Origin: Mustelus asterias
Lineage: Eukaryota
Reading direction: 5' to 3'
Assembly (NCBI RefSeq): GCF_964213995.1
Contig: NC_135804.1
Location: 94,736,001-94,800,000, forward strand
DNA: 64,000 bases
Shown here: one piece after another, positions 1-64,000 of the stretch
Position numbering within the stretch: the stretch's first letter is position 1
How the letters are laid out: each line of letters starts with the position of its first letter
Position numbers and translations under genes: made by a program
The notes under the pieces: model-generated
The model's input: the letters and a program-made list of their open reading frames with translations, nothing else
The model's database searches: none
Told to the model about the DNA's origin: nothing

Positions 1-870
1 TCATTGACGAGTACTCACGTTTCCCCTTCGCGATTCCCTGCCCAGATATGTCCTCGGCCACAGTCATCAGGGCCCTGCGCAGCCTCTTCACTCTGTTCAG
101 TTTCCCCAGCTATATCCATAGCGACCAGGGATCCTCCTTCATGAGTGATGACCTGCGACGGTACCTGCTCTCCAAAGGCATAGCCTCAAGTAGGACTACT
201 AGCTACAACCCCCGGGGAAACGGACAGGTGGAGAGAGAGAACGCAACAGTCTGGAAGACCGTTTTACTAGCGCTACGGTCTAAAGGCCTTCCAGTCACCC
301 ACTTGCAAGAGGTCCTACCGGAGGCACTACACTCCATTAGGTCCCTCCTGTGCACGGCAACCAATGCCACCCCCCACGAACGGATGTTCGTGTTCTCCAG
401 GAAGTCTTCCTCAGGGACTTCACTACCGTCGTGGCTGGCATACCCGGGCCCTGTCCTGCTTCAGAAGCATGCCAGGACCCATAAGTCTGACCCCCTGGTC
501 GAAAGGGTTCAACTCCTCCATGCCAACCCCCAGTACGCCTATGTGGCGTACTCCGATGGACGGAGGACACGGTATCTATCCGTGACCTCGCACCTGCAGG
601 TGACTCAGGCACCACTATGGCCCCCAACCCCTCACCCCCAATCCCCAACCGTGTCGCTACCACATCAGAACCACTATTCACTCCTCTCACCCCCGTATAC
701 AACTCGCCTGAGCCCCAGGAGTTGTCACCACGCACTCGACGATCGGACGAGACTACGATGACAACAACGTCCTGGCGCTTGAAACGACACCGCGACCTGA
801 ACCTACATCGGAACCGGCACTACGGCGGTCGCAGCGGCAGAGCGAGCCTCCAGATAGGCTGAACCTGTAA
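1..870 (+). mobile_element. Ty3/Gypsy LTR retrotransposon, integrase C-terminal part (runs off the window start; frameshifted 3' end)
   Basis: ORF 48-761 has retroviral integrase core motifs IHSDQGSSF and TTSYNPRGNGQVERENAT, followed by HSIRSLLCTATNATPHERMF; a purine-rich tract and an LTR follow. Confidence 0.92.
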
Positions 871-932
871 ATATTGTAAATATTGTTCACTCTGCCTCAC
901 CCACGACGGACTCTTTTTTTAAACGGGGTGAA

Positions 933-1188
933 TGTGGTAAACCACTGTTATCTGTTATCTGTTGTGGTTAACCACTGTTAGTTAGTATCTGTTATTACCT
1001 GTATATGTGGCACATCCCTGTCGGCTCCGCCCAAGACTCCTCCCCCTGGTCTGGGTATAAAGGCGATGGCTCCTCCCTCTAGCCTTTGGTACAGACCAGA
1101 TCACCGACAGGGATGGCTCCAAGTTCTTGTTAATAAAAGCCTATTTGTCTTGCATACAACTAGTCTTGGCTTGATTGATAGTGCATCA
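933..1188 (+). mobile_element. 3' LTR of the Gypsy element
   Basis: Starts TG after AAACGGGGTGAA; TATAAA at 1056-1061, AATAAA at 1132-1137; ends in CA at 1188 (or 1190). Confidence 0.8.
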
Positions 1189-1189
1189 C

Positions 1190-2918
1190 AGATGGAAACA
1201 AAAAAAATGAGATCTAAGTCCTGAGGATGAGACAGTAAGCATTCGTGAACCCAGGAGAAAGTCAAGAATCTGTGTCCGAAGGTATGTCAACAGAGAACAG
1301 CGGTCTGAGAGTAGCAGCCCTGACAGAAACAGACACGGCAGCAGAGGCCGCAGTTTAATGAGGAAGGCTAGGAATCAAACCAATGATAGGAATAGGAGTA
1401 GAAGCCTCCGTGATAAGGAAGTATTGATAGCTGCAAACAAAATGGAGCTCGTGGAAGTAAGAGAGGACAAACAAAGGGAGCTGGACAATTGGAAGGAGTT
1501 TGGAGTGTATACCGAGGTACCAGATGAAGGGCAGCCTGCTTTGTCCCATAGGTGAGTTTGCACAGAGAAAGTTTTGCAAGATGGAATGTATAAAGCTAAA
1601 GCCAGATTAGTAGTCCATGGGTATGAGGAACATTTGGATGGGAGAGACATTAGGGTTGATTCACTCACAGGAGGGAAAGTGACACTGACATTTTTTTTCA
1701 CTGTTCTAGCATCTCATAATTGGATGTGTAAATCAATTGATATCAAAGTATCATTTCTGCAGGGCGGAACATTTCAAAGAAAAGTTTTTTTGAGGCCACC
1801 CAAAGAAGCAGGTAATACACAGGGACATTTGTGGAAATTAAATAAATGTGTATATGAGTTAAGTGATGCATCAAGGGTTTGGTATTTCTCTGTACGATCT
1901 GTATTACTGAAGACTGGCTGAGTCCAGTTAAAAGCAGGTAGATCAATGTTTTACTGGAAGGCTAAAGGAAAATTAGCTGGAATTTTTATAATGAATGTGG
2001 ATGATTTCCTATGGAGTGGCATAGAAGAATTTGAAAAAAGGATAAGTGAGAAGCTGAAAACAGAATTTAAAGTAGGAAGTCAAGCAACTGGTGCTTTTCG
2101 ATATCCGACAAAGTACATCTGGTGTACTTTGATGTATATCTAAACAGTTTTGACCCCATTCCCATCACCAGGGAAAGGTCAATGGAAAATGAGGAATGGG
2201 CCAACGAAAAAGAAACAGAGTTGTTGAAGAGTATGATAGGACACCTAAATTGGCTATGCCCACAGACAAGACCGAATGGGAGCTATGATGTTCTAGAGCT
2301 CAGTAATATGTTGTGGTGTGCCAGAGTCAGAGAGATCTTGCAGGCTAATAAATCATTATAAAAGTTAAAATTAGAGGAGTGTGTAATTATATTCCCAGCA
2401 CTAGGAGAACCAGAAGATATGAAATTGGTTGTGTTTAGTAATGTTTCACATGCCGATCTACCAAATGGACATTCAAGCGATGCTGGATTCATAATATTCC
2501 TGGTAGGTAAAGAAGGAAAATGTTACCCCTTGGCTTGGGAAGCAAAGAAAATAAAAAGGCTGGTCAAAAGCACATTGGCGGCTGAAACCTTAGCGTTAGT
2601 GGAGGCGTTATGGGGATTTATTTATCAGACACATTACAGAATTATTTTTTATGGGCACATCGGGTAAAAGAAGTACCAATTGAGTGCTATGTGGACAATC
2701 GGTCTTTATGGGACAATGTTTACTCAATAAAAAGTGTAGTGGAAAAACAATTAAGAATTGATTTGGCCAGCATTAAGCAAATGCTGGAAAACAAGGAAGT
2801 TTCCAAACTTAACTGGGTCGGTACAAATCTGCAGGTATCCGACTGTTTTACAAAAAAGGGTGCAGGTACTGGTAAGTTATTAAGAATACTGGAGGATGGT
2901 TGTCTTAAATTATTTTGA
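1190..2918 (+). mobile_element. Degenerate Ty1/Copia pol (RT-RNase H), GalEa-like clade
   Basis: Broken ORFs with Copia RT motifs (YKAKARLVVHGYEE, SIDIKVSFLQG, LWKLNKCVYELSDASRVWY, MNVDDFLW) and RNase H motifs (KIKRLVKSTLAAETLA, YVDNRSL, LRIDLASIKQM, QVSDCFTK). Confidence 0.88.
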
Positions 2919-2945
2919 AGAAAAAAAAATAAAATAAAAGGAATC

Positions 2946-3251
2946 TGTTAGAGTGTAACTGGTGACAACTTTGTATTGGTTGTAATGTGACCAATGGGAA
3001 CAAGATGCAAGGGTCAGCTGACCCAGTAAACCATGGAACCAATTACAGAGTGATGTAATAGTCAGCTGACCAGCTGGTTCACTATAAAAAAACATGTAAA
3101 ATTGCTGGGAGCTTGGAGTGGCCTAGTGTAAGGCCTGAAGTTTGGAGTAATGATGTTTCTTTATTAAACCCTTTCTTTGATTCATAAGTTGGAGTAAGTT
3201 TTGTTGTATTTTCGTCATCTGCACTTCTGAAGAGTTCCTTCTGATGAAACA
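2946..3251 (+). mobile_element. 3' LTR of the Copia element
   Basis: Follows an A/G-rich PPT (AAAATAAAATAAAAGGGAATC); TGTT...AACA termini; TATAAA near 3083, ATTAAA near 3163; CR1 sequence starts immediately after. Confidence 0.75.
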
Positions 3252-4040
3252 GCTCTGCCCAATCTATCAAGGCCAACTCACACCTCATATCTTCATAGTT
3301 TCCTTTATTAAGATTCAGCACCCTAGTCTCCAAAATCAACTACTTCACTTTCTATCTTGATAAAAAATTCTATCATGTTATGGTCACTCATCCCCAAGGG
3401 GTTTCGTACAGCTAGATTGGCGATGATTCCTTTCTCATTACAAAGTACTCAGTCTAAGATGGTCTGCTCTCTAGTTGGTTCCTCCACATACTGGTCAAGA
3501 AAACCATCCCGTATACACTCTAGGAATTCCTCCTCTATGGCATTGTGGCTAATTTGATTTGCCCAATCGATGTACAGATTAAAATCATCCATGATCACTG
3601 ATATTCCTTATCTCATGCATCTCTAATTTCTAACTTGGAATCTCTAACTTGTGGTGCAACTTTTACTGATGGATGTATTTTTGTCAACGATCCCTGTGTT
3701 CTACTCTATCAAGATTTGTAGCTTCCAAGTAATAAATGCCCTCCCTATTCTTCCTACTAAAATGTATAACATCATATTTATCTGCGATTAACTTAATTTG
3801 CCAATTATCAGCCCATTTGGCAAGTTTATTAATGTCCTGGAATTTTTTTGCAGTCCTCCTCATTATTAATGACACCCCCCCCCCCCCCCCCCCAACACAT
3901 ACACACATACACATGCACAATTTGGTGTCACCCACAAATTGAGAAATTGTGTTTTTGACTCCAGAGTCCAAATAATCATTAATGCAATTGAAAGGCAGAA
4001 CAGGCTAAAGAAGCTGAATGGTCTACTCCTGTTCTATGTT
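3252..4040 (-). mobile_element. CR1 LINE fragments (endonuclease/linker and RT pieces)
   Basis: Minus-strand translations such as RVLNLNKGNYEDMRCELALIDW and NTISQFVGDTKL...WADNWQ. Confidence 0.75.
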
Positions 4041-4099
4041 CCTAAACGTTTAATGCATTCACAGACTTTCCTCTGTCCGTTATTCCAACAATGGTCATT

Positions 4100-4950
4100 T
4101 GATTTGATTTATTATTGTCACATGTAAAAGTTAAAGTTTATTTATTAGTCACAATTAGGCTTATATTAACATTTTTGTAATGAAGTTACTGTGAAAATCC
4201 CCTAGTCGCCACACTCCGGCACCTGTTTAGGTACACTAGCATGGCCAGTGCACCTAACCAGCATGTCTTTCGGACTGTGAGAGGAAACCGGAGCACACAG
4301 AAGAAACCCATGCAGACACAGGGAGAACGTGCGATCTCCGCACAGACAGTGACCCAAACCAGGAATCGAACCCGGGTCCCTGGTCCCGTGAGGCATCAGT
4401 GCTAACCACTGTGCCACCGTGCTGCCCTAGTATTAGTATACAGTGTAAAGTATTGTTTCTTGTGCAGTATTTAGACAAAGCATACCATTCATAGAGAAGG
4501 AAAGGAGAGAGAGTGCAGAATGTAGGATGACAGTCATATCTAGGGTGTAGAGAAAGATCAACTTAATGCGAAAGTCTGATGGCAGCAGGGAAGAAGCTAT
4601 TTTTGCATCGGTAGGGAAGTGTCCTCAGATTGTTGTATCTTTTTCTCGACGGAAGAAGGTGGAAGTGAGTGTGTCCGGGGTGTGTGAGATCCTTAATTAT
4701 GCTGGCAGCTTTTCCGAGACAGCGGAAAGTGTAGACAGTGTCAATGGGTGGGAGGATAGTTTGAGTAATGGACTGGGTGTCGTTTATGACCCTTTGAAAT
4801 TTCTTGCGGTCTTGGATAGAGTATGAGTCATACCAAGCAGCGATACAACCAAAAAGAATGCTTTCTGGTGTATCTATAAAAGTTGGTGAGTGTCGTATTG
4901 GACATACCAAATTTCTTTAGTCTTCTGAGAAAGTAGTGGCATTGGTTGTC
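4100..4950 (-). mobile_element. Rex1/Babar-type LINE 3' fragment interrupted by a SINE
   Basis: ORF 4563-4910 ends HPGHTHFHLLPSRKRY...KNSFFPAAIRL; the TGTGACAATAATAAATCAAATCAAA tail is also seen at 61655-61882. Confidence 0.7.
4125..4428 (-). mobile_element. tRNA-derived HE1/V-SINE-type SINE (GACTAATAAATAAAC tail type)
   Basis: Minus strand reads GGGCAGCACGGTGGCACAGTGGTTAGCACT (A box), GGTTCGATTCC (B box), then a body related to TGCGTGGGTTTCCTCCGGGTGCTCCGGTTTC. Confidence 0.88.
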
Positions 4951-5527
4951 TTTTCTTACAATGAATATATTATACTTTATGAAAATGGTCGACAGATCAC
5001 CTCACCAGTCAAGATTTCTCGGCTCAAAATATTGGATGGTATAATGGGGGTGGGTCTATTTTGTGGAAACAAGGTGGGTGGACACTTAACTGCACTGGAG
5101 CCATCGGGACCTGACCTACTCCATTCCCCATTTTAACTGGCTTCACTCTACGGCAGCAAGAACACCCCCAAATCTGTGATTTTAAAAATGTGTGTTTCAG
5201 GTCCTTGTCATGTCACCAGCATCCAACTGAAATTTTTACTCGGATGCTTTAGCAGGAAGCCACAGTGAGGTTAACACGAACGAAGATCAAGGCTAGAAAA
5301 GGCTCAAAAAGAATAAAGAAATATCGATGAAAGGAATGGCAAAAGGGTTGGAAAAGTTTTTGAAATAGAAAATGCAGATGGCCGAGGCTTAGTTAAGAAA
5401 AAGCAGATTTAAAGAGGGTCTAAAAGGAGGGCAGGTAGAAGGGTTTGGGAGAAAATTCCAGAGCATGGAGCTGAGGTAGCTGAAAGCATGTTGGGTGAAG
5501 GAATCAGCATAACTTATCTTCATGTAA

Positions 5528-5823
5528 TTTTTTTATTCGTTCATGGGACATGTGTGTCGCTGGCTGGCCAGCAGTTATTGCCCTTCCCTAGTTGCCCTTG
5601 TTCAGAGGGCAGTTGAGAGTCAACCACATTGCTGTGGCTCTGGAGTCACATGTAGGCCAGACCAGGTAAGGACGGCAGATTTCCTTCCCTAAAAGACATT
5701 AGTGAATCAGATGGGTTTTTCCAACAATTGACAATGGGTTTCATGGTTATCAGTAGATTCTTAATTCCAGATATTTTTTAATGAATTCACATTCCACCAT
5801 CTGCCATGGTGGGATTCGAACTC
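5528..5823 (-). mobile_element. tRNA-head SINE sharing both its body and its 3' end with LINE family B
   Basis: B box GTTCGAATCCC; body matches 32100-32285; tail matches LINE ends at 31095-31160 and 10140-10210. Confidence 0.75.
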
Positions 5824-5984
5824 AAATAAAGTATCCAAAACAGTGAATATATTGGCCTTCTCCATACCAGTTGATCATCTTACTTGGCTTAAATAATATA
5901 GTTCATAACTGTTCACTGAAAGCTAAATTTCTGAGCCTGGTGAAAAGAAAGCAAAAACTACTCACATTTACATAGTGCATTTCA

Positions 5985-6515
5985 TAACCAACATGCATCT
6001 CAAAGCACATTACAACCAATGAAGTGAAGTGGGCTGTAGACACTCTTGTAATGTCAGAATTGTGTAGCCACATTGTGCACAGCAAACTCCCACAAACAAC
6101 AATGTGATAATGACCAGATAATCTGTTTTAGTGATGCTGATTTAGGGATAATAATTGGTCAGGACATAATTTTCATGCTATTTGTTATGACAACCACAAA
6201 GGCCACGAGGGATCATCAACAGATCTACCCATGGGCTTTGTGGAGTATGAGCTGCCTTATTGAATGCACAGAGGCTCACCCAATGGAAATCAGCCAGCAG
6301 GGGTTTTTAAGCTTGTAACTTTACCCAGACCTGAGTGTAGGTCCGAAGGTGAAACTACCTGACTGTAAACTGCGCGAGCGGCCTTTTCCATTGGTGCACA
6401 ATAAAGGGTGTTGGTGACAGCAAACTGGTGTTTGGCTCTTCTTTTGAATTGTGCCATGGGATCTTTTACATCCACCCAGGCAAGCAGATGGGGTCTCGGA
6501 TGAATATCTCATCTA
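5985..6515 (-). mobile_element. Deu-domain SINE (SacSINE1/AmnSINE-like), interrupted by a probable solo LTR (~6184-6435)
   Basis: GCACAGCAAACTCCCACAAACAACAATGTGATAATGACCAGATAATCTGTTTT and TGCCATGGGATCTTTTACATCCACC resemble the Deu core as I recall it. Confidence 0.65.
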
Positions 6516-6859
6516 AAAGTTGGCACTTCTGCTTCCCTCTGAAGTGCCAGTGTGGATTGCTGTGTGGTACTCAAACCCAGAATTTTGTGCATCAAGGCTA
6601 GAGTGCTTCCAACTGAACCACAGCTCTTGCAGCTCAGAGTTTAAAATCCTGACTGACTTCCTATTGTTTCCAGCTCTTTCCCCCCCCCCATTGTCTTCAC
6701 AACCCAAGTGAAGGACCAATACATGCTAATCTCTCCTGAGCACCTGGAATCAAGGACCTTCCAAAACAATGGGTATAGGATGTTTAATGAGTGCTGAGAC
6801 AGGCTAATTAATCACTAGAGAGAAAAAAAAGAGATAACGGCCAGGTCATTTGTTTAGAA

Positions 6860-7090
6860 ATATTGGTTGAGGTATTAAATATTGGCCACGACACCAGCTG
6901 TTCCTGAGAGGTTACATGAGGCCTTAATTTAACATCTCCTGTGAAAGACAGCAGCTCGGATAATGCTCTATTTCCACAGCACAGCACTGAAGTATCAGCC
7001 TAAATTATGTGTTCAAGTCACTGGAGTTGGACTTGAATTCATAATCTTCTCATTTATAGGCAAGAGCTCTACCACTTAGCCAAGGCTGAA
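6860..7090 (-). mobile_element. Second Deu-domain SINE fragment with tRNA-like head
   Basis: TTGGTTGAGGTATTAAATATTGGCCACGACACC ... GAAAGACAGCAGCTCGGATAATGC ... TACCACTTAGCCAAGGCTGA. Confidence 0.6.
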
Positions 7091-7414
7091 CACTGAAGGA
7101 CTCATGGTGCTACTTTTAAAAATTAGGAAGTTTTTTGGCATCCTGACCAACCTTGCATTAGCCAATACTACCAAACACAGGTTAATTGGTTATTCATTGC
7201 ACTGCTGCTTGTGGATCCTGCTCTGTATAAATAGTGGTTGCATTTGTCTATACAACAGGGGTCGCTGCTGGATTTCAAGATAACATTTTATACGTAAGAT
7301 GAAATGTTTCTACAAGGTGAAAACATGAGTATTTCTTTCAAACTGAAAAAATTTGTAAATCCTCCAATTTATTGAAATCCTGCCCATTTCAATATTTCAA
7401 GGTTGACATTTCAA

Positions 7415-7692
7415 GGTTGAGAGGTGGTAAATTTAACAAAATGAGAAGGAACTACTTCTCACAGAGGGTGGTGAATTTGTGGAACTCACTGCCCATAGCG
7501 CGGTGGAGTCTGAATCGTTGAATGGTTTCAAGGAAAAGATAGATATATTTCTAATTTTAAAAAGGGATAAGGGGATATGGGGAACGGGTGGGATGGGGAA
7601 TTTGAGTCCAGGGAAAGATCAGCCATGATCTGATTGAATAGCGGAACAGGCTCAAAAGGGCTGAATATGCCTATTTCTGCTCCTAATTCCTA
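7415..7692 (+). mobile_element. CR1 LINE 3' end
   Basis: Translates YFSQRVVNLWNSLP; CR1 3' UTR ends ...ATCAGCCATGATC...TGCTCCTAATTCCTATG. Confidence 0.8.
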
Positions 7693-7703
7693 TGGCATCA
7701 ATG

Positions 7704-8100
7704 AGGGCAGCATGGTGGTACAGTGGTTAGCACTGCTGCCTCACAGCGTCAGGGACCTGGGTTTGATTCCCAGCTTAGGTCACTGTCTGTGTGGAGTTCA
7801 TACATTCACCCCGTGTATGCGTGGGTTTCCTCCGGGTGCTTCAGTTTCCTCCCACACTGCAAAGATGTGCGAGTTAGGTGGATTGGCCATGTTAAATTGT
7901 CCATTAGTGTCGGGGGATTAGCAGAGTCAATATATGAGGTTACAGGAATAGGTGGATTGGCTATGCTAAATTGACCTGAGTGTTAGGGGGATTACCAGGG
8001 GAAATTTGTGGGGTTACGGAAATAGGGCCTTGGTGGGATCGTTGTCGGTGCAGGCTCGATGGGCCAAATGGCCTCCTTCTGAACTGTAGGGATTCTATCT
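7704..8100 (+). mobile_element. HE1/V-SINE with internal duplication and CR1-like tail
   Basis: A and B boxes present; a GGTGGATTGGC...AAATTG block occurs twice; tail CTGTAGGGATTCTAT. Confidence 0.88.
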
Positions 8101-8379
8101 ATGTACACTGGTCATTATTTTGATCAGTAAGATGTGAAACTGATCAGGCTATTCCAATATATCGATAATGTGGAAATTGAGATTGTGGATGAATACGATT
8201 TATAAACATAATCACAGGATTGCAGTGTTAACATGAGATACACAAATGCAGACAAGCACACACACATATTTTGCTTTGTTAATATACAATTCACCATGGA
8301 TTTTATCACCAAGGCAAGTTTTGATTTTCCTAAAATCTACATTTTGCAGCTGGCCAAGCAAAAAGAAAATGGGCAAGTC

Positions 8380-8744
8380 AGTACGTTGGGGTTGTAAACA
8401 AATGGGCAGATGAAGCTGGTTTTGTGCCTGTAGAGGGAAGTGTCGAGTATTGAAGGTAAGGGGGGGAAAAGGCAAGAGAGAGAAAGAGACGCAGGATCAT
8501 GAAGGAGGGAGGGAGCAGTGAGGGGAAGAAGAGGCGGAGGAGGAGGCAGAGGATGAGCCGTTTGCTGCTGTAGTCATCCTCTTGCTGAGGGAAAGAGCAG
8601 GGGGGGTGGGGGGAGGGGAGGGAAAGGAGGGAGGGGGGGGGGGGATTCATCTGTCTCTTGGGGGCTGTCATCCTTTTGAAGGAACACGGGCCCCGGCTTT
8701 CTAGCGGATCGGTGGAGGTGGCTGGGCCAGAGGAAGAGGAGATC
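8380..8744 (+). promoter_or_regulatory. Probable promoter/5' UTR of the host gene (GA/G-rich, G4-prone)
   Basis: Unique purine-rich sequence directly upstream of the coding exon; G-runs at 8600-8644; FOX-type TGTAAACA at 8393-8400. Transcription start cannot be determined from sequence. Confidence 0.5.
8499..8573 (+). other. Candidate uORF, 24 aa (MKEGGSSEGKKRRRRRQRMSRLLL), in frame with the main ORF
   Basis: GATCATG start context identical to the main ATG; TAG at 8571-8573; 246 nt upstream of ATG 8745. Confidence 0.4.
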
Positions 8745-8915
8745 ATGTTGGATTTCGTGATCCCGCTGAGTGCCAGCGCCAGGCTGGAGAAGCTGATCCC
8801 TCACATCGAGAGGCTGTTCAGGGTGAGGATCAGCGCCGGGCCTGCGGCCGAGAGCAGCCGGTGGATCCACATAGAGCAGGCGGCAGAGGCACAGGAGGGG
8901 CTGAGGAAAGCAAAG
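8745..8915 (+). CDS. KHNYN: First coding exon of a KHNYN/N4BP1-family protein (N-terminal KH-like domain)
   Basis: MLDFVIPLSASARLEKLIPHIERLFRVRISAG...RWIHIE...EGLRKAK resembles the recalled KHNYN N-terminus (PHVERIFSV...IWLQLEG...SRAK) and N4BP1. It ends in phase 0 at a consensus AAG|GTGAGT donor, the position where I recall exon 1 ending in this family. KHNYN versus N4BP1 is uncertain. Confidence 0.65.
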
Positions 8916-9271
8916 GTGAGTGAGTGAGTGTGTCCCCAGAGAGAAAACAACATCGCTAACCCCTTTAATCCCCCAAAATAATGATCATCTACTTAATTCA
9001 TTTTTAACTGTCCCTTTCCTTTTTATACCTGAAATTGTCTGCCAAGGTTTGAGGGTGAGGAGGGATATGAAACTGTACTTGTTGCTATGAGACGCACAAA
9101 TAGCACCACCGGGGCCTTTTTGTGCTGCATAAGTCATCCAGGCCTCTACTGTTGGTTATTGCTGGATTTTGCTCTTTGTGCTTGAGCTTGGAGGAATAAG
9201 CAATACATTTAGATTTGGTCTTTGTATATGAGCTTGGAGGAATAAGCGATACATTTAATGAAATACAAACA

Positions 9272-9590
9272 CGGGTGGCACAGTGGGTTAGCACTGATGC
9301 CTCACAGCGCCAGGGACCCAGGTTCGGTTCACAGCCTTGGGCCACTGGCTGTGTGGAGTTTGCATGTTCTCCCCATGTCGGCGTGGGTTTCCTCAGGTGC
9401 TCTGGTTTCCTCCCACAGTTCAAAGATGTGCTGGTTAGGTGGATTGGCCATGTTAAATTGCCCCTTAGTGTCAGGAGGACTAGCTAGGGTAAATATATGG
9501 GGATTGGACCTGGGTGGGATTGTGGTTGATGCAGACTCGATAAGCCAAATGGCCTCCTTCTGCTCTAGGGTTCTATTCTATGATTTCTAT
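9272..9590 (+). mobile_element. HE1/V-SINE
   Basis: GGTGGCACAGTGGGTTAGCACT head, conserved body, CR1-like tail ending TTCTATTCTATGATTTCTAT. Confidence 0.88.
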
Positions 9591-10400
9591 TTTTATTAGG
9601 ATGAAGGTAATTATTTATTATTTTGATGTATCGTTTCAAATTTTGCCTCTGTTTCAGATTTTGTTTGGAATTATCGAAATGTATGCTTCAGAAAAATCTT
9701 ATTTTAATGCAGTTACTTTTTTTTTATCTGTCAAGATGGGTTACAGGACCTTTGAAATGCCACAATATTTTTTTTAACTAGACGATAGTTTGAAAAATCA
9801 ATGCAACAGCTGGCTATCCTGCCAGTAGAACTATCACATCTTTAAAAAATACATTTTGAAAATAACACTTAAGTTTGAGTATTTGTATTTATTAAAGATT
9901 CAGAGAATATTAATTAGAAATCAAACTGTGAGTGATGTTAAAAAGTGAAGTTGATAATGACTTTTTATACTTCATATCCTTCAATAGAGGGAGAGAAAGA
10001 TGTTCTTCGAGATTAATACAATTACACTATCGTTAAGATGGAATCTTGCACGTGGAAAGATTATGGGTTTATTTTGTATAAGGTCTGAGGATGAGGTGAT
10101 TTGTTTATCATTTTTGAGTTTTTTGTCCGAAATCTCCTTTTTTTGTTCTTTCTTGGCATATGGGTGTTGATGGCTAAGCCAACATTTTTATCGCCCATCC
10201 CTAATTGCCGATGAAGGTGGTGGTAAGCTGCCAGCAATGTGGTGAAAGTACACACATGATGCTGTTAGGAAGGGAGTGCCAGGATTTTGACCCAGTGACA
10301 GTAAAGGAATGGCAATATAGTTGCAGGTGTGGCTTAGAGGTATACTTGCAGGTGATGGTGTTCCCATACATCTGCTACCCATGTCCTAGATGGTAGAGAC

Positions 10401-11730
10401 AGTAAGAAGTCTCACATCACCAGGTTAAAGTCCAACAGGTTTATTTGGCAGCAAAAGCCACACTAGCTTTCAGAGCGCTGCTCCTTCGTCAGGTGAGTGG
10501 GAGTTCTATTCACAAACAGGGCATATAAAGACACAAACTCAATTTACCAATATAATGGTTGGAATGCGAGTCTTTACAGGTAATCAAGTCTTAAAGGTAC
10601 AGACAATGTGAGTGGAGAGAGTGTTAAGCACAGGTTAAAGAGACAGGACAGTTAGTGAGATTTTGCAAGTCCAAGCAAGTCGTGGGGTTACAGATAGTGT
10701 GACATGGACCCAAGATCCCGGTTGAGGCCGTCCTCATGTGTGCAGAACTTGGCTATCAGTCTCTGCTCAGCGACTCTGCGCTGTCGTGTGTCGTGAAGGC
10801 CGCCTTGGAGAACGCTTAACAAAGAACAAAGAACAATACAGCACAGGAACAGGCCCTTCGGCCCTCCAAGCCTGCACCGCTCATGTGTCCACTAGACCAT
10901 TCTTTTGTATTCCTCTATTCCCAGTCTGTTCATGTGGCTATCTAGATAAGTCTTAACTGATCCCAGCATGCCCGCCTCAATCACCTTGCTTGGCAGTGCA
11001 TTCCAGGCCCCCACCACCCTCTGTGTAAAATACGTCCCCCTGACACCTGTGTTGAACCTTGCCCCCCTCACCTTGAACCTGTGACCCCTTGTGTTCGTCA
11101 CCTCCGACCTGGGAAAAAGCTCCCCACTGTTCACCCTATCTATGCCCTTCATAATTTTATACACCTCTATTAGGTCGCCCCTCATCCTCCGTCTTTCCAG
11201 GGAGAACAACCCCAGTTTACCCAATCTCTCCTCATAGCTAAGACCCTCCATACCAGGCAACATCCTTGTAAACCTTCTCTGTACTCTCTCCAAAGCCTCC
11301 ATGTCCTTCTGGTAGTGTGGCGACCAGAACTGGACGCAGTATTCCAAATGTGGCCTAACCATCGTTCTATACAGTTGCAACATCATATGCCAACTTTTAT
11401 ATTCTATGCCCCGTCCAATAAAGGCAAGCATGCCATGTGCCTTCTTCACCACCCTCTCCACCTGCGCTGCCACCTTTAAGGATCTGTGGACTTGTACACC
11501 CAGGTCCCCTGTGTGTCTATACTCCTGATGGTTCTGCCATTTATTGTATAGCTCCCCCTTACATTAGATCTACCGAAATGCATCACTTCGCATTTATCTG
11601 GATTAAATTCCATCTGCTATTTCTCCGCCCAATGTTCCAGCCTATCTATATCCTGCTGTATTCTCTGACAATGTTCATCACTATCCGCAACTCCAGCTTA
11701 CCCGAAGATCAGAGGCCGAATGCTCATGAC
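10401..11730. mobile_element. Penelope-like element (inverted arm plus terminal stub), split by a CR1
   Basis: Starts AGTAAGAAG; TSD GTAGAGAC at 10393-10400 and 11732-11739; GIY-YIG C-terminal coding on the minus strand. Confidence 0.85.
10819..11695 (-). mobile_element. Young 5'-truncated CR1 (HER1-like)
   Basis: ORF 10892-11473 (LYRTMVRPHLEYCVQFWSPH, LERRRMRGDLIEVYK); (TGTTCTT)n tail; TSD GCTTA at 10814-10818 and 11696-11700. Confidence 0.92.
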
Positions 11731-11807
11731 CGTAGAGACCATGGGTTTGGAAGGTGCTATCAAAGAAGCCTAGGTGAGTTGCTGCAGTGCATCTTGTAGA
11801 TGGAACA

Positions 11808-12113
11808 AACTGGTTAGCACTGCTGCCTCACAGCACCAGGGCCCAGGTTCAATTCCAGTTTCGGGTCGCTGTCTGTGTGGAGTTTGCACATTCTCCCTGT
11901 GCCGGTGTGAGTTTCCTCCAGATGCTCCGGTTTCCTCCCACACTCCAAAGATGTGCAGGTTAGGTTGATTGGCCATGCTAAATTGACCGTAGTGTCAGGG
12001 AGATTAGCAAGGTAAATGTATAGGATTGTGGGGATAGGGGCTGGATGGGATTGTGGTCGATACAGACTCGATGGGCTGAATGGCCTCCTCTGTACTGTAG
12101 GGATCCTATGTAT
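11808..12113 (+). mobile_element. HE1/V-SINE (5' clipped)
   Basis: TGGTTAGCACTGCTGCCTCACAGC, B box GGTTCAATTCC, body and CTGTAGGGATCCTATG tail. Confidence 0.85.
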
Positions 12114-12347
12114 GCCGGTGGCGGAGGAGGATGTTGAATGTGGTGGATGGGGTCCAGTTAAGTGGGCTGCTTTGTCCTGGATGTTGTCACACTTCTTGAG
12201 TGTTGTTGGAGCTGCGCTCACCCAGGCAAGTGAAGACTATTCCATTGCGCACCTGACTTGTGCATTGTAGATGGTAAACAGGCTTTGGAGGAGTCAGGAG
12301 GTGAGTTGCACTCCACAGAATTCTCAGCCTCTGGCCTGCTGTTGTAG

Positions 12348-13125
12348 TCATGATGTGGAGATGCCGGCGTTGGACTGGGGTAAACACAGTAAGAAGTTTA
12401 ACAACACCAGGTTAAAGTCCAACAGGTTTATTTGGTAGCAAAAGCCACACAAGCTTTCGGAGCTCTAAGCCCCTTCTTCAGGTGAGTGGGAATTCTGTTC
12501 ACAAACAGAGCATATAAAGACACAGACTCAATTTACATGAATAATGGTTGGAATGCGAATACTTACAACTAATCAAGTCTTTAAGAAACAAAACAATGTG
12601 AGTGGAGAGAGCATCAAGACAGGCTAAAAAGATGTGTATTGTCTCCAGACAAGACAGCCAGTGAAACTCTTCAGGTCCACGCAACTGTGGGGGTTACAAA
12701 TAGTGTGACATGAACCCAATATCCCGGTTGAGGCCGTCCTCGTGTGTGCGGAACTCACAAGTTCCACACACACGAGGACGGCCTCAACCGGGATATTGGG
12801 TTCATGTCACACTATTTGTAACCCCCACAGTTGCGTGGACCTGAAGAGTTTCACTGGCTGTCTTGTCTGGAGACAATACACATCTTTTTAGCCTGTCTTG
12901 ATGCTCTCTCCACTCACATTGTTTTGTTTCTTAAAGACTTGATTAGTTGTAAGTATTCGCATTCCAACCATTATTCATGTAAATTGAGTCTGTGTCTTTA
13001 TATGCTCTGTTTGTGAACAGAATTCCCACTCACCTGAAGAAGGGGCTTAGAGCTCCGAAAGCTTGTGTGGCTTTTGCTACCAAATAAACCTGTTGGACTT
13101 TAACCTGGTGTTGTTAAACTTCTTA
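12348..13125 (-). mobile_element. Palindromic Penelope-like insertion (arms ~366 bp, centre ~12757)
   Basis: Identical peptides on opposite strands (12499-12684 - and 12831-13016 +); TSD CTGCTGTTGTAG. Confidence 0.92.
13031..13067 (+). ncRNA. Minimal type I hammerhead ribozyme (PLE-associated); mirror copy at 12448-12484 on -
   Basis: CAC-CTGAAGA-A-GGGGC(TTAGA)GCTCC-GAAAGCTT-GTG: conserved core boxes, stem II, palindromic AGCT in place of stem III, CAC/GTG stem I. Confidence 0.75.
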
Positions 13126-13140
13126 CTGCTGTTGTAGCCA

Positions 13141-13310
13141 CAGTAAGAAGTTTAACAACACCAGGTTAAAGTCCAACAGGTTTATTTGGTAGCAAAAGCT
13201 ACCAAATGTGTGGCTTTTGCTACCAAATAAACCTGTTGGACTTTAACCTGGTGTTGTTAAACTTCTTACTGTGTTTACCCCAGTCCAACGCCGGCATTTC
13301 CACATCATGA
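13141..13310 (+). mobile_element. Mini fold-back Penelope-like insertion
   Basis: Inverted arm plus sense arm with tail; TSD CTGCTGTTGTAGCCA at 13126-13140 and 13311-13325. Confidence 0.9.
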
Positions 13311-14338
13311 CTGCTGTTGTAGCCAAAGTATTTACATGGCTGGTGTTTAAAACAACTCAAACACTAAGCCTTCCTAAATACAAAATATAACTGCCTCATT
13401 AACACTTTGTTTTAGTGAGAAGTAAAAGTGAAGGCCCAAAGTGCAGGACACCACTGAGGTTAAATTAAAAGAGAAAATTCATCACATCAAGAATTATCAA
13501 TTGAGCTGTGTCAAGCATGTGTTTAAATGCTTGGGGTTTATAGAAGCAAAGAAAGAAGTGCAGAGGTCTGTGCTTTGAGGTCCTGCATTAGTTATAGATT
13601 GCATGATAATCGATGAGTACCATGGAGTTGGACTGACTGAGGTGCAACCAGCAACAATCACCACCCCACTTCCCTGACAGTAAACAAAATGGTTTGTTGG
13701 CAGACTCTGAAAATTAATCAAAAGAGTCATATTTGTTTGTGGTACATTGGTTAGTGCACTTCAGATCCTTGAAAGAATTGGCCTCTGTACATTGATTGCA
13801 ATGAAGACTGGTTTCATTTTTATTGAAGTTTTTTCTCTAATCGCCACATTCTGTTTAAAGGAGATGAGCAGTGGATTCTCAGAATTAAACATTGAAGGAC
13901 TTGATTAATTATTCGATCTTATCTTCTTGTAAGGTGCTCAAGTCTTAGAGGCTGTGAGGCTTCGCTGAGCGGTGAATAGTTGAAACAAAGATAAATGTTA
14001 TGCGCAAAATGTAGATGGGAATAAATGGCAAAATTGTTTGACTGCCTTGTTGGGTTTTTGCTCAGAAATGTTTTGAAAATCATTTGTAAAATAATGTGTT
14101 TGCTTCATTATAAATATTGAAACTATTAAGAACAATGATGATTTGAAGAGCTCTGAGTAACATTAACTGATAGAAACAACATACTTTGGATCATTGGGAA
14201 AGAATATAAAATCTTCCAAATTTGCATATTTCCAATCTGTGAACATAAATACAATCACAAAGGTCTGCTGTGAGATTTCACTTTGAAACTGTAGGTAAAA
14301 ATCAGAGGTCTTTGAAAATTCCTGACAAGTATGATCTT

Positions 14339-14513
14339 CATGATGTGGAGATGCCGGCGTTGGACTGGGGTAAACACAGTAAGAAGTTTAACAACACCAG
14401 GTGAAAGTCCAACAGGTTTATTTGGTCGCAAAAGCCACACAAGCTTTCGGAGCCCCAAGCCCCTCCTTGAAGAAGGGGCTTGGGGCTCCGAAAGCTTGGG
14501 TGGCTTATACTAC
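14339..14513 (-). mobile_element. Mini fold-back Penelope-like insertion
   Basis: TSD CAAGTATGATCTT at 14326-14338 and 14514-14526; fold-back occurs at the hammerhead core. Confidence 0.9.
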
Positions 14514-14789
14514 CAAGTATGATCTTAACAGCAGTTAATGTAGCTGTTGTGAAGCCTGAGTAACTTCCCATCTTGTCTGTTTTACTGTCCATTCTTAAAT
14601 GTTACCGTATTTTTTCTATGCCCTGCATTCACCTATTTGAAGTTAGCAGATCTGCAGATTTAGTAAGTTCTTTCCTCACTGTTACTACAACACTGACAGG
14701 TAAATCCCAAATGCTTTTTAGCAATTTCTCAGTCTTGTCCTCTATAAAGCAGGGCATTTTCCATTATGTATATTTCATTTTGATCAAAC

Positions 14790-15780
14790 TTTGTTAAGGG
14801 CAAATCATGTTTAACTAATTTGCTTGAGTTTTTTGATGAGGCAACAGAGATGAATGTAATGCTGTTGATGTAGTATTATATGTTTACTTCCAGAAGACAT
14901 TTAACACAGTGCCATGGACTCGTGAGCAAAATTATAGCTCATGGAATAAAAAGAACAGTAGCAACAAATATACAAAATTGGGAGAGTGACAGAAAACAGA
15001 GAGTAGTGGTTAATGGATGTTCCTCAGACTGGAAAAGCTGACATCGTGGAGTTTTCCAGGGGCCTGTGTGAGGAGGCAGGAGAAGAGGAACCTGGGTGCA
15101 TTTGTGCATAAGTCATTGAAGGTAGCGGACCCAGGTTGAGCGAGTGGTTAAAAAAGTATTTGGGCAATAGGGCATATAATATAACAACAAGGAGGTTATG
15201 TTAAACTTGTATAGAACACTGATTCAACCTTAAATTGACTATTGTGTCCCGTTTTGCCCACAGCACTTTTTAGGAACAATAAGAAGTCTCACAACGCCAG
15301 GTTAAAGTCCAACAGGTTTATTTGGTATCATGAGCTTTCAGAGTGCTGCTCTTTCATCAGCTGACTCATCTGATGAAGGAGCAGCGCTCCAAAAGCTTGT
15401 GATACCAAATAAACCTGTTGGACTTTAACCTGGTGTTGTGAGACTTCTTACTGTGCCTATCACAGTCCAACGCCAGCATCTCCACATCATCACTTTTTAG
15501 GAAGGATATGAGGGCATTCGAACAAACGGAAAAGATTCACAAGGTTGGTTCCAGGGATGAAGAACTCCAGTTATGTAGATAGATTGAAGAAGCTGAGACT
15601 ATTCTTCTTGTAGAAAAGAAGGTTGAGAGGAGATTTGATAGAGATGTTCAAAATCATGAGAGGTCTGGACAGAGATGGAGAGAAATTGTTCCCATTGGCA
15701 TAAGGATTAAGTTCCAGAGGGCACAGATTTAAGTTAATTGGCAAAAGAAGCAATTGTGACATAAGGAAAATCTTTTTCAT
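14790..15780 (+). mobile_element. Old CR1 RT fragment
   Basis: Degenerate CLTNLLEFF, DFQKTF and EKRRLRGDLIEMFKIM motifs. Confidence 0.75.
15277..15490 (+). mobile_element. Mini fold-back Penelope-like insertion inside CR1
   Basis: TSD CACTTTTTAGGAA at 15264-15276 and 15491-15503. Confidence 0.9.
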
Positions 15781-18533
15781 CCAATGTCAACATCATGCAC
15801 TTCCTCAGGCAGTAAAATCCCTAGACTCTTCCACAACAATGTAGCTTAATTTCAATCTTGAAGGAACTCCTGCTATTGCAGCATTGTGATATTTATTTTC
15901 CATATACAATATCCTTTTCTGGTGAAGTTAGTGGCAGTTTTATGCCTAGTTCCATGTCTCTGGAAACGAGGCCAGCAGACCGAGTGGACTACTTCTATAC
16001 CATTAGAACGTAATGGATTTGGACACAGGCAACAGAGTTAAAAGTCAACGCCTAGTCAGCTACTTTTCCAAATTTCTCCAGATACTTCATTCCTTATGGG
16101 AGAACTATCAAAAAGCAGGGAATATTATTAAAGGTTGAGAAGTACAATTTCAAAGTCTGTAAGTGACTGAATTTTATATCTACACGTACATCATTGCAGT
16201 CATATGCCAAAGCTTCTACTATACAACTCATACTTGCTCTTTTTACCACATAATTTTAATTTGGTGAATAAAATGAATGAGACAACAATACACTGTCCCA
16301 CTATTTGGAATCTTGCATTCTTATCTATTAAATGAATCCCAGGAAGCTCATCTGGTTGAGTATTGGACTTCGGGCAGAGAGGGTGCTGATTGAAACCAGA
16401 GAATACAGAGCTAACCACAAGTGATGTCTTTGGATTCTTAGAGCCTTTGGCAGTGTTTGCCCTGTTTGTCTTAATTTTCTAATATAATGTGCAGAACTGC
16501 AGTTGGTGGGCAGCAAGTCAGGCGTTATAACAGACCTATGCCTCAAACTGCTGTAAGTGACTCTGTCAGAAGCAGCCCTCTGTTGGATTGTATAGAGAAT
16601 AATATAAACCTCACAATAAAGCTTATCAATGTGTGGAAAAGGGATGCTGTCAAAATATCAGAACAAAAGTCCAAATGGTTTGTAACCTTAGATTGCAATC
16701 TTATTGTTGGTTCTTGAATAACTGTACATTTTTGTGATCTGTGTGATTGAGCTCACTCACATCATTGAACAGGGTTTTTTTTTCCCCTTCCCATCTTCTC
16801 TGCCAAATGTGTAAGCTCAGGCTAGGGTAGGTTCACAGGTGCTAACTATACAATCATAGTAGTTACATCCCAAAAGGAGGATATTTATCTTTTGTTGGTG
16901 TCTGGTCTTCAGCTGGAGATGCCTACTCAAATCACATTTCCCTGCCCTATTTTCTGTCTCATTTTACACCCTTTGAGTACCTTTCACTTTTCTTTTACAT
17001 AGTATTATAATCTCTGCTTCCATTTTCACTTGTAAAGCAGCCTAATCTTCAGTACATACATTGTTTTGTCCATTGTTTCTTATGATGATCCTCAGTCAGT
17101 ATCCTTTGTACCAATTCACCAAATACTGGGAACAGTCAGTCACTGTAATGTATTAGATTCATTGTAATCTATTAGATCCCTTTCAGCAATATCTATTGCA
17201 ATTAAAATACTATAGCCACTTATTCTTGTAGTGAAAGTAATTCTCCACTTTACATTTTCCATGGCTCTAATATTCTCCTATAAGAGAAACTCAAAATGGC
17301 ATGCAATGCACTAGCTGTAGCCAAAGCCTTGTACAAATTTAACAATAACTTTTGTATTTATTCATGCATATGAAACCCAGAATGCCAATTCCCATTTCCA
17401 TCTGAATAATGGTCTTGGAAAATCCGTGTATTAATATCTGTAAATTTCTCAGTTCTTCAACACTATTAAGAATCTCGTGTTCTGAAGATACTTTTCCCAA
17501 AACAAGCTAATTCAAATTTCTTTGCTTTAAACTGTCTGCCACCTTCCTTCTCCTCACTCTGCTAACCTGACTGTTTCTGCAATTTCCTACATTCTCCCTC
17601 ACAATTCATCATGCTGCTTAATTTGATGTGGACTGTGAACTTTTGCTCTTGACACAAGAGGAATGATATCCATCCTGAGACTTGTTTATTACTTGGGGCA
17701 CACAATTACTATCCTCCCATTTGGGATGAAAAATAACTCTACTTATGGTTCCTTTCTCTCTGGGTTTATTTCAGTCCACGTGACTAGAATCTCTTTAATA
17801 TCATGTATCTATCATTTCATACCTCTGAACATCCCATCATATTCTTGTTTTTTTTACACTCTCAAGAATGCATGATTTGCCCTTAAAAAATCATTGCTAA
17901 CTCTCACTGACTTGCCCATAAATGTTGACTAATCTTATTCTTGATATCACAACTGAGTCCAAGACTGATTGGCCATGACTTCCTAACTTATCCCTTTCCT
18001 GAACAATGTGCTCCCTTCAGTGGCACCATCTTGTAGGGACTTCTTCCACCATTGTGGAATGCAAACCAACTTGACTTGATGACTCTACTGCTTTATAATT
18101 TGACAATTTGTAGTATTTGAAGAATTGCAAATGATGCTGAGCATTGTGCACTCATCAGCGATCACTCTCGCATCTGACCTTATCATGGAGGGAATGACAG
18201 TGATGAAGCAGCTGAATTTGCTCGACTGTTGGACACTATCCTGAGGTACACCTGCAGCAGTGTCCTGGGACTGAGATGATTGACCTCCAATCACCACAGC
18301 CATCTTCTTTTGTGCTAGGTATGGTTCCAACCAGTAGGAGTTTTCTCCCCGATGAGTTTTCTCCCAGTTTTGCTCCTTGATGCCACACTTGGTCAAATGT
18401 GGCCTTGAAGTCAAGGGTAGGCTTGACCTTACCTCTTGAGTTCTACTCTTTAATCCATGTTTGGACCAAGCCTGTAAATAAGGTCAGGAGCTGAGTGGCC
18501 TTAGCAGAATCCACACTGAACATCAGTGAGCCG

Positions 18534-18649
18534 GTAAAAGCAAAATACTGCGGATACTGGAATCTGAAACAGAAAACAGAAAATGCTGGAAAATCTCAGC
18601 AGGTCTCACAGGTGTTGTCAGACTTGCTGAGGTTTTCCAGCATTTTCTG
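18534..18649 (-). mobile_element. Fold-back terminal fragment of a second, probably Penelope-like, family
   Basis: ACAGAAAATGCTGGAAAATCTCAGCAGGTCT is inverted as AGACTTGCTGAGGTTTTCCAGCATTTTCTGT; flanking direct repeat TCAGTGAGC at 18523-18531 and 18650-18658. Confidence 0.55.
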
Positions 18650-18696
18650 TCAGTGAGCAGATTATTGCTGAGTTTGGGTTTGGCTTGCTTCTTTCA

Positions 18697-18936
18697 CAAT
18701 AAGAGTTTTAACAACACCAGGTTAAAGTCCAACAGGTTTATTTGGTAGCAAATGCCATTAGCTTTCGGAGCGCTGCCCCTTCGTCAGATGGAGCAGATAT
18801 CCACTCCATCTGACGAAGGGGCAGCGCTCCGAAAGCTAATGGCATTTGCTACCAAATAAACGTGTTGGACTTTAACCTGGTGTTGTTAAAACTCTTACTG
18901 TGTTTACCCCAGTCCAACGCCGGCATCTCCACATCA
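18697..18936 (+). mobile_element. Mini fold-back Penelope-like insertion with hammerheads on both strands (18755-18791 -, 18806-18842 +)
   Basis: TSD TTGCTTCTTTCA at 18685-18696 and 18937-18948; CCAT-CTGACGA-A-GGGGC(AGC)GCTCC-GAAAGCTA-ATGG. Confidence 0.9.
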
Positions 18937-19105
18937 TTGCTTCTTTCAGACAGAACATGCCGTGGCAATTTTCCATATTGCTGGGAAGATGCCAATGTTG
19001 TAGATGTACTTGAACAGGTTGGCTAGATACATGGCTAGTTCTGCAGCACAAGAGTTCTGTTGCCAGAAGGGGTTGTCAGACCCTGTAGCCTTTGCAGCAT
19101 CCACT

Positions 19106-20649
19106 GGGGGCGATTCTCCCAAAAAAATTCCAAGTGTTGAATTCATGTACAAGCTCTAGTAAATCCCGCTGGTTTTTTCAGCAGGATTTTCAAAATGAAT
19201 CGCCCACAATCTGTGCGCTTCAGATTGCACTAGCGTGAATCAGGCTGAAAATGCTATGGGCGGGGTTTATTCCCGCTGGAGAGGCCGGCAGCAAAGTGCT
19301 GAGTGGGCCACTGTGCATGCGCCGATCTATCAGCGCCGATTGCTGATCAGCCCCGCATCGCCAGCCGTGCAGCCCTGCCACGGCCCAATCGCTGGCCCCC
19401 TGAACATGTCCGGGCCAGCCTTCCCCACCGATCCTGAATGCAGATTGGCAGTGGGACCCCCTGCCCCCCATTAGGTCTCTCCCTGTCCCCATTAGGCCTT
19501 GCCCCCTTGGCACTGCCCATTACCTGGTGAGCAGTGCCAAGGTGTCCCCTGGGCATTGGCACTTTGCCCGTTGGGCAGTGCCAGGGGCCCAGGCTGGCAC
19601 TACCAAGGTGCCAATGCCCAGAGGGCAACCCAGCCCATGCTGGTGGAGAAGGTGGTGAAGAAGGCATATGGTATGCTTGCCTTTATAGGACGGGGTATAG
19701 AGTATAAAAGCTGGAGTCTGATGATGCAGCTGTATAGAATGCTGGTTAGGCCACATTTGGAGTACTGCGTCCAGTTCTGGTCGCCGCACTACCAGAAGGA
19801 CGTGGAGGCATTGGAGAGAGTGCAGAGAAGGTTTACCAGGATGTTGCCTGGTATGGAGGGTCTTAGCTATGAGGAGAGATTGGGTAGACTGGGGTTGTTC
19901 TCCTTGGAAAGACGGAGAATGAGGGGAGATCTAATAGAGGTATACAAGATTATGAAGGGTATAGATAGGGTGAACAGTGGGAAGCTTTTTCCCAGTTCGG
20001 AGGTGACGATCACGAGGGGTCACGGGCTCAAGCTGAGAGGGGCGAAGTATAACTCAGACATCAGAGGGACGTTTTTTACACAGAGGGTGGTGGGGGCCTG
20101 GAATGCGCTGCCAAGTAGGGTGGTGGAGGCAGGCACGCTGACATCATTTAAGACTTACCTGGATAGTCACATGAGCAGCCTGGGAATGGAGGGATACAAA
20201 CGATTGGTCTAGTTGGACCAAGGAGCGGCACAGGCTTGGAGGGCCGAAGGGCCTGTTTCCTGTGCTGTACTGTTCTTTGTTTTGTTCTTTGTATGCCAGA
20301 CCCTCTAGGGGGTCCTCGATTACCTGGCCCTTCACTCGAGCAGGGATGGGCCGCTAGCTCCCCGCAAATGGGCAGATGCTGTAAACCCCGCTGGAGTAAA
20401 CCACTCTTGGTGGGGGGGAGATACTAGCTGGCTGCTAATGGCATTGAAATTACATGCAAATTACCTGATGCATGATGCATTAAATTCCGCGCCTATTTCT
20501 GGTGCAGAGCTGACAACGCCGGATATCTGGAGCTGGGAGGCGTACTCAGGGCCGGGCGTCCAGCGTGGATTGCGCTAATTGAGCGCTGCTTGAATCTCCT
20601 GGCCTGCTGCGCTAAAAAATTAGCGCAGCGTGATGGGAGAATTGCCCCC
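19106..20649. mobile_element. Non-autonomous PIF/Harbinger-type DNA transposon
   Basis: TIRs GGGGGCGATTCTCCC / GGGAGAATTGCCCCC; 3-bp TSD ACT at 19103-19105 and 20650-20652. Confidence 0.8.
19640..20292 (+). mobile_element. Young CR1 3' fragment inserted in the Harbinger element
   Basis: VEKVVKKAYGMLAFIGRGIEYK...RPHLEYCVQFW; TGTTCTTTG tail. Confidence 0.92.
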
Positions 20650-20863
20650 ACTGAGCGAATTGAATTGGCTGAAGATTGGGATCTGTGATGCTGGAGACCT
20701 GAGGTAAAGATCGAGATGGATCAGCCACTTGACACTTTTGGCTGAAGATTGTTAGAAATGCTTCTGTCTTGTCTTGCACTGATGTGCTGGACTCCCCCAT
20801 CATTGAGGATGGGATTTTGTGGAATCTCATCCTCCAGTTAGTTATTATTATCCAACACCATTC

Positions 20864-21142
20864 ATGGTGGCACAGTGGTTAGCACTGCTGCCTCACAGTG
20901 CCAGGAACCCAGGTTCGATTCCCAGCTTGGGTCACTGTCTGTGTGGAGTTTGCATGTTCTCCCTGTGTCTGCATGGGTTTCCTCCGTGTGCTTTGATTTC
21001 CTCCCACAGTCTGAAAGAGTTGCTGGTTAGGTGCATTGACATGAACAGGCGGCGTAGTCTGGCGACTAGGGGATTTTCACAGTAACTTCATTGCAGTGTT
21101 AATGTAAGTCTTACATGTGACTAATAAATAAACTTACTTACT
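20864..21142 (+). mobile_element. V-SINE (GACTAATAAATAAAC tail type)
   Basis: A/B boxes, body, tail GGATTTTCACAGTAACTTCATTGCAGTG...TAATAAATAAAC. Confidence 0.85.
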
Positions 21143-21387
21143 GAATGCAGCAGGAATGCGGAGCTTAGATCTGATCCATTATTTGTGGGATTGCTTAGCT
21201 CTGTTTCTTGCATGCTGCTTCTAATATTTGTCATAGTTCTCGGTTGTAGCCTCACTAGTTTGATACCTCATTTTTAGGTATGCCTGGTACTGTTCTTGGC
21301 AAAAACTCCTGTACTCTTCAGTGAACCAGGGGTTGTTTCCTGGCTTGATGGTAATGGTAAAGTGGGAATATACCAAGCCATGAGATT

Positions 21388-21617
21388 GGGCGGCACAGTG
21401 CCTCACAGCACTGGAGACACGGGTTCAATTCCAGCCTTGGGTCACTGAATGTGTGGAGTTTGCACATTCTCCCCATGTCTGCATGGGTTTCCTCCAGGTG
21501 CTCTGGTTTGCACCCACAGTCCAAAGACTGTGGGTGCAAACATGGCTTGGGTGGGATTGTGGTTGGTGCAAACTCGATGGGCCGAATGGCCTCTTTTTGC
21601 ACTGTAGGGATTCTATT
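21388..21617 (+). mobile_element. HE1/V-SINE with internal deletions
   Basis: GGGCGGCACAGTG head, GGTTCAATTCC, body, CTGTAGGGATTCTA tail. Confidence 0.8.
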
Positions 21618-21899
21618 ACAGATTGTGGCTGAATGTAATTCTGCTGCTGCTGCTCATATTCTGCAGCATCTCATATATACCCAGTTTTGAAATGCTAGAT
21701 GTGTTTGAAATCTATCCCATTTAGCATGATGGTAGGGCCACACAACATGATGGAGTGCATCTTCAATGTAAACATGGGACTTTGTTTCCATAAGGTTTGT
21801 GCGTGCAGTAATTACTCATACTGTTATTGTCTTAGACAGATGCATCTGCAACAGATGGATTGGTGAAGTTATGTTGATGTTGTCAATGAAAGTTATGTC

Positions 21900-23170
21900 A
21901 AAGATGTCAAAAGGCATTTGATACAGTGCCACATAACAGACTTGTGAGAAAAATATTTGCTCATGGTATAAAAGGGAAAGTAGGGACTTAAAGTTTATTT
22001 AGTAGTGTCACAATTAGGCTTACATTAACACTGCAATGAAGTTACTATGAAAATCTCCTAGTCACCACACTCTGGCGCCTGTTCGGGTGCACTTAGGGAG
22101 AATTTAGTTTGGCTAATGCACCTAACAGCACGTCTTTCAGACTGTGGGAGGAAGCCCACACAGACATGGCAAGAACATGCAAACTCCGCACAAACAGCGA
22201 CCCAAGCCGGGAATCAAACCCGGGGCCCTAGCATTTTGAGGAGTGACAAGAAGCAGAGAGTAGTTATAAATGGTTTGTTGTTTTTCAGATTGGAGGAAAG
22301 TTTATAGTTTAGTTCCCGGGGTCAGTGTTGGGAGCCTTACTCTTCCTGATACATGTTAATGACCTAGACTGTGGTGTTCAAGGCATGATTTCAAAATTTG
22401 CAGATGATAACGAAGATTGGAAATGTTGTTAACTGTGATAAATAGCAGATGAATGAAGTTCAATACAGCAAAGTGTGAGGTGATTCATTTTGGTAGGAAG
22501 ATTATTGCGAGACAGTATAAATATATGTACAAAAGTCTTTGAAAGGGCAGTGCATGTTGAGAGACCAATTAATAAAGCATTTAGTATCATAGGTTTCATT
22601 AATAGGGTCGTGGAGTACAAGAATGAGGAGGTTATGAACTTGTATAAAACATTAGTTAGGCCTCATCTGGAGTACTGTGTCACATTCTGGGTGCCTTACT
22701 TGAGGAAGGATGTGAAGATGTTGGAAAGAGTCCAGAAGAGATTCACAAGAATGATTACTGGGATTAAGAACTACCTATGAAGATGGATTGGAGAGATTGG
22801 GATTGTTTTCCTTGGAGAAAAGAAGGCTGAGAGGAAACTTGATAAATTGAAACTTGACAAGATCCTGAGGAGAATGAACAGGGTAAATAGTAAGAAACCG
22901 TTTCTCCTCAAGACCGGACTAGAGATAACAGATTCAAAATAATTGGCAAAAGCAGTAAAAGTGATGCGAGGAAAAACTTGGTGGTTGGAGTCTGGAATGA
23001 ACTTCCCAGAGGGTGGTGGTGGCGGGTTCGATCGAGGTGTTCAAAAGGGAATTGGATTGCCACTTGCAAATAAAAAATGTACAAGGTTACTGGGTTAAAA
23101 GGCGAGTGGGACTAAGTAGAATGCTCTCAGAGAGCTAGTGTAGACTCAATGGACCAAATGCCTCCTGTGC
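21900..23170 (+). mobile_element. Old CR1 RT/3' fragment containing a minus-strand V-SINE (~21989-22228)
   Basis: LYKTLVRPHLEYCVTFW...LERVQKRFTRMI; SINE tail AAAGTTTATTT at 21990. Confidence 0.8.
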
Positions 23171-23369
23171 TGCAAACATTCAGTGATTCTGAGTCTTGCC
23201 TGCAGAATAGCAAAAACCGTAGAACAATGCCCGTGATTACCCAAAATTCCACACTAGTAACTCTGGATTGGTCAAAATTGTCTGAATGTGTCAAATTATC
23301 ACGCCGACCAATCAGAGTGGAGTTAGCCCATACAAGACTGTGTGGAAAAAAAAAGTGCAAAACCTACAG

Positions 23370-23640
23370 GCTAAACCTGTAAGAAAATTAAAAGTGTTGT
23401 TTATCAGAGAGAAGATGAACTTGTTACAGAAAGTGAAAAACCGTGGTGTGAAGAGGGAAGCGGATATCGCGAAGGAATGGACGATTCCACCATCGAGTTT
23501 GCACAGCATTATGAAACGCAACACAAGGATCTTGAAACAGTTTGATAAACGGGCATTCTCTGCAGCAAGGAAGAGGATAAGAATGACTGCCAATGAGTCC
23601 AATGCAGGTTCATTTGCTTGTTTCCCTAGCCAAAGCTGCA
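23370..23640 (+). mobile_element. Tigger/pogo-like transposase N-terminal (CENP-B/psq HTH) remnant
   Basis: RKLKVLFIREKMNLLQKVKNRGVKREADIAKEWTIPPSSLHSIMK...RKRIR matches the HTH_psq pattern. Confidence 0.7.
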
Positions 23641-23642
23641 AA

Positions 23643-23853
23643 GATGTGGAGATGTCGGCGTTGGACTGGGGTGGGCACAGTAAGAAGTCTCACAACACCA
23701 GGTTAAAGTCCAACAGGTTTATTTTGAATCACGAGCTTTCGGAGCACTGCTTCTTCATCAGGTATACTCACGTGATGAAGGAGCAGCGCTCTGAAAGCTT
23801 ATGATTCCAAATAAACCTGTTGGACTTTAACTTGGTGTTGTGAGACTTCTTAC
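23643..23853 (-). mobile_element. Mini fold-back Penelope-like insertion
   Basis: TSD CAAA(G/A)CTGCAAAG at 23631-23643 and 23853-23865; fold-back just 5' of the hammerhead. Confidence 0.88.
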
Positions 23854-25129
23854 AAAACTGCAAAGGCGGGACATTTCAAACTGCAGCCCAAAAACACTGA
23901 GAACATGTTTGACTGCATTAACGACATGGTGGACTGTATCGCACATAGAAAATAGAAAAATAGGTACAGGGGTAGGCCATTCGGCCCTTCGAGACTGAAT
24001 GTCTAAAGACAACATGTTAAGTAGAAAAAAGGCGACAGTTTCTCCGGAGCTAGCTCACAATATTTTGCGATGCAAAGATCTCTTTTTTTTACAAGGTCAG
24101 GCCACTGTAAGGTGTGAACAATTGAATAAAGATCTTTTTGTACTTGCAGATTTACTGTGTGGCATTTGAATCTGTTGTTTTTGACATAGATCGCCTTTGT
24201 AGGGATATCAGGTTGCAGAGAAACTCATTCATGTGGGAATGGGGCCTCCTCGGCTATCACAAAGCTCCGCTTAATACCGATTTGTTGGGTATTGAATTGA
24301 TTCATCAGGATTTTATTATAAGGGCAAAGGGTGGTGGCTAGGTTGGCAAGAATTGACATTAAATTGGCACAGAAACTGTAAGAGGTCATGGGGGTGGTTG
24401 GGGGAAAGAATTGGCATAGATGGGGACATGGGAGATGGATGGGAGGTGAGAGGGTATGAGGGTGAGAGTTACAAGGCCTAATATTTAACAAACAACTGGG
24501 ACAAAGTCCGAGAGAATCAAGGGAGGCTAATTAAACAGCCTGGCTTAGCACAGACCAACTCCGTTCTGCATCCACCCCATCGTCCTCCCTTCTCTGTTTC
24601 CTCTCAGCTAACCAATCCTCTATTCATGCTAATGTGCTACTTGTGGCACCATGAGCTAGTATCTAGTGCAGTAACCTTTTTATGTGGCACCTTATTGACG
24701 TTTAGAATTCAAATACACTACTTCTATTCGTTCCCCATTACCCACCTTGCTTGTTACTTCCTCAAAGAACCCATAAATTAGTGAAGCGTGATTGCCATTT
24801 TCACCTAATTATATTGTAATTTTCTAAATGTCCAACTATTACCTTCTTAATAATGGATTCAAATATTTTCCCTATGACAGATTTTAGTTTCCTGTTTGAT
24901 GTCTGTCTCCTTTCTTGAACGGAGATGTTACATTTGGGGTTTTCCAATCCACTGGGACCTTTCAGAATCCGGGAACCAATACCTCTGTTGCCTCTGCTGT
25001 CATGGGAGGCCTTATGAAATGCAAATTCATGGTGTTTAGATCTTTGTGCCTGAACATCATGGGTAGGACATTTTTGTGTTTGGTGTTAGTTTCTTAATTA
25101 ACTCGGTGTAAAGTGATGAGATTACTGAG

Positions 25130-25762
25130 CTCTGAGATGCAGAAGGATCTAAGTGTCTTAGTACATGAATCACAAAAGGCTAATTTGCAGTTTCAGCAAG
25201 TAAATAGGAAAGCTATTAGAATGTTGCTGTTTATTGTGAGGAAAATTGATTATAAAAGTAAGGAGGTTATGCTTTAGCACGAATTAGACCACATCTGGAG
25301 TATTGTATACAGTATCGGTCACATTTAAGGAAGGATAAAAATGCATTGGAAGCATTTCAGAGAAGGTTTACCAGACCAATGCTTGGAATGGGCATGGTAT
25401 CTTCTGAGTAAAGGCTGGACAGGATAAGTTTGTATCCATAGAAGATGTTTCCATTGTGGAAGAATCTAGAACTATGGGTCACGATTTAAAAATGATGGGC
25501 TGCCCCCGAAATGAGGCAAATTTTCTTCTGAGGGTTGTGAGGCTTTGGAGCTCTCTTCCTGAAGAGGTGCTGGAAGGAGAGTCTTTGAATGTTTTTAAGG
25601 CAGAGGTGAGATTCTTGGTAAGCAAGCAATGGGATGATAGGTATTGGGGGTAGGCAGGATGCAGATTTGAACTTACTATAAGATCAGCCATGATCTTAAT
25701 AAAATGGCAGAGCAGGCTCAAAGGGCCAAATATGCTATTCCTGCTCCTTGTTTGTATGTTCT
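25130..25762 (+). mobile_element. Old CR1 3' fragment
   Basis: RPHLEYCIQ, RVVRLWSSLP and CR1 3' UTR. Confidence 0.75.
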
Positions 25763-26761
25763 TATTATATGTGATCCCTTAAATTCCGAGGAGAAAGATG
25801 AGTAGAGATGTCTATACTGCAATAACTATTAGGACATAGAATGCATTGACAGAGGAAATAGTTAAGGAAAAGACCATTTCCATGAAGCATAATGAATCAT
25901 TTGATGCAGAGGAAATGATCCAGAACTTTGATGCTTAGTATTCTTCCGTCTGATAGTATTGTTCATAGCACAATTATGTTCTTTTCAAGCTGGAAACAAT
26001 TTCTCACAGTCACGCTAAGCTTATAATTTCTTTCTTTCTCCTTGACAATTTTCCAAATTTCTATTCTTTTTCTGAAATAATTGATTCTTTGAAGGTTGTT
26101 GTGATTTTTTTGCTCTACCTGGCCAAGTTCCTTCACTGTCAGATGTCCTTTAGTATCATACCAAGTGGCTATTGTCCACATTCTTATGATCCTAGACCAG
26201 GCTTCCAAATTTTTGGTAGGGACCAATAACAGTTTGTTTAAAGTAGACAAAGTTTTGAGATCCCTACTAAGAAAATAAAGCCGCAAGATTCCACAGGTTT
26301 TGAACAAGGAAAAGTAAGCCTTATTGTACAAGATCAGAAGGTTAGGACAATTTACAATATTCATCTTATACACTGGCATTCAGGGAAAATATGAGGCACA
26401 CAGGAATTAACAGGCAAACTATCATTGAACATACCACATTGCACAATAGATGGCAGATGAAACCAAGGCAGATTGTACAGATTTCTCATCAACCCACCCA
26501 GATATCAGTAGACACTGTGAGTCAACCAATCTCATGAAACCCTACCTCCCTCAAGAGGGATTCTACTCTTCCCTCTCAGACAGTGTCAACGATGGGTCTC
26601 CTCACAGGGTTTCAATCTTGTTTTACGGAATTCTATTCCACTGTATTCCTGAGTATCCATTCCTAGAACAATTCACAAGCACAACTTTGGTCCTTTGACC
26701 ATGCTGAGCAAATCACTGCTGCTCCAAAGGAGTTTTGTCCCAACGGAATCACCAATCTTCT

Positions 26762-26872
26762 TCCCTCTCCGATTGCCGGGACCTCTCCTGTGTCCTCTCT
26801 GATTGCTGGGCCCTCTCCTGTGTCCTCTCCAATTGCCGGGCCCTCTCCTGAGCCCTCTCCAATTGCCAGGGC
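26762..26872. repeat. 30-bp minisatellite (~3.7 copies)
   Basis: Consensus CCTCTCCAATTGCCGGGCCCTCTCCTGTGT repeated with few substitutions. Confidence 0.85.
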
Positions 26873-27551
26873 CTGTCCTATGTCTTTCCTGAATACTGAA
26901 TTGTGTGTATACAGCCTATTCCTGGTCTGCACATGAATGGAAACTCTGGTCTGCCAGGATGTGGAGTTCCTGACCTCTACTCTCGACGATGGCCAAGTTG
27001 GCTTTCATAGCAGAATGTCAAGCCAATCTTTGAAACTTTGGTACGAGTAAATAATAAAGATTTTTAAACCTGAATTCTGTTTTTATTTCTTTTAAATTCC
27101 TCTTCTGTCTGAGCTACTAACGACATTGCCCACTTAACTAATATCCATATCTTTCTCTCGATAGTGCTAATGTACTGACATAGGGCTGGTATAGGACTTG
27201 TGAACTTTAATGGCCATTTGCTTGATGTGTAATAAGCTCCCAAGTTTTGTTTGTTTTAATCAAATTTCACCATGATTTTGCATGTTCTGTTAATTGTTAG
27301 GCCACTTACTTTTCCATTTCAGCGAGAACTTTGTTGTGAGCATTGGCTCTAGAACCACTTAACTCTGTCCTAGTTGACCTTTGATTGCTGGCATGCAGCT
27401 GTGTTACAGCTTCACTATAGTTTGTGCCTCAATCTCAAGTTTGTCAGTTGGTGCTCCTGTCATGTACATTAACAATCTCCATTGAACCATTGTTGGTTTC
27501 CAAGCTTAAAGTTGATAGAGTAGTAAAGGACTCTATGTCCTTCAGGACTCG

Positions 27552-28072
27552 GTAAGAAGTCTCACAACACCAGGTTAAAGGCCCAACAGGTTTATTTGGT
27601 AGCAAAGGCCACTAGCTTTCGGAGCGCTGCTCCTTCGTCAGGTAAGTGGGAGTTCTGTTCACAAACAGGGCATATAAAGACACAAACTCAATTTACAAAA
27701 TAATGGTTGGAATGCGAGTCTTTACAGGTAATCGAGTCTTAAAGGTACAGACAATGTGAGTGGAGAGAGGGTTAAGCACAGGTTGAAGAGATGTGTATTG
27801 TCTCCAGCCAGGACAGTTGGTGAGATTTTGCAAGCCCAGGCAAGTTGTGGGAGTTACAGATAGTGTGACATGAACCCAAGATCCCGGTTGAGGCCGTCCT
27901 CATGTGTGCGGAACTTGGCTATCAGTCTCTGCTCAGCGACTCTGCGTTGTCTGCGCTCCGAAAGCTAGTGGCTTTTGCTACCAAATAAACCTGTTGGACT
28001 TTAACCTGGTGTTGTGAGACTTATTACTGTGTTTACCACAGTCCAACGCCGGCATCTCCACATCATGACTAT
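27552..28072 (+). mobile_element. Asymmetric fold-back Penelope-like insertion
   Basis: ~400 bp inverted arm plus ~120 bp sense arm; TSD CTTCAGGACTCGG at 27540-27552 and 28073-28085. Confidence 0.9.
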
Positions 28073-28184
28073 CTTCAGGACTCGGCCAGCTCAGTTAACT
28101 GTGAGACCACTGAGTCACTCTTGGTAGACCTTGGATCATATAAACTAATTTCAAAGCTGCCTAAATTTATGATATTTAACATAA

Positions 28185-29144
28185 AGGCTGGAATTTTACC
28201 GTTTTATTTCTAAGTGCTGGGCGGGCGACGAACTGAGAGAGTTTCTGATCCGTTTTTTGGGCACGTTTTCAGGCCCCCGCCCCCTGAGTCTGGGTGCAAG
28301 TCTTTTGCTCACTGCAAAAGCCTGTGGGCGGGGCTTAACACACCCGAAAGCCTGGAGAGGGAGCTAGAGCGCATGTGCTGCACATGTGCGTTAGCAGTAG
28401 CAGGGGTCTGACAGACAAAGAGAGCTGTTAGGCCCCTGCTACAGCAGGCAACCTGAAGCAGCTTCCCTCCCCCATCCACCCTGCAATCGCGGGGGCCCAA
28501 AGCCCGAGATGCAGCCCCTCCCCCGCTGCCCTCCCTCCACCAACCACTGCAGAGTGGCAGCAAGCCCCCTCTCCCTTCCTCCCTCCATTGATTGCTGCGG
28601 AGTGGCAGCAAGCCCCCTCTCCCTTCCTCCCTCGTCCACCAATCGCTGCAGTGCAGCAGTGGGCCCCTAGCACTGTCAGGTGGGCATTGCCCAGGTGCCA
28701 GGCTGGCATTGCCTAGGTACCAGAATGGCACTGCCAGTTTGGCACTGCCCAAGTGGCACCACCCCCCCCTTTGCCCTCAGCCTCCTCAGGGGGCCTCAGT
28801 GGCCTTCAGCTCCACCGGTGAGGCCATGTCGACTGCTCCCCGTTCATGGGGAGCATGTCTAATCCTTGCCGGCAAGAACCTCTGCCAGCGAGACCATAAA
28901 GACAGGCAAGCCCAGATGATTGAGCGCCGGGCTCGCTAAACACATTCAAAACATCATTTTAATAAATTTAAATAATCGGCCCCTCGCCCATTTCCAGCGA
29001 GAGGCTGACCGTGCCGGAAATCCGGCACTTGTAAAATGGCGCCGGTCATGAAAACCGGCGGTAATCATGCTATTCGTTTTGCGCCCCATTTTACGACCAC
29101 ATCGTGCCCAAAAATAGGCATGACGCGGTCGTAAAATACAACCC
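28185..29144. mobile_element. Non-autonomous Harbinger-type DNA transposon
   Basis: Imperfect TIRs GGCTGGAATTTTAC / GTAAAATACAACCC; GC-rich interior with TGGCA/TGCC motifs as in 19106-20649; short internal tandem duplication at ~28548-28635. Confidence 0.65.
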
Positions 29145-30704
29145 AAAGTGTCTGCCATGCTTGGAAACCATCATTTGGAAGTGTCACATGGCTTATGTCA
29201 CACCTGCACCTTATTAACTTACGTCATTCATAAAGCAGCAAAAATCATAATTGACGAATTTCGCTTCAGCAGCAACTGGTCCACAGTTGGCCTGCAGTTG
29301 CGTCAATTTCAAGTAAACTTTGTAGCATCAAAGGGATAAACTGTATCATGCACAACCCCACCTTAGCAGCAAACAACTAGGTTATTAGAAAAAGGATTTT
29401 AGGATGTAAACTGTTCCCACCTTGTTATGTAACCCATTTTATTACATAGTTAATTGTTCTGTTGCGATGTGTCGTATTGCTCAGATATCATAATCAATGC
29501 TAGAGGAAGAATAATGGCTTGTTCAAATAGGGCTGTCAGAGCCTTGTACAGTTTCTGTTGATGGAGGCAATGTGCCAATTTGATGACTGTATACAGAAGA
29601 CTGTTTTGTTCAAAGCCACCCATTTTACTGGTGTAACTCAGGTGGCTGGGAGTGGAAAATGGGCAGGAGTTCAGTTTAATTGGAACACCACCCACCCACA
29701 TTAACACCTTTCAATTTGTCTGCTGTTATTTTTCCCTGGTGAGGGGTAAAGAAACACCTCCTTTGTATAAGAAGACATATACAAATGACATGCTGCCTAC
29801 ACGTTTTCTGTCAGCTGCGGACTATTCGTGCCAGATTACATGGGACATCTAGGGCTATTGGGCATGAGGGAAAATGGCAATTAAAAGGGAGCAGGGGCTA
29901 GATTTGTAGAAACTTTGATTTTATTTTGGTGGCTTTAATTTCCTTTTTAACTTGCCAAGTAGCGTCGTGCTAGCCTTTTGTATCATTTACTGTGGATCAA
30001 CCCAAAATTTATTAACAAATCCTTATCGTACAAACTCTATTTGAAAACAACTCTTAACTCCCAGACTAACTTAATACTTTATGCTATATGTCTGAGATTT
30101 CTGATACTACCCGTGTCAATGAACTTGACCAAGCTACAGGGTCTGGTTTACTGAACTCTGCCCTCTCTCGCCTTCAACTCAGGGTTTTCGTTGCGAAGGT
30201 TGGTCTCGCATGCCTTTTTCTGTCTTCATTGTAGGTTGAGTCAAATCTTTGCTGGGGGTGGCCTCCAGGTGTCTCTTCTTATCCCCCTCTTCACACCGTT
30301 CTGGCAGATTCTCTGGCTTTCAACCAATGAGGTCATTGGGAGGGGGTCACAGCAGCCAATGAGTTTGCCGATTCCATATATGGAAAACGCCAGGACCCCC
30401 AGGTGCCTATCCCCAGATGCACAGGGTGCATGTAGTCCTTTTCTATATAAGGTAATGGAGGGAATCCCCAGAGAGTATGGCTGAAATTGGGGAATACACA
30501 AATGCTGCCCTTATTTGGTCAGTTCCAGCCTCCAGGGCAAGTCCAGGTTTGGCCTTGCTCGCTGCTGACCTGTGTTTCTGTTTTAAACTTGGCCTGTCCG
30601 AATTCCCATCAGGCCTGGTTGAGGAGGCTGTTGACTGCTGTTTAATATAGAGTGTCCAATTCTGTGCCGGGCCTAGTTGCTCAGGCCGTTGGCCACTTGG
30701 CCAC

Positions 30705-31160
30705 ACCACCAACAAGGCTCAAGTCAGGAGTGTGATAGAATATTCTCCACTTGCCTGGAGAAGTGCAGTTCCAACCACCTCAAGAAACCTGACACTATCC
30801 AGGACAAAGCAGACCACTTGATTTGCACCCCATCCGCCACCTTAAATATTCACTCCCTACACCACCGCCACAGTGACAGCAGTGAATATCACCTATTAGA
30901 CACACTGCAGCAACTCATCAAGGCTTCTGTATGTGAACACTGCCACCTGAAAGTTCTCCTGTAAGCCACACACTACCCTGACTTGGAATTATTTTGCCTT
31001 TACTGGGTCAAAATCAATAAACTCCCTTCTTAACAACACTGATGAATGTATAAAGACCACTTGAACTACAGGTTTCAAGAAGGTGGCTCACCACAACATT
31101 CTCAAGGGAAATTAGGGATCAGCAATAAACATTGGCCTCGCCAGCCATGCTTATATCCAG
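30705..31160 (+). mobile_element. LINE family B 3' end
   Basis: KAQVRSVIEYSPLAW...LKKPDTIQDKADHLI; tail CTCAAGGGAAATTAGGGAT...AAATGATTTTTTTTTAAAA. Confidence 0.75.
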
Positions 31161-32039
31161 TAAATGATTTTTTTTTTAAAATGAGGTCACCTTTTGCATT
31201 CTCAGATGATTCTGGGATTGCAATCATACTGTCAAATCGATTTCCATGGATAAAAGCAGAACTTGTGTGGTCAAGCCAGATCTGGCAGTGGTCTGCGACC
31301 CTTGGACTTAAAGGAATGGAGGTAAGGGCCGAGTAAAGAGCCAGAGTAAGAGGTGGTCATGGATTTTATGGGGAACAAAGACGCAGAAAGTTCAGGTAAT
31401 GGTGTAGTTGAGCAAAATAACAGCTGCAGAAATGCTGTGGTCAACAGACGACCAAAGGCTAGTCAGGTGGGATTTTGAAAATGCAGCTGTAAATGGACTG
31501 ATTTATGGTGGCAAGAAATGCATGAAGATTGCATTACTGAGCAAAAGTCATATCCTTATCTATGATTACTGGATAAAAGTTGTGAAGCATTTATTCTGTA
31601 ATTTCATACCTCAACCGTCTTATGCTCAGGGGATCAGATTTCTGCACATTATATGACACAATTTCAGAGCATTAGCTAAACACAGTGATGCCATCCTGTA
31701 AGTCAATGAGCTAAGCACAGATGTGCCTGAATGTCGTAAATCTTTATGATTTTGTGGTTCCATGTATTAAGTGAGTTACCACTGCATTGTTTTCTAAAGC
31801 AAGTAATTTCTATCTTCAAGGATAGCTGGCAGCAGCAAGACAGGATATTATAACTTTCTGAAATGACAGGGTTTCAACAGCCCGTGGCATCATAGTGCAA
31901 TATGCTGCTACCTATGTGCTTCACTGCTTAATGCCATTACCTATGCCAACAGGGAATGGTTTTATTCAGTTTAACTGAGTGATGCCACAGTATGCCAGTT
32001 TAGCATTCCACCCATTCTTCTAGCTTGCAAGAGGGAGAG

Positions 32040-34890
32040 AGGAGGCGGTGCTACTGGATTAGTAATCCAGAGGTCAAGGTGAATACTCTGGGAACTAGTG
32101 GAATTTGAAATTAATGAATAAAAACCTGGAATTAAAAGCTAGTCTCAGTAATGGTGACCAGAAAACCATTGTTGTAAAAACCCATCTGGTTCACTAGTGC
32201 CCTTTAGGGACGAAAATCAGTTGTCCATCTCTGCTTTGGGCTACAAGTGCCTTCAGAGCCACAGCAATGTGGCTGACTCTTAAATGGCCTAGCATGCTAC
32301 TCAGTTGTAATAAACTGTTACAAAGACTATAAGGAATAGAACATAGAACAGTACAGCACAGAACAGGCCCTTCGGCCCACGATGTTGTGCCGAACTTTAT
32401 CTGAAACCAAGATCAAGCTATCCCACTCCCTATCATCCTGGTGTGCTCCATGTGCCTATCCAATAACCGCTTAAATGTTCCTAAAGTGTCTGACTCCACT
32501 ATCACTGCAGGCAGTCCATTCCACACCCCAACCACTCTCTGCGTAAAGAACCTACCTCTGATATCCTTCCTATATCTCCCACCATGAACCCTATAGTTAT
32601 GCCCCCTTGTAATAGCTCCATCCACCCGAGGAAATAGTCTTTGAACGTTCACTCTATCTATCCCCTTCATCATTTTATAAACCTCTATTAAGTCTCCCCT
32701 CAGCCTCCTCCGCTCCAGAGAGAACAGCCCCAGGTCCCTCAACCTTTCCTCATAAGACCTACCCTCCAAACCAGGCAGCATCCTGGTAAATCTCCTCTGC
32801 ACCCTTTCCAGCGCTTCCACATCCTTCCTATAGTGAGGCGACCAGAACTGCACACAATATTCCAAATGTGGTCTCACCAAGGTCCTGTACAGTTGCAGCA
32901 TAACCCCATGGCTCTTAAACTCCAATCCCCTGTTAATAAACGCTAACACACTATAGGTCTTCTTCACAGCTCTATCCACTTGAGTGGCAACCTTTAGAGA
33001 TGTGGATATGGACCCCAAGATCTCTCTGTTCCTCCACAGTCTTCAGAACCCTACCTTTGACCCTGTAATCCACATTTAAATTAGTCCTACCAAAATGAAT
33101 CACCTCACATTTATCAGGGTTAAACTCCATTTGCCATTTTTCAGCCCAGCTTTGCATCCTATCTATGTCTCTTTGTAGCCTACAACAGCCCTCCACCTCA
33201 TCCACTACTCCACCAATCTTGGTGTCATCAGCAAATTTACTGATCCACCCTTCAGCCCCCTCCTCTAAGTCATGAATAAAAATCACAAAGAGCAGAGGAC
33301 CAAGCACTGATCCCTGTGGCACTCCGCTAGCAACCTGCCTCCAGTCCGAAAATTTTCCATCCACCACCACCCTCTGTCTTCGATCAGACAGCCAGTTACC
33401 TATCCAATCGGGCAACTTTCCCTCTATCCCACACCTCCTTACTTTCATCATAAGCCTACCATGGGGGACCTTATAAAACGCCTTACTAAAATCCATGTAT
33501 ATGACATCAACTGCCCTACCTTCATCAACACACTTAGTTACCTCCTCAAAAAATTCTATCAAATTTGTGAGGCACGACTTGCCCTTCACGAATCCGTGCT
33601 GACTATCCCGGATTAATCCGCATCTTTCTAAATGGTCGTAAATCCCATCCCTAAGGACCTTTTCCATCAATTTACCAACCACCGAAGTAAGACTAACTGG
33701 TCTATAATTACCAGGGTCATTTCTATTCCCTTTCTTAAACAGAGGAACAACATTCGCCACTCTCCAGTCCTCTGGCACCATCCCCGTGGACAGTGAGGAC
33801 CCAAAGATCAAAGCCAAAGGCTCTGCAATCTCATCCCTTGCCTCCCAAAGAATGAATGAAACAAGAATGAAACAAAGCAGATTGCCTGGCATTAACTCAG
33901 GCACCAACAATGACAAACCCAGTCCTTTGAACCTTGCAAAGTCCTCCTTACTAACATTTGGGGGCTTGTGCAAAAATTGGGAGAGGTGTCCCACAGATTG
34001 ATCAAACAGCACTATGGCATAGTCATACTCAGGGAACCGTACCTTACAGATAATGCCCCAGACTCCACCGTCACCATCCCTGAGTATGTCCTGTCCCACT
34101 GGCGGGGCAGACCCACAAGAGATGGTGGTGACATAGTGGTATCGAATTAGGAGGGAGTTGACCTGGAAAAACTCAACATTGACTCCAGATGCCTTGAGGT
34201 CTCATAATATCAGGTCAAACATGGGCAAGGAAACCTCATGATGATTATCACCTACCATGGCCCCCTCAGCTCATGACTCAATACTCCTCCATGTTGAAGA
34301 CCAACTGGAAGAAGCACTACACTAAGGGTGGCAAAGGGACAGAATATACTGAGTGGGGGGATCTCAATTTCCAGTGCCATGAGTGGCTCGGTAGTACCTC
34401 TACTGATTAGGCTGGCCAAGCCCTGAAGAACATAACTGTTAGATTAGCAGGTGGTGAGGGAATCAATAAGAGGGATAATCTACTTGACCTCATACTCACC
34501 AGTTTATCTGTCACCGATGCAACTGCCCATGGCAGTATTGGCAGGAGTGACCACTGCACAGTCCTTGTGGAGACAAAGTCCCACCTTCACATCGAGGATA
34601 CCCTCCATTGTGTTGTGTGGCCCAACCACAGAGCGAGATGGGATAGATTTCAAACAGATCTGCAGCTCAACACTCAGCCATCAGCAGCAGCAGTATTGTG
34701 TCCAACCACAATCTGTAACCTCATGATCCAGCATAACCCCACTCTACCATTACTGTCAAGCTAGTGGATCAATTCTGGAACAGTGGAGGACAGCAAGCCA
34801 GGAGCAACACCAGGCATACCTAAAAATATTTGTCAACCTGGTGAAGCTACAACAGTGGAAGCAGCAAGCAGTAAACAGAGGCAAGCAAGA
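32040..34890 (+). mobile_element. LINE family B 5' portion: tRNA-like head, short UTR, APE endonuclease region (split by a CR1)
   Basis: ORF 33968-34150 LIKQHYGIVILREPYLTDNAPDSTVTIPEYVLSHWRGRPTRDGG is an APE N-terminus; GRSDH motif near 34540; head matches the SINE at 5528-5823. Confidence 0.75.
32337..33851 (-). mobile_element. Young CR1 (RT and 3' end, one frameshift)
   Basis: PGNYRPVSLTS, QHGFVKGKSCLTNL, SGVPQGSVLGP, FADDTK; (TGTTCTA)n tail. Confidence 0.95.
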
Positions 34891-34896
34891 GTGCTA

Positions 34897-35006
34897 ACAA
34901 TTTTCAAGTTAAACTGACAGGCCCCTGTAATATGCCACCTCTGTGCCACCATAGTACAGGGATGGCATATTACAGGGCCCTAATGTCAGTTTAACTTGAA
35001 AATTGT
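34897..35006. repeat. 110-bp near-perfect inverted repeat (hairpin)
   Basis: Outer 23 bp ACAATTTTCAAGTTAAACTGACA is exactly complementary to 34984-35006; the inner stem continues with few mismatches. Confidence 0.9.
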
Positions 35007-38000
35007 CCTTGTAGGACATGGCCTGTGAAATTGATCATTGTTGTCCCCTTTTCCAATCAGAAAGTGTGACAAAGGACAATTTCTCCCCGAACATGTTGGT
35101 GTGAATTTTAATTTGAAGAATACTACCCAGATTATAGTTCATGCAAAGTAAAATGTTGGCCTTGAATATTTGCTAAGGTCTTTGGAAAACGTATGAAGAA
35201 TCTGATGCTGAGAAAGGTATGATAGTTCACGTCCTGGTCATTAACTGAATTATCTTATTATGGTGCTAATTCTCTGGCTCATTATCTGGTGATGTGATAC
35301 ATTTTATGAGCAAACATTTGTCAAAGATGCCATTAAGTTGGTCACCCCACTTTGGCCAATTATGTTGGATAGTCATGCAGTAAAATGTTCTGTAATCACA
35401 TTTGCCTTCTGCATTGATTAAAGAGGATAAAACGGAATTATAAATGTTGAATGGAACAATTAGTGATGGTTAATTGTGCTGTAGAACTATGCCAAGCTGG
35501 CCAGAGCTTTGGAAGACAAAAATAACATAGCACATGGGAAATGTGTTCATTATGTGGTTGGCTGCTAATTATTTTCTTTCCATGATTCTTGTAAATCTAT
35601 TTACTCATCTTGTCTGAGACACAGTTTGGCTATTCAGTTACTACGGTTATGGTCCGATTTTGTTTAGATTTTGGATTCTTGCACATTATCTATTTCCTGG
35701 ACAAGTACAGCTTTTCTCTATCCCCTGAAGATGCCTTGATTAGGAAAGAATACAGATGATGTGTTACAAAGGAATTTATTGGTTTGTCTTTTAATTCCAT
35801 TCATCATATTTTCCTCTATTTTACCTCTCTGTAAATTGATTGTTTCTCTCTGTTTTGAAGGATGGTCAGTCATCTTTCCATTGGTCTTCTTAACACATTT
35901 CATATAACACTGACATCCAATTTAAGATAATCAGTCTGGCCCTCAATGTGGCTCATTTACAAATACTAGAAATAACATATATTCACACAGGACACTGTCC
36001 TTTTGCAAACAGGAAGAACATTACACCTTTTTTGACTAAACAAAAGCTTGGCGGACAGCCATCCCCTGGTTAATTTCTCACAGCAATGTCTTGACCAACC
36101 AGAACCAACCTGCCTGGTTTGAATTTAAAGAAACGTTTGGCAGTTAACTTTTCCCTGGTGCATTCTCCATGGCAATTAGTACCCTCTTCTCATGCAGTAT
36201 AAATAATTGTTCCCTTTTGAGCTTTGGCATTCGTATGAATCTGTCCTGATGAGTGCAAGATGAAAAGCTTCAACACCATGTCTCTTTTTCAGCAAATCTT
36301 TCACATTAGTACACCAGGTATGTCTCAATGTTACTTAACTGTGGCTATGAGGATTTCTTCCCCAAGTCTCCTCTGTGCAAAAATATGTTTGTGTAAAGGG
36401 ACTCTAAATTAGTCAAATCATCATTGCAACATTTATTAATTGCCCAATTTATATATAATTAGAAGTATAGAGATATAGATTTATGTTTTATATATTGCCT
36501 TATCCAGTCCAGGCAAGTTCTCAACACATCTTTCAGTTGGGAGTTGGATGATCTTTTAACTTATTGTTTTTTTTGGGGGGGAGAACTTTGTGCTTATGAA
36601 ATTAAGGGATGTTTGTCGTGCTAGAATTTTTTTTCCATTTAGTGTGCCCAGAATTTGAATTTAGCACTTCAACATCAGTTATTCAAAAGTTAGATGAAAA
36701 ATAACTTTCCTCATAAATATCAGAAGTTAGGTAATTATTTCTAACCTTATAGTTTACTGCTGAATCTTGAATGTTTCTTTTTGTCTTTTTCTTTTCTGGC
36801 TGGTTCCTTTTGGAGGTCCCCAACTGGATCTCTCTGCATCTCTTTCCAGTTGGCTAGTTTTCTAGTGGTGTTCATTAACATTATTCTTCACCTTTGTTTC
36901 AGAACTGATTTATTTTGTTCTATCCTACCCTGACTTAGTGAAAGTTTGATGGAAACAATAATTATCTCTAAATGAATGAACAATAGCTAAAGAAAGTCTT
37001 TGAATGTTACAGAAAATATAGAAGTGATGAAGCAGATTGTAATGAAAGATATGACAGAATTAGACACATTAAGAAACCACAAAGTAAGTTATTGGGGCAG
37101 CACCTGCAGGAAAAGTTAATTGTAGAAGATCAACACGCAATTTGGCTAGATAATGGAATGGAATGCCATCTTTGCAAACCTCTGTTGGCATCTGATAAGT
37201 GAAAAGATACCGTAATATTTTGGAAAAAGATATTTTGTTGGAGGAGTGTTGGGAGAAATTATGCAATCAGTGAGTAGAGTTTCCTTCCGTTGTCACCTGA
37301 GTTGAACTGGAGAGTGACACTTGGATTGGACAAAAGACAAAATTATGTTTTCAAGTATGAAACTGAGGCAATTGTAATTTTAATTTTCCGTTTGCAAGCT
37401 AGAAATTGCATGATATTTGTTTTAGGAAATTTGGATTTCAATGCAGTCAGTACTCAGCTAGTTGAAGAGAATAGAGAACTGTGCATTTCAGGGTTATTGT
37501 AATTGGTGTAAGCACCCTTGAGCTAAGAAGTGGAAAACAATGGGTGAAATTTTCTGCTCCTGCCAGCAGCAAGAATTGTGGCGGGCAGGTGAACTAATTT
37601 TGGCATGATAGAAAAAGTCAGTTTCCTGCCGATGAGAAATTAATTTGGAATTTTGTTCTCTTGACTTAGGTGGTGAGTTAAAGGCAGGGCGAGTTTCTGA
37701 TCTATGTCAAGAACTACATTTGCGTCTCATGAATTCTCATTCAAAGGCCAACTTGCTGGAATTATGTGCCCCCTCCAAATTAAGTGTCCCGCTAACAGAT
37801 AATTAGCACAGTCTGTTTTCCAACTATAAATAAGTGGTATACATCTGGTGAGCTTCACTTAATCAATGACATCAAGGTCAATAGATGTTTGCATCTACCT
37901 TTAAGAGCATTGCTGTGAGAATTTGAGTGTCTATTTCACAAGCTGTGCCAAGGCTGGACACGGGAGGCAATACTAGCTTTAAGGGGGAAACGGTGGCATT

Positions 38001-38442
38001 ACAAATGGAGGAGGGAGCACAGGAAGAAAGGGGGAAGATCGAGATGCAAGCAGGGGGTGATGAAGGAATAGAGTGAGAAATGAAAAACAGTGCTGGGGCA
38101 AGAGTTATAAGACTATCCTAGGAAGAGTCTACACTGAGACTACACTGTCAAGGGAATATTGAAGAGCCTGTCCTGGGGCTGAGGCCCACGTTGCTGAGTC
38201 CATATTGAAGAGATTGTCCTGGGCTGTGTGGGCCATATTAGATGACTTTGCATAACACTCATGTCTTGGTCCCAGTCTAAGGCAGAGGCAGGCCTCTGGA
38301 CAGTGATAGTCATGCGCAGTGTGGTGTGCAATATGTTGTCAATCACCTAAGAAATTTGGTCCTGAGGATTAGGGTCATGACGATGAGTCTACGGCACAGT
38401 CATGTTCAGGGCAGGCATCCATATCCTGTAGGTTGGTGTAAG

Positions 38443-39218
38443 TCAAGGGGGTTGTTTTAGATGATCTCACAGAGGCAGTCCCAAAACAGTAGGGTGCATG
38501 TGGTCTGGAGAAGGGGAAGGGCAAAGTCGATAAAGGGCACGAGGACATCAACATTATAGGAAAGGCAATGTTAGGAACAAAGGGTGGAATTCCCGATAAC
38601 AGTCGGGAAAGTCGGCATGATTTCTGCTGGGTGACAGGGCAGGTGAACACATGCGGTCTTCCACTTTTCAGCTCATGCATTAGTATGGAGCTTGGCAAAT
38701 CTCTTGGCAGGGTCGGCAGGAGGTTTCTTGCCCTGCCATCACCTCATGGGATGGAGATGCTGGCATTGGACAGGGGTAAACACAGTAAGAAGTCTCACAA
38801 CACCAGGTTAAAGTCCAACAGGTTTATTTGGTAGCACAAGCCACTAGCTTTCGGCCCTTTGTCAGGTAAGTCATGGGGCCAAAGGTCCTGGTATCATATT
38901 TAAATGGCGCCCAGACTGACATTCACTCATCGCAGATCAGGAGCTCCATACTGCTCGTCCAGAGCCCTTGCAGCTGCAGATCTTAGTGGAGAAGCTGGCA
39001 GATATGAGCAACTGCATCACAGAATGTACAAGGGTTCCTCTGGCGTTGTCTTTCACTCATCTCTAGATAAGAGCACCAGCTGCGATCGGGTCAATGTTCA
39101 GCAGCCTCTTGACTGTCTAGAGGCCCTGCTGCTTCTTGCTGCTCAGGTCTTTGCACTTCCTAGCCCTGTCAGCCTGTGGTGGGTCTTCCTTCTCCTCATC
39201 TGGATGAGAGTCATTGCC
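38443..39218 (+). repeat. Direct duplication, copy 1 (includes a truncated PLE end at ~38750-38870)
   Basis: Near-identical to 39731-40517; near-identical ORF pairs in the track. Confidence 0.95.
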
Positions 39219-39220
39219 AT

Positions 39221-39727
39221 TGTGGAATTCGCTTTCAGAAGTCAGATCAAAAACTGATGAGACACAGGTTTCTCTGCAAACCTTCTTTATTGCATCGGAG
39301 GAGGGATCGCTAGACCATGCGCATCAAGCATGGGTTCGTGAGTCTCTGTCTGGCTTACAAAACAGTTTCAGTTATACACGACGGAGATACATCCATATCC
39401 TTCTGTTAGCCAATAAGGGCATAGCTGTATTGTTACATTTTGATTAGATTACTTTCAAGAACAAAAGGCGATAGCCACGTAAGGACATGGCTATTAAAGT
39501 TTCTGATTAGATTATTTTCAAGAACAAAAGGCCAATCGATAAGGCCCTGCCCTCCAAAGCCAGAACCACAATTACCTATTAGCAGTTTCTTTAACGTGAT
39601 CATTAGTTTCGGTGGGCCTTGTCGCCCTCGCCTCAGGCCCTTTCCATAACCAGTTTATCCCTCAACTGATTCCTAGTTACGTATCCCAATTTTAACCCTT
39701 TCCTCTTCTCAATCTATCTTATACACA
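39221..39727 (-). mobile_element. Solo LTR (retroviral/Gypsy-type)
   Basis: TGTG...CACA termini; minus-strand AATAAA near 39290, TATA-like motif near 39375, tandem GATTAGATTA(C/T)TTTCAAGAACAAAAGG enhancer-like repeats. Confidence 0.7.
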
Positions 39728-39730
39728 TTC

Positions 39731-40517
39731 TCAAGGGGGTTGTTTTAGATGATCTCACAGAGGCAGTCCCAAAACGGTGGGGTGCATGTGGCCTGGAGAA
39801 GGGGAAGGGCAAAGTCGATAAAGGGCACGAGGACATCAACATTATAGGAAAGGCAATGTTAGGAACAAAGGGTGGAATTAAGTCCGATAACAGTCGGGAA
39901 AGTCGGCATGATTTCTGCTGGGTGACAGGGCAGGTGAACACATACGGTCTTCCACTTTTCAGCTCATGCATTAGTATGGAGCTTGGCAAATCTCTTGGCA
40001 GGGTCGGCAGGAAATTTCTTGCCCTGCCATCACCTCATGGGATGGAGATGCTGGCATTGGACTTGGGTAAACACAGTAAGAAGTCTCACAACACCAGGTT
40101 AAAGTCCAATAGGTTTATTTGGTAGCACAAGCCACTAGCTTTCGGAGCGCTGCCCCTTTGTCAGGTAAGTCATGGGGCCAAAGGTCCTGGTATCATATTT
40201 AAATGGCGCCCAGACTGACATTCACTCATCGCAGATCAGGAGCACCGTACTGCTCGTCCAGTGCTCTTGCAGCTGCAGATCTTAGTGGAGAAGCTGGCAG
40301 ATATGAGCAACTGCATCACAGAATGTACAAGGGTTCCTCTGGCGTTGTCTTTCACTCATCTCTAGATAAGAGCACCAGCTGCGATCGGGTCAATGTTCAG
40401 CAGCCTCTTGACCGTCTAGAGGCCCTGCTGCTTCTTGCTGCTCAGGTCTTTGCTCTTCCTAGCCCTGTCAGCCTGTGGTAGGCCTTCTTTCTCCTCATCT
40501 GGATGAGAGTCATTGCC
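39731..40517 (+). repeat. Direct duplication, copy 2
   Basis: Matches 38443-39218 with scattered substitutions and ~11 extra bases. Confidence 0.95.
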
Positions 40518-43500
40518 TGGGCAGGGTTGCCTGCAGCCTGTATCATCAAAGCCTCAGTGGATGTATGAACCAATTGAAGTGATACATTTAGTGAGCATGT
40601 CCTTTACAGGTTTCCCTCCATCTCAAAGCAAACACATATGTGCTAAGCCCTTCACCTGGCCTCTGTCTAGACATGACATCCCCATCCCTACCCTTCCAGA
40701 TAAAGGGCATCCTGGAGGAACAGAGATGGATGTTCCCCCTGTTCATACATGACTGTGAATGGAGACATCGCTCTTTGGCCAGGGTGATGAGACTATGTGC
40801 AAGAAGCCTTACACGGACAGTTTTCTGCTTGTCTCCGTTACCTTGGAAACTCTATAGAGAGACCATTGTCTTGGCAGCACAAAGTGCATGATCCCTTGTC
40901 AGTCATGACCATTCACCTGGAAGGATAGAAATTTGGAGTCGCGAGTTGCATGCTGTTCACTACTTGTGTCCCTTTGATGCATTCCACCTCCCTCCCTTCA
41001 CCTTTGCCTCCGACAGCAGATGGCACACAATGAGCAGCAGTGCCACACCTTGGAACTCAAGGTCAGTTTGAAAAAAGTGGTGTGTGACACCTTTCAAACT
41101 CTTTCCATCACCTTCTACCATCTCCTGTCACCCACCAACTCTCCCCAACACCATATATCTTCCAATATCACTATTCTTCTCATTTTTCTCACCCTTAAAC
41201 CTCCTCCCATTAACATTGACTCTATCACAATCCATCTCCACATGCCTTTCCTCTCCTCAGACCCGACACCAATTTTCATCCCTCTGTCCATCCTGACGCC
41301 TCCCATTATCCGAGCCACCCATCTTGTTCCCCCTGCACAACCCATCCCAGACCATCACCTACCAGATTCCCCACCTCCATACCCCACCCTGCCCATAGAG
41401 ATTCCCTTCTCTGGACATCCCCCTTTCCCTTCCCTAGATTCTCCTTCCCCCACTACCCCCCTGGCCCCTCCCGGAAAATCTGCCTCCTGTGTCCGGCCTT
41501 GGTGCAGCATTTGCTAATGGTGAAGCTATGCAAAGTCTCCAAGAAGAAGAAAGCAGTATCTTAGGATCTCAAAGTTGTGGAAGAGGCAAAGCTCGCCAGG
41601 TGCATGCCACTTATATATAGTTGTAAAATTGAATGTCCCAGATTCTCGCTGGCGGGGACCTTAATTTGCCGGGCAAACTTTATTCTGGCACGGTGACGCT
41701 TTTAGGAGTATACGTGAGTTGCTAATGTTGGGAAGTTCAACCCGCCTTTAACCCATCTTGAAAGTCGGGAGAATAAAATTTCAACTGTTTATCCTGCCAA
41801 TGGGAAATAGACTTATTCTGTCTCCCACCAAATTATATGCCCCCACCCGCCATGATTCCCACTGCTGCTGAAAATGGAAAATTCTACCCAACGCTTCTCT
41901 TGAGTAGCAATGCGGGAGTCAGACTTAACAATCCATGGGGATTACTTATTTGTCAGATCAACTCTGCATGCTTGTCCATAACTTGTCTGCATTGTAAAAT
42001 ATTGTTTCCATTCTCATGATTAAAACCTGATGACACTCACTTATTGTCTATCATAATCATTAAGAATGGCACTTGGGGAGTCTGCCAATACTTGTGAAAT
42101 CATTTCTCAGTAAAGGTAAGGAGCAAAGGAGCAAAAGTAGTTATAGACCAGATTCTAATGTTTTAAGGAAAATGTCCATTAAACTCTAGACAGATCAGTT
42201 TTTCGTAAATCAACAGCATCAAACCGTTCCCTCACTGTGGATCTCTCCTTCAGTGACATTCCCTAGTAACTTATTACACATGTCCATTAGCCTTTGGATG
42301 GAAAGTTCTGCTTGATTTCCCTTTTATTCCAGTCTTCAGTGTGAACGCATCATGATGGCAAACAATTTGGCTGGATCAATTTTGTCAATTCCTTTTGTAA
42401 TTCTGAGAAATTAGATCAAAATTTATTTTCCAAAAATACTGGATTGTGGTATAGAGATTGACATAAGACAGTGTCCTTTAGTCCTGAAGCATCTTATACA
42501 CTAATGTAATCTCTTAATTAGACTTTTCAGAGATTTGAAAAAGCTGCTTCGACAGAGCCGTAGTCATCTGCATTCTCAATTATCTGCATGAGAATTTAGT
42601 TTTTTTTCAAGTATCGGTTAAAACACAATTTCTTTTGATACGTTTTGAATTGTTCTTCCACAGTGTCTTGATCCGGCAGGATATCAAGTTGTGTGGGGGA
42701 TGGAACGTATTATTTCTGATCTCTGATTGATCTGTTAAACATTGCCATTACCCAGAGATACAATCAGCTACATCTGCTGGTTCCCTCCCTTCCAGTAGCA
42801 CACTAGCTCAAACTTCCTCTATCACATCGACATGTTGCATCTTGATCACATTTTCCGAATGCACAGCATTAGTTTTCACAGGTATATTGATGTCACCCAT
42901 CACCCCACAAACAACTCTCTCAATTCCTCCACTGTTACCAAATGGTAAGACTGCTTTTCCAGCATCCCATACTGGGTGCACAGAGGTTTTCTCCAGTTAA
43001 TTATCAGAAAGACTGAAACTATTTCTTTGACATCTCACTCCAAACCTGTTTCCCAGCTTCCAACTTCACTCCTCTCTCCCTAACAGCACTTTGAAAATGA
43101 ATAGGTCTGTTCACAACTTTGATGTCACATTTGTCCCCAAGATAAGCTTCTAACATATTTGCACCATCACTAACACTAACATTTCCTTCTCCATAACATC
43201 GCTCAATTTTGTCTCAGTTCATTAGAGGTGAAAACTCTCTCATTCATTATCATTACCTCTAGGTTTGGGTATTTTAATGCATTCCTGGTTGGTCACCCAG
43301 TCATGCCATGTTCCTTTTCCTCTAGTGGCGAAAATGGGATCTGCCGGAAACGGGGTGGAACTTCTGGATCCAGTTCTCGTCAGCCATTTTTAGTCCCCAC
43401 AACTCTGCGAAATTCCGGCACATCACATTTAGCCAACCAGTTACATATCCTTCCAATCCTTTTCCTTCTTCCATCTAGATAATCTTGAATGTTCACATGA

Positions 43501-44809
43501 CTTTTGCCTCAACCATGAATCTTTTAAGTTAATTGCGAGGTCTCATAAGTCTCCACCTCAAGAAAATTCTCCTTGAGCCTGCTCCAGATCTTATACCCTT
43601 TAATCTTGTGCCTATTGCCATTTATTCTTTTCCCTTCAACTTCTGGAAATGGGCTGCTTATAACTACCCTGTTTCATCCTTTTGTAATTAAACATTTTCT
43701 AATACATTTTCCAGATAAGGATTTTCATTCAACCTCCAGGCTCATTACATTACCAGATATTGCATGTGTAAAGGCATACTTAGTTTCCAAGGATGTTGAG
43801 GGTTCGCATATGGGGCTGGTCTATGGCACTGACAGATCAAGAAATATCAGAGTACAACCTAGAAGCATAACACATTCTACTTTTTTATATGTTTGTTGAA
43901 AATGTTCTTATATTTTACATAGCAAACAAACACAGATACAGATCCACATAGTGCCCGGGTGTACATTCCAACGCGACTGGACTCAGGGCTCCCCGTGGCC
44001 AGGGGACAAGCCCCTGGGTAATACATTCTTTAACTGATCCTTCCAGTAGTATTACTATAGTTTATGAATGCATTGTAATAAGCAAGCTACAGAAATAGGT
44101 AGATGTCGTCAGTGATGGTGTTTGTAACCATAAATAGTAGCTGACCAACTATAAAAATAGCCATTTCTGTTGTTTCTAATTATAAAATCTGTGACTTGTA
44201 TTGGTGCATGTTCCTATCACACACAGCACTTGATAATTACGTGTTATTCCCTTTCCCCAAAAGCATCTTGTATTAGTGTGTGTGCGTATATTATTACCTT
44301 AGATAAAATCTTGAATAGAAATCTCTAATAGAACTCTGGCAAGATGTGCTAACTACACAATGCACTTCACAACAAAGGTATATCTCTTCAAGGATTATTT
44401 TGATCAGCATTCATGTAAATGCATTATATGTAATTTGACATGCATTATGTGAAGATTTTCCCTGTTTCACTGGGCTTTACAGCAAGCTTCTTTCATCACT
44501 CTCTGTGCATTCACTCCCTGTCATTTTGCATTGCTCCAAAAACAAAATCACGCCGATGTGTCATACCAGTGATTCGTGACTGTAGTCAGATAGTGTTCAA
44601 ATACTTGCAGCCTGGTTGCTAGGCAGTAAAGATCATTCAACTGCAGCACATTTCCTGAATGCCTAACTCTAGCCTAATTCCTGCTTTTCAAGAAGCAAGA
44701 TTTCAGGTGTATCAATGATGTGTTTTGTGGAGAAAATACCCATCAATACTTTAGTTATCCATTATAATACATGTTCCCAAAGTGTTTCTGGAACTTTTGT
44801 AGAAGTACT

Positions 44810-45126
44810 CCCCCATCCTCACCAACCACCCCCACCATCCTCAACACCAAACCGTCCCCCACCCCCATCCTCACCAACCACCCCCCTCCCCCATCCTCAC
44901 CAACCACCCCCCTGCCCCATCCTCACCAACCACCCCCTGCCCCATCCTCACCAACCACCCCCTGCCCCATCCTCACCAACCACCCCCTGCCCCATCTTCA
45001 CCAACCAACTCCCTCCCCCATCCTCACCAACCACCCCCCTCCCCTATCCTCACCAACCACCCCCTGCCCCATCTTCACCAACCACCCCCTGCCCCCATCC
45101 TCACCAACCCCCCCCCCCCCCCCCCA
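44810..45126. repeat. C-rich minisatellite (~26-28 bp unit, ~11 copies)
   Basis: CCCCATCCTCACCAACCACCCCCTG repeated. Confidence 0.92.
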
Positions 45127-45432
45127 GCTTATCCAAATAGAAATACTACGTGAATGGACCTCGACAGTGAGTTTCAGTAGGCTATTTGACTGTGGATGGA
45201 GGACCCCTGCTAAGTGAGATCCAGCCTTCTGATGTTCACACAAACCCACATTTATCATGGATCACTGGTTAGAAATTAGGAGGAGGAAACCTAGCATTTT
45301 TACTTCGCTTCCCTTCCTAGTTCAGAGAAACTGAGGTGGATTGCAATGTACTTAATGTTGCACCAGGTGCGATCACTAAACTCAACACAAACTGTTAGCC
45401 AATCTGGTGCTTCCTGATCGATAGTAATTACA

Positions 45433-45515
45433 GTAAGAAGTTTAACAACACCAGGTTAAAGTCCAACAGGTTTATTTGGTAGCAAAAGCCACACATCTAT
45501 AGTATCTCCACATCT
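45433..45515. mobile_element. Abortive Penelope-like insertion (short inverted arm plus tail stub)
   Basis: TSD ATAGTAATTACA at 45421-45432 and 45516-45527. Confidence 0.85.
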
Positions 45516-47342
45516 ATAGTAATTACACAGTCTTAACCATCTGAGGGAGCACTTGGAGAATGTTCTCAGCTTATTGAATGAAATATCTTGCCAATGTGTT
45601 ACCATGTTCATCATTTTTGGTTTCATTTATTTAACTGTTCCTGTTTGCTCGTTCACCTTCCCATTGCTATTCATGGAATATACTGAGGAGTTATATCAGG
45701 ATTTTCTATTTTTAGTAAAAGGAACTGGCCTTTACTCCAGGAATAACTAATACTACCTCACACCATCAGTGTGGTAAAATATGCTGAGGCACTTAACAAC
45801 GAGCAGGATCAAACATCACACACCATGGAATTGGGAAAAGGGTTGGCGTGTGAATAATGGAAGAGATAAATTGATGAGGCTTTTGAAGAGAGGAAAAGAT
45901 GTTGAAAAGTGGATCGAATGAAGAATAAATGTCCAGTTCTCGGTCGAGGGCCACAATAGATGAAAAACTCCGAACTGGAGAGAACTAAACTCCGAACGGA
46001 AATAGCAGCCCAGAATCAGAAGAATGGAGGCTGTAGTTCCAATGGTATAGGGCGCAATGCCCAATCTGTTTGTAAATAATGGTGAAGATTTTGAAATCTT
46101 TATGTTAGAAGATGGCAAGCCAGTGGGGGTGATGGTTATTGCAGGAGTTCATAGACTATGAGATTGATAGTTATGTCTGTTATGACTGTTGATGTATGCA
46201 GGTTGCCTCTGTTATATTCCAGCAAGCCAAATGGTGAAGGATAGAACTAGAGCCAATCTTAACGCGCTTTTATAAGCATTTATTTACAGGTAAACATTAC
46301 AAACACAGACCTGCTAACCTGCTCACCACCTGCATCTAATTAAACACACATAATATACAATGAACAGACTCCTTGGGTGAAAATGAATCTGGGTCAATGA
46401 AAAACAGGACACAAGTGCAATGAGATTGAGAATGAGAATGAAACAGGACACAAGTGCAATGCCTGAGAGACAAAATCAATCTGCAAACCTTTACAGATCA
46501 ATAGATAATTTTTAACTGGGAAAGCATCAGCTCATCTTCCACTCACCAAGCTCTCTCTGGTCTACATAACATGTTTGTCCCTCCTAAGTAGCTGCCACAT
46601 CCTAGTCCCAAGTTTCACAATCGGGTTAGTACCTGTTCCCCAACCAGACATCAAACACTCCTTGTGTCGTTTATTCTACTGATTTTTTTGCAACAATAAA
46701 AAAATGCTTGGCAGCTCATCAGCATTTGAAATAGAAAGGAAAGTTTTATATTTTGGGTGAACCCAAATTGTCAGGGAGTGGATGAGCCACAACTTTCTTC
46801 AATTTCAGACTGGTGTGATCAAAGCTCAAAGAAACCTGTTTTGTTACAGGCTGAAACTCTGCTCCTGATTCCATTCATATCAACATTTGTCCACTTAAGC
46901 TGAATCTGACAGAAATTTAATCTTGGTGTTTGAAGCCCATACCCTACCCATTATCAAAAGCCTTGCTTGTCTCTGCCCATATATCATCCCATCTGACACT
47001 TAAACCTTCACCTATACTTTAATCTTCCTCAGATTTGACTACTGCAATTTTGTCAGGTTTCATAATTCCACTACATACAAACTTCAATAAAAGCCAAATA
47101 CTGTGGATGCTGAAATAAAAGCAGAATCCTGCCCACCCATCATTTGACTTATTTAAAATGTCTTTGTTGCCCACCCCCCCTCCACTCCCCAACCCCCCCA
47201 CCCCCCTATATCCTCCAGTTCTTTGGCACATCTTTCCATTTTCTTCAAGAAGAACTACCTGGGGCATGGTTGATTGTAATCAATACTGGTTGTTAATTTA
47301 TTTTTCGAGGTAACATCGATCCTTCCTGCTGAAAATAAATTA

Positions 47343-48502
47343 GGTAAGAAGTCTCACAATACCAGGTTAAAGTCCAACAGGTTTATTTGGTCGCAAATAC
47401 CAAAAGCTTTCGGAGCACTGCTCCTTCGTCAGATGGAGTGGAAATTTGCTCTCAAACAGTGCAAACAGACACAAAATCAAGTTGCAGAATACTGATTAGA
47501 ATGCGAATCCCTACAACCAGCCAGGTCTTAAAGATACAGACAATGTGGGTGGAGGGAGCATTAAACACAGGTTAAAGAGATGTGTATTGTCTCCAGACAG
47601 AACAGCTAGTGAGATTCTGCAAGCCCAGGAGGCAAGCTGGTGGGGTTACTGATAATGTGACATAAATCCAACATCCCGGTTTAGGCCGTCCTCATGTGTG
47701 CGGAACTTGGCTATCAGTTTCTGCTCAGTGACTCTGAGCTGTCGTGTGTCGTGAAGGCCACCTTGGAGAACGCTTACCTGAAGATCCAAGGCTGAATGCC
47801 CGTGACTGCTGAAGTGCTCCCCCACAGGAAGAGAACAGTCTTGCCTGGTGATTGTCGAGCGGTATTCGTTCATCTGTTGTCGTAGCGTCTGCATGGTTTC
47901 CCCAATGTACCATGCAGACGCTACGACAACGGATGAACGAACACCGCTCGACAATCACCAGGCAAGACTGTTCTCTTCCTGTGGGGGAGCACTTCAGCAG
48001 TCGCAGGCATTCAGCCTTGGATCTTCAGATAAGCGTTCTCCAAGGTGGCCTTCACGACACACGACAGCGCAGAGTCACTGAGCAGAAACTGATAGCCAAG
48101 TTCCGCACACATGAGGACGGCCTAAACCGGGATGTTGGATTTATGTCACATTATCAGTAACCCCCACAGCTTGCCTCCTGGGCTTGCAGAATCTCACTAG
48201 CTGTTCTGTCTGGAGACAATACACATCTCTTTAACCTGTGTTTAATGCTCCCTCCACCCACATTGTCTGTATCTTTAAGACCTGGCTGGTTGTAGGGATT
48301 CGCATTCTAATCAGTATTCTACAACTTGATTTTGTGTCTGTTTGCACTGTTTGAGAGCACATTTCCACTCCATCTGACGAAGGAGCAGTGCTCCGAAAGC
48401 TTATGGTATTTGCTACCAAATAAACCTGTTGGACTTTAACCTGGTGTTGTGAGACTTCTTACTGTGTTCACCCCAGTCCAACGCCGGCATCTCCACATCA
48501 TC
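47343..48502 (+). mobile_element. Palindromic Penelope-like insertion (arms ~550 bp, centre ~47903) with GIY-YIG C-terminus
   Basis: YIGETMQTLRQRMNEHR...PVGEHFS...EQKLIAKFRTHEDGLNRD on both strands; TSD GAAAATAAATTA at 47331-47342 and 48503-48514. Confidence 0.95.
48370..48406 (+). ncRNA. Minimal type I hammerhead ribozyme (also at 54417-54453 +, 55047-55083 +, 53449-53485 -, ~47400-47436 -)
   Basis: CCAT-CTGACGA-A-GGAGC(AGT)GCTCC-GAAAGCTT-ATGG; stem I covaries with the CAC/GTG version. Confidence 0.78.
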
Positions 48503-48859
48503 GAAAATAAATTAACCAGCTTGATCTGACACTTCCTGTCATTATTTGTGGAATTGCAGTGGTTCAGGAATAAAATAGGGTGTATGTTTAGAGTGATAAT
48601 GAAGAAAGTACGAAGATACATACTTTGTGTAGGTCCCAAAATTCCAGTCATTGGTTTTCACTTGTTATTGAAGATGGCTGCTTCTCACATACACACAGTC
48701 ATTTGTTGTGCATTCCAACATGGCTGATGGCAGATTGTAGCCATGCATGGCTTTCCACAGTACGGGCAAGGATGAATTGTCTGATTTTGTTTAAACAGCC
48801 TGGTATTTCTAGCTTGCCTTTGTCCTTAGCTGCCAGTATTCTTTGCTATTCTAAGGAAA

Positions 48860-51800
48860 CATGACATGAGATTGCTCTCTAAGGAGTTCTTTCTTAAACT
48901 TATTTTTCTCCCAACCTGGAGTGGACGTGCCACGTTTCCTGAGGTTAACCTTCAAGGACTTTTTGAACCTTAATCTTAGCCTACCTCACAGGCAGTATTC
49001 AAATTTAAATTGTGAATACATGACTACCTTAGGGATTTTATTGTCAGACATATGTACTGCATGTCCACTCCATCTTAGTGGGCGGTATGGTGGCACAGTG
49101 ATTAGCACTGCTGCCTCACAGTGCCAACGACCAGTTTCAATTCTGGCCTTGGGGGACTAAGTATGTGGAGAGAACAAAGAACAATACAGCACAGGAACAG
49201 GCCCTTCGGCCCTCCAAGCCCGTGCCGCTCCCTGGTCCAAACTAGACCATTCTTTTGTATCCCTCCATTCCCACTCCGTTCATATGGCTGTCTAGATAAG
49301 TCTTAAACGTTCCCAGTGTGTCCGCCTCTACCACCTTGCCTGGCAGCGCATTCCAGGCCCCCACCACCCTCTGTGTAAAATATGTCCTTCTGATATCTGT
49401 GTTAAACCTCCCCCCCCTTCACCTTGAACCTATGACCCCTTGTGAACGTCACCACCGACCTGGGGAAAAGCTTCCCACCGTTCACCCTATCTATGCCTTT
49501 CATAATTTTATACACCTCTATTAAGTCTCCCCTCATCCTCCGTCTTTCCAGGGAGAACAACCCCAGTTTACCCAATCTCTCCTCATAACTAAGCCCCTCC
49601 ATACCAGGCAACATCCTGGTAAACCTCCTCTGTACTCTCTCCAAAGCCTCCACATCCTTCTGGTAGTGTGGCGACCAGAACTGGACGCAGTATTCCAAAT
49701 GCGGCCGAACCAACGTTCTGTACATCTGCAACATCAGACCCCAACTTTTATACTCTATGCCCCGTCCTATAAAGGCAAGCATGCCATATGCCTTCTTCAC
49801 CACCTTCTCTACCTGTGACGTCACCTTCAAGGATCTGTGGACTTGCACACCCAGGTCCCTCTGCGTATCTACACCCTTTATGGTTCTGCCATTTATCGTA
49901 TAGCTCCTCCCTACATTATTTCTACCAAAATGCATCACTTCGCATTTATCAGGATTGAACTCCATCTGCCATTTCTTTGCCCAAATTTCTAGCCTATCTA
50001 TATCCTTCTGTAGCTTCTGACAATGCTCCTCACTATCTGAAAGTCCTGCCAATTTTGTGTCGTCCGCAAACTTACTGATCACCCCAGTTACACCTTCTTC
50101 CAGATCGTTTATATAAATCACAAACAGCAGAGGTCCCAATACAGAGCCCTGCGGAACACCACTAGTCACAGGCCTCCAGCCGGAAAAAGACCCTTCCACT
50201 ACCACCCTCTGTCTTCTGTGACCAAGCCAGTTCTCCACCCATCTAGCCACCTCCCCCTTTATCCCATGAGATCCAACCTTTTTCACCAGCCTACCATGAG
50301 AGACTTTGTCAAATGCTTTACTAAAGTCCAGATAGACGACATCCACGGCCCTTCCCTCGTCAACCATTCTGGTCACTTCTTCAAAAAACTCCACCAGGTT
50401 AGTGAGGCATGACCTCCCACTCACAAAACCATGCTGACTATCGTTAATGAGTTTATTCCTTTCTAAATGCGCATACATCCTATCTCTAAGAATCTTCTCC
50501 AACAACTTCCCCACCACGGACGTCAAGCTCACTGGCCGATAATTACCCGGGTTATCCTTCCTACCCGTCTTAAATAACGGGACCACATTAGCTATCCTCC
50601 AATCCTCTGGGACCTCACCTGCGTCTAGTGACAAGACAAAGATTTGCGTCAGAGGCCCAGCGATTTCATCTCTCGTCTCCCTGAGCAGCCTTGGATAGAT
50701 TCCATCAGGCCCTGGGGATTTGTCAGTCTTTATATTCTCTAACAAACCTAACACTTCCTCCCTTGTAATGGAGATTTTCTCCAACGGTTCAACGCTCCCC
50801 TCCGAGACACTCCCAGTCAACACATCCCTCTCCTTTGTGAATACTGACGCAAAGTATTCATTTAGGATCTCCCCTACTTCTTTGGGCTCCAAGCATAATT
50901 CCCCACTTTTGTCCCTGAGAGGTCTGATTTTTTCCCTGACAACCCTTTTGTTCCTAACGTATGAATAAAATGCCTTGGGATTCTCCTTAATCCTGTCTGC
51001 CAAGGACATTTCGTGACCCCTTTTTGCCCTTCTAATTCCCCATTTGAGTTCTTTCCTACTTTCTTTGTACTCCTCCAGAGCTCCCTCCGTTTTTAGCTGC
51101 CTGGACCTAACATACGCCTCTCTTTTCTTTTTGACCAGTCCCTCAATTTCCCTGGTTATCCACGGTTCTCTAATCCTACCCTTCCTATCCTTTTTTACAG
51201 GCACATGCCTGTCCTGTAGCCCTAACAACTGTTCCTTAAAAGACTCCCACATGCCAGATGTGGATTTACCCTCAAACAGCCTCTCCCAATCAAGAGCTGC
51301 CAATTTCTGCCTAATCCCACTAAAGTTAGCCTTCCCCCAATCCAACACCTTACCCTTGGGACACCACTCATCCTTTTCCATCACTATCCTAAAGCTAACA
51401 GAATTGTGGTCACTATTTGCCACATGTTCCCCTACCGAAACTTTGAAGACCTGACCGGGCTCATTCCCCAGTACTAGGTCCAGTATAGCCCCCTCTCTAG
51501 TCGGGCTATCTACATATTGTTCCAAAGAACCCTCCTGTACGCATTTTACAAATTCCTCCCCATTCAGAGTCCCAGCTCTCAGCGATTTCCAGTCTACACC
51601 AGGGAAATTGAAGTCTCCCACTACAACAACCCTATTTTTCCTGCACCTATTCAGTATCTCCTGACATATGGAGTTTGCACGTTCTCCCGTGTTTGCTCGC
51701 GTTTCCTCCTGATGCTCCAGTTTCCTCCCACATTCAATTTGATTTGATTTGATACTCCAAAGATGTGTTGATGTGTTGTAGGTTGATTGGCCATGCTAAA

Positions 51801-52930
51801 TTGCCCCTTAGTGTCAGGGGGACTAGCAAGGTAAATACATGGGGTTATGGGAGATAGGGTTTGGGCGGGGTTATTGTCGGTGCAGGCTCGATGGGCCGAA
51901 TGACCACCTTCTGCACTGTAGGGATTCTATGATTCCATCTGAGTTGGGCTCTGATGATAAGTACTTCTGTTTCAGACATTCCTGTCCTTTGAAGTACCTC
52001 AGTTTTGGACACTTTTTCTCCTCACATTTGATGCCAGTGATGTTCAGAATGTATTTCATGTGGAACCTGTCCAACTGTTTAATATGTTTGGAGTAGGTAG
52101 TCCATGCTTCATAGGCATATAAGAGGGTAGGTGTGACAACAGCTTTACGCACTGCAGGTTTTGTTGTAAGTTTGATACCTTGTTGCTGTCAGTGCAGACA
52201 TTTCTGAAGATGGTGCTTCCAAGATGGATGTAGTTAACTATAGCCTCCAGGGCTGTGTCATCGGTTATGGCAGACTCCGAATTTGGTGGTGGTTGAAGAA
52301 GTATATCTGTCTTCCTTAAGTTGATGGTGAGCCCATAGTCGTCGGCCACTTATGCAAAACAGTCCATGATTCTTTGAAGGCCATTCTTACATTGTACCAG
52401 GCACATTCATCAGAAAACAGCAATTCCCATAGCAATACCCTAGTTGAGGATTTCAGCTGCCTCAGGTTGAAGAGGTTTCCATCTGTTGTGAATTGGATGT
52501 GTTTTCATTCCATTGACATTTCCATCAAATGCTCCAAAAAGCATGGCAGGAAAGAATATACTGAACAACACAAGAACCATGGCATACCCCCTTGCTACTT
52601 GTTACATCAGAGGACTTATGTGTTCACCACGCTCAGCAAATCTGGCTGTCGTGAAACTGCTGTATCAGATTTACAGCTCTTTCAGAACATCCATGTTTGG
52701 CTAAGATTGTCCACAAGGCCTCACTATTTACTGTCAAAAGGCCTTTGTTAGAACATCAAAGGCAAAGTAGAGTCCCATCCGTTTTTTGTGGCGTTTCTCT
52801 TGTATTTGGCAAGTGGTGACAATCATGTTGCCTTTGCCTTTCCTGTACCCATTTTGACTTTCTGGTAGTACACGTTCTTCCATGTGGCTTGCCAATCTGT
52901 TGAGTAGAACTTTTGGTAGAATCTAGCAAA
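48860..52930 (-). mobile_element. Degenerate RTE-clade LINE hosting a V-SINE (49079-49170 and 51665-51935), which hosts a CR1
   Basis: KAVVTPTLLYAYEAWTTYSKHIKQLDRFH and YGLTINLRKT are RTE-type motifs; SINE halves join across the CR1. Confidence 0.75.
49171..51664 (-). mobile_element. Young CR1 (HER1-like) with uninterrupted 739-aa endonuclease C-terminus/RT ORF
   Basis: ORF 49402-51621: GDFN, SDH, GPDG, NYRPVSLTS, PQGSVLGP, FADD; (TGTTCTT)n tail. Confidence 0.96.
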
Positions 52931-53392
52931 AATTCCAATAAATACGCTGAAAAGTGTCAAGAAACAGAATATTCTTGGATGGAGTGAGTGAGGTTGTTAA
53001 ATTCCAATGGAAAATAAATCTCATGATCTCAGAATTCACAACTTCCTCAAAGTTGTGCTTTATGGACTATAATAATGGTGATAGCAGGTTAAATGTGTAA
53101 GTTATGTGAAGTCTGTGACCCACCCACTAGCAACGGTGGCACAGTCATTACCTAAGCCCTATATAAGGCAGGTCCAAGACTGGGCCTGCTGAACTGTCGT
53201 CCCAGCCAGGGACTAGTTGTGTATACCACGGCAGTAGTTTTACTTTGCATTCTGTAATGAACTATGTTCCTTTCCAGTCGGACTTTCTGAGTTATTACAA
53301 TGGAGCTAGACATTCTAGCCTCAGGCCTGCTTCCATCTCTTGCACTGCCTCCCCAAAGCAAAAATGCTGTATGCAGTGGTCCTTTATATAGA

Positions 53393-55183
53393 GTAAGAAG
53401 TCTCACAACACCAGGTTAAAGTCCAACAGGTTTATTTGGTAGCAAATACCATAAGCTTTCGGAGCAATGCTCCTTCGTCAGATGGAGTGGTCTCTGTTCT
53501 CAAACAGGGCACAGACACAGAAATCAAATTACAGAATACTGATTAGAATGCAAATCTCTACAGCCAGCCAGGTCTTAAATGCACAGACAATGTGGGTGGA
53601 GGGAGCATTCAACACAGGTTAAAGAGATGTGTATTGTCTCCAGACAGTACAGCTTGTGAAATTGTGCAAGTCCAGGAGTCAAGCTGTGGGGGTTACTGAT
53701 AATGTGACATAAATCCAACATCCCGGTTTAGACCGTCCTCATGTGTGCGAAACTTGGCTATCAGTTTCTGCTCAGTGACTCTGCGCTGTCGTGTGTCGTG
53801 AAGGCCGCCTTGGAGAACGCTTACCTGAAGATCCAAGGCTGAATGCCCGTGACTGCTGAAGTGCTCCCCCACAGGAAGAGAACAGTCTTGCCTGGTGATT
53901 GTCGAGCGGTATTCGTTCATCCGTTGTCGTAGCGTCTGCATGGTTTCCCCAATGTACCATGCAGACGCTACGACAACGGATGAACGAACACCGCTTGACA
54001 ATCACCAGGCAAGACTGTTCTCTTCCTGTGGGGGAGCACTTCAGCAGTCGCAGGCATTCAGCCTTGGATCTTCAGATAAGCGTTCTCCAAGGTGGCCTTC
54101 ATGACACACGACAGCGCAGAGTCGCTGAGCAGAAACTGATAGCCAAGTTCCGCACACATGAGGACGGCCTAAACCGGGATGTTGGATTTATGTCACATTA
54201 TCAGTAACCCCCACAGCTTGCCTCCTGGGCTTGCAGAATCTCACTAGCTGTTCTGTCTGGAGACAATACACATCTCTTTAACCTGTGTTTAATGCTCCCT
54301 CCACCCACATTGTCTGTATCTTTAAGACCTGGCTGGTTGTAGGGATTCGCATTCTAATCAGTATTCTACAACTTGATTTTGTGTCTGTTTGCACTGTTTG
54401 AGAGCACATTTCCACTCCATCTGACGAAGGAGCAGTGCTCCGAAAGCTTATGGTATTTGCTACCAAATAAACCTGTTGGACTTTAACCTGGTGTTGTGAG
54501 ACTTCTTACTGTGTTCACCCCAGTCCAACGCCGGCATCTCCACATCATCGAAAATAAATTAACCAGCTTGATCTGACACTTCCTGTCATTATTTGTGGAA
54601 TTGCAGTGGTTCAGAATGAACACCGCTCGACAATCACCAGGCAAGACTGTTCTCTTCCTGTGGGGGAGCACTTCAGCAGTCACGGGCATTCAGCCTTGGA
54701 TCTTCAGGTAAGCGTTCTCCAAGGCGGCCTTCACGACACACGACAGCGCAGAGTCACTGAGCAGAAACTGATAGCCAAGTTTCGCACACATGAGGACGGT
54801 CTAAACCGGGATGTTGGATTTATGTCACATTATCAGTAACCCCCACAGCTTGACTCCTGGACTTGCACAATTTCACAAGCTGTACTGTCTGGAGACAATA
54901 CACATCTCTTTAACCTGTGTTGAATGCTCCCTCCACCCACATTGTCTGTGCATTTAAGACCTGGCTGGCTGTAGAGATTTGCATTCTAATCAGTATTCTG
55001 TAATTTGATTTCTGTGTCTGTGCCCTGTTTGAGAACAGAGACCACTCCATCTGACGAAGGAGCATTGCTCCGAAAGCTTATGGTATTTGCTACCAAATAA
55101 ACCTGTTGGACTTTAACCTGGTGTTGTGAGACTTCTTACTGTGCTTACCCCAGTCCAACGCCGGCATCTCCACTTCATGACTA
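53393..55183 (+). mobile_element. Composite palindromic Penelope-like insertion with captured genomic segment (~53909-54614)
   Basis: TSD CCTTTATATAGA at 53381-53392 and 55184-55195; outer arms match each other, and the middle matches 47862-48567. Confidence 0.92.
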
Positions 55184-58100
55184 CCTTTATATAGAAACAG
55201 ATCTGCTAAGTTGGGAAATTTCCCGACTCGACCTTCCCGCCTTGTCACTTGTGTTCTCTTATCATACATCCATATTCAGAGCTGTTTTTCAGCTGTTAGT
55301 AGTCTTGAACCTATGTCAATATTTTAAAAGTTGTTGGTGAGCTTTTGCTAGTTTTTGAGGTTGGCCAATATATACAATTTAATTTCTTCTAGATTCTACC
55401 ATTTCCATATATTAAAGCCTATAAACAGCCCATTCAGAAGTGGATGTTTTTTTATTGATGGATTGAAAAGCTTTAGCTAATTTAGATTGGTTCTGAATGT
55501 AGGGACACTGTTGGATGTTGGAAAGTCTGATTAAAATACTATGCTTTCCCCACCAAGGGGTGCAAGTGAGCTGATGCAGTAGCTAGTAGAAACTTCATAC
55601 TATATTCATTTCAAACTGCTATAGTAGAATTTAACATGAATGTGAATGTTGAAGTGTGCACAAAAGTAATATTCATTTCACATTAAAACCCAAAGTTGAG
55701 CACTTTGCTCACCTCTCAGAACATTTTATTTGAAGTTAGTAGAAGGGGCTTCCAAACATGTTACATTTTATGTGGGAAGACATTCCAAGTCTTTGCAGAG
55801 GCATGTTAAAAACTGGACACCGAGTCAAAGGAAGGAAGGCTTGATAAGGGGGACCAAATACTTGATTTAAAGAGGTGAGTTTTAAAAGAATAGGAAAGTT
55901 GAGGTGTTTTTAGGAAGGAAATATGAGAGAGTTGGACCTATAACTAAAGGAAGAGCTCCCAGTGGTGAAGTGAAGGAGGGGATGTATACAAGGTTGGATT
56001 AAGAAGAATGGAGAATTGTACAGCCAAAGGAAGAAACCGAGATGGAGAGGATGCAACCTGAAATATGTTTATCTTGGTAATTTATTTCATTTATGTGATG
56101 TGAACATAGCTGGCATTTATTGCCCAGTGTTGATTGCCCTTGAGAAGGTGATGGTGAGTTGGTTCCTTCAGCCTATGCAATAATGATGCCCCTACAGTGC
56201 TGTTAGGTACAGAGTTCCAAGATATTGAATCAGCAACAATCAAGCAATGGCTATATATTTCCAAGTCAGGATGATGTGTGACCTGCATCCTGATCCATAA
56301 GCATTACCTCCAATGAACTGAATGTGGGATCACCTGAGGCCTGCCACATATGTTTTGTCCACATGTCCGTACTCAATACTAGCTCAAGGTCATTCTCATT
56401 CTTGACCATAATTTTGAGAAAAATGATCTGATTTAATTGTATACTATAACTTCTTGGGTTGTAACTCATAAAAATCATCCTACATAGAAATTACAGTGCA
56501 GGATCAGACCATTCAGCCCATTAGGGCCATGCCAGCATTCATGTCCAATGGAGGACTCTTTTGACCATTCTCCTCTAACCCTATCAACATATCCTTCTAT
56601 TCCTTTCCCTCTCATATTTCTCTAACTTTTCTTTTTCTACATTAATGCTCATCGTCTCAAATATTTATTACCGTAGGGTGTTCCACATTTGGGTAAAGAA
56701 GCTTCTCCAGAAATACCTATTGGATTTATATAGTTACTGTTTAGATTTATTGCTCCTTGTTCTGATATCTCACACAGATGGAAACATTGGCCAAGATTTT
56801 CCTGGCACTATGAGGATGGGTTCAGACATGCGAAGGCTGCCAGAATGGCATTTGAAAGTATCAGGTGATAAGACATTTGGTTCTGCCCTGAGCCCGATTG
56901 AGCACTTAATGACGAATTAAGGGCCTCTTCCTGCCTCTGGTTGCATTTTGACTCAGTGAACCAATGATTCAGTTACTAGCCCTCCTACCTCTAAGCCAGA
57001 AAGCCCTGGCCCCCACTTCAGGATTTGGGTGGCCACAGTGCATTTGTGCAGCTTTAAGTAGATTGGTAATCAGCTTGCAACTTATTTCCAACATTCCACA
57101 CTGTTCTCTAATGGAGAAAAGAATGTGAAGACATACGAAACAAGCAAATTTTTTGGCTACAAAGAGCCCCATATCTACTGTGACTTTGGTGCCACTTGCC
57201 CTCCCTGTTCCCTCTCTGTTTCCTATCCCAGCCCCCAGCACCCATGTCTGTCCCTGGCAGTGAGTGTACATGTCTCTCTCTCTCAATGTGTCCTCTTCCA
57301 GTTGCAGTTTGAATAGTGGCCATGGCTGCTGGTGACATTGCTGAGATGCTGGCCCTCTGACTGGGCTGGCAACTTTTCTTGGCAGACCGTTGTCTTCAAT
57401 GGACAGTAGTCTCTGTGGCTGCCACCTGTAAAGTGTGGCTTTGGGTCCTGCACTCTGCTTTTGGCCCTGGCGGTGGGGGGACCCATACAGTGATGTTCTT
57501 TGTTTCGGCTGTGCTTTCAGGTAGTGAGTTTCAGACCCCTACCAGCCTCTGGGAGGAAAAAAGTTTTCCTCAGCTCCTCTCTAATACTTCTGCCAATTAC
57601 TTTAAACCCTTGATATTGGTTTTTCTAATAAGGGAAATAGGTCCTTCCTATCCACTCCCTCTGGGCTCCACTTTGCCAGCCCCTTGGGACCTCTCCACCT
57701 CTGGAAGCTGTATGCACCTGCCCTCCTCTAGTGGGTTCTGTTCTCCCACCGGGGGCCCTGTCATGACGGACAATCTAATGGGAGGGGGGTGTGTCTGTGT
57801 GTGTGTCTGTGTGTGTCCATGTCCCCAGAGCAGTAGCCTGGCCCTCTACGTTACTAGCCCAACCATCTCCCCCGTCAGCAGGCTTTACAGCAAGTGTATG
57901 TGCAAACTTAACAATCTCAGTAGAGGGATTTTACAAACCAGTTTTGCAGAGGAAAAAAAATAAAATGGAAGCAGCCTTTTTAAGAAAGGCTCAGAAGAGA
58001 GACTTTTGTCTTTAAAAAAAAGGCCACAATAAAGAATTTTAGAAAGCCCATGTTGTGATGGCCGCAGGGATCGTAGAATACGAGCTCCCCTATAAGGCAA

Positions 58101-58687
58101 GTGGACGGCCCACCAAATTGGGAAAGAGTAGTGGGGAGTTTAAAACCAGCTGGCTTCACTCAAGCCAACAGTCGAAAGACTTGAAGCTGATCTGTACACT
58201 GCAGTCGCTGAGCGAACTTTGAACAAGTTGTTAACTTAGGGTAATGGTGACAGAAGACGGGCCTCGGTAAGGTTATTACAGCCTGAAAGGGGGATTTTAA
58301 AAATAAAAAGCTTGGGAGAGGAATTTTTAAAAAACAAGTTCAGGAAAGGAGTTTATTTTTTTAAAACCCTTGAGTGAATTTTAACAACACAGGAAGGGCC
58401 TTTTAAACTACAGAAGTGGCATTTTAAACAAAACTAGAGCATGGGAGAACAGAGCTATCTAACTCCTGCTTACAACCATCCTAAGTATTGACTGGATCAT
58501 TTCTTTGAGCTGAGGTCAAAGTACTAGAGAGGTTACAGGTCTATCGCTAATTGTTACACGGAGTAATTTCCTTCCATTTCTCTTAGTTATAAAATTATAG
58601 GTTAATTCTTTATAAATGTGTTCATAAGTTTGTTCAAGCTAACATCTGGTGAAACTATCAGAGCTTGTGCTAAGTTAAAGATATAGT

Positions 58688-59767
58688 GGGCAACTCTGCA
58701 GCGCAGCGGGCCGGGAGACTCGAGCAGAGGCCGTTTAGCGGGCTTCCCACTGGGTGCCATGGCCTTCACAGTCTCCGGCCACCCGATCTCCAGTGTCATC
58801 AGCTCCGTGCCAGAAATGGGCACGGAGCTGAATAAAATATTTAAATAATTTAAAAACCATTAGTGGGCCCGGAACTGAAGTCTCCAGGCCCGCTAGCTTC
58901 TCCACCCCCTTCAGGAGTGGCTCATTCCAGCGGGGTTTACAGCAGTTCCCCACCAACGGGGAGCTTGCGACTCGACCCCGCTGGAGTGAAGGGAGGCCAA
59001 GAAGGCCTTCCAGGAGGTCGGGGTAAGGAGGGGTTGCCCCATGGGCATACCAGCATGGCAGTGTCAGCCTAGCCCCCGGCGCTGCCCAAGGGGTAAAGTG
59101 GCAATGCCCAGGGGGCAACTTGGCACTGCCCACCGAGCATCGGACAGAACAAAAGGGGCGGGTCCTAATGGGGCATGGCCTCTGGGGGCAATCAGTGGGC
59201 TTGGGGGTCCCGCTGTCACTCTGAGGTTGGGATCGATAGGGGAGGGAAGGAAGGGGCTGATCGGGGATGTACATCGGGGTGGGGTGGGGGAGGTCGGTCT
59301 GCTCGGGGGTGGAGGGGGATCGTGCCTGATGGTGGAGAGGAGATCAGGAGATTGGGCTTGGCTGGGGGGAGGGATGGTGGGATCGAGCCGGGCGTGGGTG
59401 AGGGGGTTTGCAGCTGGTCCGGAGACATTCAGAAGGACAGCGATCGAGCTGTGGGGGGGATCAGTGGGACAGCGATTGGGAGTTGCTGTGCTGGCCAGCA
59501 ATTGAGCAGTGAGGGACGACTGTGCATGCGCCAATCTCCGCTCTGACAGATGGACATGTGCGCAGTGGCCCGCTCAGCGCTATGCTGCCAGCCTCTCCAG
59601 CGGGAATAGGCCCCGCCTACTGATTTTTGGAGTGATTCACACTAGGGCACTCTGCAGTGCACAGAGTGTGGGAGATTCATTTTGAAAATCCTGCTTTAAA
59701 AAAACAGTGGGATTTACTCCAGTTTTTATGCAAATTTGGCACTTAGAATTTTTTTGGGAGAATCCCA
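58688..59767. mobile_element. Non-autonomous Harbinger-type element related to 19106-20649 (opposite orientation)
   Basis: 59570-59767 is the reverse-complement homologue of 19110-19330; ends GGGAGAATCCC. Confidence 0.7.
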
Positions 59768-61654
59768 GGCTTATTTCTGGTAAATCTGGGTCATATGTGG
59801 CACCAAACTGACCTCCGTACTTAACTATTCTAATTTACACTATATTCTCCTGTCCCATTTCCTAAGCCCATTGGAGGCCAATGTTGAAATTGATCTTTCG
59901 AATATTGCAGCAGAATAGAACCTGTTTTTTTAAACTGGCCTCCCGCAGGTCTACAAGAAAGCAGAAGCAATGGATGTTGAACCAACATCCTGAACCTTTT
60001 GAAAGTGAGGGTTCCAGAACTTTCCTACCCTTTGTGTGAAAATGTAGTTCCTGGTTTCACTTCTACAAGGTCACATTGCTCTAATTTTAAGAATTCATCC
60101 TCTTGTTCTGGATTTCCTCATCAGAGGATAGTTTATTTTCATCTAACTTATCAAATCAACACATTTTAAACACCCTGATTAGATCACCCTCAGCCTTGTA
60201 AACCCAAGACAATACAAGCCAAATTTATACAATTTGCTCTTATAATTTGAGTCTTTAAGCTCTATAATTCAGGTGAGTCTGCACAGTACCCCTTCCAAGA
60301 CCAATATATATTTCCTGAAAACTAAATCCAGTTCTAAAACATCTAAAACTAAAACATCACTTCTCACTTCAGCCCCCGGAGTCATTTGATTACTTTTTGT
60401 ACCTGTTCATTAGTTTATAGAAATTTGTACATCTTCATTGCATCTCATTGCTTCTCCAGAGCCCCATGTGAGATCAGGGAGGATAGTGACATTCATACGA
60501 CTATACCATAGCAGGAATCAACGCCTAGAGGAAACTAGGAGAAGGCGGGGGGAATAAGAACTCATTCAAGTATATAATAATATTCATTGTGATTACGTAT
60601 ACTGTAAAGAATACTGCGCAGTTACAATGAAACACAAGTGTAATTTAATCTTTTGGTTTAGCCAATGTATACAAACCTAAGGGGTGAGGTTCTTAATGTC
60701 ATCTGAACCCTGTGATTAGATTCTTGCCTTACGAGTCACTGACGGGGATCCCCATCTCACTTCCACTGTTCCTCCTTTTTTGAAGAGTGTCTATACAGAT
60801 GATAATGTGAAATTACAGTGCAGTTTCAATCACTTTGAATTGCAACCACTAACTGCATCTGAGGATTACATGATAATACGTCAGTAGTACGAGGATTTCG
60901 TGCGAGTGATTAACGCAGTGTTGTCACTAGGTTTATTCAATCCTCTGAAGTCAATATGCTGAAAGAAGCTTTAATATTATGAGATGTGCTCCTTATATCA
61001 CATGTTTAATTAGGCATGGTGATCTTTTTAATTTTTAAACTTGGCATTGTTTGTGATTTCAGTGCCATTGGTTTGCAGAAGTGCCTGGCACAATGCAAGT
61101 GCTAGTTTCCAAGCAGACCTGGGTAAATGAAAAATGACTTGCTTTCAATCAGTTATTGCTCCTCTTCTAATTGATCTTTGGTGCATCCAAAACTATTCTT
61201 GACAGGCCTTTACATATTGTTCTTACTCTAGTGCTGAACAATTCAAAGGACCCTCTCCACTTAACCTGCATTTAGAAAATCAGAGTGTAGAATTATATTG
61301 TTGTATAATCTGAACAGTTCAAGTTGACATAGTACAAAAATGTCACTGACTGAAATCCAAGTGATACGTATAAAGATATGTTCGTATCCATGGGTTAATT
61401 ATAACGGGGACAGATATCTAACTTCAATAGATTTTGGTTGATGAGTTAGAGAAAGCTCTGGAGAACTGGTACTCTACAGAGGATGAATCATAACCAATTA
61501 TAGGAAAGTTAAATGAGGCGCCAAAATGACTTGAGAGAGTGTTTCGAGTAGCAGAGATGTGGGCTCCTATATTTATGGGGAGGCAAAGAGAATGTGGGGA
61601 TAGCCAGAAAAGCTGAAGGATCTGGCAAAAGATACAAAAGTCTGAGGTCATATA

Positions 61655-61882
61655 CCAAGCGACTCTTCCCTGCAGCCATCAAACTTTTGAATGTATCTAC
61701 CTCACATTAAGTTGATCTTTCTGTATACCCTAGCTGTGACTTAGCACTACATTCTGCACTCTCTCCTTCCCTATGTATGGTATGCTTTGTATAGCGCACA
61801 AGAAACAATACTTTTCATTGTACATGTGACAATAATAAATCAATACTTTTCATTTTACATGTGACAATAATAAATCAAATCA
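61655..61882 (+). mobile_element. Rex1/Babar-type LINE 3' UTR with duplicated terminus
   Basis: TTCCCTGCAGCCATCAAACTTTTGAATG...; CAATACTTTTCATT(G/T)TACATGTGACAATAATAAATCAA occurs twice in tandem. Confidence 0.7.
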
Positions 61883-62633
61883 ACTCACGCAGAACTGCTG
61901 GTGAATTTAATAGCAGCACCACATTACCGTTCTTTTGTTCTGGTTTCCAACTGGCAGCTGGGTATATTGACAGCCTGGCCAGGTGACCAGGAGCGAAGAC
62001 CATTGGTGGGAGACTGCAGTGAGGGGCCTTTTGGTTTGGTCCCCAGCAATCAGGAGGTGGCAGCGTTGGCAATTGAGTTGGTGAGGGGCATGTCAGTAAT
62101 AAGTGGGGAGAGAGAGATATTGCAGTTGCAAGGGGAGAGAGAGTGACAAACAGTGGGGGTAGGGGGGAGAGAGAGAGAGAGTGATCAGCAAGGGGGAGAA
62201 CTTTAAGGCACCTCTGAGATGCTGGGGAAGAACGTCTACCATTGGCTGAAAAGAGCACTTACCTTGTCCAGCCCACATTGACCCCAAGCCAACCCATGCA
62301 GCAGCATTGAATTTGAATCAGATGCCCAGTTGTACTGTGTTGAGTTGATTTAAAAATGCTAATAAAGTGTCCCATTTCCAATGTGGTGGGTTATTCTGAT
62401 ACCTGCTGCTATAAACAAGGCTGCAGCATTTGCATGGTGTGTTGGAAACATGTTCTGATATTTACCCCCCACTAATTTCTCCCGCCTTTCATTGGGTGGG
62501 TGTCAATATTGAGACTGTAATGGCTGAAGGATTGGTTTAATATAATGGAATGGAAGATGCAGGAGAAGCACTATGATCCAGGGTTAGAAAAGTGGAGGTT
62601 AGGATGTTAGTGTGGCAGGGTAAAGAATATTAC

Positions 62634-63169
62634 GGGCAAAATCTTGCCAAAAAATCAGTGTTGTTTTATGACAAGCCCCCAGCCCCACCCACAACCAGCA
62701 ATCTCTTCTCTCTTTCTCTTCCCCCCGAACCCCCAGAATTGGAGCCAGCACCCCTTCCGCAACAGCCATCGCCAGTATCCGGCATCCCCTGCTTGTTGGA
62801 CCGCTCCCAGCCCAGAAGCACAGCAGCATTAATGCCCTCCCATCCCCCCAGCCCATGAGGCTCCCATCAGGGCCCAGAACTTGGCACTGGTTGGTACTGC
62901 CAGGGGCACTGCCTAGCCATGTGCCTTGTCCCCTGGGGGCTGTGCTTAACTTTGCACCCCTGGGAAGATCCTCACTTAGATTCACATCTGCGTGAGCCTG
63001 TTGTGAATGTCAGAACAGTGTCACGATACGGCGGGGGAGCAGGGTCATCGTATTGAAAGTGCCGATGACATCACTGGCAAGGGGCGGGAAAGATCCGAGG
63101 TTGCATTACTGTGACTTCTGGATCTTGAGCCCCCGGCAGCAACTTCACAGTTGGCTCAAGATTTTGCCC
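62634..63169. mobile_element. MITE, Harbinger-type
   Basis: Perfect 13-bp TIR GGGCAAAATCTTG / CAAGATTTTGCCC; 3-bp flanks TAC/TAT. Confidence 0.8.
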
Positions 63170-63379
63170 TATGTAGACAGGATGGAAGTTCAAACCTCCT
63201 GGATCTTTCCTTTTTGACTTTTCAATCCCTTCTCTCTCCCTTCCTTTATCTCTCAAGTTCTTCCTCATTTATCAAATAAATTTACCTCTTACTTTTCAAA
63301 TGTTCTTTTTTACTGTATTTATATATGTTGAAGTAGTATTCTCAGTTTATGTATATCATTCAGTGCTTTACATACTTCA

Positions 63380-63890
63380 ATAAAGTCTCCTTCGCACTGC
63401 TTCAATGCACTCCAGGCTGGTTTCCCACATTTTGCCCTCTGTAAAGTGAATATCATCCAAAACACTATTGCCTGTGTCTTAACTTGCACCAAGACCCTTC
63501 TACCTTTTATGCCTGTGTTCACTGATCTAGTTCGGCACCTGGTGAAGCAGCATCTTGATTTAAAAATTCTCATCTTTGTTTTCAAAACCCATCATGGCCT
63601 CACCCTTATCTATCTTTGTAACCTCCTCCAAGTAATCTGACCTCCTTTATTCCAGCCTCTTGAGCATCCCTGATTTTATTCACTCCACCCTTGATGCCTT
63701 CAGTTGCCTATGCCCTAAGCTCTTGAATAGCCTCCCTACACCTCCACAATCCTGTCCCTCAGTTTCCTCCTTCAAAACATTCCTTAAAACCAACTGTTTG
63801 ACCAAGCCTTTGACCATTCAATATGTCTCCTTCTGCGGCTAGATGCCATACTTTGATTTATTATGCATTTGTAAAGCATCTTGGAACCCA
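63380..63890 (+). mobile_element. Old L2 LINE 3' fragment
   Basis: IQNTIACVLT...LKILIFVFKTHHGL...YLCNLLQ and AFS...PKLLNSLP...FKTFLKT, typical of the L2 C-terminus. Confidence 0.7.
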
Positions 63891-64000
63891 TCCGCCCCAT
63901 TGTCCTTCCCAGCATGGACACGGTGTTTTTATGTGCATTAATTTATTTCACTGGGGTGAATCATGAACAAACAATATCATGGATGGAATTTTCCATTCGC

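Follow-up and report, generated by a model that had tools for sequence, protein, structure and literature searches.

A minimal hammerhead ribozyme in an abundant shark Penelope-like retrotransposon, with an excess of truncated insertion starts at its predicted cut base

Hammerhead cores and insertions within the window

The 64,000-nt window (the whole stretch of DNA analysed here) harbors 13 strict hammerhead cores, defined by the pattern CTGANGA-N(10-20)-GAAAGCTH, which span positions 10464 to 55079, with five located on the forward strand and eight on the reverse strand (Table 1). As 100 dinucleotide shuffles of the window produced a mean of 0.06 and a maximum of one such core, the original prediction of a hammerhead motif in more than 10 arms was confirmed. 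The 13 motifs represent eight insertion events, because the arms within one inverted insertion are mutual copies and because the middle of the young insertion at 53392 to 55184 (positions 53919 to 54614) duplicates positions 47872 to 48567, to which it is identical at 692 of 696 positions. The outer arms of this insertion are identical at 525 of 527 positions, and it shares 98% identity with a full-length copy of the element, L041.

Table 1. Insertions and arms of the Penelope-like element in the window
Feature	Position	Strand	Remarks
Solo arm	10399..10818	-	End of GIY-YIG ORF, 3' UTR, hammerhead 10464-10492, short 3' end
Inverted pair, GTGTGG subfamily	12344..13128	.	Hammerheads 12451-12481 (-, long end) and 13034-13064 (+, short end)
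Tiny inverted insertion, same target as the 12344..13128 pair	13139..13312	.	+ arm starts at 13207/13208, the predicted cleavage position (0/+1)
Degenerate inverted pair, TTGGG loop	14338..14505	.	Intact core in neither arm
Tiny inverted pair, short-linker subfamily	15276..15494	.	Core 15332-15360 (-), stem I lost; 13 bp target duplication
Tiny inverted pair, ATGG subfamily	18695..18946	.	Hammerheads 18759-18787 (-) and 18810-18838 (+); 12 bp target duplication
Tiny inverted pair	23643..23853	.	Core 23733-23761 (-), broken stem II
Inverted pair	27552..28071	.	Hammerhead 27613-27641 (-); + arm truncated within stem II; 13 bp target duplication
Arm with broken core	38744..38860	-	Lies in one of the units of a 776 bp local duplication
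Second copy of the 38744..38860 arm	40035..40164	-	Mutated core
Tiny arm starting at the predicted cleavage position (0/+1)	45431..45495	-	Followed by target-like bases and a 10-11 nt tail piece
Inverted pair, GIY-YIG remnants	47344..48501	.	Cores 47404-47432 (-) and 48374-48402 (+); 12 bp target duplication
One young insertion	53392..55184	.	Cores 53453-53481 (-), 54421-54449 (+) and 55051-55079 (+); 12 bp target duplication

The motif agrees with the published consensus of the minimal type I hammerhead. The stem I variants were present as originally read (CAC/GTG at 13031; CCAT/ATGG at 18806, 48370, and 55047), as was a C, A, or T at N7 (13 of 13 cores), while the TTGGG-loop example cited near 14490 lacks an intact core. 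The claim that the stems keep pairing held for 10 of the 13 cores; pairs of stem I or stem II are lost in those ending at 47432, 23761, and 15360. An Rfam scan of the window returned no hammerhead family match, its only output being miRNA-like hairpins that scored under their gathering thresholds; such hairpins are mimicked by the inverted repeats of the element.

Identity and architecture of the element

The full element is organized as a pseudo-LTR (pLTR) carrying a hammerhead, a single ORF of 892 aa encoding a reverse transcriptase (RT), a zinc-finger linker, and a GIY-YIG endonuclease (EN), and a second hammerhead-carrying pLTR, as deduced from L041. Both domains score above their Pfam cut-offs (RVT_1, 39.8 bits; the C-terminal GIY-YIG, 23.3 bits versus a cut-off of 22.6), and a CX5CxxC linker lies between RT and EN at residues 754 to 762. 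The two hammerheads of L041 are 3,017 nt apart, and the ATG is positioned 97 nt after the cut site. Arms in the window encode the last 35 to 98 aa of this ORF. Pseudo-LTRs formed by partial tandems together with an inverted 5'-truncated copy were observed in L041, L042, L045, L047, and L048, and inverted pairs also occur in the window. The RT and C-terminal GIY-YIG ORF, the pseudo-LTRs, and a one-sided tail thus bear out the assignment to the Penelope-like elements, while the nearest relatives of the encoded protein are shark proteins, as expected of a shark family. Its recent mobility is likewise upheld by nine long ORF copies, chosen as best matches, which are 98.2 to 99.6% identical, and by target duplications of 12 to 13 bp. 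The clade is likely Neptune, to judge from the sequence of the linker, a feature which Nematis shares.

Insertions are mostly 5' truncated, and approximately half of the arms occur in inverted pairs. The 3' ends of arms cluster at 42 to 56 and 78 to 91 nt from the anchor, the clusters being approximately 38 nt apart, and 29 of 31 inverted pairs combine one long and one short 3' end. Measured from the cut site, these ends fall approximately 60 and 100 nt further downstream, and the possibility that cleavage sets the 3' end of insertions was rejected on this basis. A non-LTR retrozyme was also considered; the window contains no head-to-tail tandem array of noncoding hammerhead units, its arms carrying ORF ends and being mostly arranged as inverted pairs or singly. 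Contigs from six runs, in which RNA ends cannot be seen, contain this core together with both of the 3' ends in other organisms.

Genome-wide abundance and a second hammerhead family

A total of 154,236 strict motifs (H17, GC palindrome centre) were detected genome-wide. The control for this count (139) understates chance; approximately 25 of 100 G17 matches listed were unrelated sequences, which corresponds to approximately 1% chance matches among the 154,236. The original prediction, in which no copy read had G as the cleavage base, stood for the window (N17 is A, T, or C in 13 of 13 cores), but G17 does exist genome-wide, with 2,136 matches (1.4% of the H17 count). A sample of 1.4 Mb contained 116 arms, which extrapolates to approximately 300,000 genome-wide.

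With regard to the centre of the palindrome (15.2/16.2), CG yielded 6,854 matches (control, 1,378) and A/T-only centres 304 (control, 213); the latter are largely decayed copies, and no further palindrome families with A/T-only centres were found genome-wide. The CG centre corresponds to a second family with unalignable flanks, in which the core is kept, the palindrome is swapped to ACGT, and stem pairs are changed on both sides. A tblastn search of 30 ACGT-family loci for the ORF produced matches in four (75 to 88% identity), all belonging to the AGCT family, and the ACGT family is thus not linked to a Penelope ORF.

5' breakpoints at the predicted cut base

Genome-wide, the GTGTGG subfamily has 437 breakpoints at position 0, the base after the predicted cut, compared to 234 at +2 and 104 at +3, i.e., at controls two and three bases upstream, on which side all controls lie. 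After normalization, the excess at position 0 amounts to 3.3-fold over +2 and 6.8-fold over +3. In an unbiased sample, 5 of 126 arms start at 0/+1, compared to nine over 17 flanking positions. Among tiny inverted loci with a diagnosed subfamily, 7 of 15 end at 0/+1, although 3 of the 15 could be at -2 instead of 0; a by-eye count of 21 of 50 tiny inverted loci at the cut site is an upper limit, since a GT is what distinguishes two of the subfamilies. Approximately 4% of arms start at the cut, and most copies derive from uncut RNA. Judged from these genomic junctions, the pile-up likely records cleavage in vivo and lends indirect support to the active ribozyme of the original prediction.

The identity of the base just upstream of the breakpoint bears on whether a different RNA end could be responsible. 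An extra G was counted by eye in 79 of 100 matches listed at position 0 versus 9 of 100 at +2 (GTGTGG subfamily), and a capped RNA polymerase II start on the same base would leave such a trace, in which case the hammerhead would be conserved in source lineages with no record here. The T|G at -1/+1 of the cut base presumably fits a pyrimidine-purine initiator, and the next 35 nt downstream show no variation between subfamilies. An extra G at the 5' junction of full-length LINE-1 is a known sign of capped RNA (PMC11702581), whereas a hammerhead product would carry a 5'-OH, and Penelope is known to possess an internal promoter (PMC2377424). We nevertheless consider a capped start unlikely, since hammerhead chemistry had pointed to this base in advance, since in Drosophila virilis the start is located far upstream of the cut site, 46 bp ahead of a 75 bp intron which ends at helix I, and since a cap would be expected to add G irrespective of the first base, yet upstream of position 0 in the ATGG subfamily G (28) does not outnumber C (30, non-palindromic; by eye, among the matches listed).

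A rather less probable explanation is that the peak reflects a sequence prone to stalling of the reverse transcriptase or to snap-back joining, through the GT repeat and short microhomologies with the partner arm, with no RNA end involved. Among the position-0 matches listed for the GTGTGG subfamily, 16 of 100 are one junction type with a partner arm, and G also precedes GTGG in the loci possibly at -2. Microhomology clearly dominates elsewhere: the ATGG subfamily has 274 matches at position 0 (the controls being from the GTGTGG subfamily), of which approximately 42 of 100 listed are palindrome joins, and stem I microhomology dominates the breakpoints of the short-linker subfamily, which has an 8-nt linker, shows no G excess, and did not discriminate in a spacing test for a downstream promoter. 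Against such a sequence hot spot, approximately 32 of 100 matches listed at position 0 join unrelated DNA, 26 of these still having the upstream G (by eye), and control positions only 2 and 3 nt away are three to seven times lower.

Conservation and covariation of the hammerhead

Across five subfamily consensuses, which differ by 6 to 23% in the 3' UTR, 0 of 11 core positions differ compared to 73 of 207 in the 3' UTR (P ~0.008). The 5' UTR just downstream of the hammerhead is nearly as conserved as the core, with 4 of 48 positions differing. The proposed selection on the ribozyme holds for source lineages, in which the core is fixed between subfamilies, but not for dispersed copies: where these form inverted pairs, a single long hairpin is predicted to enclose the ribozyme. 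Dispersed copies exhibit 2 core changes in 297 positions versus 134 in 6141 in the 3' UTR, and selection on them was rejected given the small number of core changes and the confounding sub-subfamily structure. They are likely dead passengers.

Compensatory covariation within the AGCT family is thinner than originally claimed. One two-sided stem I switch was verified, yet it occurs only once on the tree, and GGAGC/GGGGC is a one-sided wobble. Part of the remaining stem and loop variation looks like CpG decay, as the changes C to T at N7, AGC to AGT in the loop, and CTCC to CTCT all fall at CpG sites. In 18 chosen sequences from both families, 95% of cells in helices I and II are paired and six of nine pairs show two-sided change, most of it contributed by the between-family comparison, the AGCT family alone accounting for one event.

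The variation that does occur sits on N7, N17, and the loops, which are positions free in hammerheads; moreover, no subfamily carries G17, and the ACGT family keeps only core and pairing. It is, therefore, highly improbable that the motif is no longer a ribozyme and is kept as a protein-binding or promoter element, despite the comparable conservation of the adjacent 5' UTR and the high copy numbers reached by Penelope-like clades without hammerheads (PMC8557442).

Proposed mechanism and implications

On balance, we favor, with some reservation, the interpretation that a minimal type I hammerhead resides in the pLTR of a shark Penelope-like retrotransposon that is young, very abundant, and likely a member of Neptune, and whose excess of truncated starts at the predicted cut base likely reflects cutting of a minority of RNA in vivo. 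As in the Anolis element, reverse transcription would start at two sites, located approximately 60 and 100 nt 3' of the cut site. Where the RNA is uncut, synthesis would pass through the hammerhead, and such read-through may account for the approximately 154,000 intact motifs. On cut RNA, it would run off at nucleotide 1.1, often with the addition of an untemplated base, and the resulting cDNA end may be joined by snap-back or microhomology. Going by the literature, a monomer would be unable to form helix III, and cutting would thus need two paired AGCU palindromes or help from the element protein. Cofolding of two copies favored a stem II swap over a helix III dimer; dimer cleavage is the subject of Lunse et al. 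2016, as cited in PMC6765202.

An extended version of this reading, which we regard as evenly balanced, is that thousands of cDNA ends stopping at the hammerhead cut base survive as fossils in shark genomes, here in a genome with approximately 154,000 intact cores, that these ends constitute the first genomic record of in vivo cleavage by a Penelope minimal hammerhead during retrotransposition, and that two RNAs may be joined into a double hammerhead by the element protein, whose counterpart in the Anolis relative is predicted to be dimeric.

If the peak is indeed cleavage, the ribozyme would cut a minority of the templates in the germ line, yielding core-less dead insertions, and junction analysis would allow activity in other Penelope families to be tested by computation alone. 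The approximately 300,000 arms offer the depth for reading cut events from insertion junctions. While the ribozyme type is known, in-cell cutting and its purpose were left open in 2014, 2021, and 2024: the first paper states that there is no in vivo evidence of cleavage (PMC4209133), the second describes minimal-hammerhead function as unclear and possibly parasitic, and in the third no Anolis RNA reads ended at the cut site and insertion in vitro did not need cleavage (PMC11167929).

Comparison with known systems

The ribozyme is the minimal hammerhead already described from Penelope-like elements of metazoans (Cervera and de la Pena 2014, PMC4209133), and the original reading was, to this extent, largely known biology. 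Shared features include CUGANGAH, the extra base before helix II, the G10.1-C11.1 pair, the palindromic 15.2/16.2, the absence of helix III, the pLTR location, mostly truncated dispersed copies, and dual motifs on opposite strands; in the published alignment, the turtle sequence likewise shows the AGCU palindrome, and its downstream CCAAAUAAA is similar. No cartilaginous fish was found in the searched text of its supplement, and its highest vertebrate count is approximately 9,000 (Xenopus), as against the count obtained here with a different descriptor. What is new is this abundance and the breakpoint excess at the predicted cut base.

The Poseidon element of Anolis carolinensis (PAc; Frangieh et al. 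2024, PMC11167929) shares the pLTR-ORF-pLTR layout, two 3' ends split by a tail, the use of both target strands, and uncut RNA as the main template. It belongs to a different clade, its ORF starts inside its hammerhead rather than downstream of the cut site, and no RNA ends were found at its cut site, whereas in the shark element genomic 5' breakpoints pile up there. In common with the Neptune clade of EN+ Penelope-like elements (PMC8557442), the shark element possesses a C-terminal GIY-YIG, a CX2-5CxxC linker, a DKG motif, a partial tandem with an inverted 5'-truncated copy, and a 30 to 40 bp tail at one end. The HDV-like ribozyme of the R2 retrotransposon (PMC3774820) is a different ribozyme in a different element, whose 5' junctions track the cut site and carry untemplated run-off bases, as those described here likewise would; in R2, cleavage sets the full-length 5' end, whereas in the shark element it would mark only the small fraction of arms that start at the cut.

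Hammerhead motifs and insertion architecture

The pattern CTGANGA-N(10-20)-GAAAGCTH was strictly matched 13 times in the window, compared with 0.06 times per shuffle, with eight insertion events accounting for all 13 motifs, while 22 arms (segments derived from the Penelope-like element) retain a conserved downstream anchor. Both stems are intact in 10 of the 13 motifs, and for most of them the minimum-energy fold has the shape of a hammerhead whose core is open; an Rfam search of the window did not recognize the motif. Re-reading of the window bore out the stem I sequences originally read at 13031, 18806, 48370, and 55047. A local duplication at 38443-40517 (~780 bp, 96% identical) harbors a hammerhead-broken arm in each unit.

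Genome-wide, 154,236 strict motifs were found, and 140 evenly spaced 10 kb stretches contained 66 strict motifs and 116 arms, the core being intact in 65 of the latter. Inverted pairs, in which two arms lie in opposite orientation within one insertion, contain 62 of these 116 arms, and in 29 of 31 such pairs the 3′ end is long on one arm and short on the other. RNA reading through an inverted pair would be predicted to fold as one long hairpin. Arm 3′ ends fall into two clusters ~38 nt apart, matching the two internal reverse transcriptase (RT) start sites in the accessible account of the Anolis element (PMC11167929). The young insertion at 53392-55184 incorporates 696 bp (692 of them identical) copied from 47872-48567, which belongs to an older insertion located 6 kb away; the copied stretch takes in 66 bp of unique flank past the target duplication of that older insertion. 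This chimera looks like a template switch onto the neighboring insertion or its read-through RNA. At 12330-13325, a single target has received two insertions from one subfamily, and its 12 bp sequence is present three times. Other repeats of the window are listed in the table.

Other repeats in the window
Feature	Position	Details
LINE copy, AP endonuclease and RT	49402-51795 (-)	797 aa open frame; presumably CR1-like, as are the other copies
LINE copy, AP endonuclease and RT	32328-34201 (-)
LINE copy, AP endonuclease and RT	10823-11697
LINE copy, AP endonuclease and RT	19639-20293
CENP-B_N weak match	23286-23640	20.8 bits, slightly below cut-off; probably what is left of a DNA transposon that the 23643 insertion disrupted
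RVT_2 (copia-type) reverse transcriptase fragment	1556-1921
C-rich minisatellite	44808-45121	26 bp unit, 12 copies
Second dispersed repeat, probably a SINE	4131-4428, 7704-8103, 9274-9585, 11811-12114, 20863-21135, 21988-22241	200-300 bp; copies 70-87% identical to each other

Identity of the element

The end of a GIY-YIG frame sits upstream of the longer window arms on the same strand, and a genome search with it returned 83,976 candidates, with several frames of >800 aa among the 150 scored. One full-length copy (L041) comprises an inverted truncated arm, a pseudo-LTR (pLTR) fragment with hammerhead, an 892 aa ORF, and a pLTR with hammerhead and tail, with a target duplication of 12-13 bp. 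The ORF contains RVT_1, GIY-YIG, DKG, YIDD, and a CX5CxxC linker, a layout which is that described for Neptune and Nematis in the available part of PMC8557442. Its closest named proteins are those of sharks (80-93% identity), followed by turtles (~44%), and nine long ORF copies, chosen as best matches, share 98.2-99.6% identity.

Conservation of the ribozyme

The 98 of 245 arms with a complete 3′ UTR were grouped into subfamilies by clustering on alignment columns that exclude the ribozyme. The five subfamilies with at least seven members each differ at 73 of 207 UTR columns, compared with 0 of 11 core columns and 0 of 5 further conserved columns, while N7 and N17 both differ; only 4 of 48 columns vary in the downstream 5′ UTR, so the core is not alone in being invariant. 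The stem covariation originally described was sustained in part: a two-sided C-G to T-A switch adjoins the core, on a single branch, whereas stem II pair 3 is only A-U or G-U. G17 occurs in 1.4% of motifs genome-wide, and its scatter over subfamilies is as expected from decay.

A second, more decayed hammerhead family (6,854 matches; control, 1,378) retains the core, with an ACGT palindrome and different stem pairs, and its flanks do not align to those of the first. Its loci (L081-L110) are older, with a remnant at window 18535-18650, and their downstream sequence carries two pyrimidine tracts, each ending in CAG and resembling splice acceptors; no ORF has been linked to them so far. Across 18 hand-picked sequences from both families, 95% of cells are paired (slid controls, 16-44%; cells are non-independent events), with two-sided change in six of nine pairs.

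Breakpoints at the predicted cut base

Two window arms, at 13208 and 45494, start on the first base past the predicted cut (position 0, nucleotide 1.1). Genome-wide, GTGTGG-subfamily arms in which three mismatches precede the start of the match number 437 with that start at position 0, compared with 234 at +2 and 104 at +3, the control positions lying upstream of the cut only; the ratios of 1.9 and 4.2 become 3.3 and 6.8 when corrected for the random-base pass rate of each pattern. Plain deletions represent 2 of 100 position-0 matches listed. In an unbiased sample plus the window (126 arms), 5 arms start at 0/+1, compared with 9 across 17 flanking positions, and ~105 reach at least 10 nt upstream of the cut site. 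There are 5,134 tiny inverted insertions with a spacer of 4-34 and 3,855 with one of 35-65; among 15 such loci, the end lies at 0/+1 in 7, at either -2 or 0 in 3, and elsewhere in 5. Against the signal stand two other subfamilies: ATGG gave 274 matches at position 0, a count without control and with no G excess, and the short-linker subfamily yielded 92 breakpoint matches, mostly a microhomology join. The anatomy, the ends, and the conservation are shown, as is the breakpoint excess in one subfamily.

The hammerhead finding as originally written belongs largely to known biology: the accessible text of Cervera and de la Pena (PMC4209133) describes the motif, its presence in Neptune elements, its pairs on opposite strands, and its weak cleavage as a dimer, and a 2026 preprint on tandem retrozymes, in its available part, samples one chondrichthyan. 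The breakpoint peak is an addition, and it addresses a question stated as open in the literature; a search that reached few subscription papers returned none that counts Penelope hammerheads in sharks or treats breakpoints at a hammerhead cut site.

Cleavage or a capped start

The main rival to cleavage is a capped transcription start at the predicted cut base. By eye, the upstream base is G in 79 of 100 matches listed at position 0 (G or C allowed), compared with 9 of 100 at +2, and this extra G is the weak point of the cleavage reading because an extra G at the junction is the cap signature of LINE-1, according to the portion of PMC11702581 available. However, the A-starting ATGG subfamily has no such G excess, and the start site in D. 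virilis lies upstream, as given in the accessible section of PMC2377424. These two points lead us to lean towards cleavage, short of settling the matter.

We propose that RT would start at a point downstream of the ribozyme, in most cases with uncut RNA as its template; on a cut template it would run off at 1.1 and add one base, and the resulting cDNA ends may be joined by snap-back. For R2, the available excerpts describe RT run-off at the RNA end with an added base (PMC3774820), which the proposed run-off and base addition resemble, and snap-back joins seen with R2 transgenes (PMC11371274), which the proposed joining step resembles.

Follow-up and report, generated by a model that had tools for sequence, protein, structure and literature searches.

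Junctions of a Penelope-like element in Mustelus asterias accumulate at the predicted cut of its hammerhead ribozyme

Palindromic copies of a Penelope-like element (PLE) in the genome of Mustelus asterias begin far more often than expected at a single base, the one that follows the predicted cleavage site of the hammerhead ribozyme carried by the element itself. We consider it probable, at about three chances in four, that arm ends pile up at this base because reverse transcriptase (RT), on RNA already cleaved by the ribozyme, reached the new 5' end and ran off it. We observed the positions of the junctions, the target duplications around them, the linkage of RT to a GIY-YIG endonuclease, and the anatomy and covariation of the hammerhead, both in a 64-kb window (the whole stretch of DNA that was analysed, on contig NC_135804.1) and across the 3.68-Gb host genome. 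The window holds about 20 arms of the PLE repeat, and the +1 to +26 stretch of the repeat has 49,966 exact matches genome-wide. Coordinates are counted from the predicted hammerhead cut, with +1 at window position 13065 in an intact copy and at 13208 in a small copy.

The repeat is an endonuclease-bearing (EN+) PLE of the Neptune/Nematis type. The ORF upstream of its pseudo-LTR is known from pieces, namely the start (locus L319) and end portions. An RT domain is found in a frame linked to a young arm (L007; RVT_1, E = 1.4e-6, 28.6 bits, slightly below the 29.6 cut-off), which carries a YIDD motif, while at the C-terminus of the same ORF lies a GIY-YIG domain (L008 and L009; E about 2e-4, 21.9 and 22.3 bits, slightly below the 22.6 cut-off). 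Between the end of the GIY-YIG frame and the cut lie 244 bases, and this frame end also occurs in the window. The linker between RT and endonuclease reads C-X4-C-XX-C in the translations of L007 and L008; a CX2-5CXXC linker at this place is a feature of the Neptune/Nematis clades in the excerpts of PMC8557442. At L219 (1-1800), a LINE RT fragment is inserted frame-like within the PLE RT frame. A search against solved structures returned no significant match.

The insertions themselves have the shape expected of the class. Their outer ends, in 270 parsed copies, cluster at +60 to +66 and at +99 to +105, and inverted, 5'-truncated arms with a tail of 30-40 bases on one end only occur in the family; a pair of internal starts is the PLE 'tail' signature in excerpts of PMC11167929 and PMC8557442. 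Target duplications are mostly 12-16 bp long (loci L076-L345), and in many cases a few of these bases are shared with the arm ends, which suggests short RNA-target pairing at both starts. Head-to-tail tandem units with a whole hammerhead, by which a retrozyme would be recognized, were not found among the copies, which are head to head; one short direct duplication of the -36 to +36 unit occurs (L277).

An intact minimal type I hammerhead occupies 13031-13067 (plus strand) of the window. It consists of stem I (13031-13033 with 13065-13067), the core CTGAAGA (13034-13040), an extra A, stem II (13042-13056) and GAAA (13057-13060); stem III is the palindromic AGCT, H17 lies at 13064, and the cut is predicted between 13064 and 13065. 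The first-pass annotation had read the subfamily across this bond as GAAAGCTT^GTGTGGCTTTTGC (13057-13077), and the sequence bears this out. In the family, the hammerhead has an extra base after A9 and a stem II of 5-6 bp. The AGCT stem III is present in 124 of 130 intact motifs, in which H17 is T in 93, A in 26, C in 10 and G in 1 (the core CUGANGA...GAAA...UH being the search condition, and overlapping loci being counted twice). In 32 hand-picked rows of 78 variants, 98.4% of the cells in stems I and II pair, compared with 28-54% in slid controls; compensatory change on both sides is seen in four of eight pairs, and the pair flanking the cut (1.1-2.1) is C-G in 23 variants, U-A in 8 and unpaired in 1. 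Because the pair next to the cut switches between C-G and U-A, the register of the ribozyme is fixed. The young subfamily contains eight or more variants of the stem II loop side by side, among which a G-U wobble shifts position, implying many masters active concurrently under structural selection.

This ribozyme is expected to be a weak one. No Rfam hammerhead model reached its gathering level in the window, and none matched at E up to 10 within 12300-13400; the remaining Rfam matches were hairpin-driven microRNA hits below their cut-offs. The two-base loop III presumably falls outside the Rfam hammerhead models. The fold predicted to be most stable is not that of the active dimer (-31.0 kcal/mol, against -18.1 for the dimer), and this, together with the Rfam mismatch, suggests that activity would be low or protein-assisted. 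A minimal hammerhead of this dimer type is described in the excerpts of PMC4209133, with low activity reported for the type.

The intact hammerhead lies in an arm of insertion A (12346-13128), a larger head-to-head palindrome of the same subfamily with its centre at 12756-12759, which reads through the ribozyme and contains the end of the PLE ORF, with its final codons and stop (12819-12821). It adjoins the small copy, insertion B (13140-13312), a single insertion made up of an inverted tail-less arm, an 8-base filler and a tail-bearing arm, and flanked by a 16-bp target duplication (13125-13140 on the left and 13310-13325 on the right, plus strand). The inverted arm of B (+6 to +65; 13140-13199, minus strand) has its outer end at the family's second reverse-transcription start, used at +60 to +66 in 210 of the 270 copies. 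The tail-bearing arm (13208-13312, plus strand) covers the pseudo-LTR from +1 to about +105; it reaches the start codon of the ORF (ATG at +100, 13307-13309), where it ends, and overlaps the target duplication. Its first base is the one after the predicted cut, within one base, since the match reaches the T at 13207; the start at 13208 thus stands as first annotated. So does the short re-copied piece described in front of this arm: 13198-13207 (plus strand), which consists of a GC shared with the inverted-arm end, plus the 8-base filler, is a sense re-copy of +12 to +21. This junction recurs independently at L219, where the flanks differ. One target sequence in three copies (12336-12347, 13126-13139 and 13311-13324) frames insertions A and B, which are oppositely oriented; apparently one staggered cut site served on two occasions, or a single event gave both.

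A second mini-insertion had been cited alongside the first, on the grounds that its inverted arm (given as 45433-45494) stops at the same base. This arm (45430-45494, minus strand) does stop at the complement of +1, and is followed by filler and an 11-base tail remnant (45504-45514) within a target duplication (45421-45432 and 45516-45527). The match reaches 45495. The junction has CAC(A) in common with the tail end, so that 3-4 bases of microhomology could explain the junction and the case, taken alone, is ambiguous. Of the two cases first offered in support, that at 13208 holds while that at 45430 does not stand by itself; that the class is a minority of about 3%, and that a further peak exists at -37, had gone unnoticed. 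Elsewhere in the window, older-subfamily palindromes lie at 47344-48501 and 53392-55182, in which two stretches some 6 kb apart, 48097-48501 and 54144-54548, align identically, as a local duplication would have them do. Other frames include an integrase core fragment (3-758, plus strand), an RT fragment (32975-34201, minus strand) and a LINE frame with endonuclease and RT (49405-51795, minus strand).

The histogram of truncation points for which the first-pass annotation had called was run on copies elsewhere in the genome, and shows a sharp peak at +1, right after GAAAGCTH. Copies were counted by exact patterns, and palindromic ones were binned by the gap between their arms (2,383, 1,735, 1,787 and 2,041 copies in four 31-base bins). 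The first 100, 100 and 70 listed from the first three bins were parsed (270 copies, 225 of them of the main subfamily); these samples are the first listed matches, come nearly all from one contig (C1) and are limited to palindromic copies whose anchors match exactly. In 31 of the 225 main-subfamily copies (32 of all 270) the first base of the tail-bearing arm is +1, against 3.6 expected: a null simulation with uniform starts and the observed offsets and inserts (5,000 runs) had this mean and a maximum of 12 at +1, and a maximum of 17 at any position. Weighted, the count at +1 is about 670 (671), some 13 times the mean of 52 per base over -25 to -2, where the maximum is 173; positions +2 to +14 are also raised (weighted mean 96 versus 52). 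The inverted arm has a far weaker peak, with 14 of 270 ends at +1 and a spread over +1 to +7, and seven of its ends were called at -76, far outside the peak.

Could the peak arise at the level of DNA or of joining, from a fold-back or deletion point of long palindromes or from amplification of one copy? Microhomology hot spots do exist in this family at 6-base palindromes, AAGCTT at -6 (weighted about 170) and GAATTC at -45 (13 of 100 listed, by eye), CAC(A) is present in the 45430 case, and about 36 of 100 listed matches belong to a single type of junction. Yet of the 31 junctions at +1, 20 contain insertions and 4 are blunt, while the other 7 have one base in common and none has more, so microhomology does not explain the peak, at which 20 of the 73 insertion-type junctions between -25 and +14 are found. 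Copies at +1/-1 have differing flanks in 45 of 45 cases, with a target duplication of at least 8 bp in 42 of 45, and a DNA rearrangement would be unable to put poly(A) before +1, an arrangement described below. This explanation is largely refuted and, in our judgement, very improbable.

An RNA end made by a host or element nuclease, or a stall of RT at the folded three-way junction, would place ends near this site with no ribozyme chemistry. The hammerhead is minimal and predicted to be weak, as the low activity of its type in the excerpts of PMC4209133 would have it, and the cut bond is exposed and unpaired in any event. Against this, the peak at the canonical bond is sharp to the base; nothing of similar size marks a stall at stem I or at the 3' edge of stem II (0 of 225 at -9, 2 of 225 at -10); and joints of poly(A) to +1 require a free end, not a pause. 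We regard such an origin as distinctly unlikely, and run-off from ribozyme-cut RNA as the better account.

How common are arms that end at the cut? A genome-wide count, filtered for four non-consensus bases upstream of the anchor, gave 849 matches at +1/-1 versus 156 for the same design at -4/-5, and about 35-40 of 100 listed matches of the -4/-5 control are, by eye, themselves GTGTGGCTT-type re-copies. Because 20 of 37 parsed junctions pass the filter, the 849 matches correspond to about 1,570 arms, or about 3% of the 49,966 young arms. The +1 class is a minority, with an estimated 97% or so of copies reading through the site. Unselected samples, in which none of the first 30 copies ends at +1 and flank arms end at +1 in 0 and at -1 in 1 of 101, are underpowered for a class of about 3%, and palindromic copies were therefore counted.

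Where the first base of a subfamily differs, the peak still keeps to the ribozyme register, though it is weaker. Those starting with ATGG, counted with the same design, have 465 matches at +1 versus 201 at -4 (2.3-fold); the filter removes their commonest junction (7 of 50 loci, by eye), which itself has 2-3 bases of microhomology, and about 7 of 100 listed ATGG matches are intact copies with one extra base. These subfamilies bear on the idea that +1 is a splice boundary, the template being an excised or debranched intron. In the main subfamily +1/+2 is GT, as in a splice donor, and PLE introns near the pseudo-LTR are known from the excerpts of PMC4209133 and PMC8557442. The ATGG subfamilies, however, have no GT and are still enriched, and no constant upstream exon is joined to +1. 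Against the consensus, TT followed by GTGTGG makes a poor splice donor, and we find a splice boundary barely credible.

A second genome-wide peak of arm starts, as strong as that at +1, lies 37 bases upstream of it. In the fourth bin, about 14 of 100 listed arms start at -37, 11 at -38 and few at -40 to -44 (by eye), and the same-design count, made with a shorter anchor and for this position only, is 913. The A at -37 (13028) belongs to CCACTC and lies 29-30 bases after a TATA-like box (12997-13004, plus strand) that is found in the commonest variants; by the promoter consensus, these look like an initiator and a promoter box. On this sequence evidence -37 is likely a capped transcription start. 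A G precedes -37 in 47 of 100 listed arms, compared with 4 of 100 listed at +1 of the ATGG subfamilies, in which the first base is likewise A (by eye), and these counts fit a cap at -37 and none at +1 in those subfamilies. In the main subfamily a G stands before +1 in 15 of 31 junctions, and in one of the four poly(A) joints considered below; we attribute it to repetition of the first G or to pairing with +7, but it is there inseparable from a cap.

If starts make such peaks, as at -37, then +1 might be a second capped start that coincides with the ribozyme site, with cDNAs running off the cap. The G before +1 in the main subfamily and in one poly(A) joint would agree with this, as would the T/G at -1/+1, a pyrimidine-purine step being typical of transcription starts. 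On the other side, the TATA-like box, the initiator and the G-rich peak are all at -37, and no TATA lies 30 bases before +1; the low frequency of G in the ATGG subfamilies means that the main-subfamily G can be a first-base repeat or a snap-back onto +7; and the match with the covarying 1.1-2.1 pair would be due to chance. A second start is unlikely, and we retain cleavage by the hammerhead as the source of the +1 end.

Joints with poly(A) also point to a free RNA end at +1. AATAAA is found at 13083-13088 (+19 to +24, plus strand), and the likely poly(A) site is at +37 to +39 (13101-13103). In four DNA contigs of the public run X13, an 8-9 base A-run that follows +37/+39, 13-15 bases past AATAAA, is joined to exactly 13065; three of these recur in X14, from the same sample. 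The evidence from public runs consists of contigs only, with no run recorded as RNA. The same two runs also contain joints from 13100/13101 back to 13082 via 1-3 bases. In a contig from another organism (X4 record 25), one arm ends at 13065 and the other at 13028. Joints of poly(A) to -37 were absent among the matches listed, and poly(A)-to-+1 junctions were absent from 345 loci whose selection filters exclude that class.

At +1 junctions, the last cDNA base pairs with position +7 on the other arm (in about 36 of 100 listed), extra bases are present or nearby RNA is re-copied, and a hairpin junction of GCAAAA to GTGTGG is recurrent. In L324, what is joined to +1 is the ORF from +128 on, so that the template contained the ORF start. 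Jumps from the RNA 5' end to +36, or to the ORF beyond the tail, are seen at L277 (minus strand, near 1650), L319 (near 4061-4290), L123 and L324; the ORF jump points beyond the tail are +122, about +178 and about +190, and these templates thus included the ORF start. The earlier proposal that such copies are cDNAs of hammerhead-cut RNA is therefore supported, with the probability given at the outset, by a genome-wide peak that is largely free of microhomology and follows the ribozyme register, and by poly(A) joints in four contigs.

In vivo cleavage, the cap and the order of steps are what we infer in the following scheme. The endonuclease would nick both target strands 12-16 bp apart, and RT would start on sense RNA at two internal sites (about +62 and about +100, judging by the outer ends) and head for the RNA 5' end. 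Where the template is the 3' product of self-cleavage, the cDNA would stop at +1, often gain 1-2 untemplated bases or re-copy nearby RNA, and be joined head to head with the other arm via a foothold of 0-1 base; on uncut RNA, cDNAs would stop at -37, where the likely capped start lies. Some 90% of arms go past both points. Since the likely poly(A) site precedes both RT starts, a unit mRNA would have these starts only near its 5' end, and such arms would then need a transcript that reads through, a circle formed by ligation, or a jump to the -37 to +37 repeat at the RNA 3' end; a cut-and-ligated circle is proposed in the excerpts of PMC4209133.

[quoted passage not shown] Tentatively, and with more doubt than confidence, we suggest that the PLE may follow a target-primed form of such replication. 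Its mRNA would be capped at -37 and would end with poly(A) near +37 of the pseudo-LTR that follows, and each insertion would begin with strong-stop cDNAs, which would have to jump to the 3' repeat, or go round a ribozyme-cut and ligated circle, to copy the ORF; the thousands of mini-palindromes at -37 and +1 would be failed jumps, and the poly(A)-to-+1 joints end-to-end jumps. The poly(A) joints and the L277 duplication are the remnants expected of failed or end-to-end jumps, but they are few. The short cDNA resembles the retroviral one, and a repeat (-37 to +37) is predicted at both RNA ends here; in contrast to retroviruses, priming would take place at nicked target DNA and at two sites, and a few joints point to transfer to the 3' repeat. 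If true, the scheme would account at once for the tail, for the pseudo-LTR and for what the hammerhead does.

The element class, the hammerhead, the inverted structure and an analogous record for R2 with its HDV ribozyme are already known; the base-precise junction evidence for a PLE is new. The EN+ PLEs in the excerpts of PMC4209133 and PMC8557442 are alike in RT with C-terminal GIY-YIG, the CX4CXXC linker, an inverted 5'-truncated arm and a tail on one arm, and they have the same minimal type I hammerhead in the pseudo-LTR, with an extra base after A9 and a palindromic stem III. In these excerpts, in vivo evidence for PLE hammerheads is described as absent (PMC4209133) and ribozyme function as unclear (PMC8557442), and neither contains a junction histogram, whereas a pile-up at the cut is seen here. 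In the open-access main-text literature, we found no report of PLE insertions that end at the hammerhead cut, nor of strong-stop transfer in PLEs.

Comparable features are found in other systems. The Poseidon PLE of the green anole, PAc, likewise has two internal RT starts that define the tail and uses both target strands, according to excerpts of PMC11167929, and the parallel makes a protein-assisted weak hammerhead plausible here too. Its ORF starts inside the hammerhead, whereas the ATG here is at +100; and its cleavage is, in those excerpts, dispensable in vitro, with no RNA reads ending at the site, in contrast to the roughly 3% of genomic arms that end at the cut in the present family. 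For R2, excerpts of PMC3774820 describe junctions at a ribozyme-made end that are similar in kind to those at +1; there the ribozyme has an HDV fold, all full-length copies are delimited by its cut and reverse transcription begins from the 3' end, while here a hammerhead cut 60-100 bases from the RT starts gives a minority of abortive mini-palindromes. Non-LTR retrozymes, in excerpts of bioRxiv 10.64898/2026.07.22.740005 and PMC7229834, are non-coding, hammerhead-related, PLE-derived repeats, as here. Retrozymes are head-to-tail tandems with whole ribozymes, whereas the present copies are head-to-head palindromes without the 5' half of the ribozyme.

A base-precise genomic record of this kind provides indirect in vivo evidence of self-cleavage in PLEs, a role called open or undetected in the excerpts of PMC4209133, PMC8557442 and PMC11167929, and it indicates that the cut RNA stays bound and serves as template. 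The ends lie on the sense strand, which argues against the antisense self-priming model as set out in the excerpts of PMC3846280. Junction histograms need nothing but DNA to map the likely positions of cap and poly(A) site and are applicable to any genome rich in PLEs, and they make the circle, read-through and strand-transfer models of PLE replication directly testable.

Follow-up and report, generated by a model that had tools for sequence, protein, structure and literature searches.

Copy of a local donor at the centre of a two-armed Penelope-like element insertion in a shark intron

Our combined findings show that an insertion of a Penelope-like element (PLE) in an intron of Mustelus asterias carries at its centre a segment copied from an older PLE locus 6047 bp upstream, including host sequence that flanks the donor. 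Copying from this local donor in cis, as an earlier note on the same DNA had proposed, is well supported by the uniqueness of the copied flank, by bases private to the donor, both at 53911 and within the sense arm, and by the presence of a single composite in the genome (positions are those of the window, the whole stretch of 64,000 nt that was analysed; negative or higher coordinates extend the same count beyond it). We consider it somewhat probable, at about 0.55, that host DNA repair linked two target-primed cDNAs and, in doing so, copied the closest homologous locus, either during integration or shortly afterwards. The composite itself is a single event, intronic and without evident functional effect.

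Structure of the composite insertion

The structure was established by self-BLAST and alignment. The acceptor insertion lies between two plus-strand copies of a 12-bp TSD, CCTTTATATAGA (53381-53392 and 55184-55195), and its outer arms belong to a young subfamily. The left arm (53393-53807, minus strand) is tail-less and was presumably a cDNA primed from the top strand, and the right arm (54615-55183, plus strand) is 5'-truncated, bears the tail and was presumably primed from the bottom strand. From 53393 to 53910 the left side agrees at every position (518/518) with the right arm read in reverse complement, bearing out the earlier description of matching arms of one subfamily within one TSD; the one alignment difference between the acceptor arms, 53911, lies within the copied tract.

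The donor is also a two-armed insertion (47344-48501), placed between plus-strand copies of the TSD GAAAATAAATTA at 47331-47342 and 48503-48514. Its tail-less antisense arm (47344-47915, minus strand), of an older subfamily, differs from the partner arm at 12 of 524 alignment columns; the sense arm with the tail (47909-48501, plus strand) contains the C-terminal GIY-YIG part and a 3' region with a hammerhead-like core. Beyond the right TSD lie the 53 nt of unique host flank that were copied (48515-48567, plus strand), for which a genome search returned two places only, the donor and the copy.

In the acceptor, the plus-strand tract 53911-54614 is a copy of 47864-48567 and comprises the end of the donor left arm, the fold-back junction, the sense arm, the TSD and the 53-nt flank. 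The match is free of gaps, keeps a constant offset of 6047 and ends at 54614, which corresponds to 48567. Its left end is less sharp: 53807 is the last acceptor-type base and 53911 the first donor-type base, and the interval of the homologous acceptor-to-donor switch (53808-53910) is without informative sites. The left switch is thus only bracketed, and the copied tract measures 704-807 bp. The earlier note had given the donor segment as 47862-48567; offset and right end stand, and the SNP-level mapping that it suggested places the switch between 53807 and 53911, so that the left end is a bracket (53808-53910) rather than a point.

The whole sense arm of the other subfamily was copied, as claimed, over 593 bp at 99.5% identity to that of the donor, together with the donor TSD and a flank that the note had put at ~50 nt; in all, 65 nt of non-PLE sequence were copied at this locus. 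The next-best copies of the sense arm are 97.1% identical (the donor's own inverted arm, in 664 kb) or 98.3% identical (among genome-sampled loci). The base at 53911 is private to the donor left arm, with its 18-nt context present elsewhere only in four copies of a distant subfamily, and 53915 carries the base of the donor subfamily. Where the note had seen a few substitutions between donor and copy, we counted four, at 47875 (donor-private) and at 53996, 54102 and 54124 (copy-private), three of which are CpG transitions.

The two ends of the tract differ in kind. On the left, the switch falls in ~100 bp of identical sequence within arms that are 93.5% identical, whereas the right join shows microhomology of 1 nt (G), or of GAAT if one G was lost (1-4 nt). 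A strand switch driven by homology, as had been suggested, is therefore apt for the left end and not for the right, and the event is one-sided, homologous at its left end and microhomologous at its right.

The new junction was found at one place in the genome, even with one mismatch allowed (this count and that of the flank hold within the stated limits of the genome search). The earlier note had held that a composite present at many unlinked loci would point to ordinary transduction from a master copy; it is present at one place genome-wide. Transduction of a pre-existing composite master, or nesting of one insertion in another, is to us the least credible origin. Rearranged palindrome derivatives do exist at more than one unlinked locus (L045, L053/L054), as does a nested insertion with a TSD (185083-185314), but against this stand the two places of the flank and the one of the junction, and a middle segment that has no TSD of its own and starts inside homology. 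Nor does the arrangement correspond to 3' transduction, as the flank is internal and joined to the 5'-truncated arm of another subfamily.

The fold-back junction was expected to be the same in donor and copy, and it is present in both, but it is not diagnostic, because it rests on a 7-bp inverted repeat that belongs to the element itself (GCATGGT-11 nt-ACCATGC, 53938-53962) and is a recurrent junction hotspot, and because the exact junction occurs at 12 places in the genome. Several of these are independent palindromes, including three of other subfamilies (L046, L048 and L049), and the composite is absent from all 10 other places that carry the junction. We thus discarded the common fold-back junction as proof of copying.

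The 9-mer TGCAGTGGT, which the note had placed immediately left of the acceptor TSD, does abut it (53372-53380, plus strand) and has a second copy at 54602-54610. A match of this type at random end points has a chance of 0.03-0.9%, depending on the definition used, for a match that was picked post hoc, and the 9-mer does not recur at the four other captures described below. Endonuclease site preference was rejected as its source, as the motif is not evident by eye beside the surveyed TSDs and is absent from those four captures. It could allow a strand derived from the donor to pair with the nicked target end, under a DNA or an RNA template, or be a coincidence.

That the middle is an assembly artefact, either another haplotype of the donor or a copy of it joined at the wrong place, is very improbable. 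Palindromes are described as hard to assemble (PMC8557442), and the junction 54614/54615 is not among the read-contig matches listed for four runs over 54549-55750. Against an artefact, three of the four differences are CpG transitions, and both donor and copy have a share of the differences. In addition, the TSD is complete, the junction connects non-homologous sequences at a microhomology, four other junctions contain local captures of a similar kind, and the contig is of chromosome scale (152.9 Mb). In read run X1, perhaps from the assembled sample, one contig spans 55156-55750 without differences, with only 28 letters on the arm side (the rule being 31). A contig match in run X5, from organism B, starts at the TSD (55184) after 118 unaligned letters, which fits an empty site, and a joint row of equal depth hints at a short PLE piece; runs X3 and X4 barely cover the flanks.

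Host gene and neighbourhood

The genes of the neighbourhood are ZC4H2 (minus strand), a ZC3H12B/N4BP1-like gene (plus strand) and LAS1L (minus strand), and the closest named proteins are from sharks and rays. The first coding exon of the ZC3H12B/N4BP1-like gene is at 8745-8915 (plus strand) and the next exon only begins at 78650, so donor and acceptor both lie inside intron 1 of this plus-strand gene. An N4BP1-type KH domain is encoded N-terminally in the first coding exon (8589-8924), and the gene is annotated as ZC3H12B in a ray.

We found 58 PLE clusters within 664 kb of contiguous sequence, which extrapolates to ~3 x 10^5 clusters per genome. Their density is higher in the window, at 10800-64000 (16 clusters in 64 kb, ~3x that of the flanking 400 kb with 31 clusters). 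At 12344-13312, two tandem PLE palindromes occupy a single target, whose word occurs in three copies (left, middle and right), an insertion repeated at one site. A direct local duplication of 96% identity (38443-39218 and 39731-40517) includes a PLE end. Elsewhere, in a provirus-like sequence (L020:4518-9926), the pol and env-like frames are long and open (Pfam RVT_1, RNase H, TLV_coat).

Identity of the element

Judged from its predicted protein, the inserted element is an EN+ PLE, probably of the Neptune type. Its arms encode the C-terminal part of a GIY-YIG endonuclease, and the arm peptide is 89% identical to the C-terminus of a natural RT-EN frame of 967 aa located 185 kb away. This frame (L004:3084-5984) matches RVT_1 with E=1e-9 and has a VY...YIG motif; it is open from stop to stop (967 residues) and lies inside a 4-kb inverted structure with arms 99.5% identical. 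The GIY-YIG domain had no match in Pfam, and a PDB search gave only a weak one, to endonuclease II (E=0.89). The frame does have the CCHH motif with two cysteines between GIY and YIG (VYLIRCKKGCPEAWYIG at residue 867, the histidines identified by eye), described in PMC8557442 as a mark of EN+ PLEs, and its RT-EN linker contains a CX2-5CxxC motif (CHSNLCKTC at residue 829), which according to the same source is present in Neptune and Nematis and absent from Penelope and Poseidon. Our first label, the Poseidon clade, was given up in view of this linker cysteine motif. The motif points to Neptune or Nematis, between which we take Neptune to be the right name from the host group.

The copies themselves look like PLE copies, being inverted and 5'-truncated, with a tail at one end and a TSD, in line with the description in PMC8557442 of such copies with a tail of 30-40 nt. 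A hammerhead-like core, CTGACGA...GAAA with a helix between, is present at 55051-55075 (cf. PMC4209133), with a fold z-score of -1.29; no HHR match was found in Rfam, where the search gave matches at chance level only. Exact matches to subfamily markers number 820 for the acceptor and 202 for the donor in the 3.68 Gb genome.

Formation of two-armed insertions

We surveyed 51 independent young insertions sampled across the genome (60 loci less nine duplicate views) in 3-kb views; seven are truncated at the edge of the view and about a quarter are without a TSD call. TSDs are mostly 11-14 bp long, and in two-armed copies one arm bears the tail and the other is tail-less. In three copies (L063, L077 and L087) the tail arm is only a stub of 7-12 nt at the tail start, opposite a long arm. 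A related PLE protein is reported to cut and extend both strands in vitro, with two RT start sites that bound the tail (PMC11167929). On the strength of the TSD lengths, the tail-bearing and tail-less arms, the stubs and this two-strand extension, we infer that the two arms are separately primed cDNAs joined centrally (twin priming). Self-priming has been proposed for PLE palindromes (PMC3846280), and the route to inverted and tandem PLE insertions is called undefined in PMC8557442; the stubs and fixed ends appear to fit twin priming better than self-priming. Three sampled loci (L061, L093 and L105) contain internal, inverted pieces of the element and resemble template switching within the element RNA.

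Local capture at other junctions

The earlier note had suggested a search for PLE palindromes whose spacers match nearby sequence. Our survey of the contiguous 664 kb covered 33 head-to-head junctions in 31 clusters, the studied insertion included. Overlap without a spacer was seen at 20/33, and spacers of at least 10 nt at four of the 32 other junctions, all four with their best match 0.76-2.6 kb away and a length of 18-102 nt. These are 24 nt at -158663 (donor 0.85 kb to the right, direct), 18 nt at 167819 (2.6 kb to the right, direct), 19 nt at -333149 (2.6 kb to the left, inverted) and a repeat fragment of 102 nt at -294157 (0.76 kb to the right, inverted; 96% identical, the next copy reaching 91%). 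In the first three cases, control matches in 46 tiles of 14 kb extended over at most 13, 12 and 15 nt, respectively; the 24-mer has a further match of 21/22 at 85 kb. With the studied insertion, local capture is found in ~1 in 7 two-armed insertions of the 664 kb (5/33) and is thus not a one-off but a small recurring local pattern. The idea that PLEs duplicate local host sequence is in this sense borne out, with the qualification that the host DNA involved is small (18-102 nt) and that this type of event is known from L1. It also seemed that all captures might be direct repeats, which was dismissed, as two of five are inverted.

Among the 51 young insertions, a traceable local capture was found only in L116, where 22 nt were copied from the flank of a neighbouring insertion 0.7 kb away; none held the studied composite, and the capture rate in young copies may be lower than 5/33. 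L116 has identical PLE arms 0.7 kb apart (1474-1703 and 2201-2424), the first carrying a copy of the left flank and TSD of the second at its 5' join, so that the pair is a linked double event or a local copy. Spacers of 13-14 nt at L045, L053/54, L064 and L105 are below traceable length. The unlinked loci L045 and L053/L054 have one rearranged PLE derivative in common, alike in its internal inversion and its spacer of 13 nt, which suggests a palindrome-derived, non-autonomous form that was remobilised. A LAS1L intron contains a young-subfamily palindrome (L035, 184558-186226), and nested within one of its arms is a short palindrome from a different subfamily, which has its own TSD.

Timing of the capture

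The acceptor outer arms differ at 0/519 sites and donor and copy at 4/704 (Fisher p=0.14). For comparison, young-subfamily arms deviate from the majority base by 0.59% on average (77/12992, 36 arms), and eight pairs of arms from the same insertion differ at 11/1818 sites, one pair (4/136) being left out as it was taken to span two separate insertions. The probability of all four changes in the copy is 0.11, 0.027 and 0.004 for a copy/insertion age ratio of 1, 0.5 and 0.25, respectively, where donor polymorphism or error-prone synthesis could inflate the donor-copy differences. By these counts, a capture at or soon after integration fits, in agreement with the switch during integration that the note had envisaged, and the same counts speak against a capture that came long after the insertion.

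The structure alone fits both repair during integration and repair of a palindrome break soon after. In the latter case, a simple perfect palindrome would have broken at its centre as a hairpin or cruciform, followed by one-sided invasion of a nearby copy and end joining. Long perfect palindromes are fragile, and this route would give the same final structure. A copy several hundred bases long is also in keeping with SDSA tracts as described in PMC7407515. The 0/519 and 4/704 differences speak against it, with the probability falling from 0.11 at equal age to 0.027 at half age, as do the many near-perfect palindromes of this PLE family that are unbroken (the 20 of 33 junctions without a spacer). 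We therefore regard such post-insertion repair as quite unlikely.

Template and mechanism

In the reading that we favour, repair from a DNA template, the PLE enzyme would nick both strands 12 nt apart and one cDNA would be made per nick, the right arm from the tail site and the left arm from the tail-less site. The two 5'-truncated cDNA ends would then face each other and need joining, and host repair would copy local DNA into the gap. The end of the left arm would pair by homology with the closest copy, which lies 6 kb upstream, and ~0.7-0.8 kb would be synthesised, running through the donor junction and sense arm and on through the TSD into 53 nt of the flank. After release, the strand would fold back so that the left arm pairs with the copied sense arm; the non-homologous tip alone would stay unpaired and would be attached, through a microhomology of 1-4 nt, to the cDNA of the right arm. 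This fold-back may explain why there was no collapse of the duplicated arm onto the right arm, to which it is 93% identical, and the nearby homologous donor may be why the copied tract is long. In a mirror route with the same product, the right-arm end would be primed by microhomology on resected DNA, copy leftwards and anneal to the left arm. The DNA template, the enzymes and the direction of synthesis are, like the twin priming, proposals in this scheme.

No long homologous arm lies closer to the acceptor than the donor; more similar arms in the 664 kb are only found 130 kb away, and donor-type arms are rare, going by their 202 exact marker matches in 3.68 Gb. Several points count against this reading: templates of published L1 templated insertions are much nearer to the site than this donor, the 9-mer does not recur, L116 alone among the 51 young insertions showed a traceable local capture, and donors are upstream in 2/2 genic captures.

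An RNA template is a reading that we judge unlikely. Here the PLE RT, extending the right arm, would jump to nascent ZC3H12B pre-mRNA just downstream of the older PLE and copy leftwards through flank, sense arm and junction, and the strand would anneal to the left-arm cDNA. Both loci are in one intron of a plus-strand gene with compatible polarity, the donor RNA includes the element's own 3' region, and the copy shows one A>G substitution. There is an L1 precedent in the co-insertion of pre-mRNA in one adenoma clone (PMC10191854), and the 9-mer might, speculatively, pair such RNA with the strand end at the nick. The capture in a LAS1L intron (160.5-175.6 kb) has its donor upstream in the same intron too, so that this holds for both genic captures (chance 1 in 4).

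The earlier note had asked whether donors lie in the same transcription unit; this is so for these two, but the three other captures are situated at least 89 kb past the final ZC4H2 coding exon, and a scan of 115 of 2786 ORFs showed no coding exon near them. The copied tract is without an exon junction. An ADAR signature has been described in L1-made cDNA (PMC11702581), but hyper-editing of the ADAR type is not seen here: the tract, which as RNA would form a duplex of 550 bp, has a single A>G change in 170 A. Two of the spacers are patchworks of repeated pieces, resembling DNA end-joining; direct and inverted repeated patches are given as a signature of synthesis-dependent end-joining in PMC7407515. 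Moreover, a random jump that lands 65 nt from a homologous arm needs extra assumptions.

A bolder form of the same idea is likewise doubtful. It would have the PLE RT switch regularly, where the two cDNAs of a twin-primed insertion are joined, to the unspliced host transcript being made upstream of the break. If true, it would make cis retro-duplication of intron-containing local sequence routine and could be the way in which PLEs came by the intron-retaining host captures known from the literature.

Comparison with known systems

In the main texts of papers, mainly outside subscription journals, we found no report of kilobase-range local capture at PLE junctions or of PLE twin priming. Non-PLE sequence between PLE repeats inside a TSD, with palindromes at inverted junctions, is described for Adineta vaga (PMC3846280); it is read there as trans-mobilisation, whereas the shark donor is local, in cis and entered through homology. 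SD-MMEJ/polymerase theta templated insertions and SDSA, as presented in PMC7407515, share the direct and inverted patches, the microhomologies and D-loop tracts of several hundred nt, and differ in that the shark substrate would be a retrotransposition intermediate, with the enzymes inferred.

Closer parallels come from L1, for which twin priming and template switching are described (PMC13174262). In L1 twin priming, cDNAs from two target nicks are likewise joined centrally, resulting in an inversion, but the second primer anneals internally at variable sites; both PLE arms start at fixed 3'-end sites ~40 nt apart (tail and tail-less), which gives head-to-head inverted repeats. The L1 pre-mRNA co-insertion noted above is similar in that local sequence within a transcription unit was co-inserted; it is a single somatic case, and an RNA template is only a candidate in the shark PLE.

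The insertion and its neighbours point to PLE arms as separately primed cDNAs and to a central join left to templated repair that reaches 0.8-6 kb from the site, and the shark genome offers thousands of natural junctions at which DNA and RNA templating could be told apart by donor side, strand and editing. The nearest likeness is to L1 templated insertions and SDSA-type chimeric L1 (bioRxiv 10.1101/2024.08.27.596794, citing Gilbert et al. 2005; PMC11702581), in which a genomic segment is duplicated inside a TSD-flanked retro-insertion, the cause proposed there being that nascent cDNA pairs with nearby homologous DNA. The L1 insertions are typically <250 bp and within 15 bp of the site (bioRxiv 10.1101/2024.08.27.596794), although longer-range cases may be present in figures S9-S10 of PMC11702581 or supplementary figure 4d of the preprint; the shark PLE took 704-807 bp from 6 kb away into the centre of a two-armed insertion, and its four other captures came from 0.76-2.6 kb. 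By analogy, then, capture by the shark PLE would work like the templated or SDSA-type capture of L1, and would differ from it in element, size and distance.
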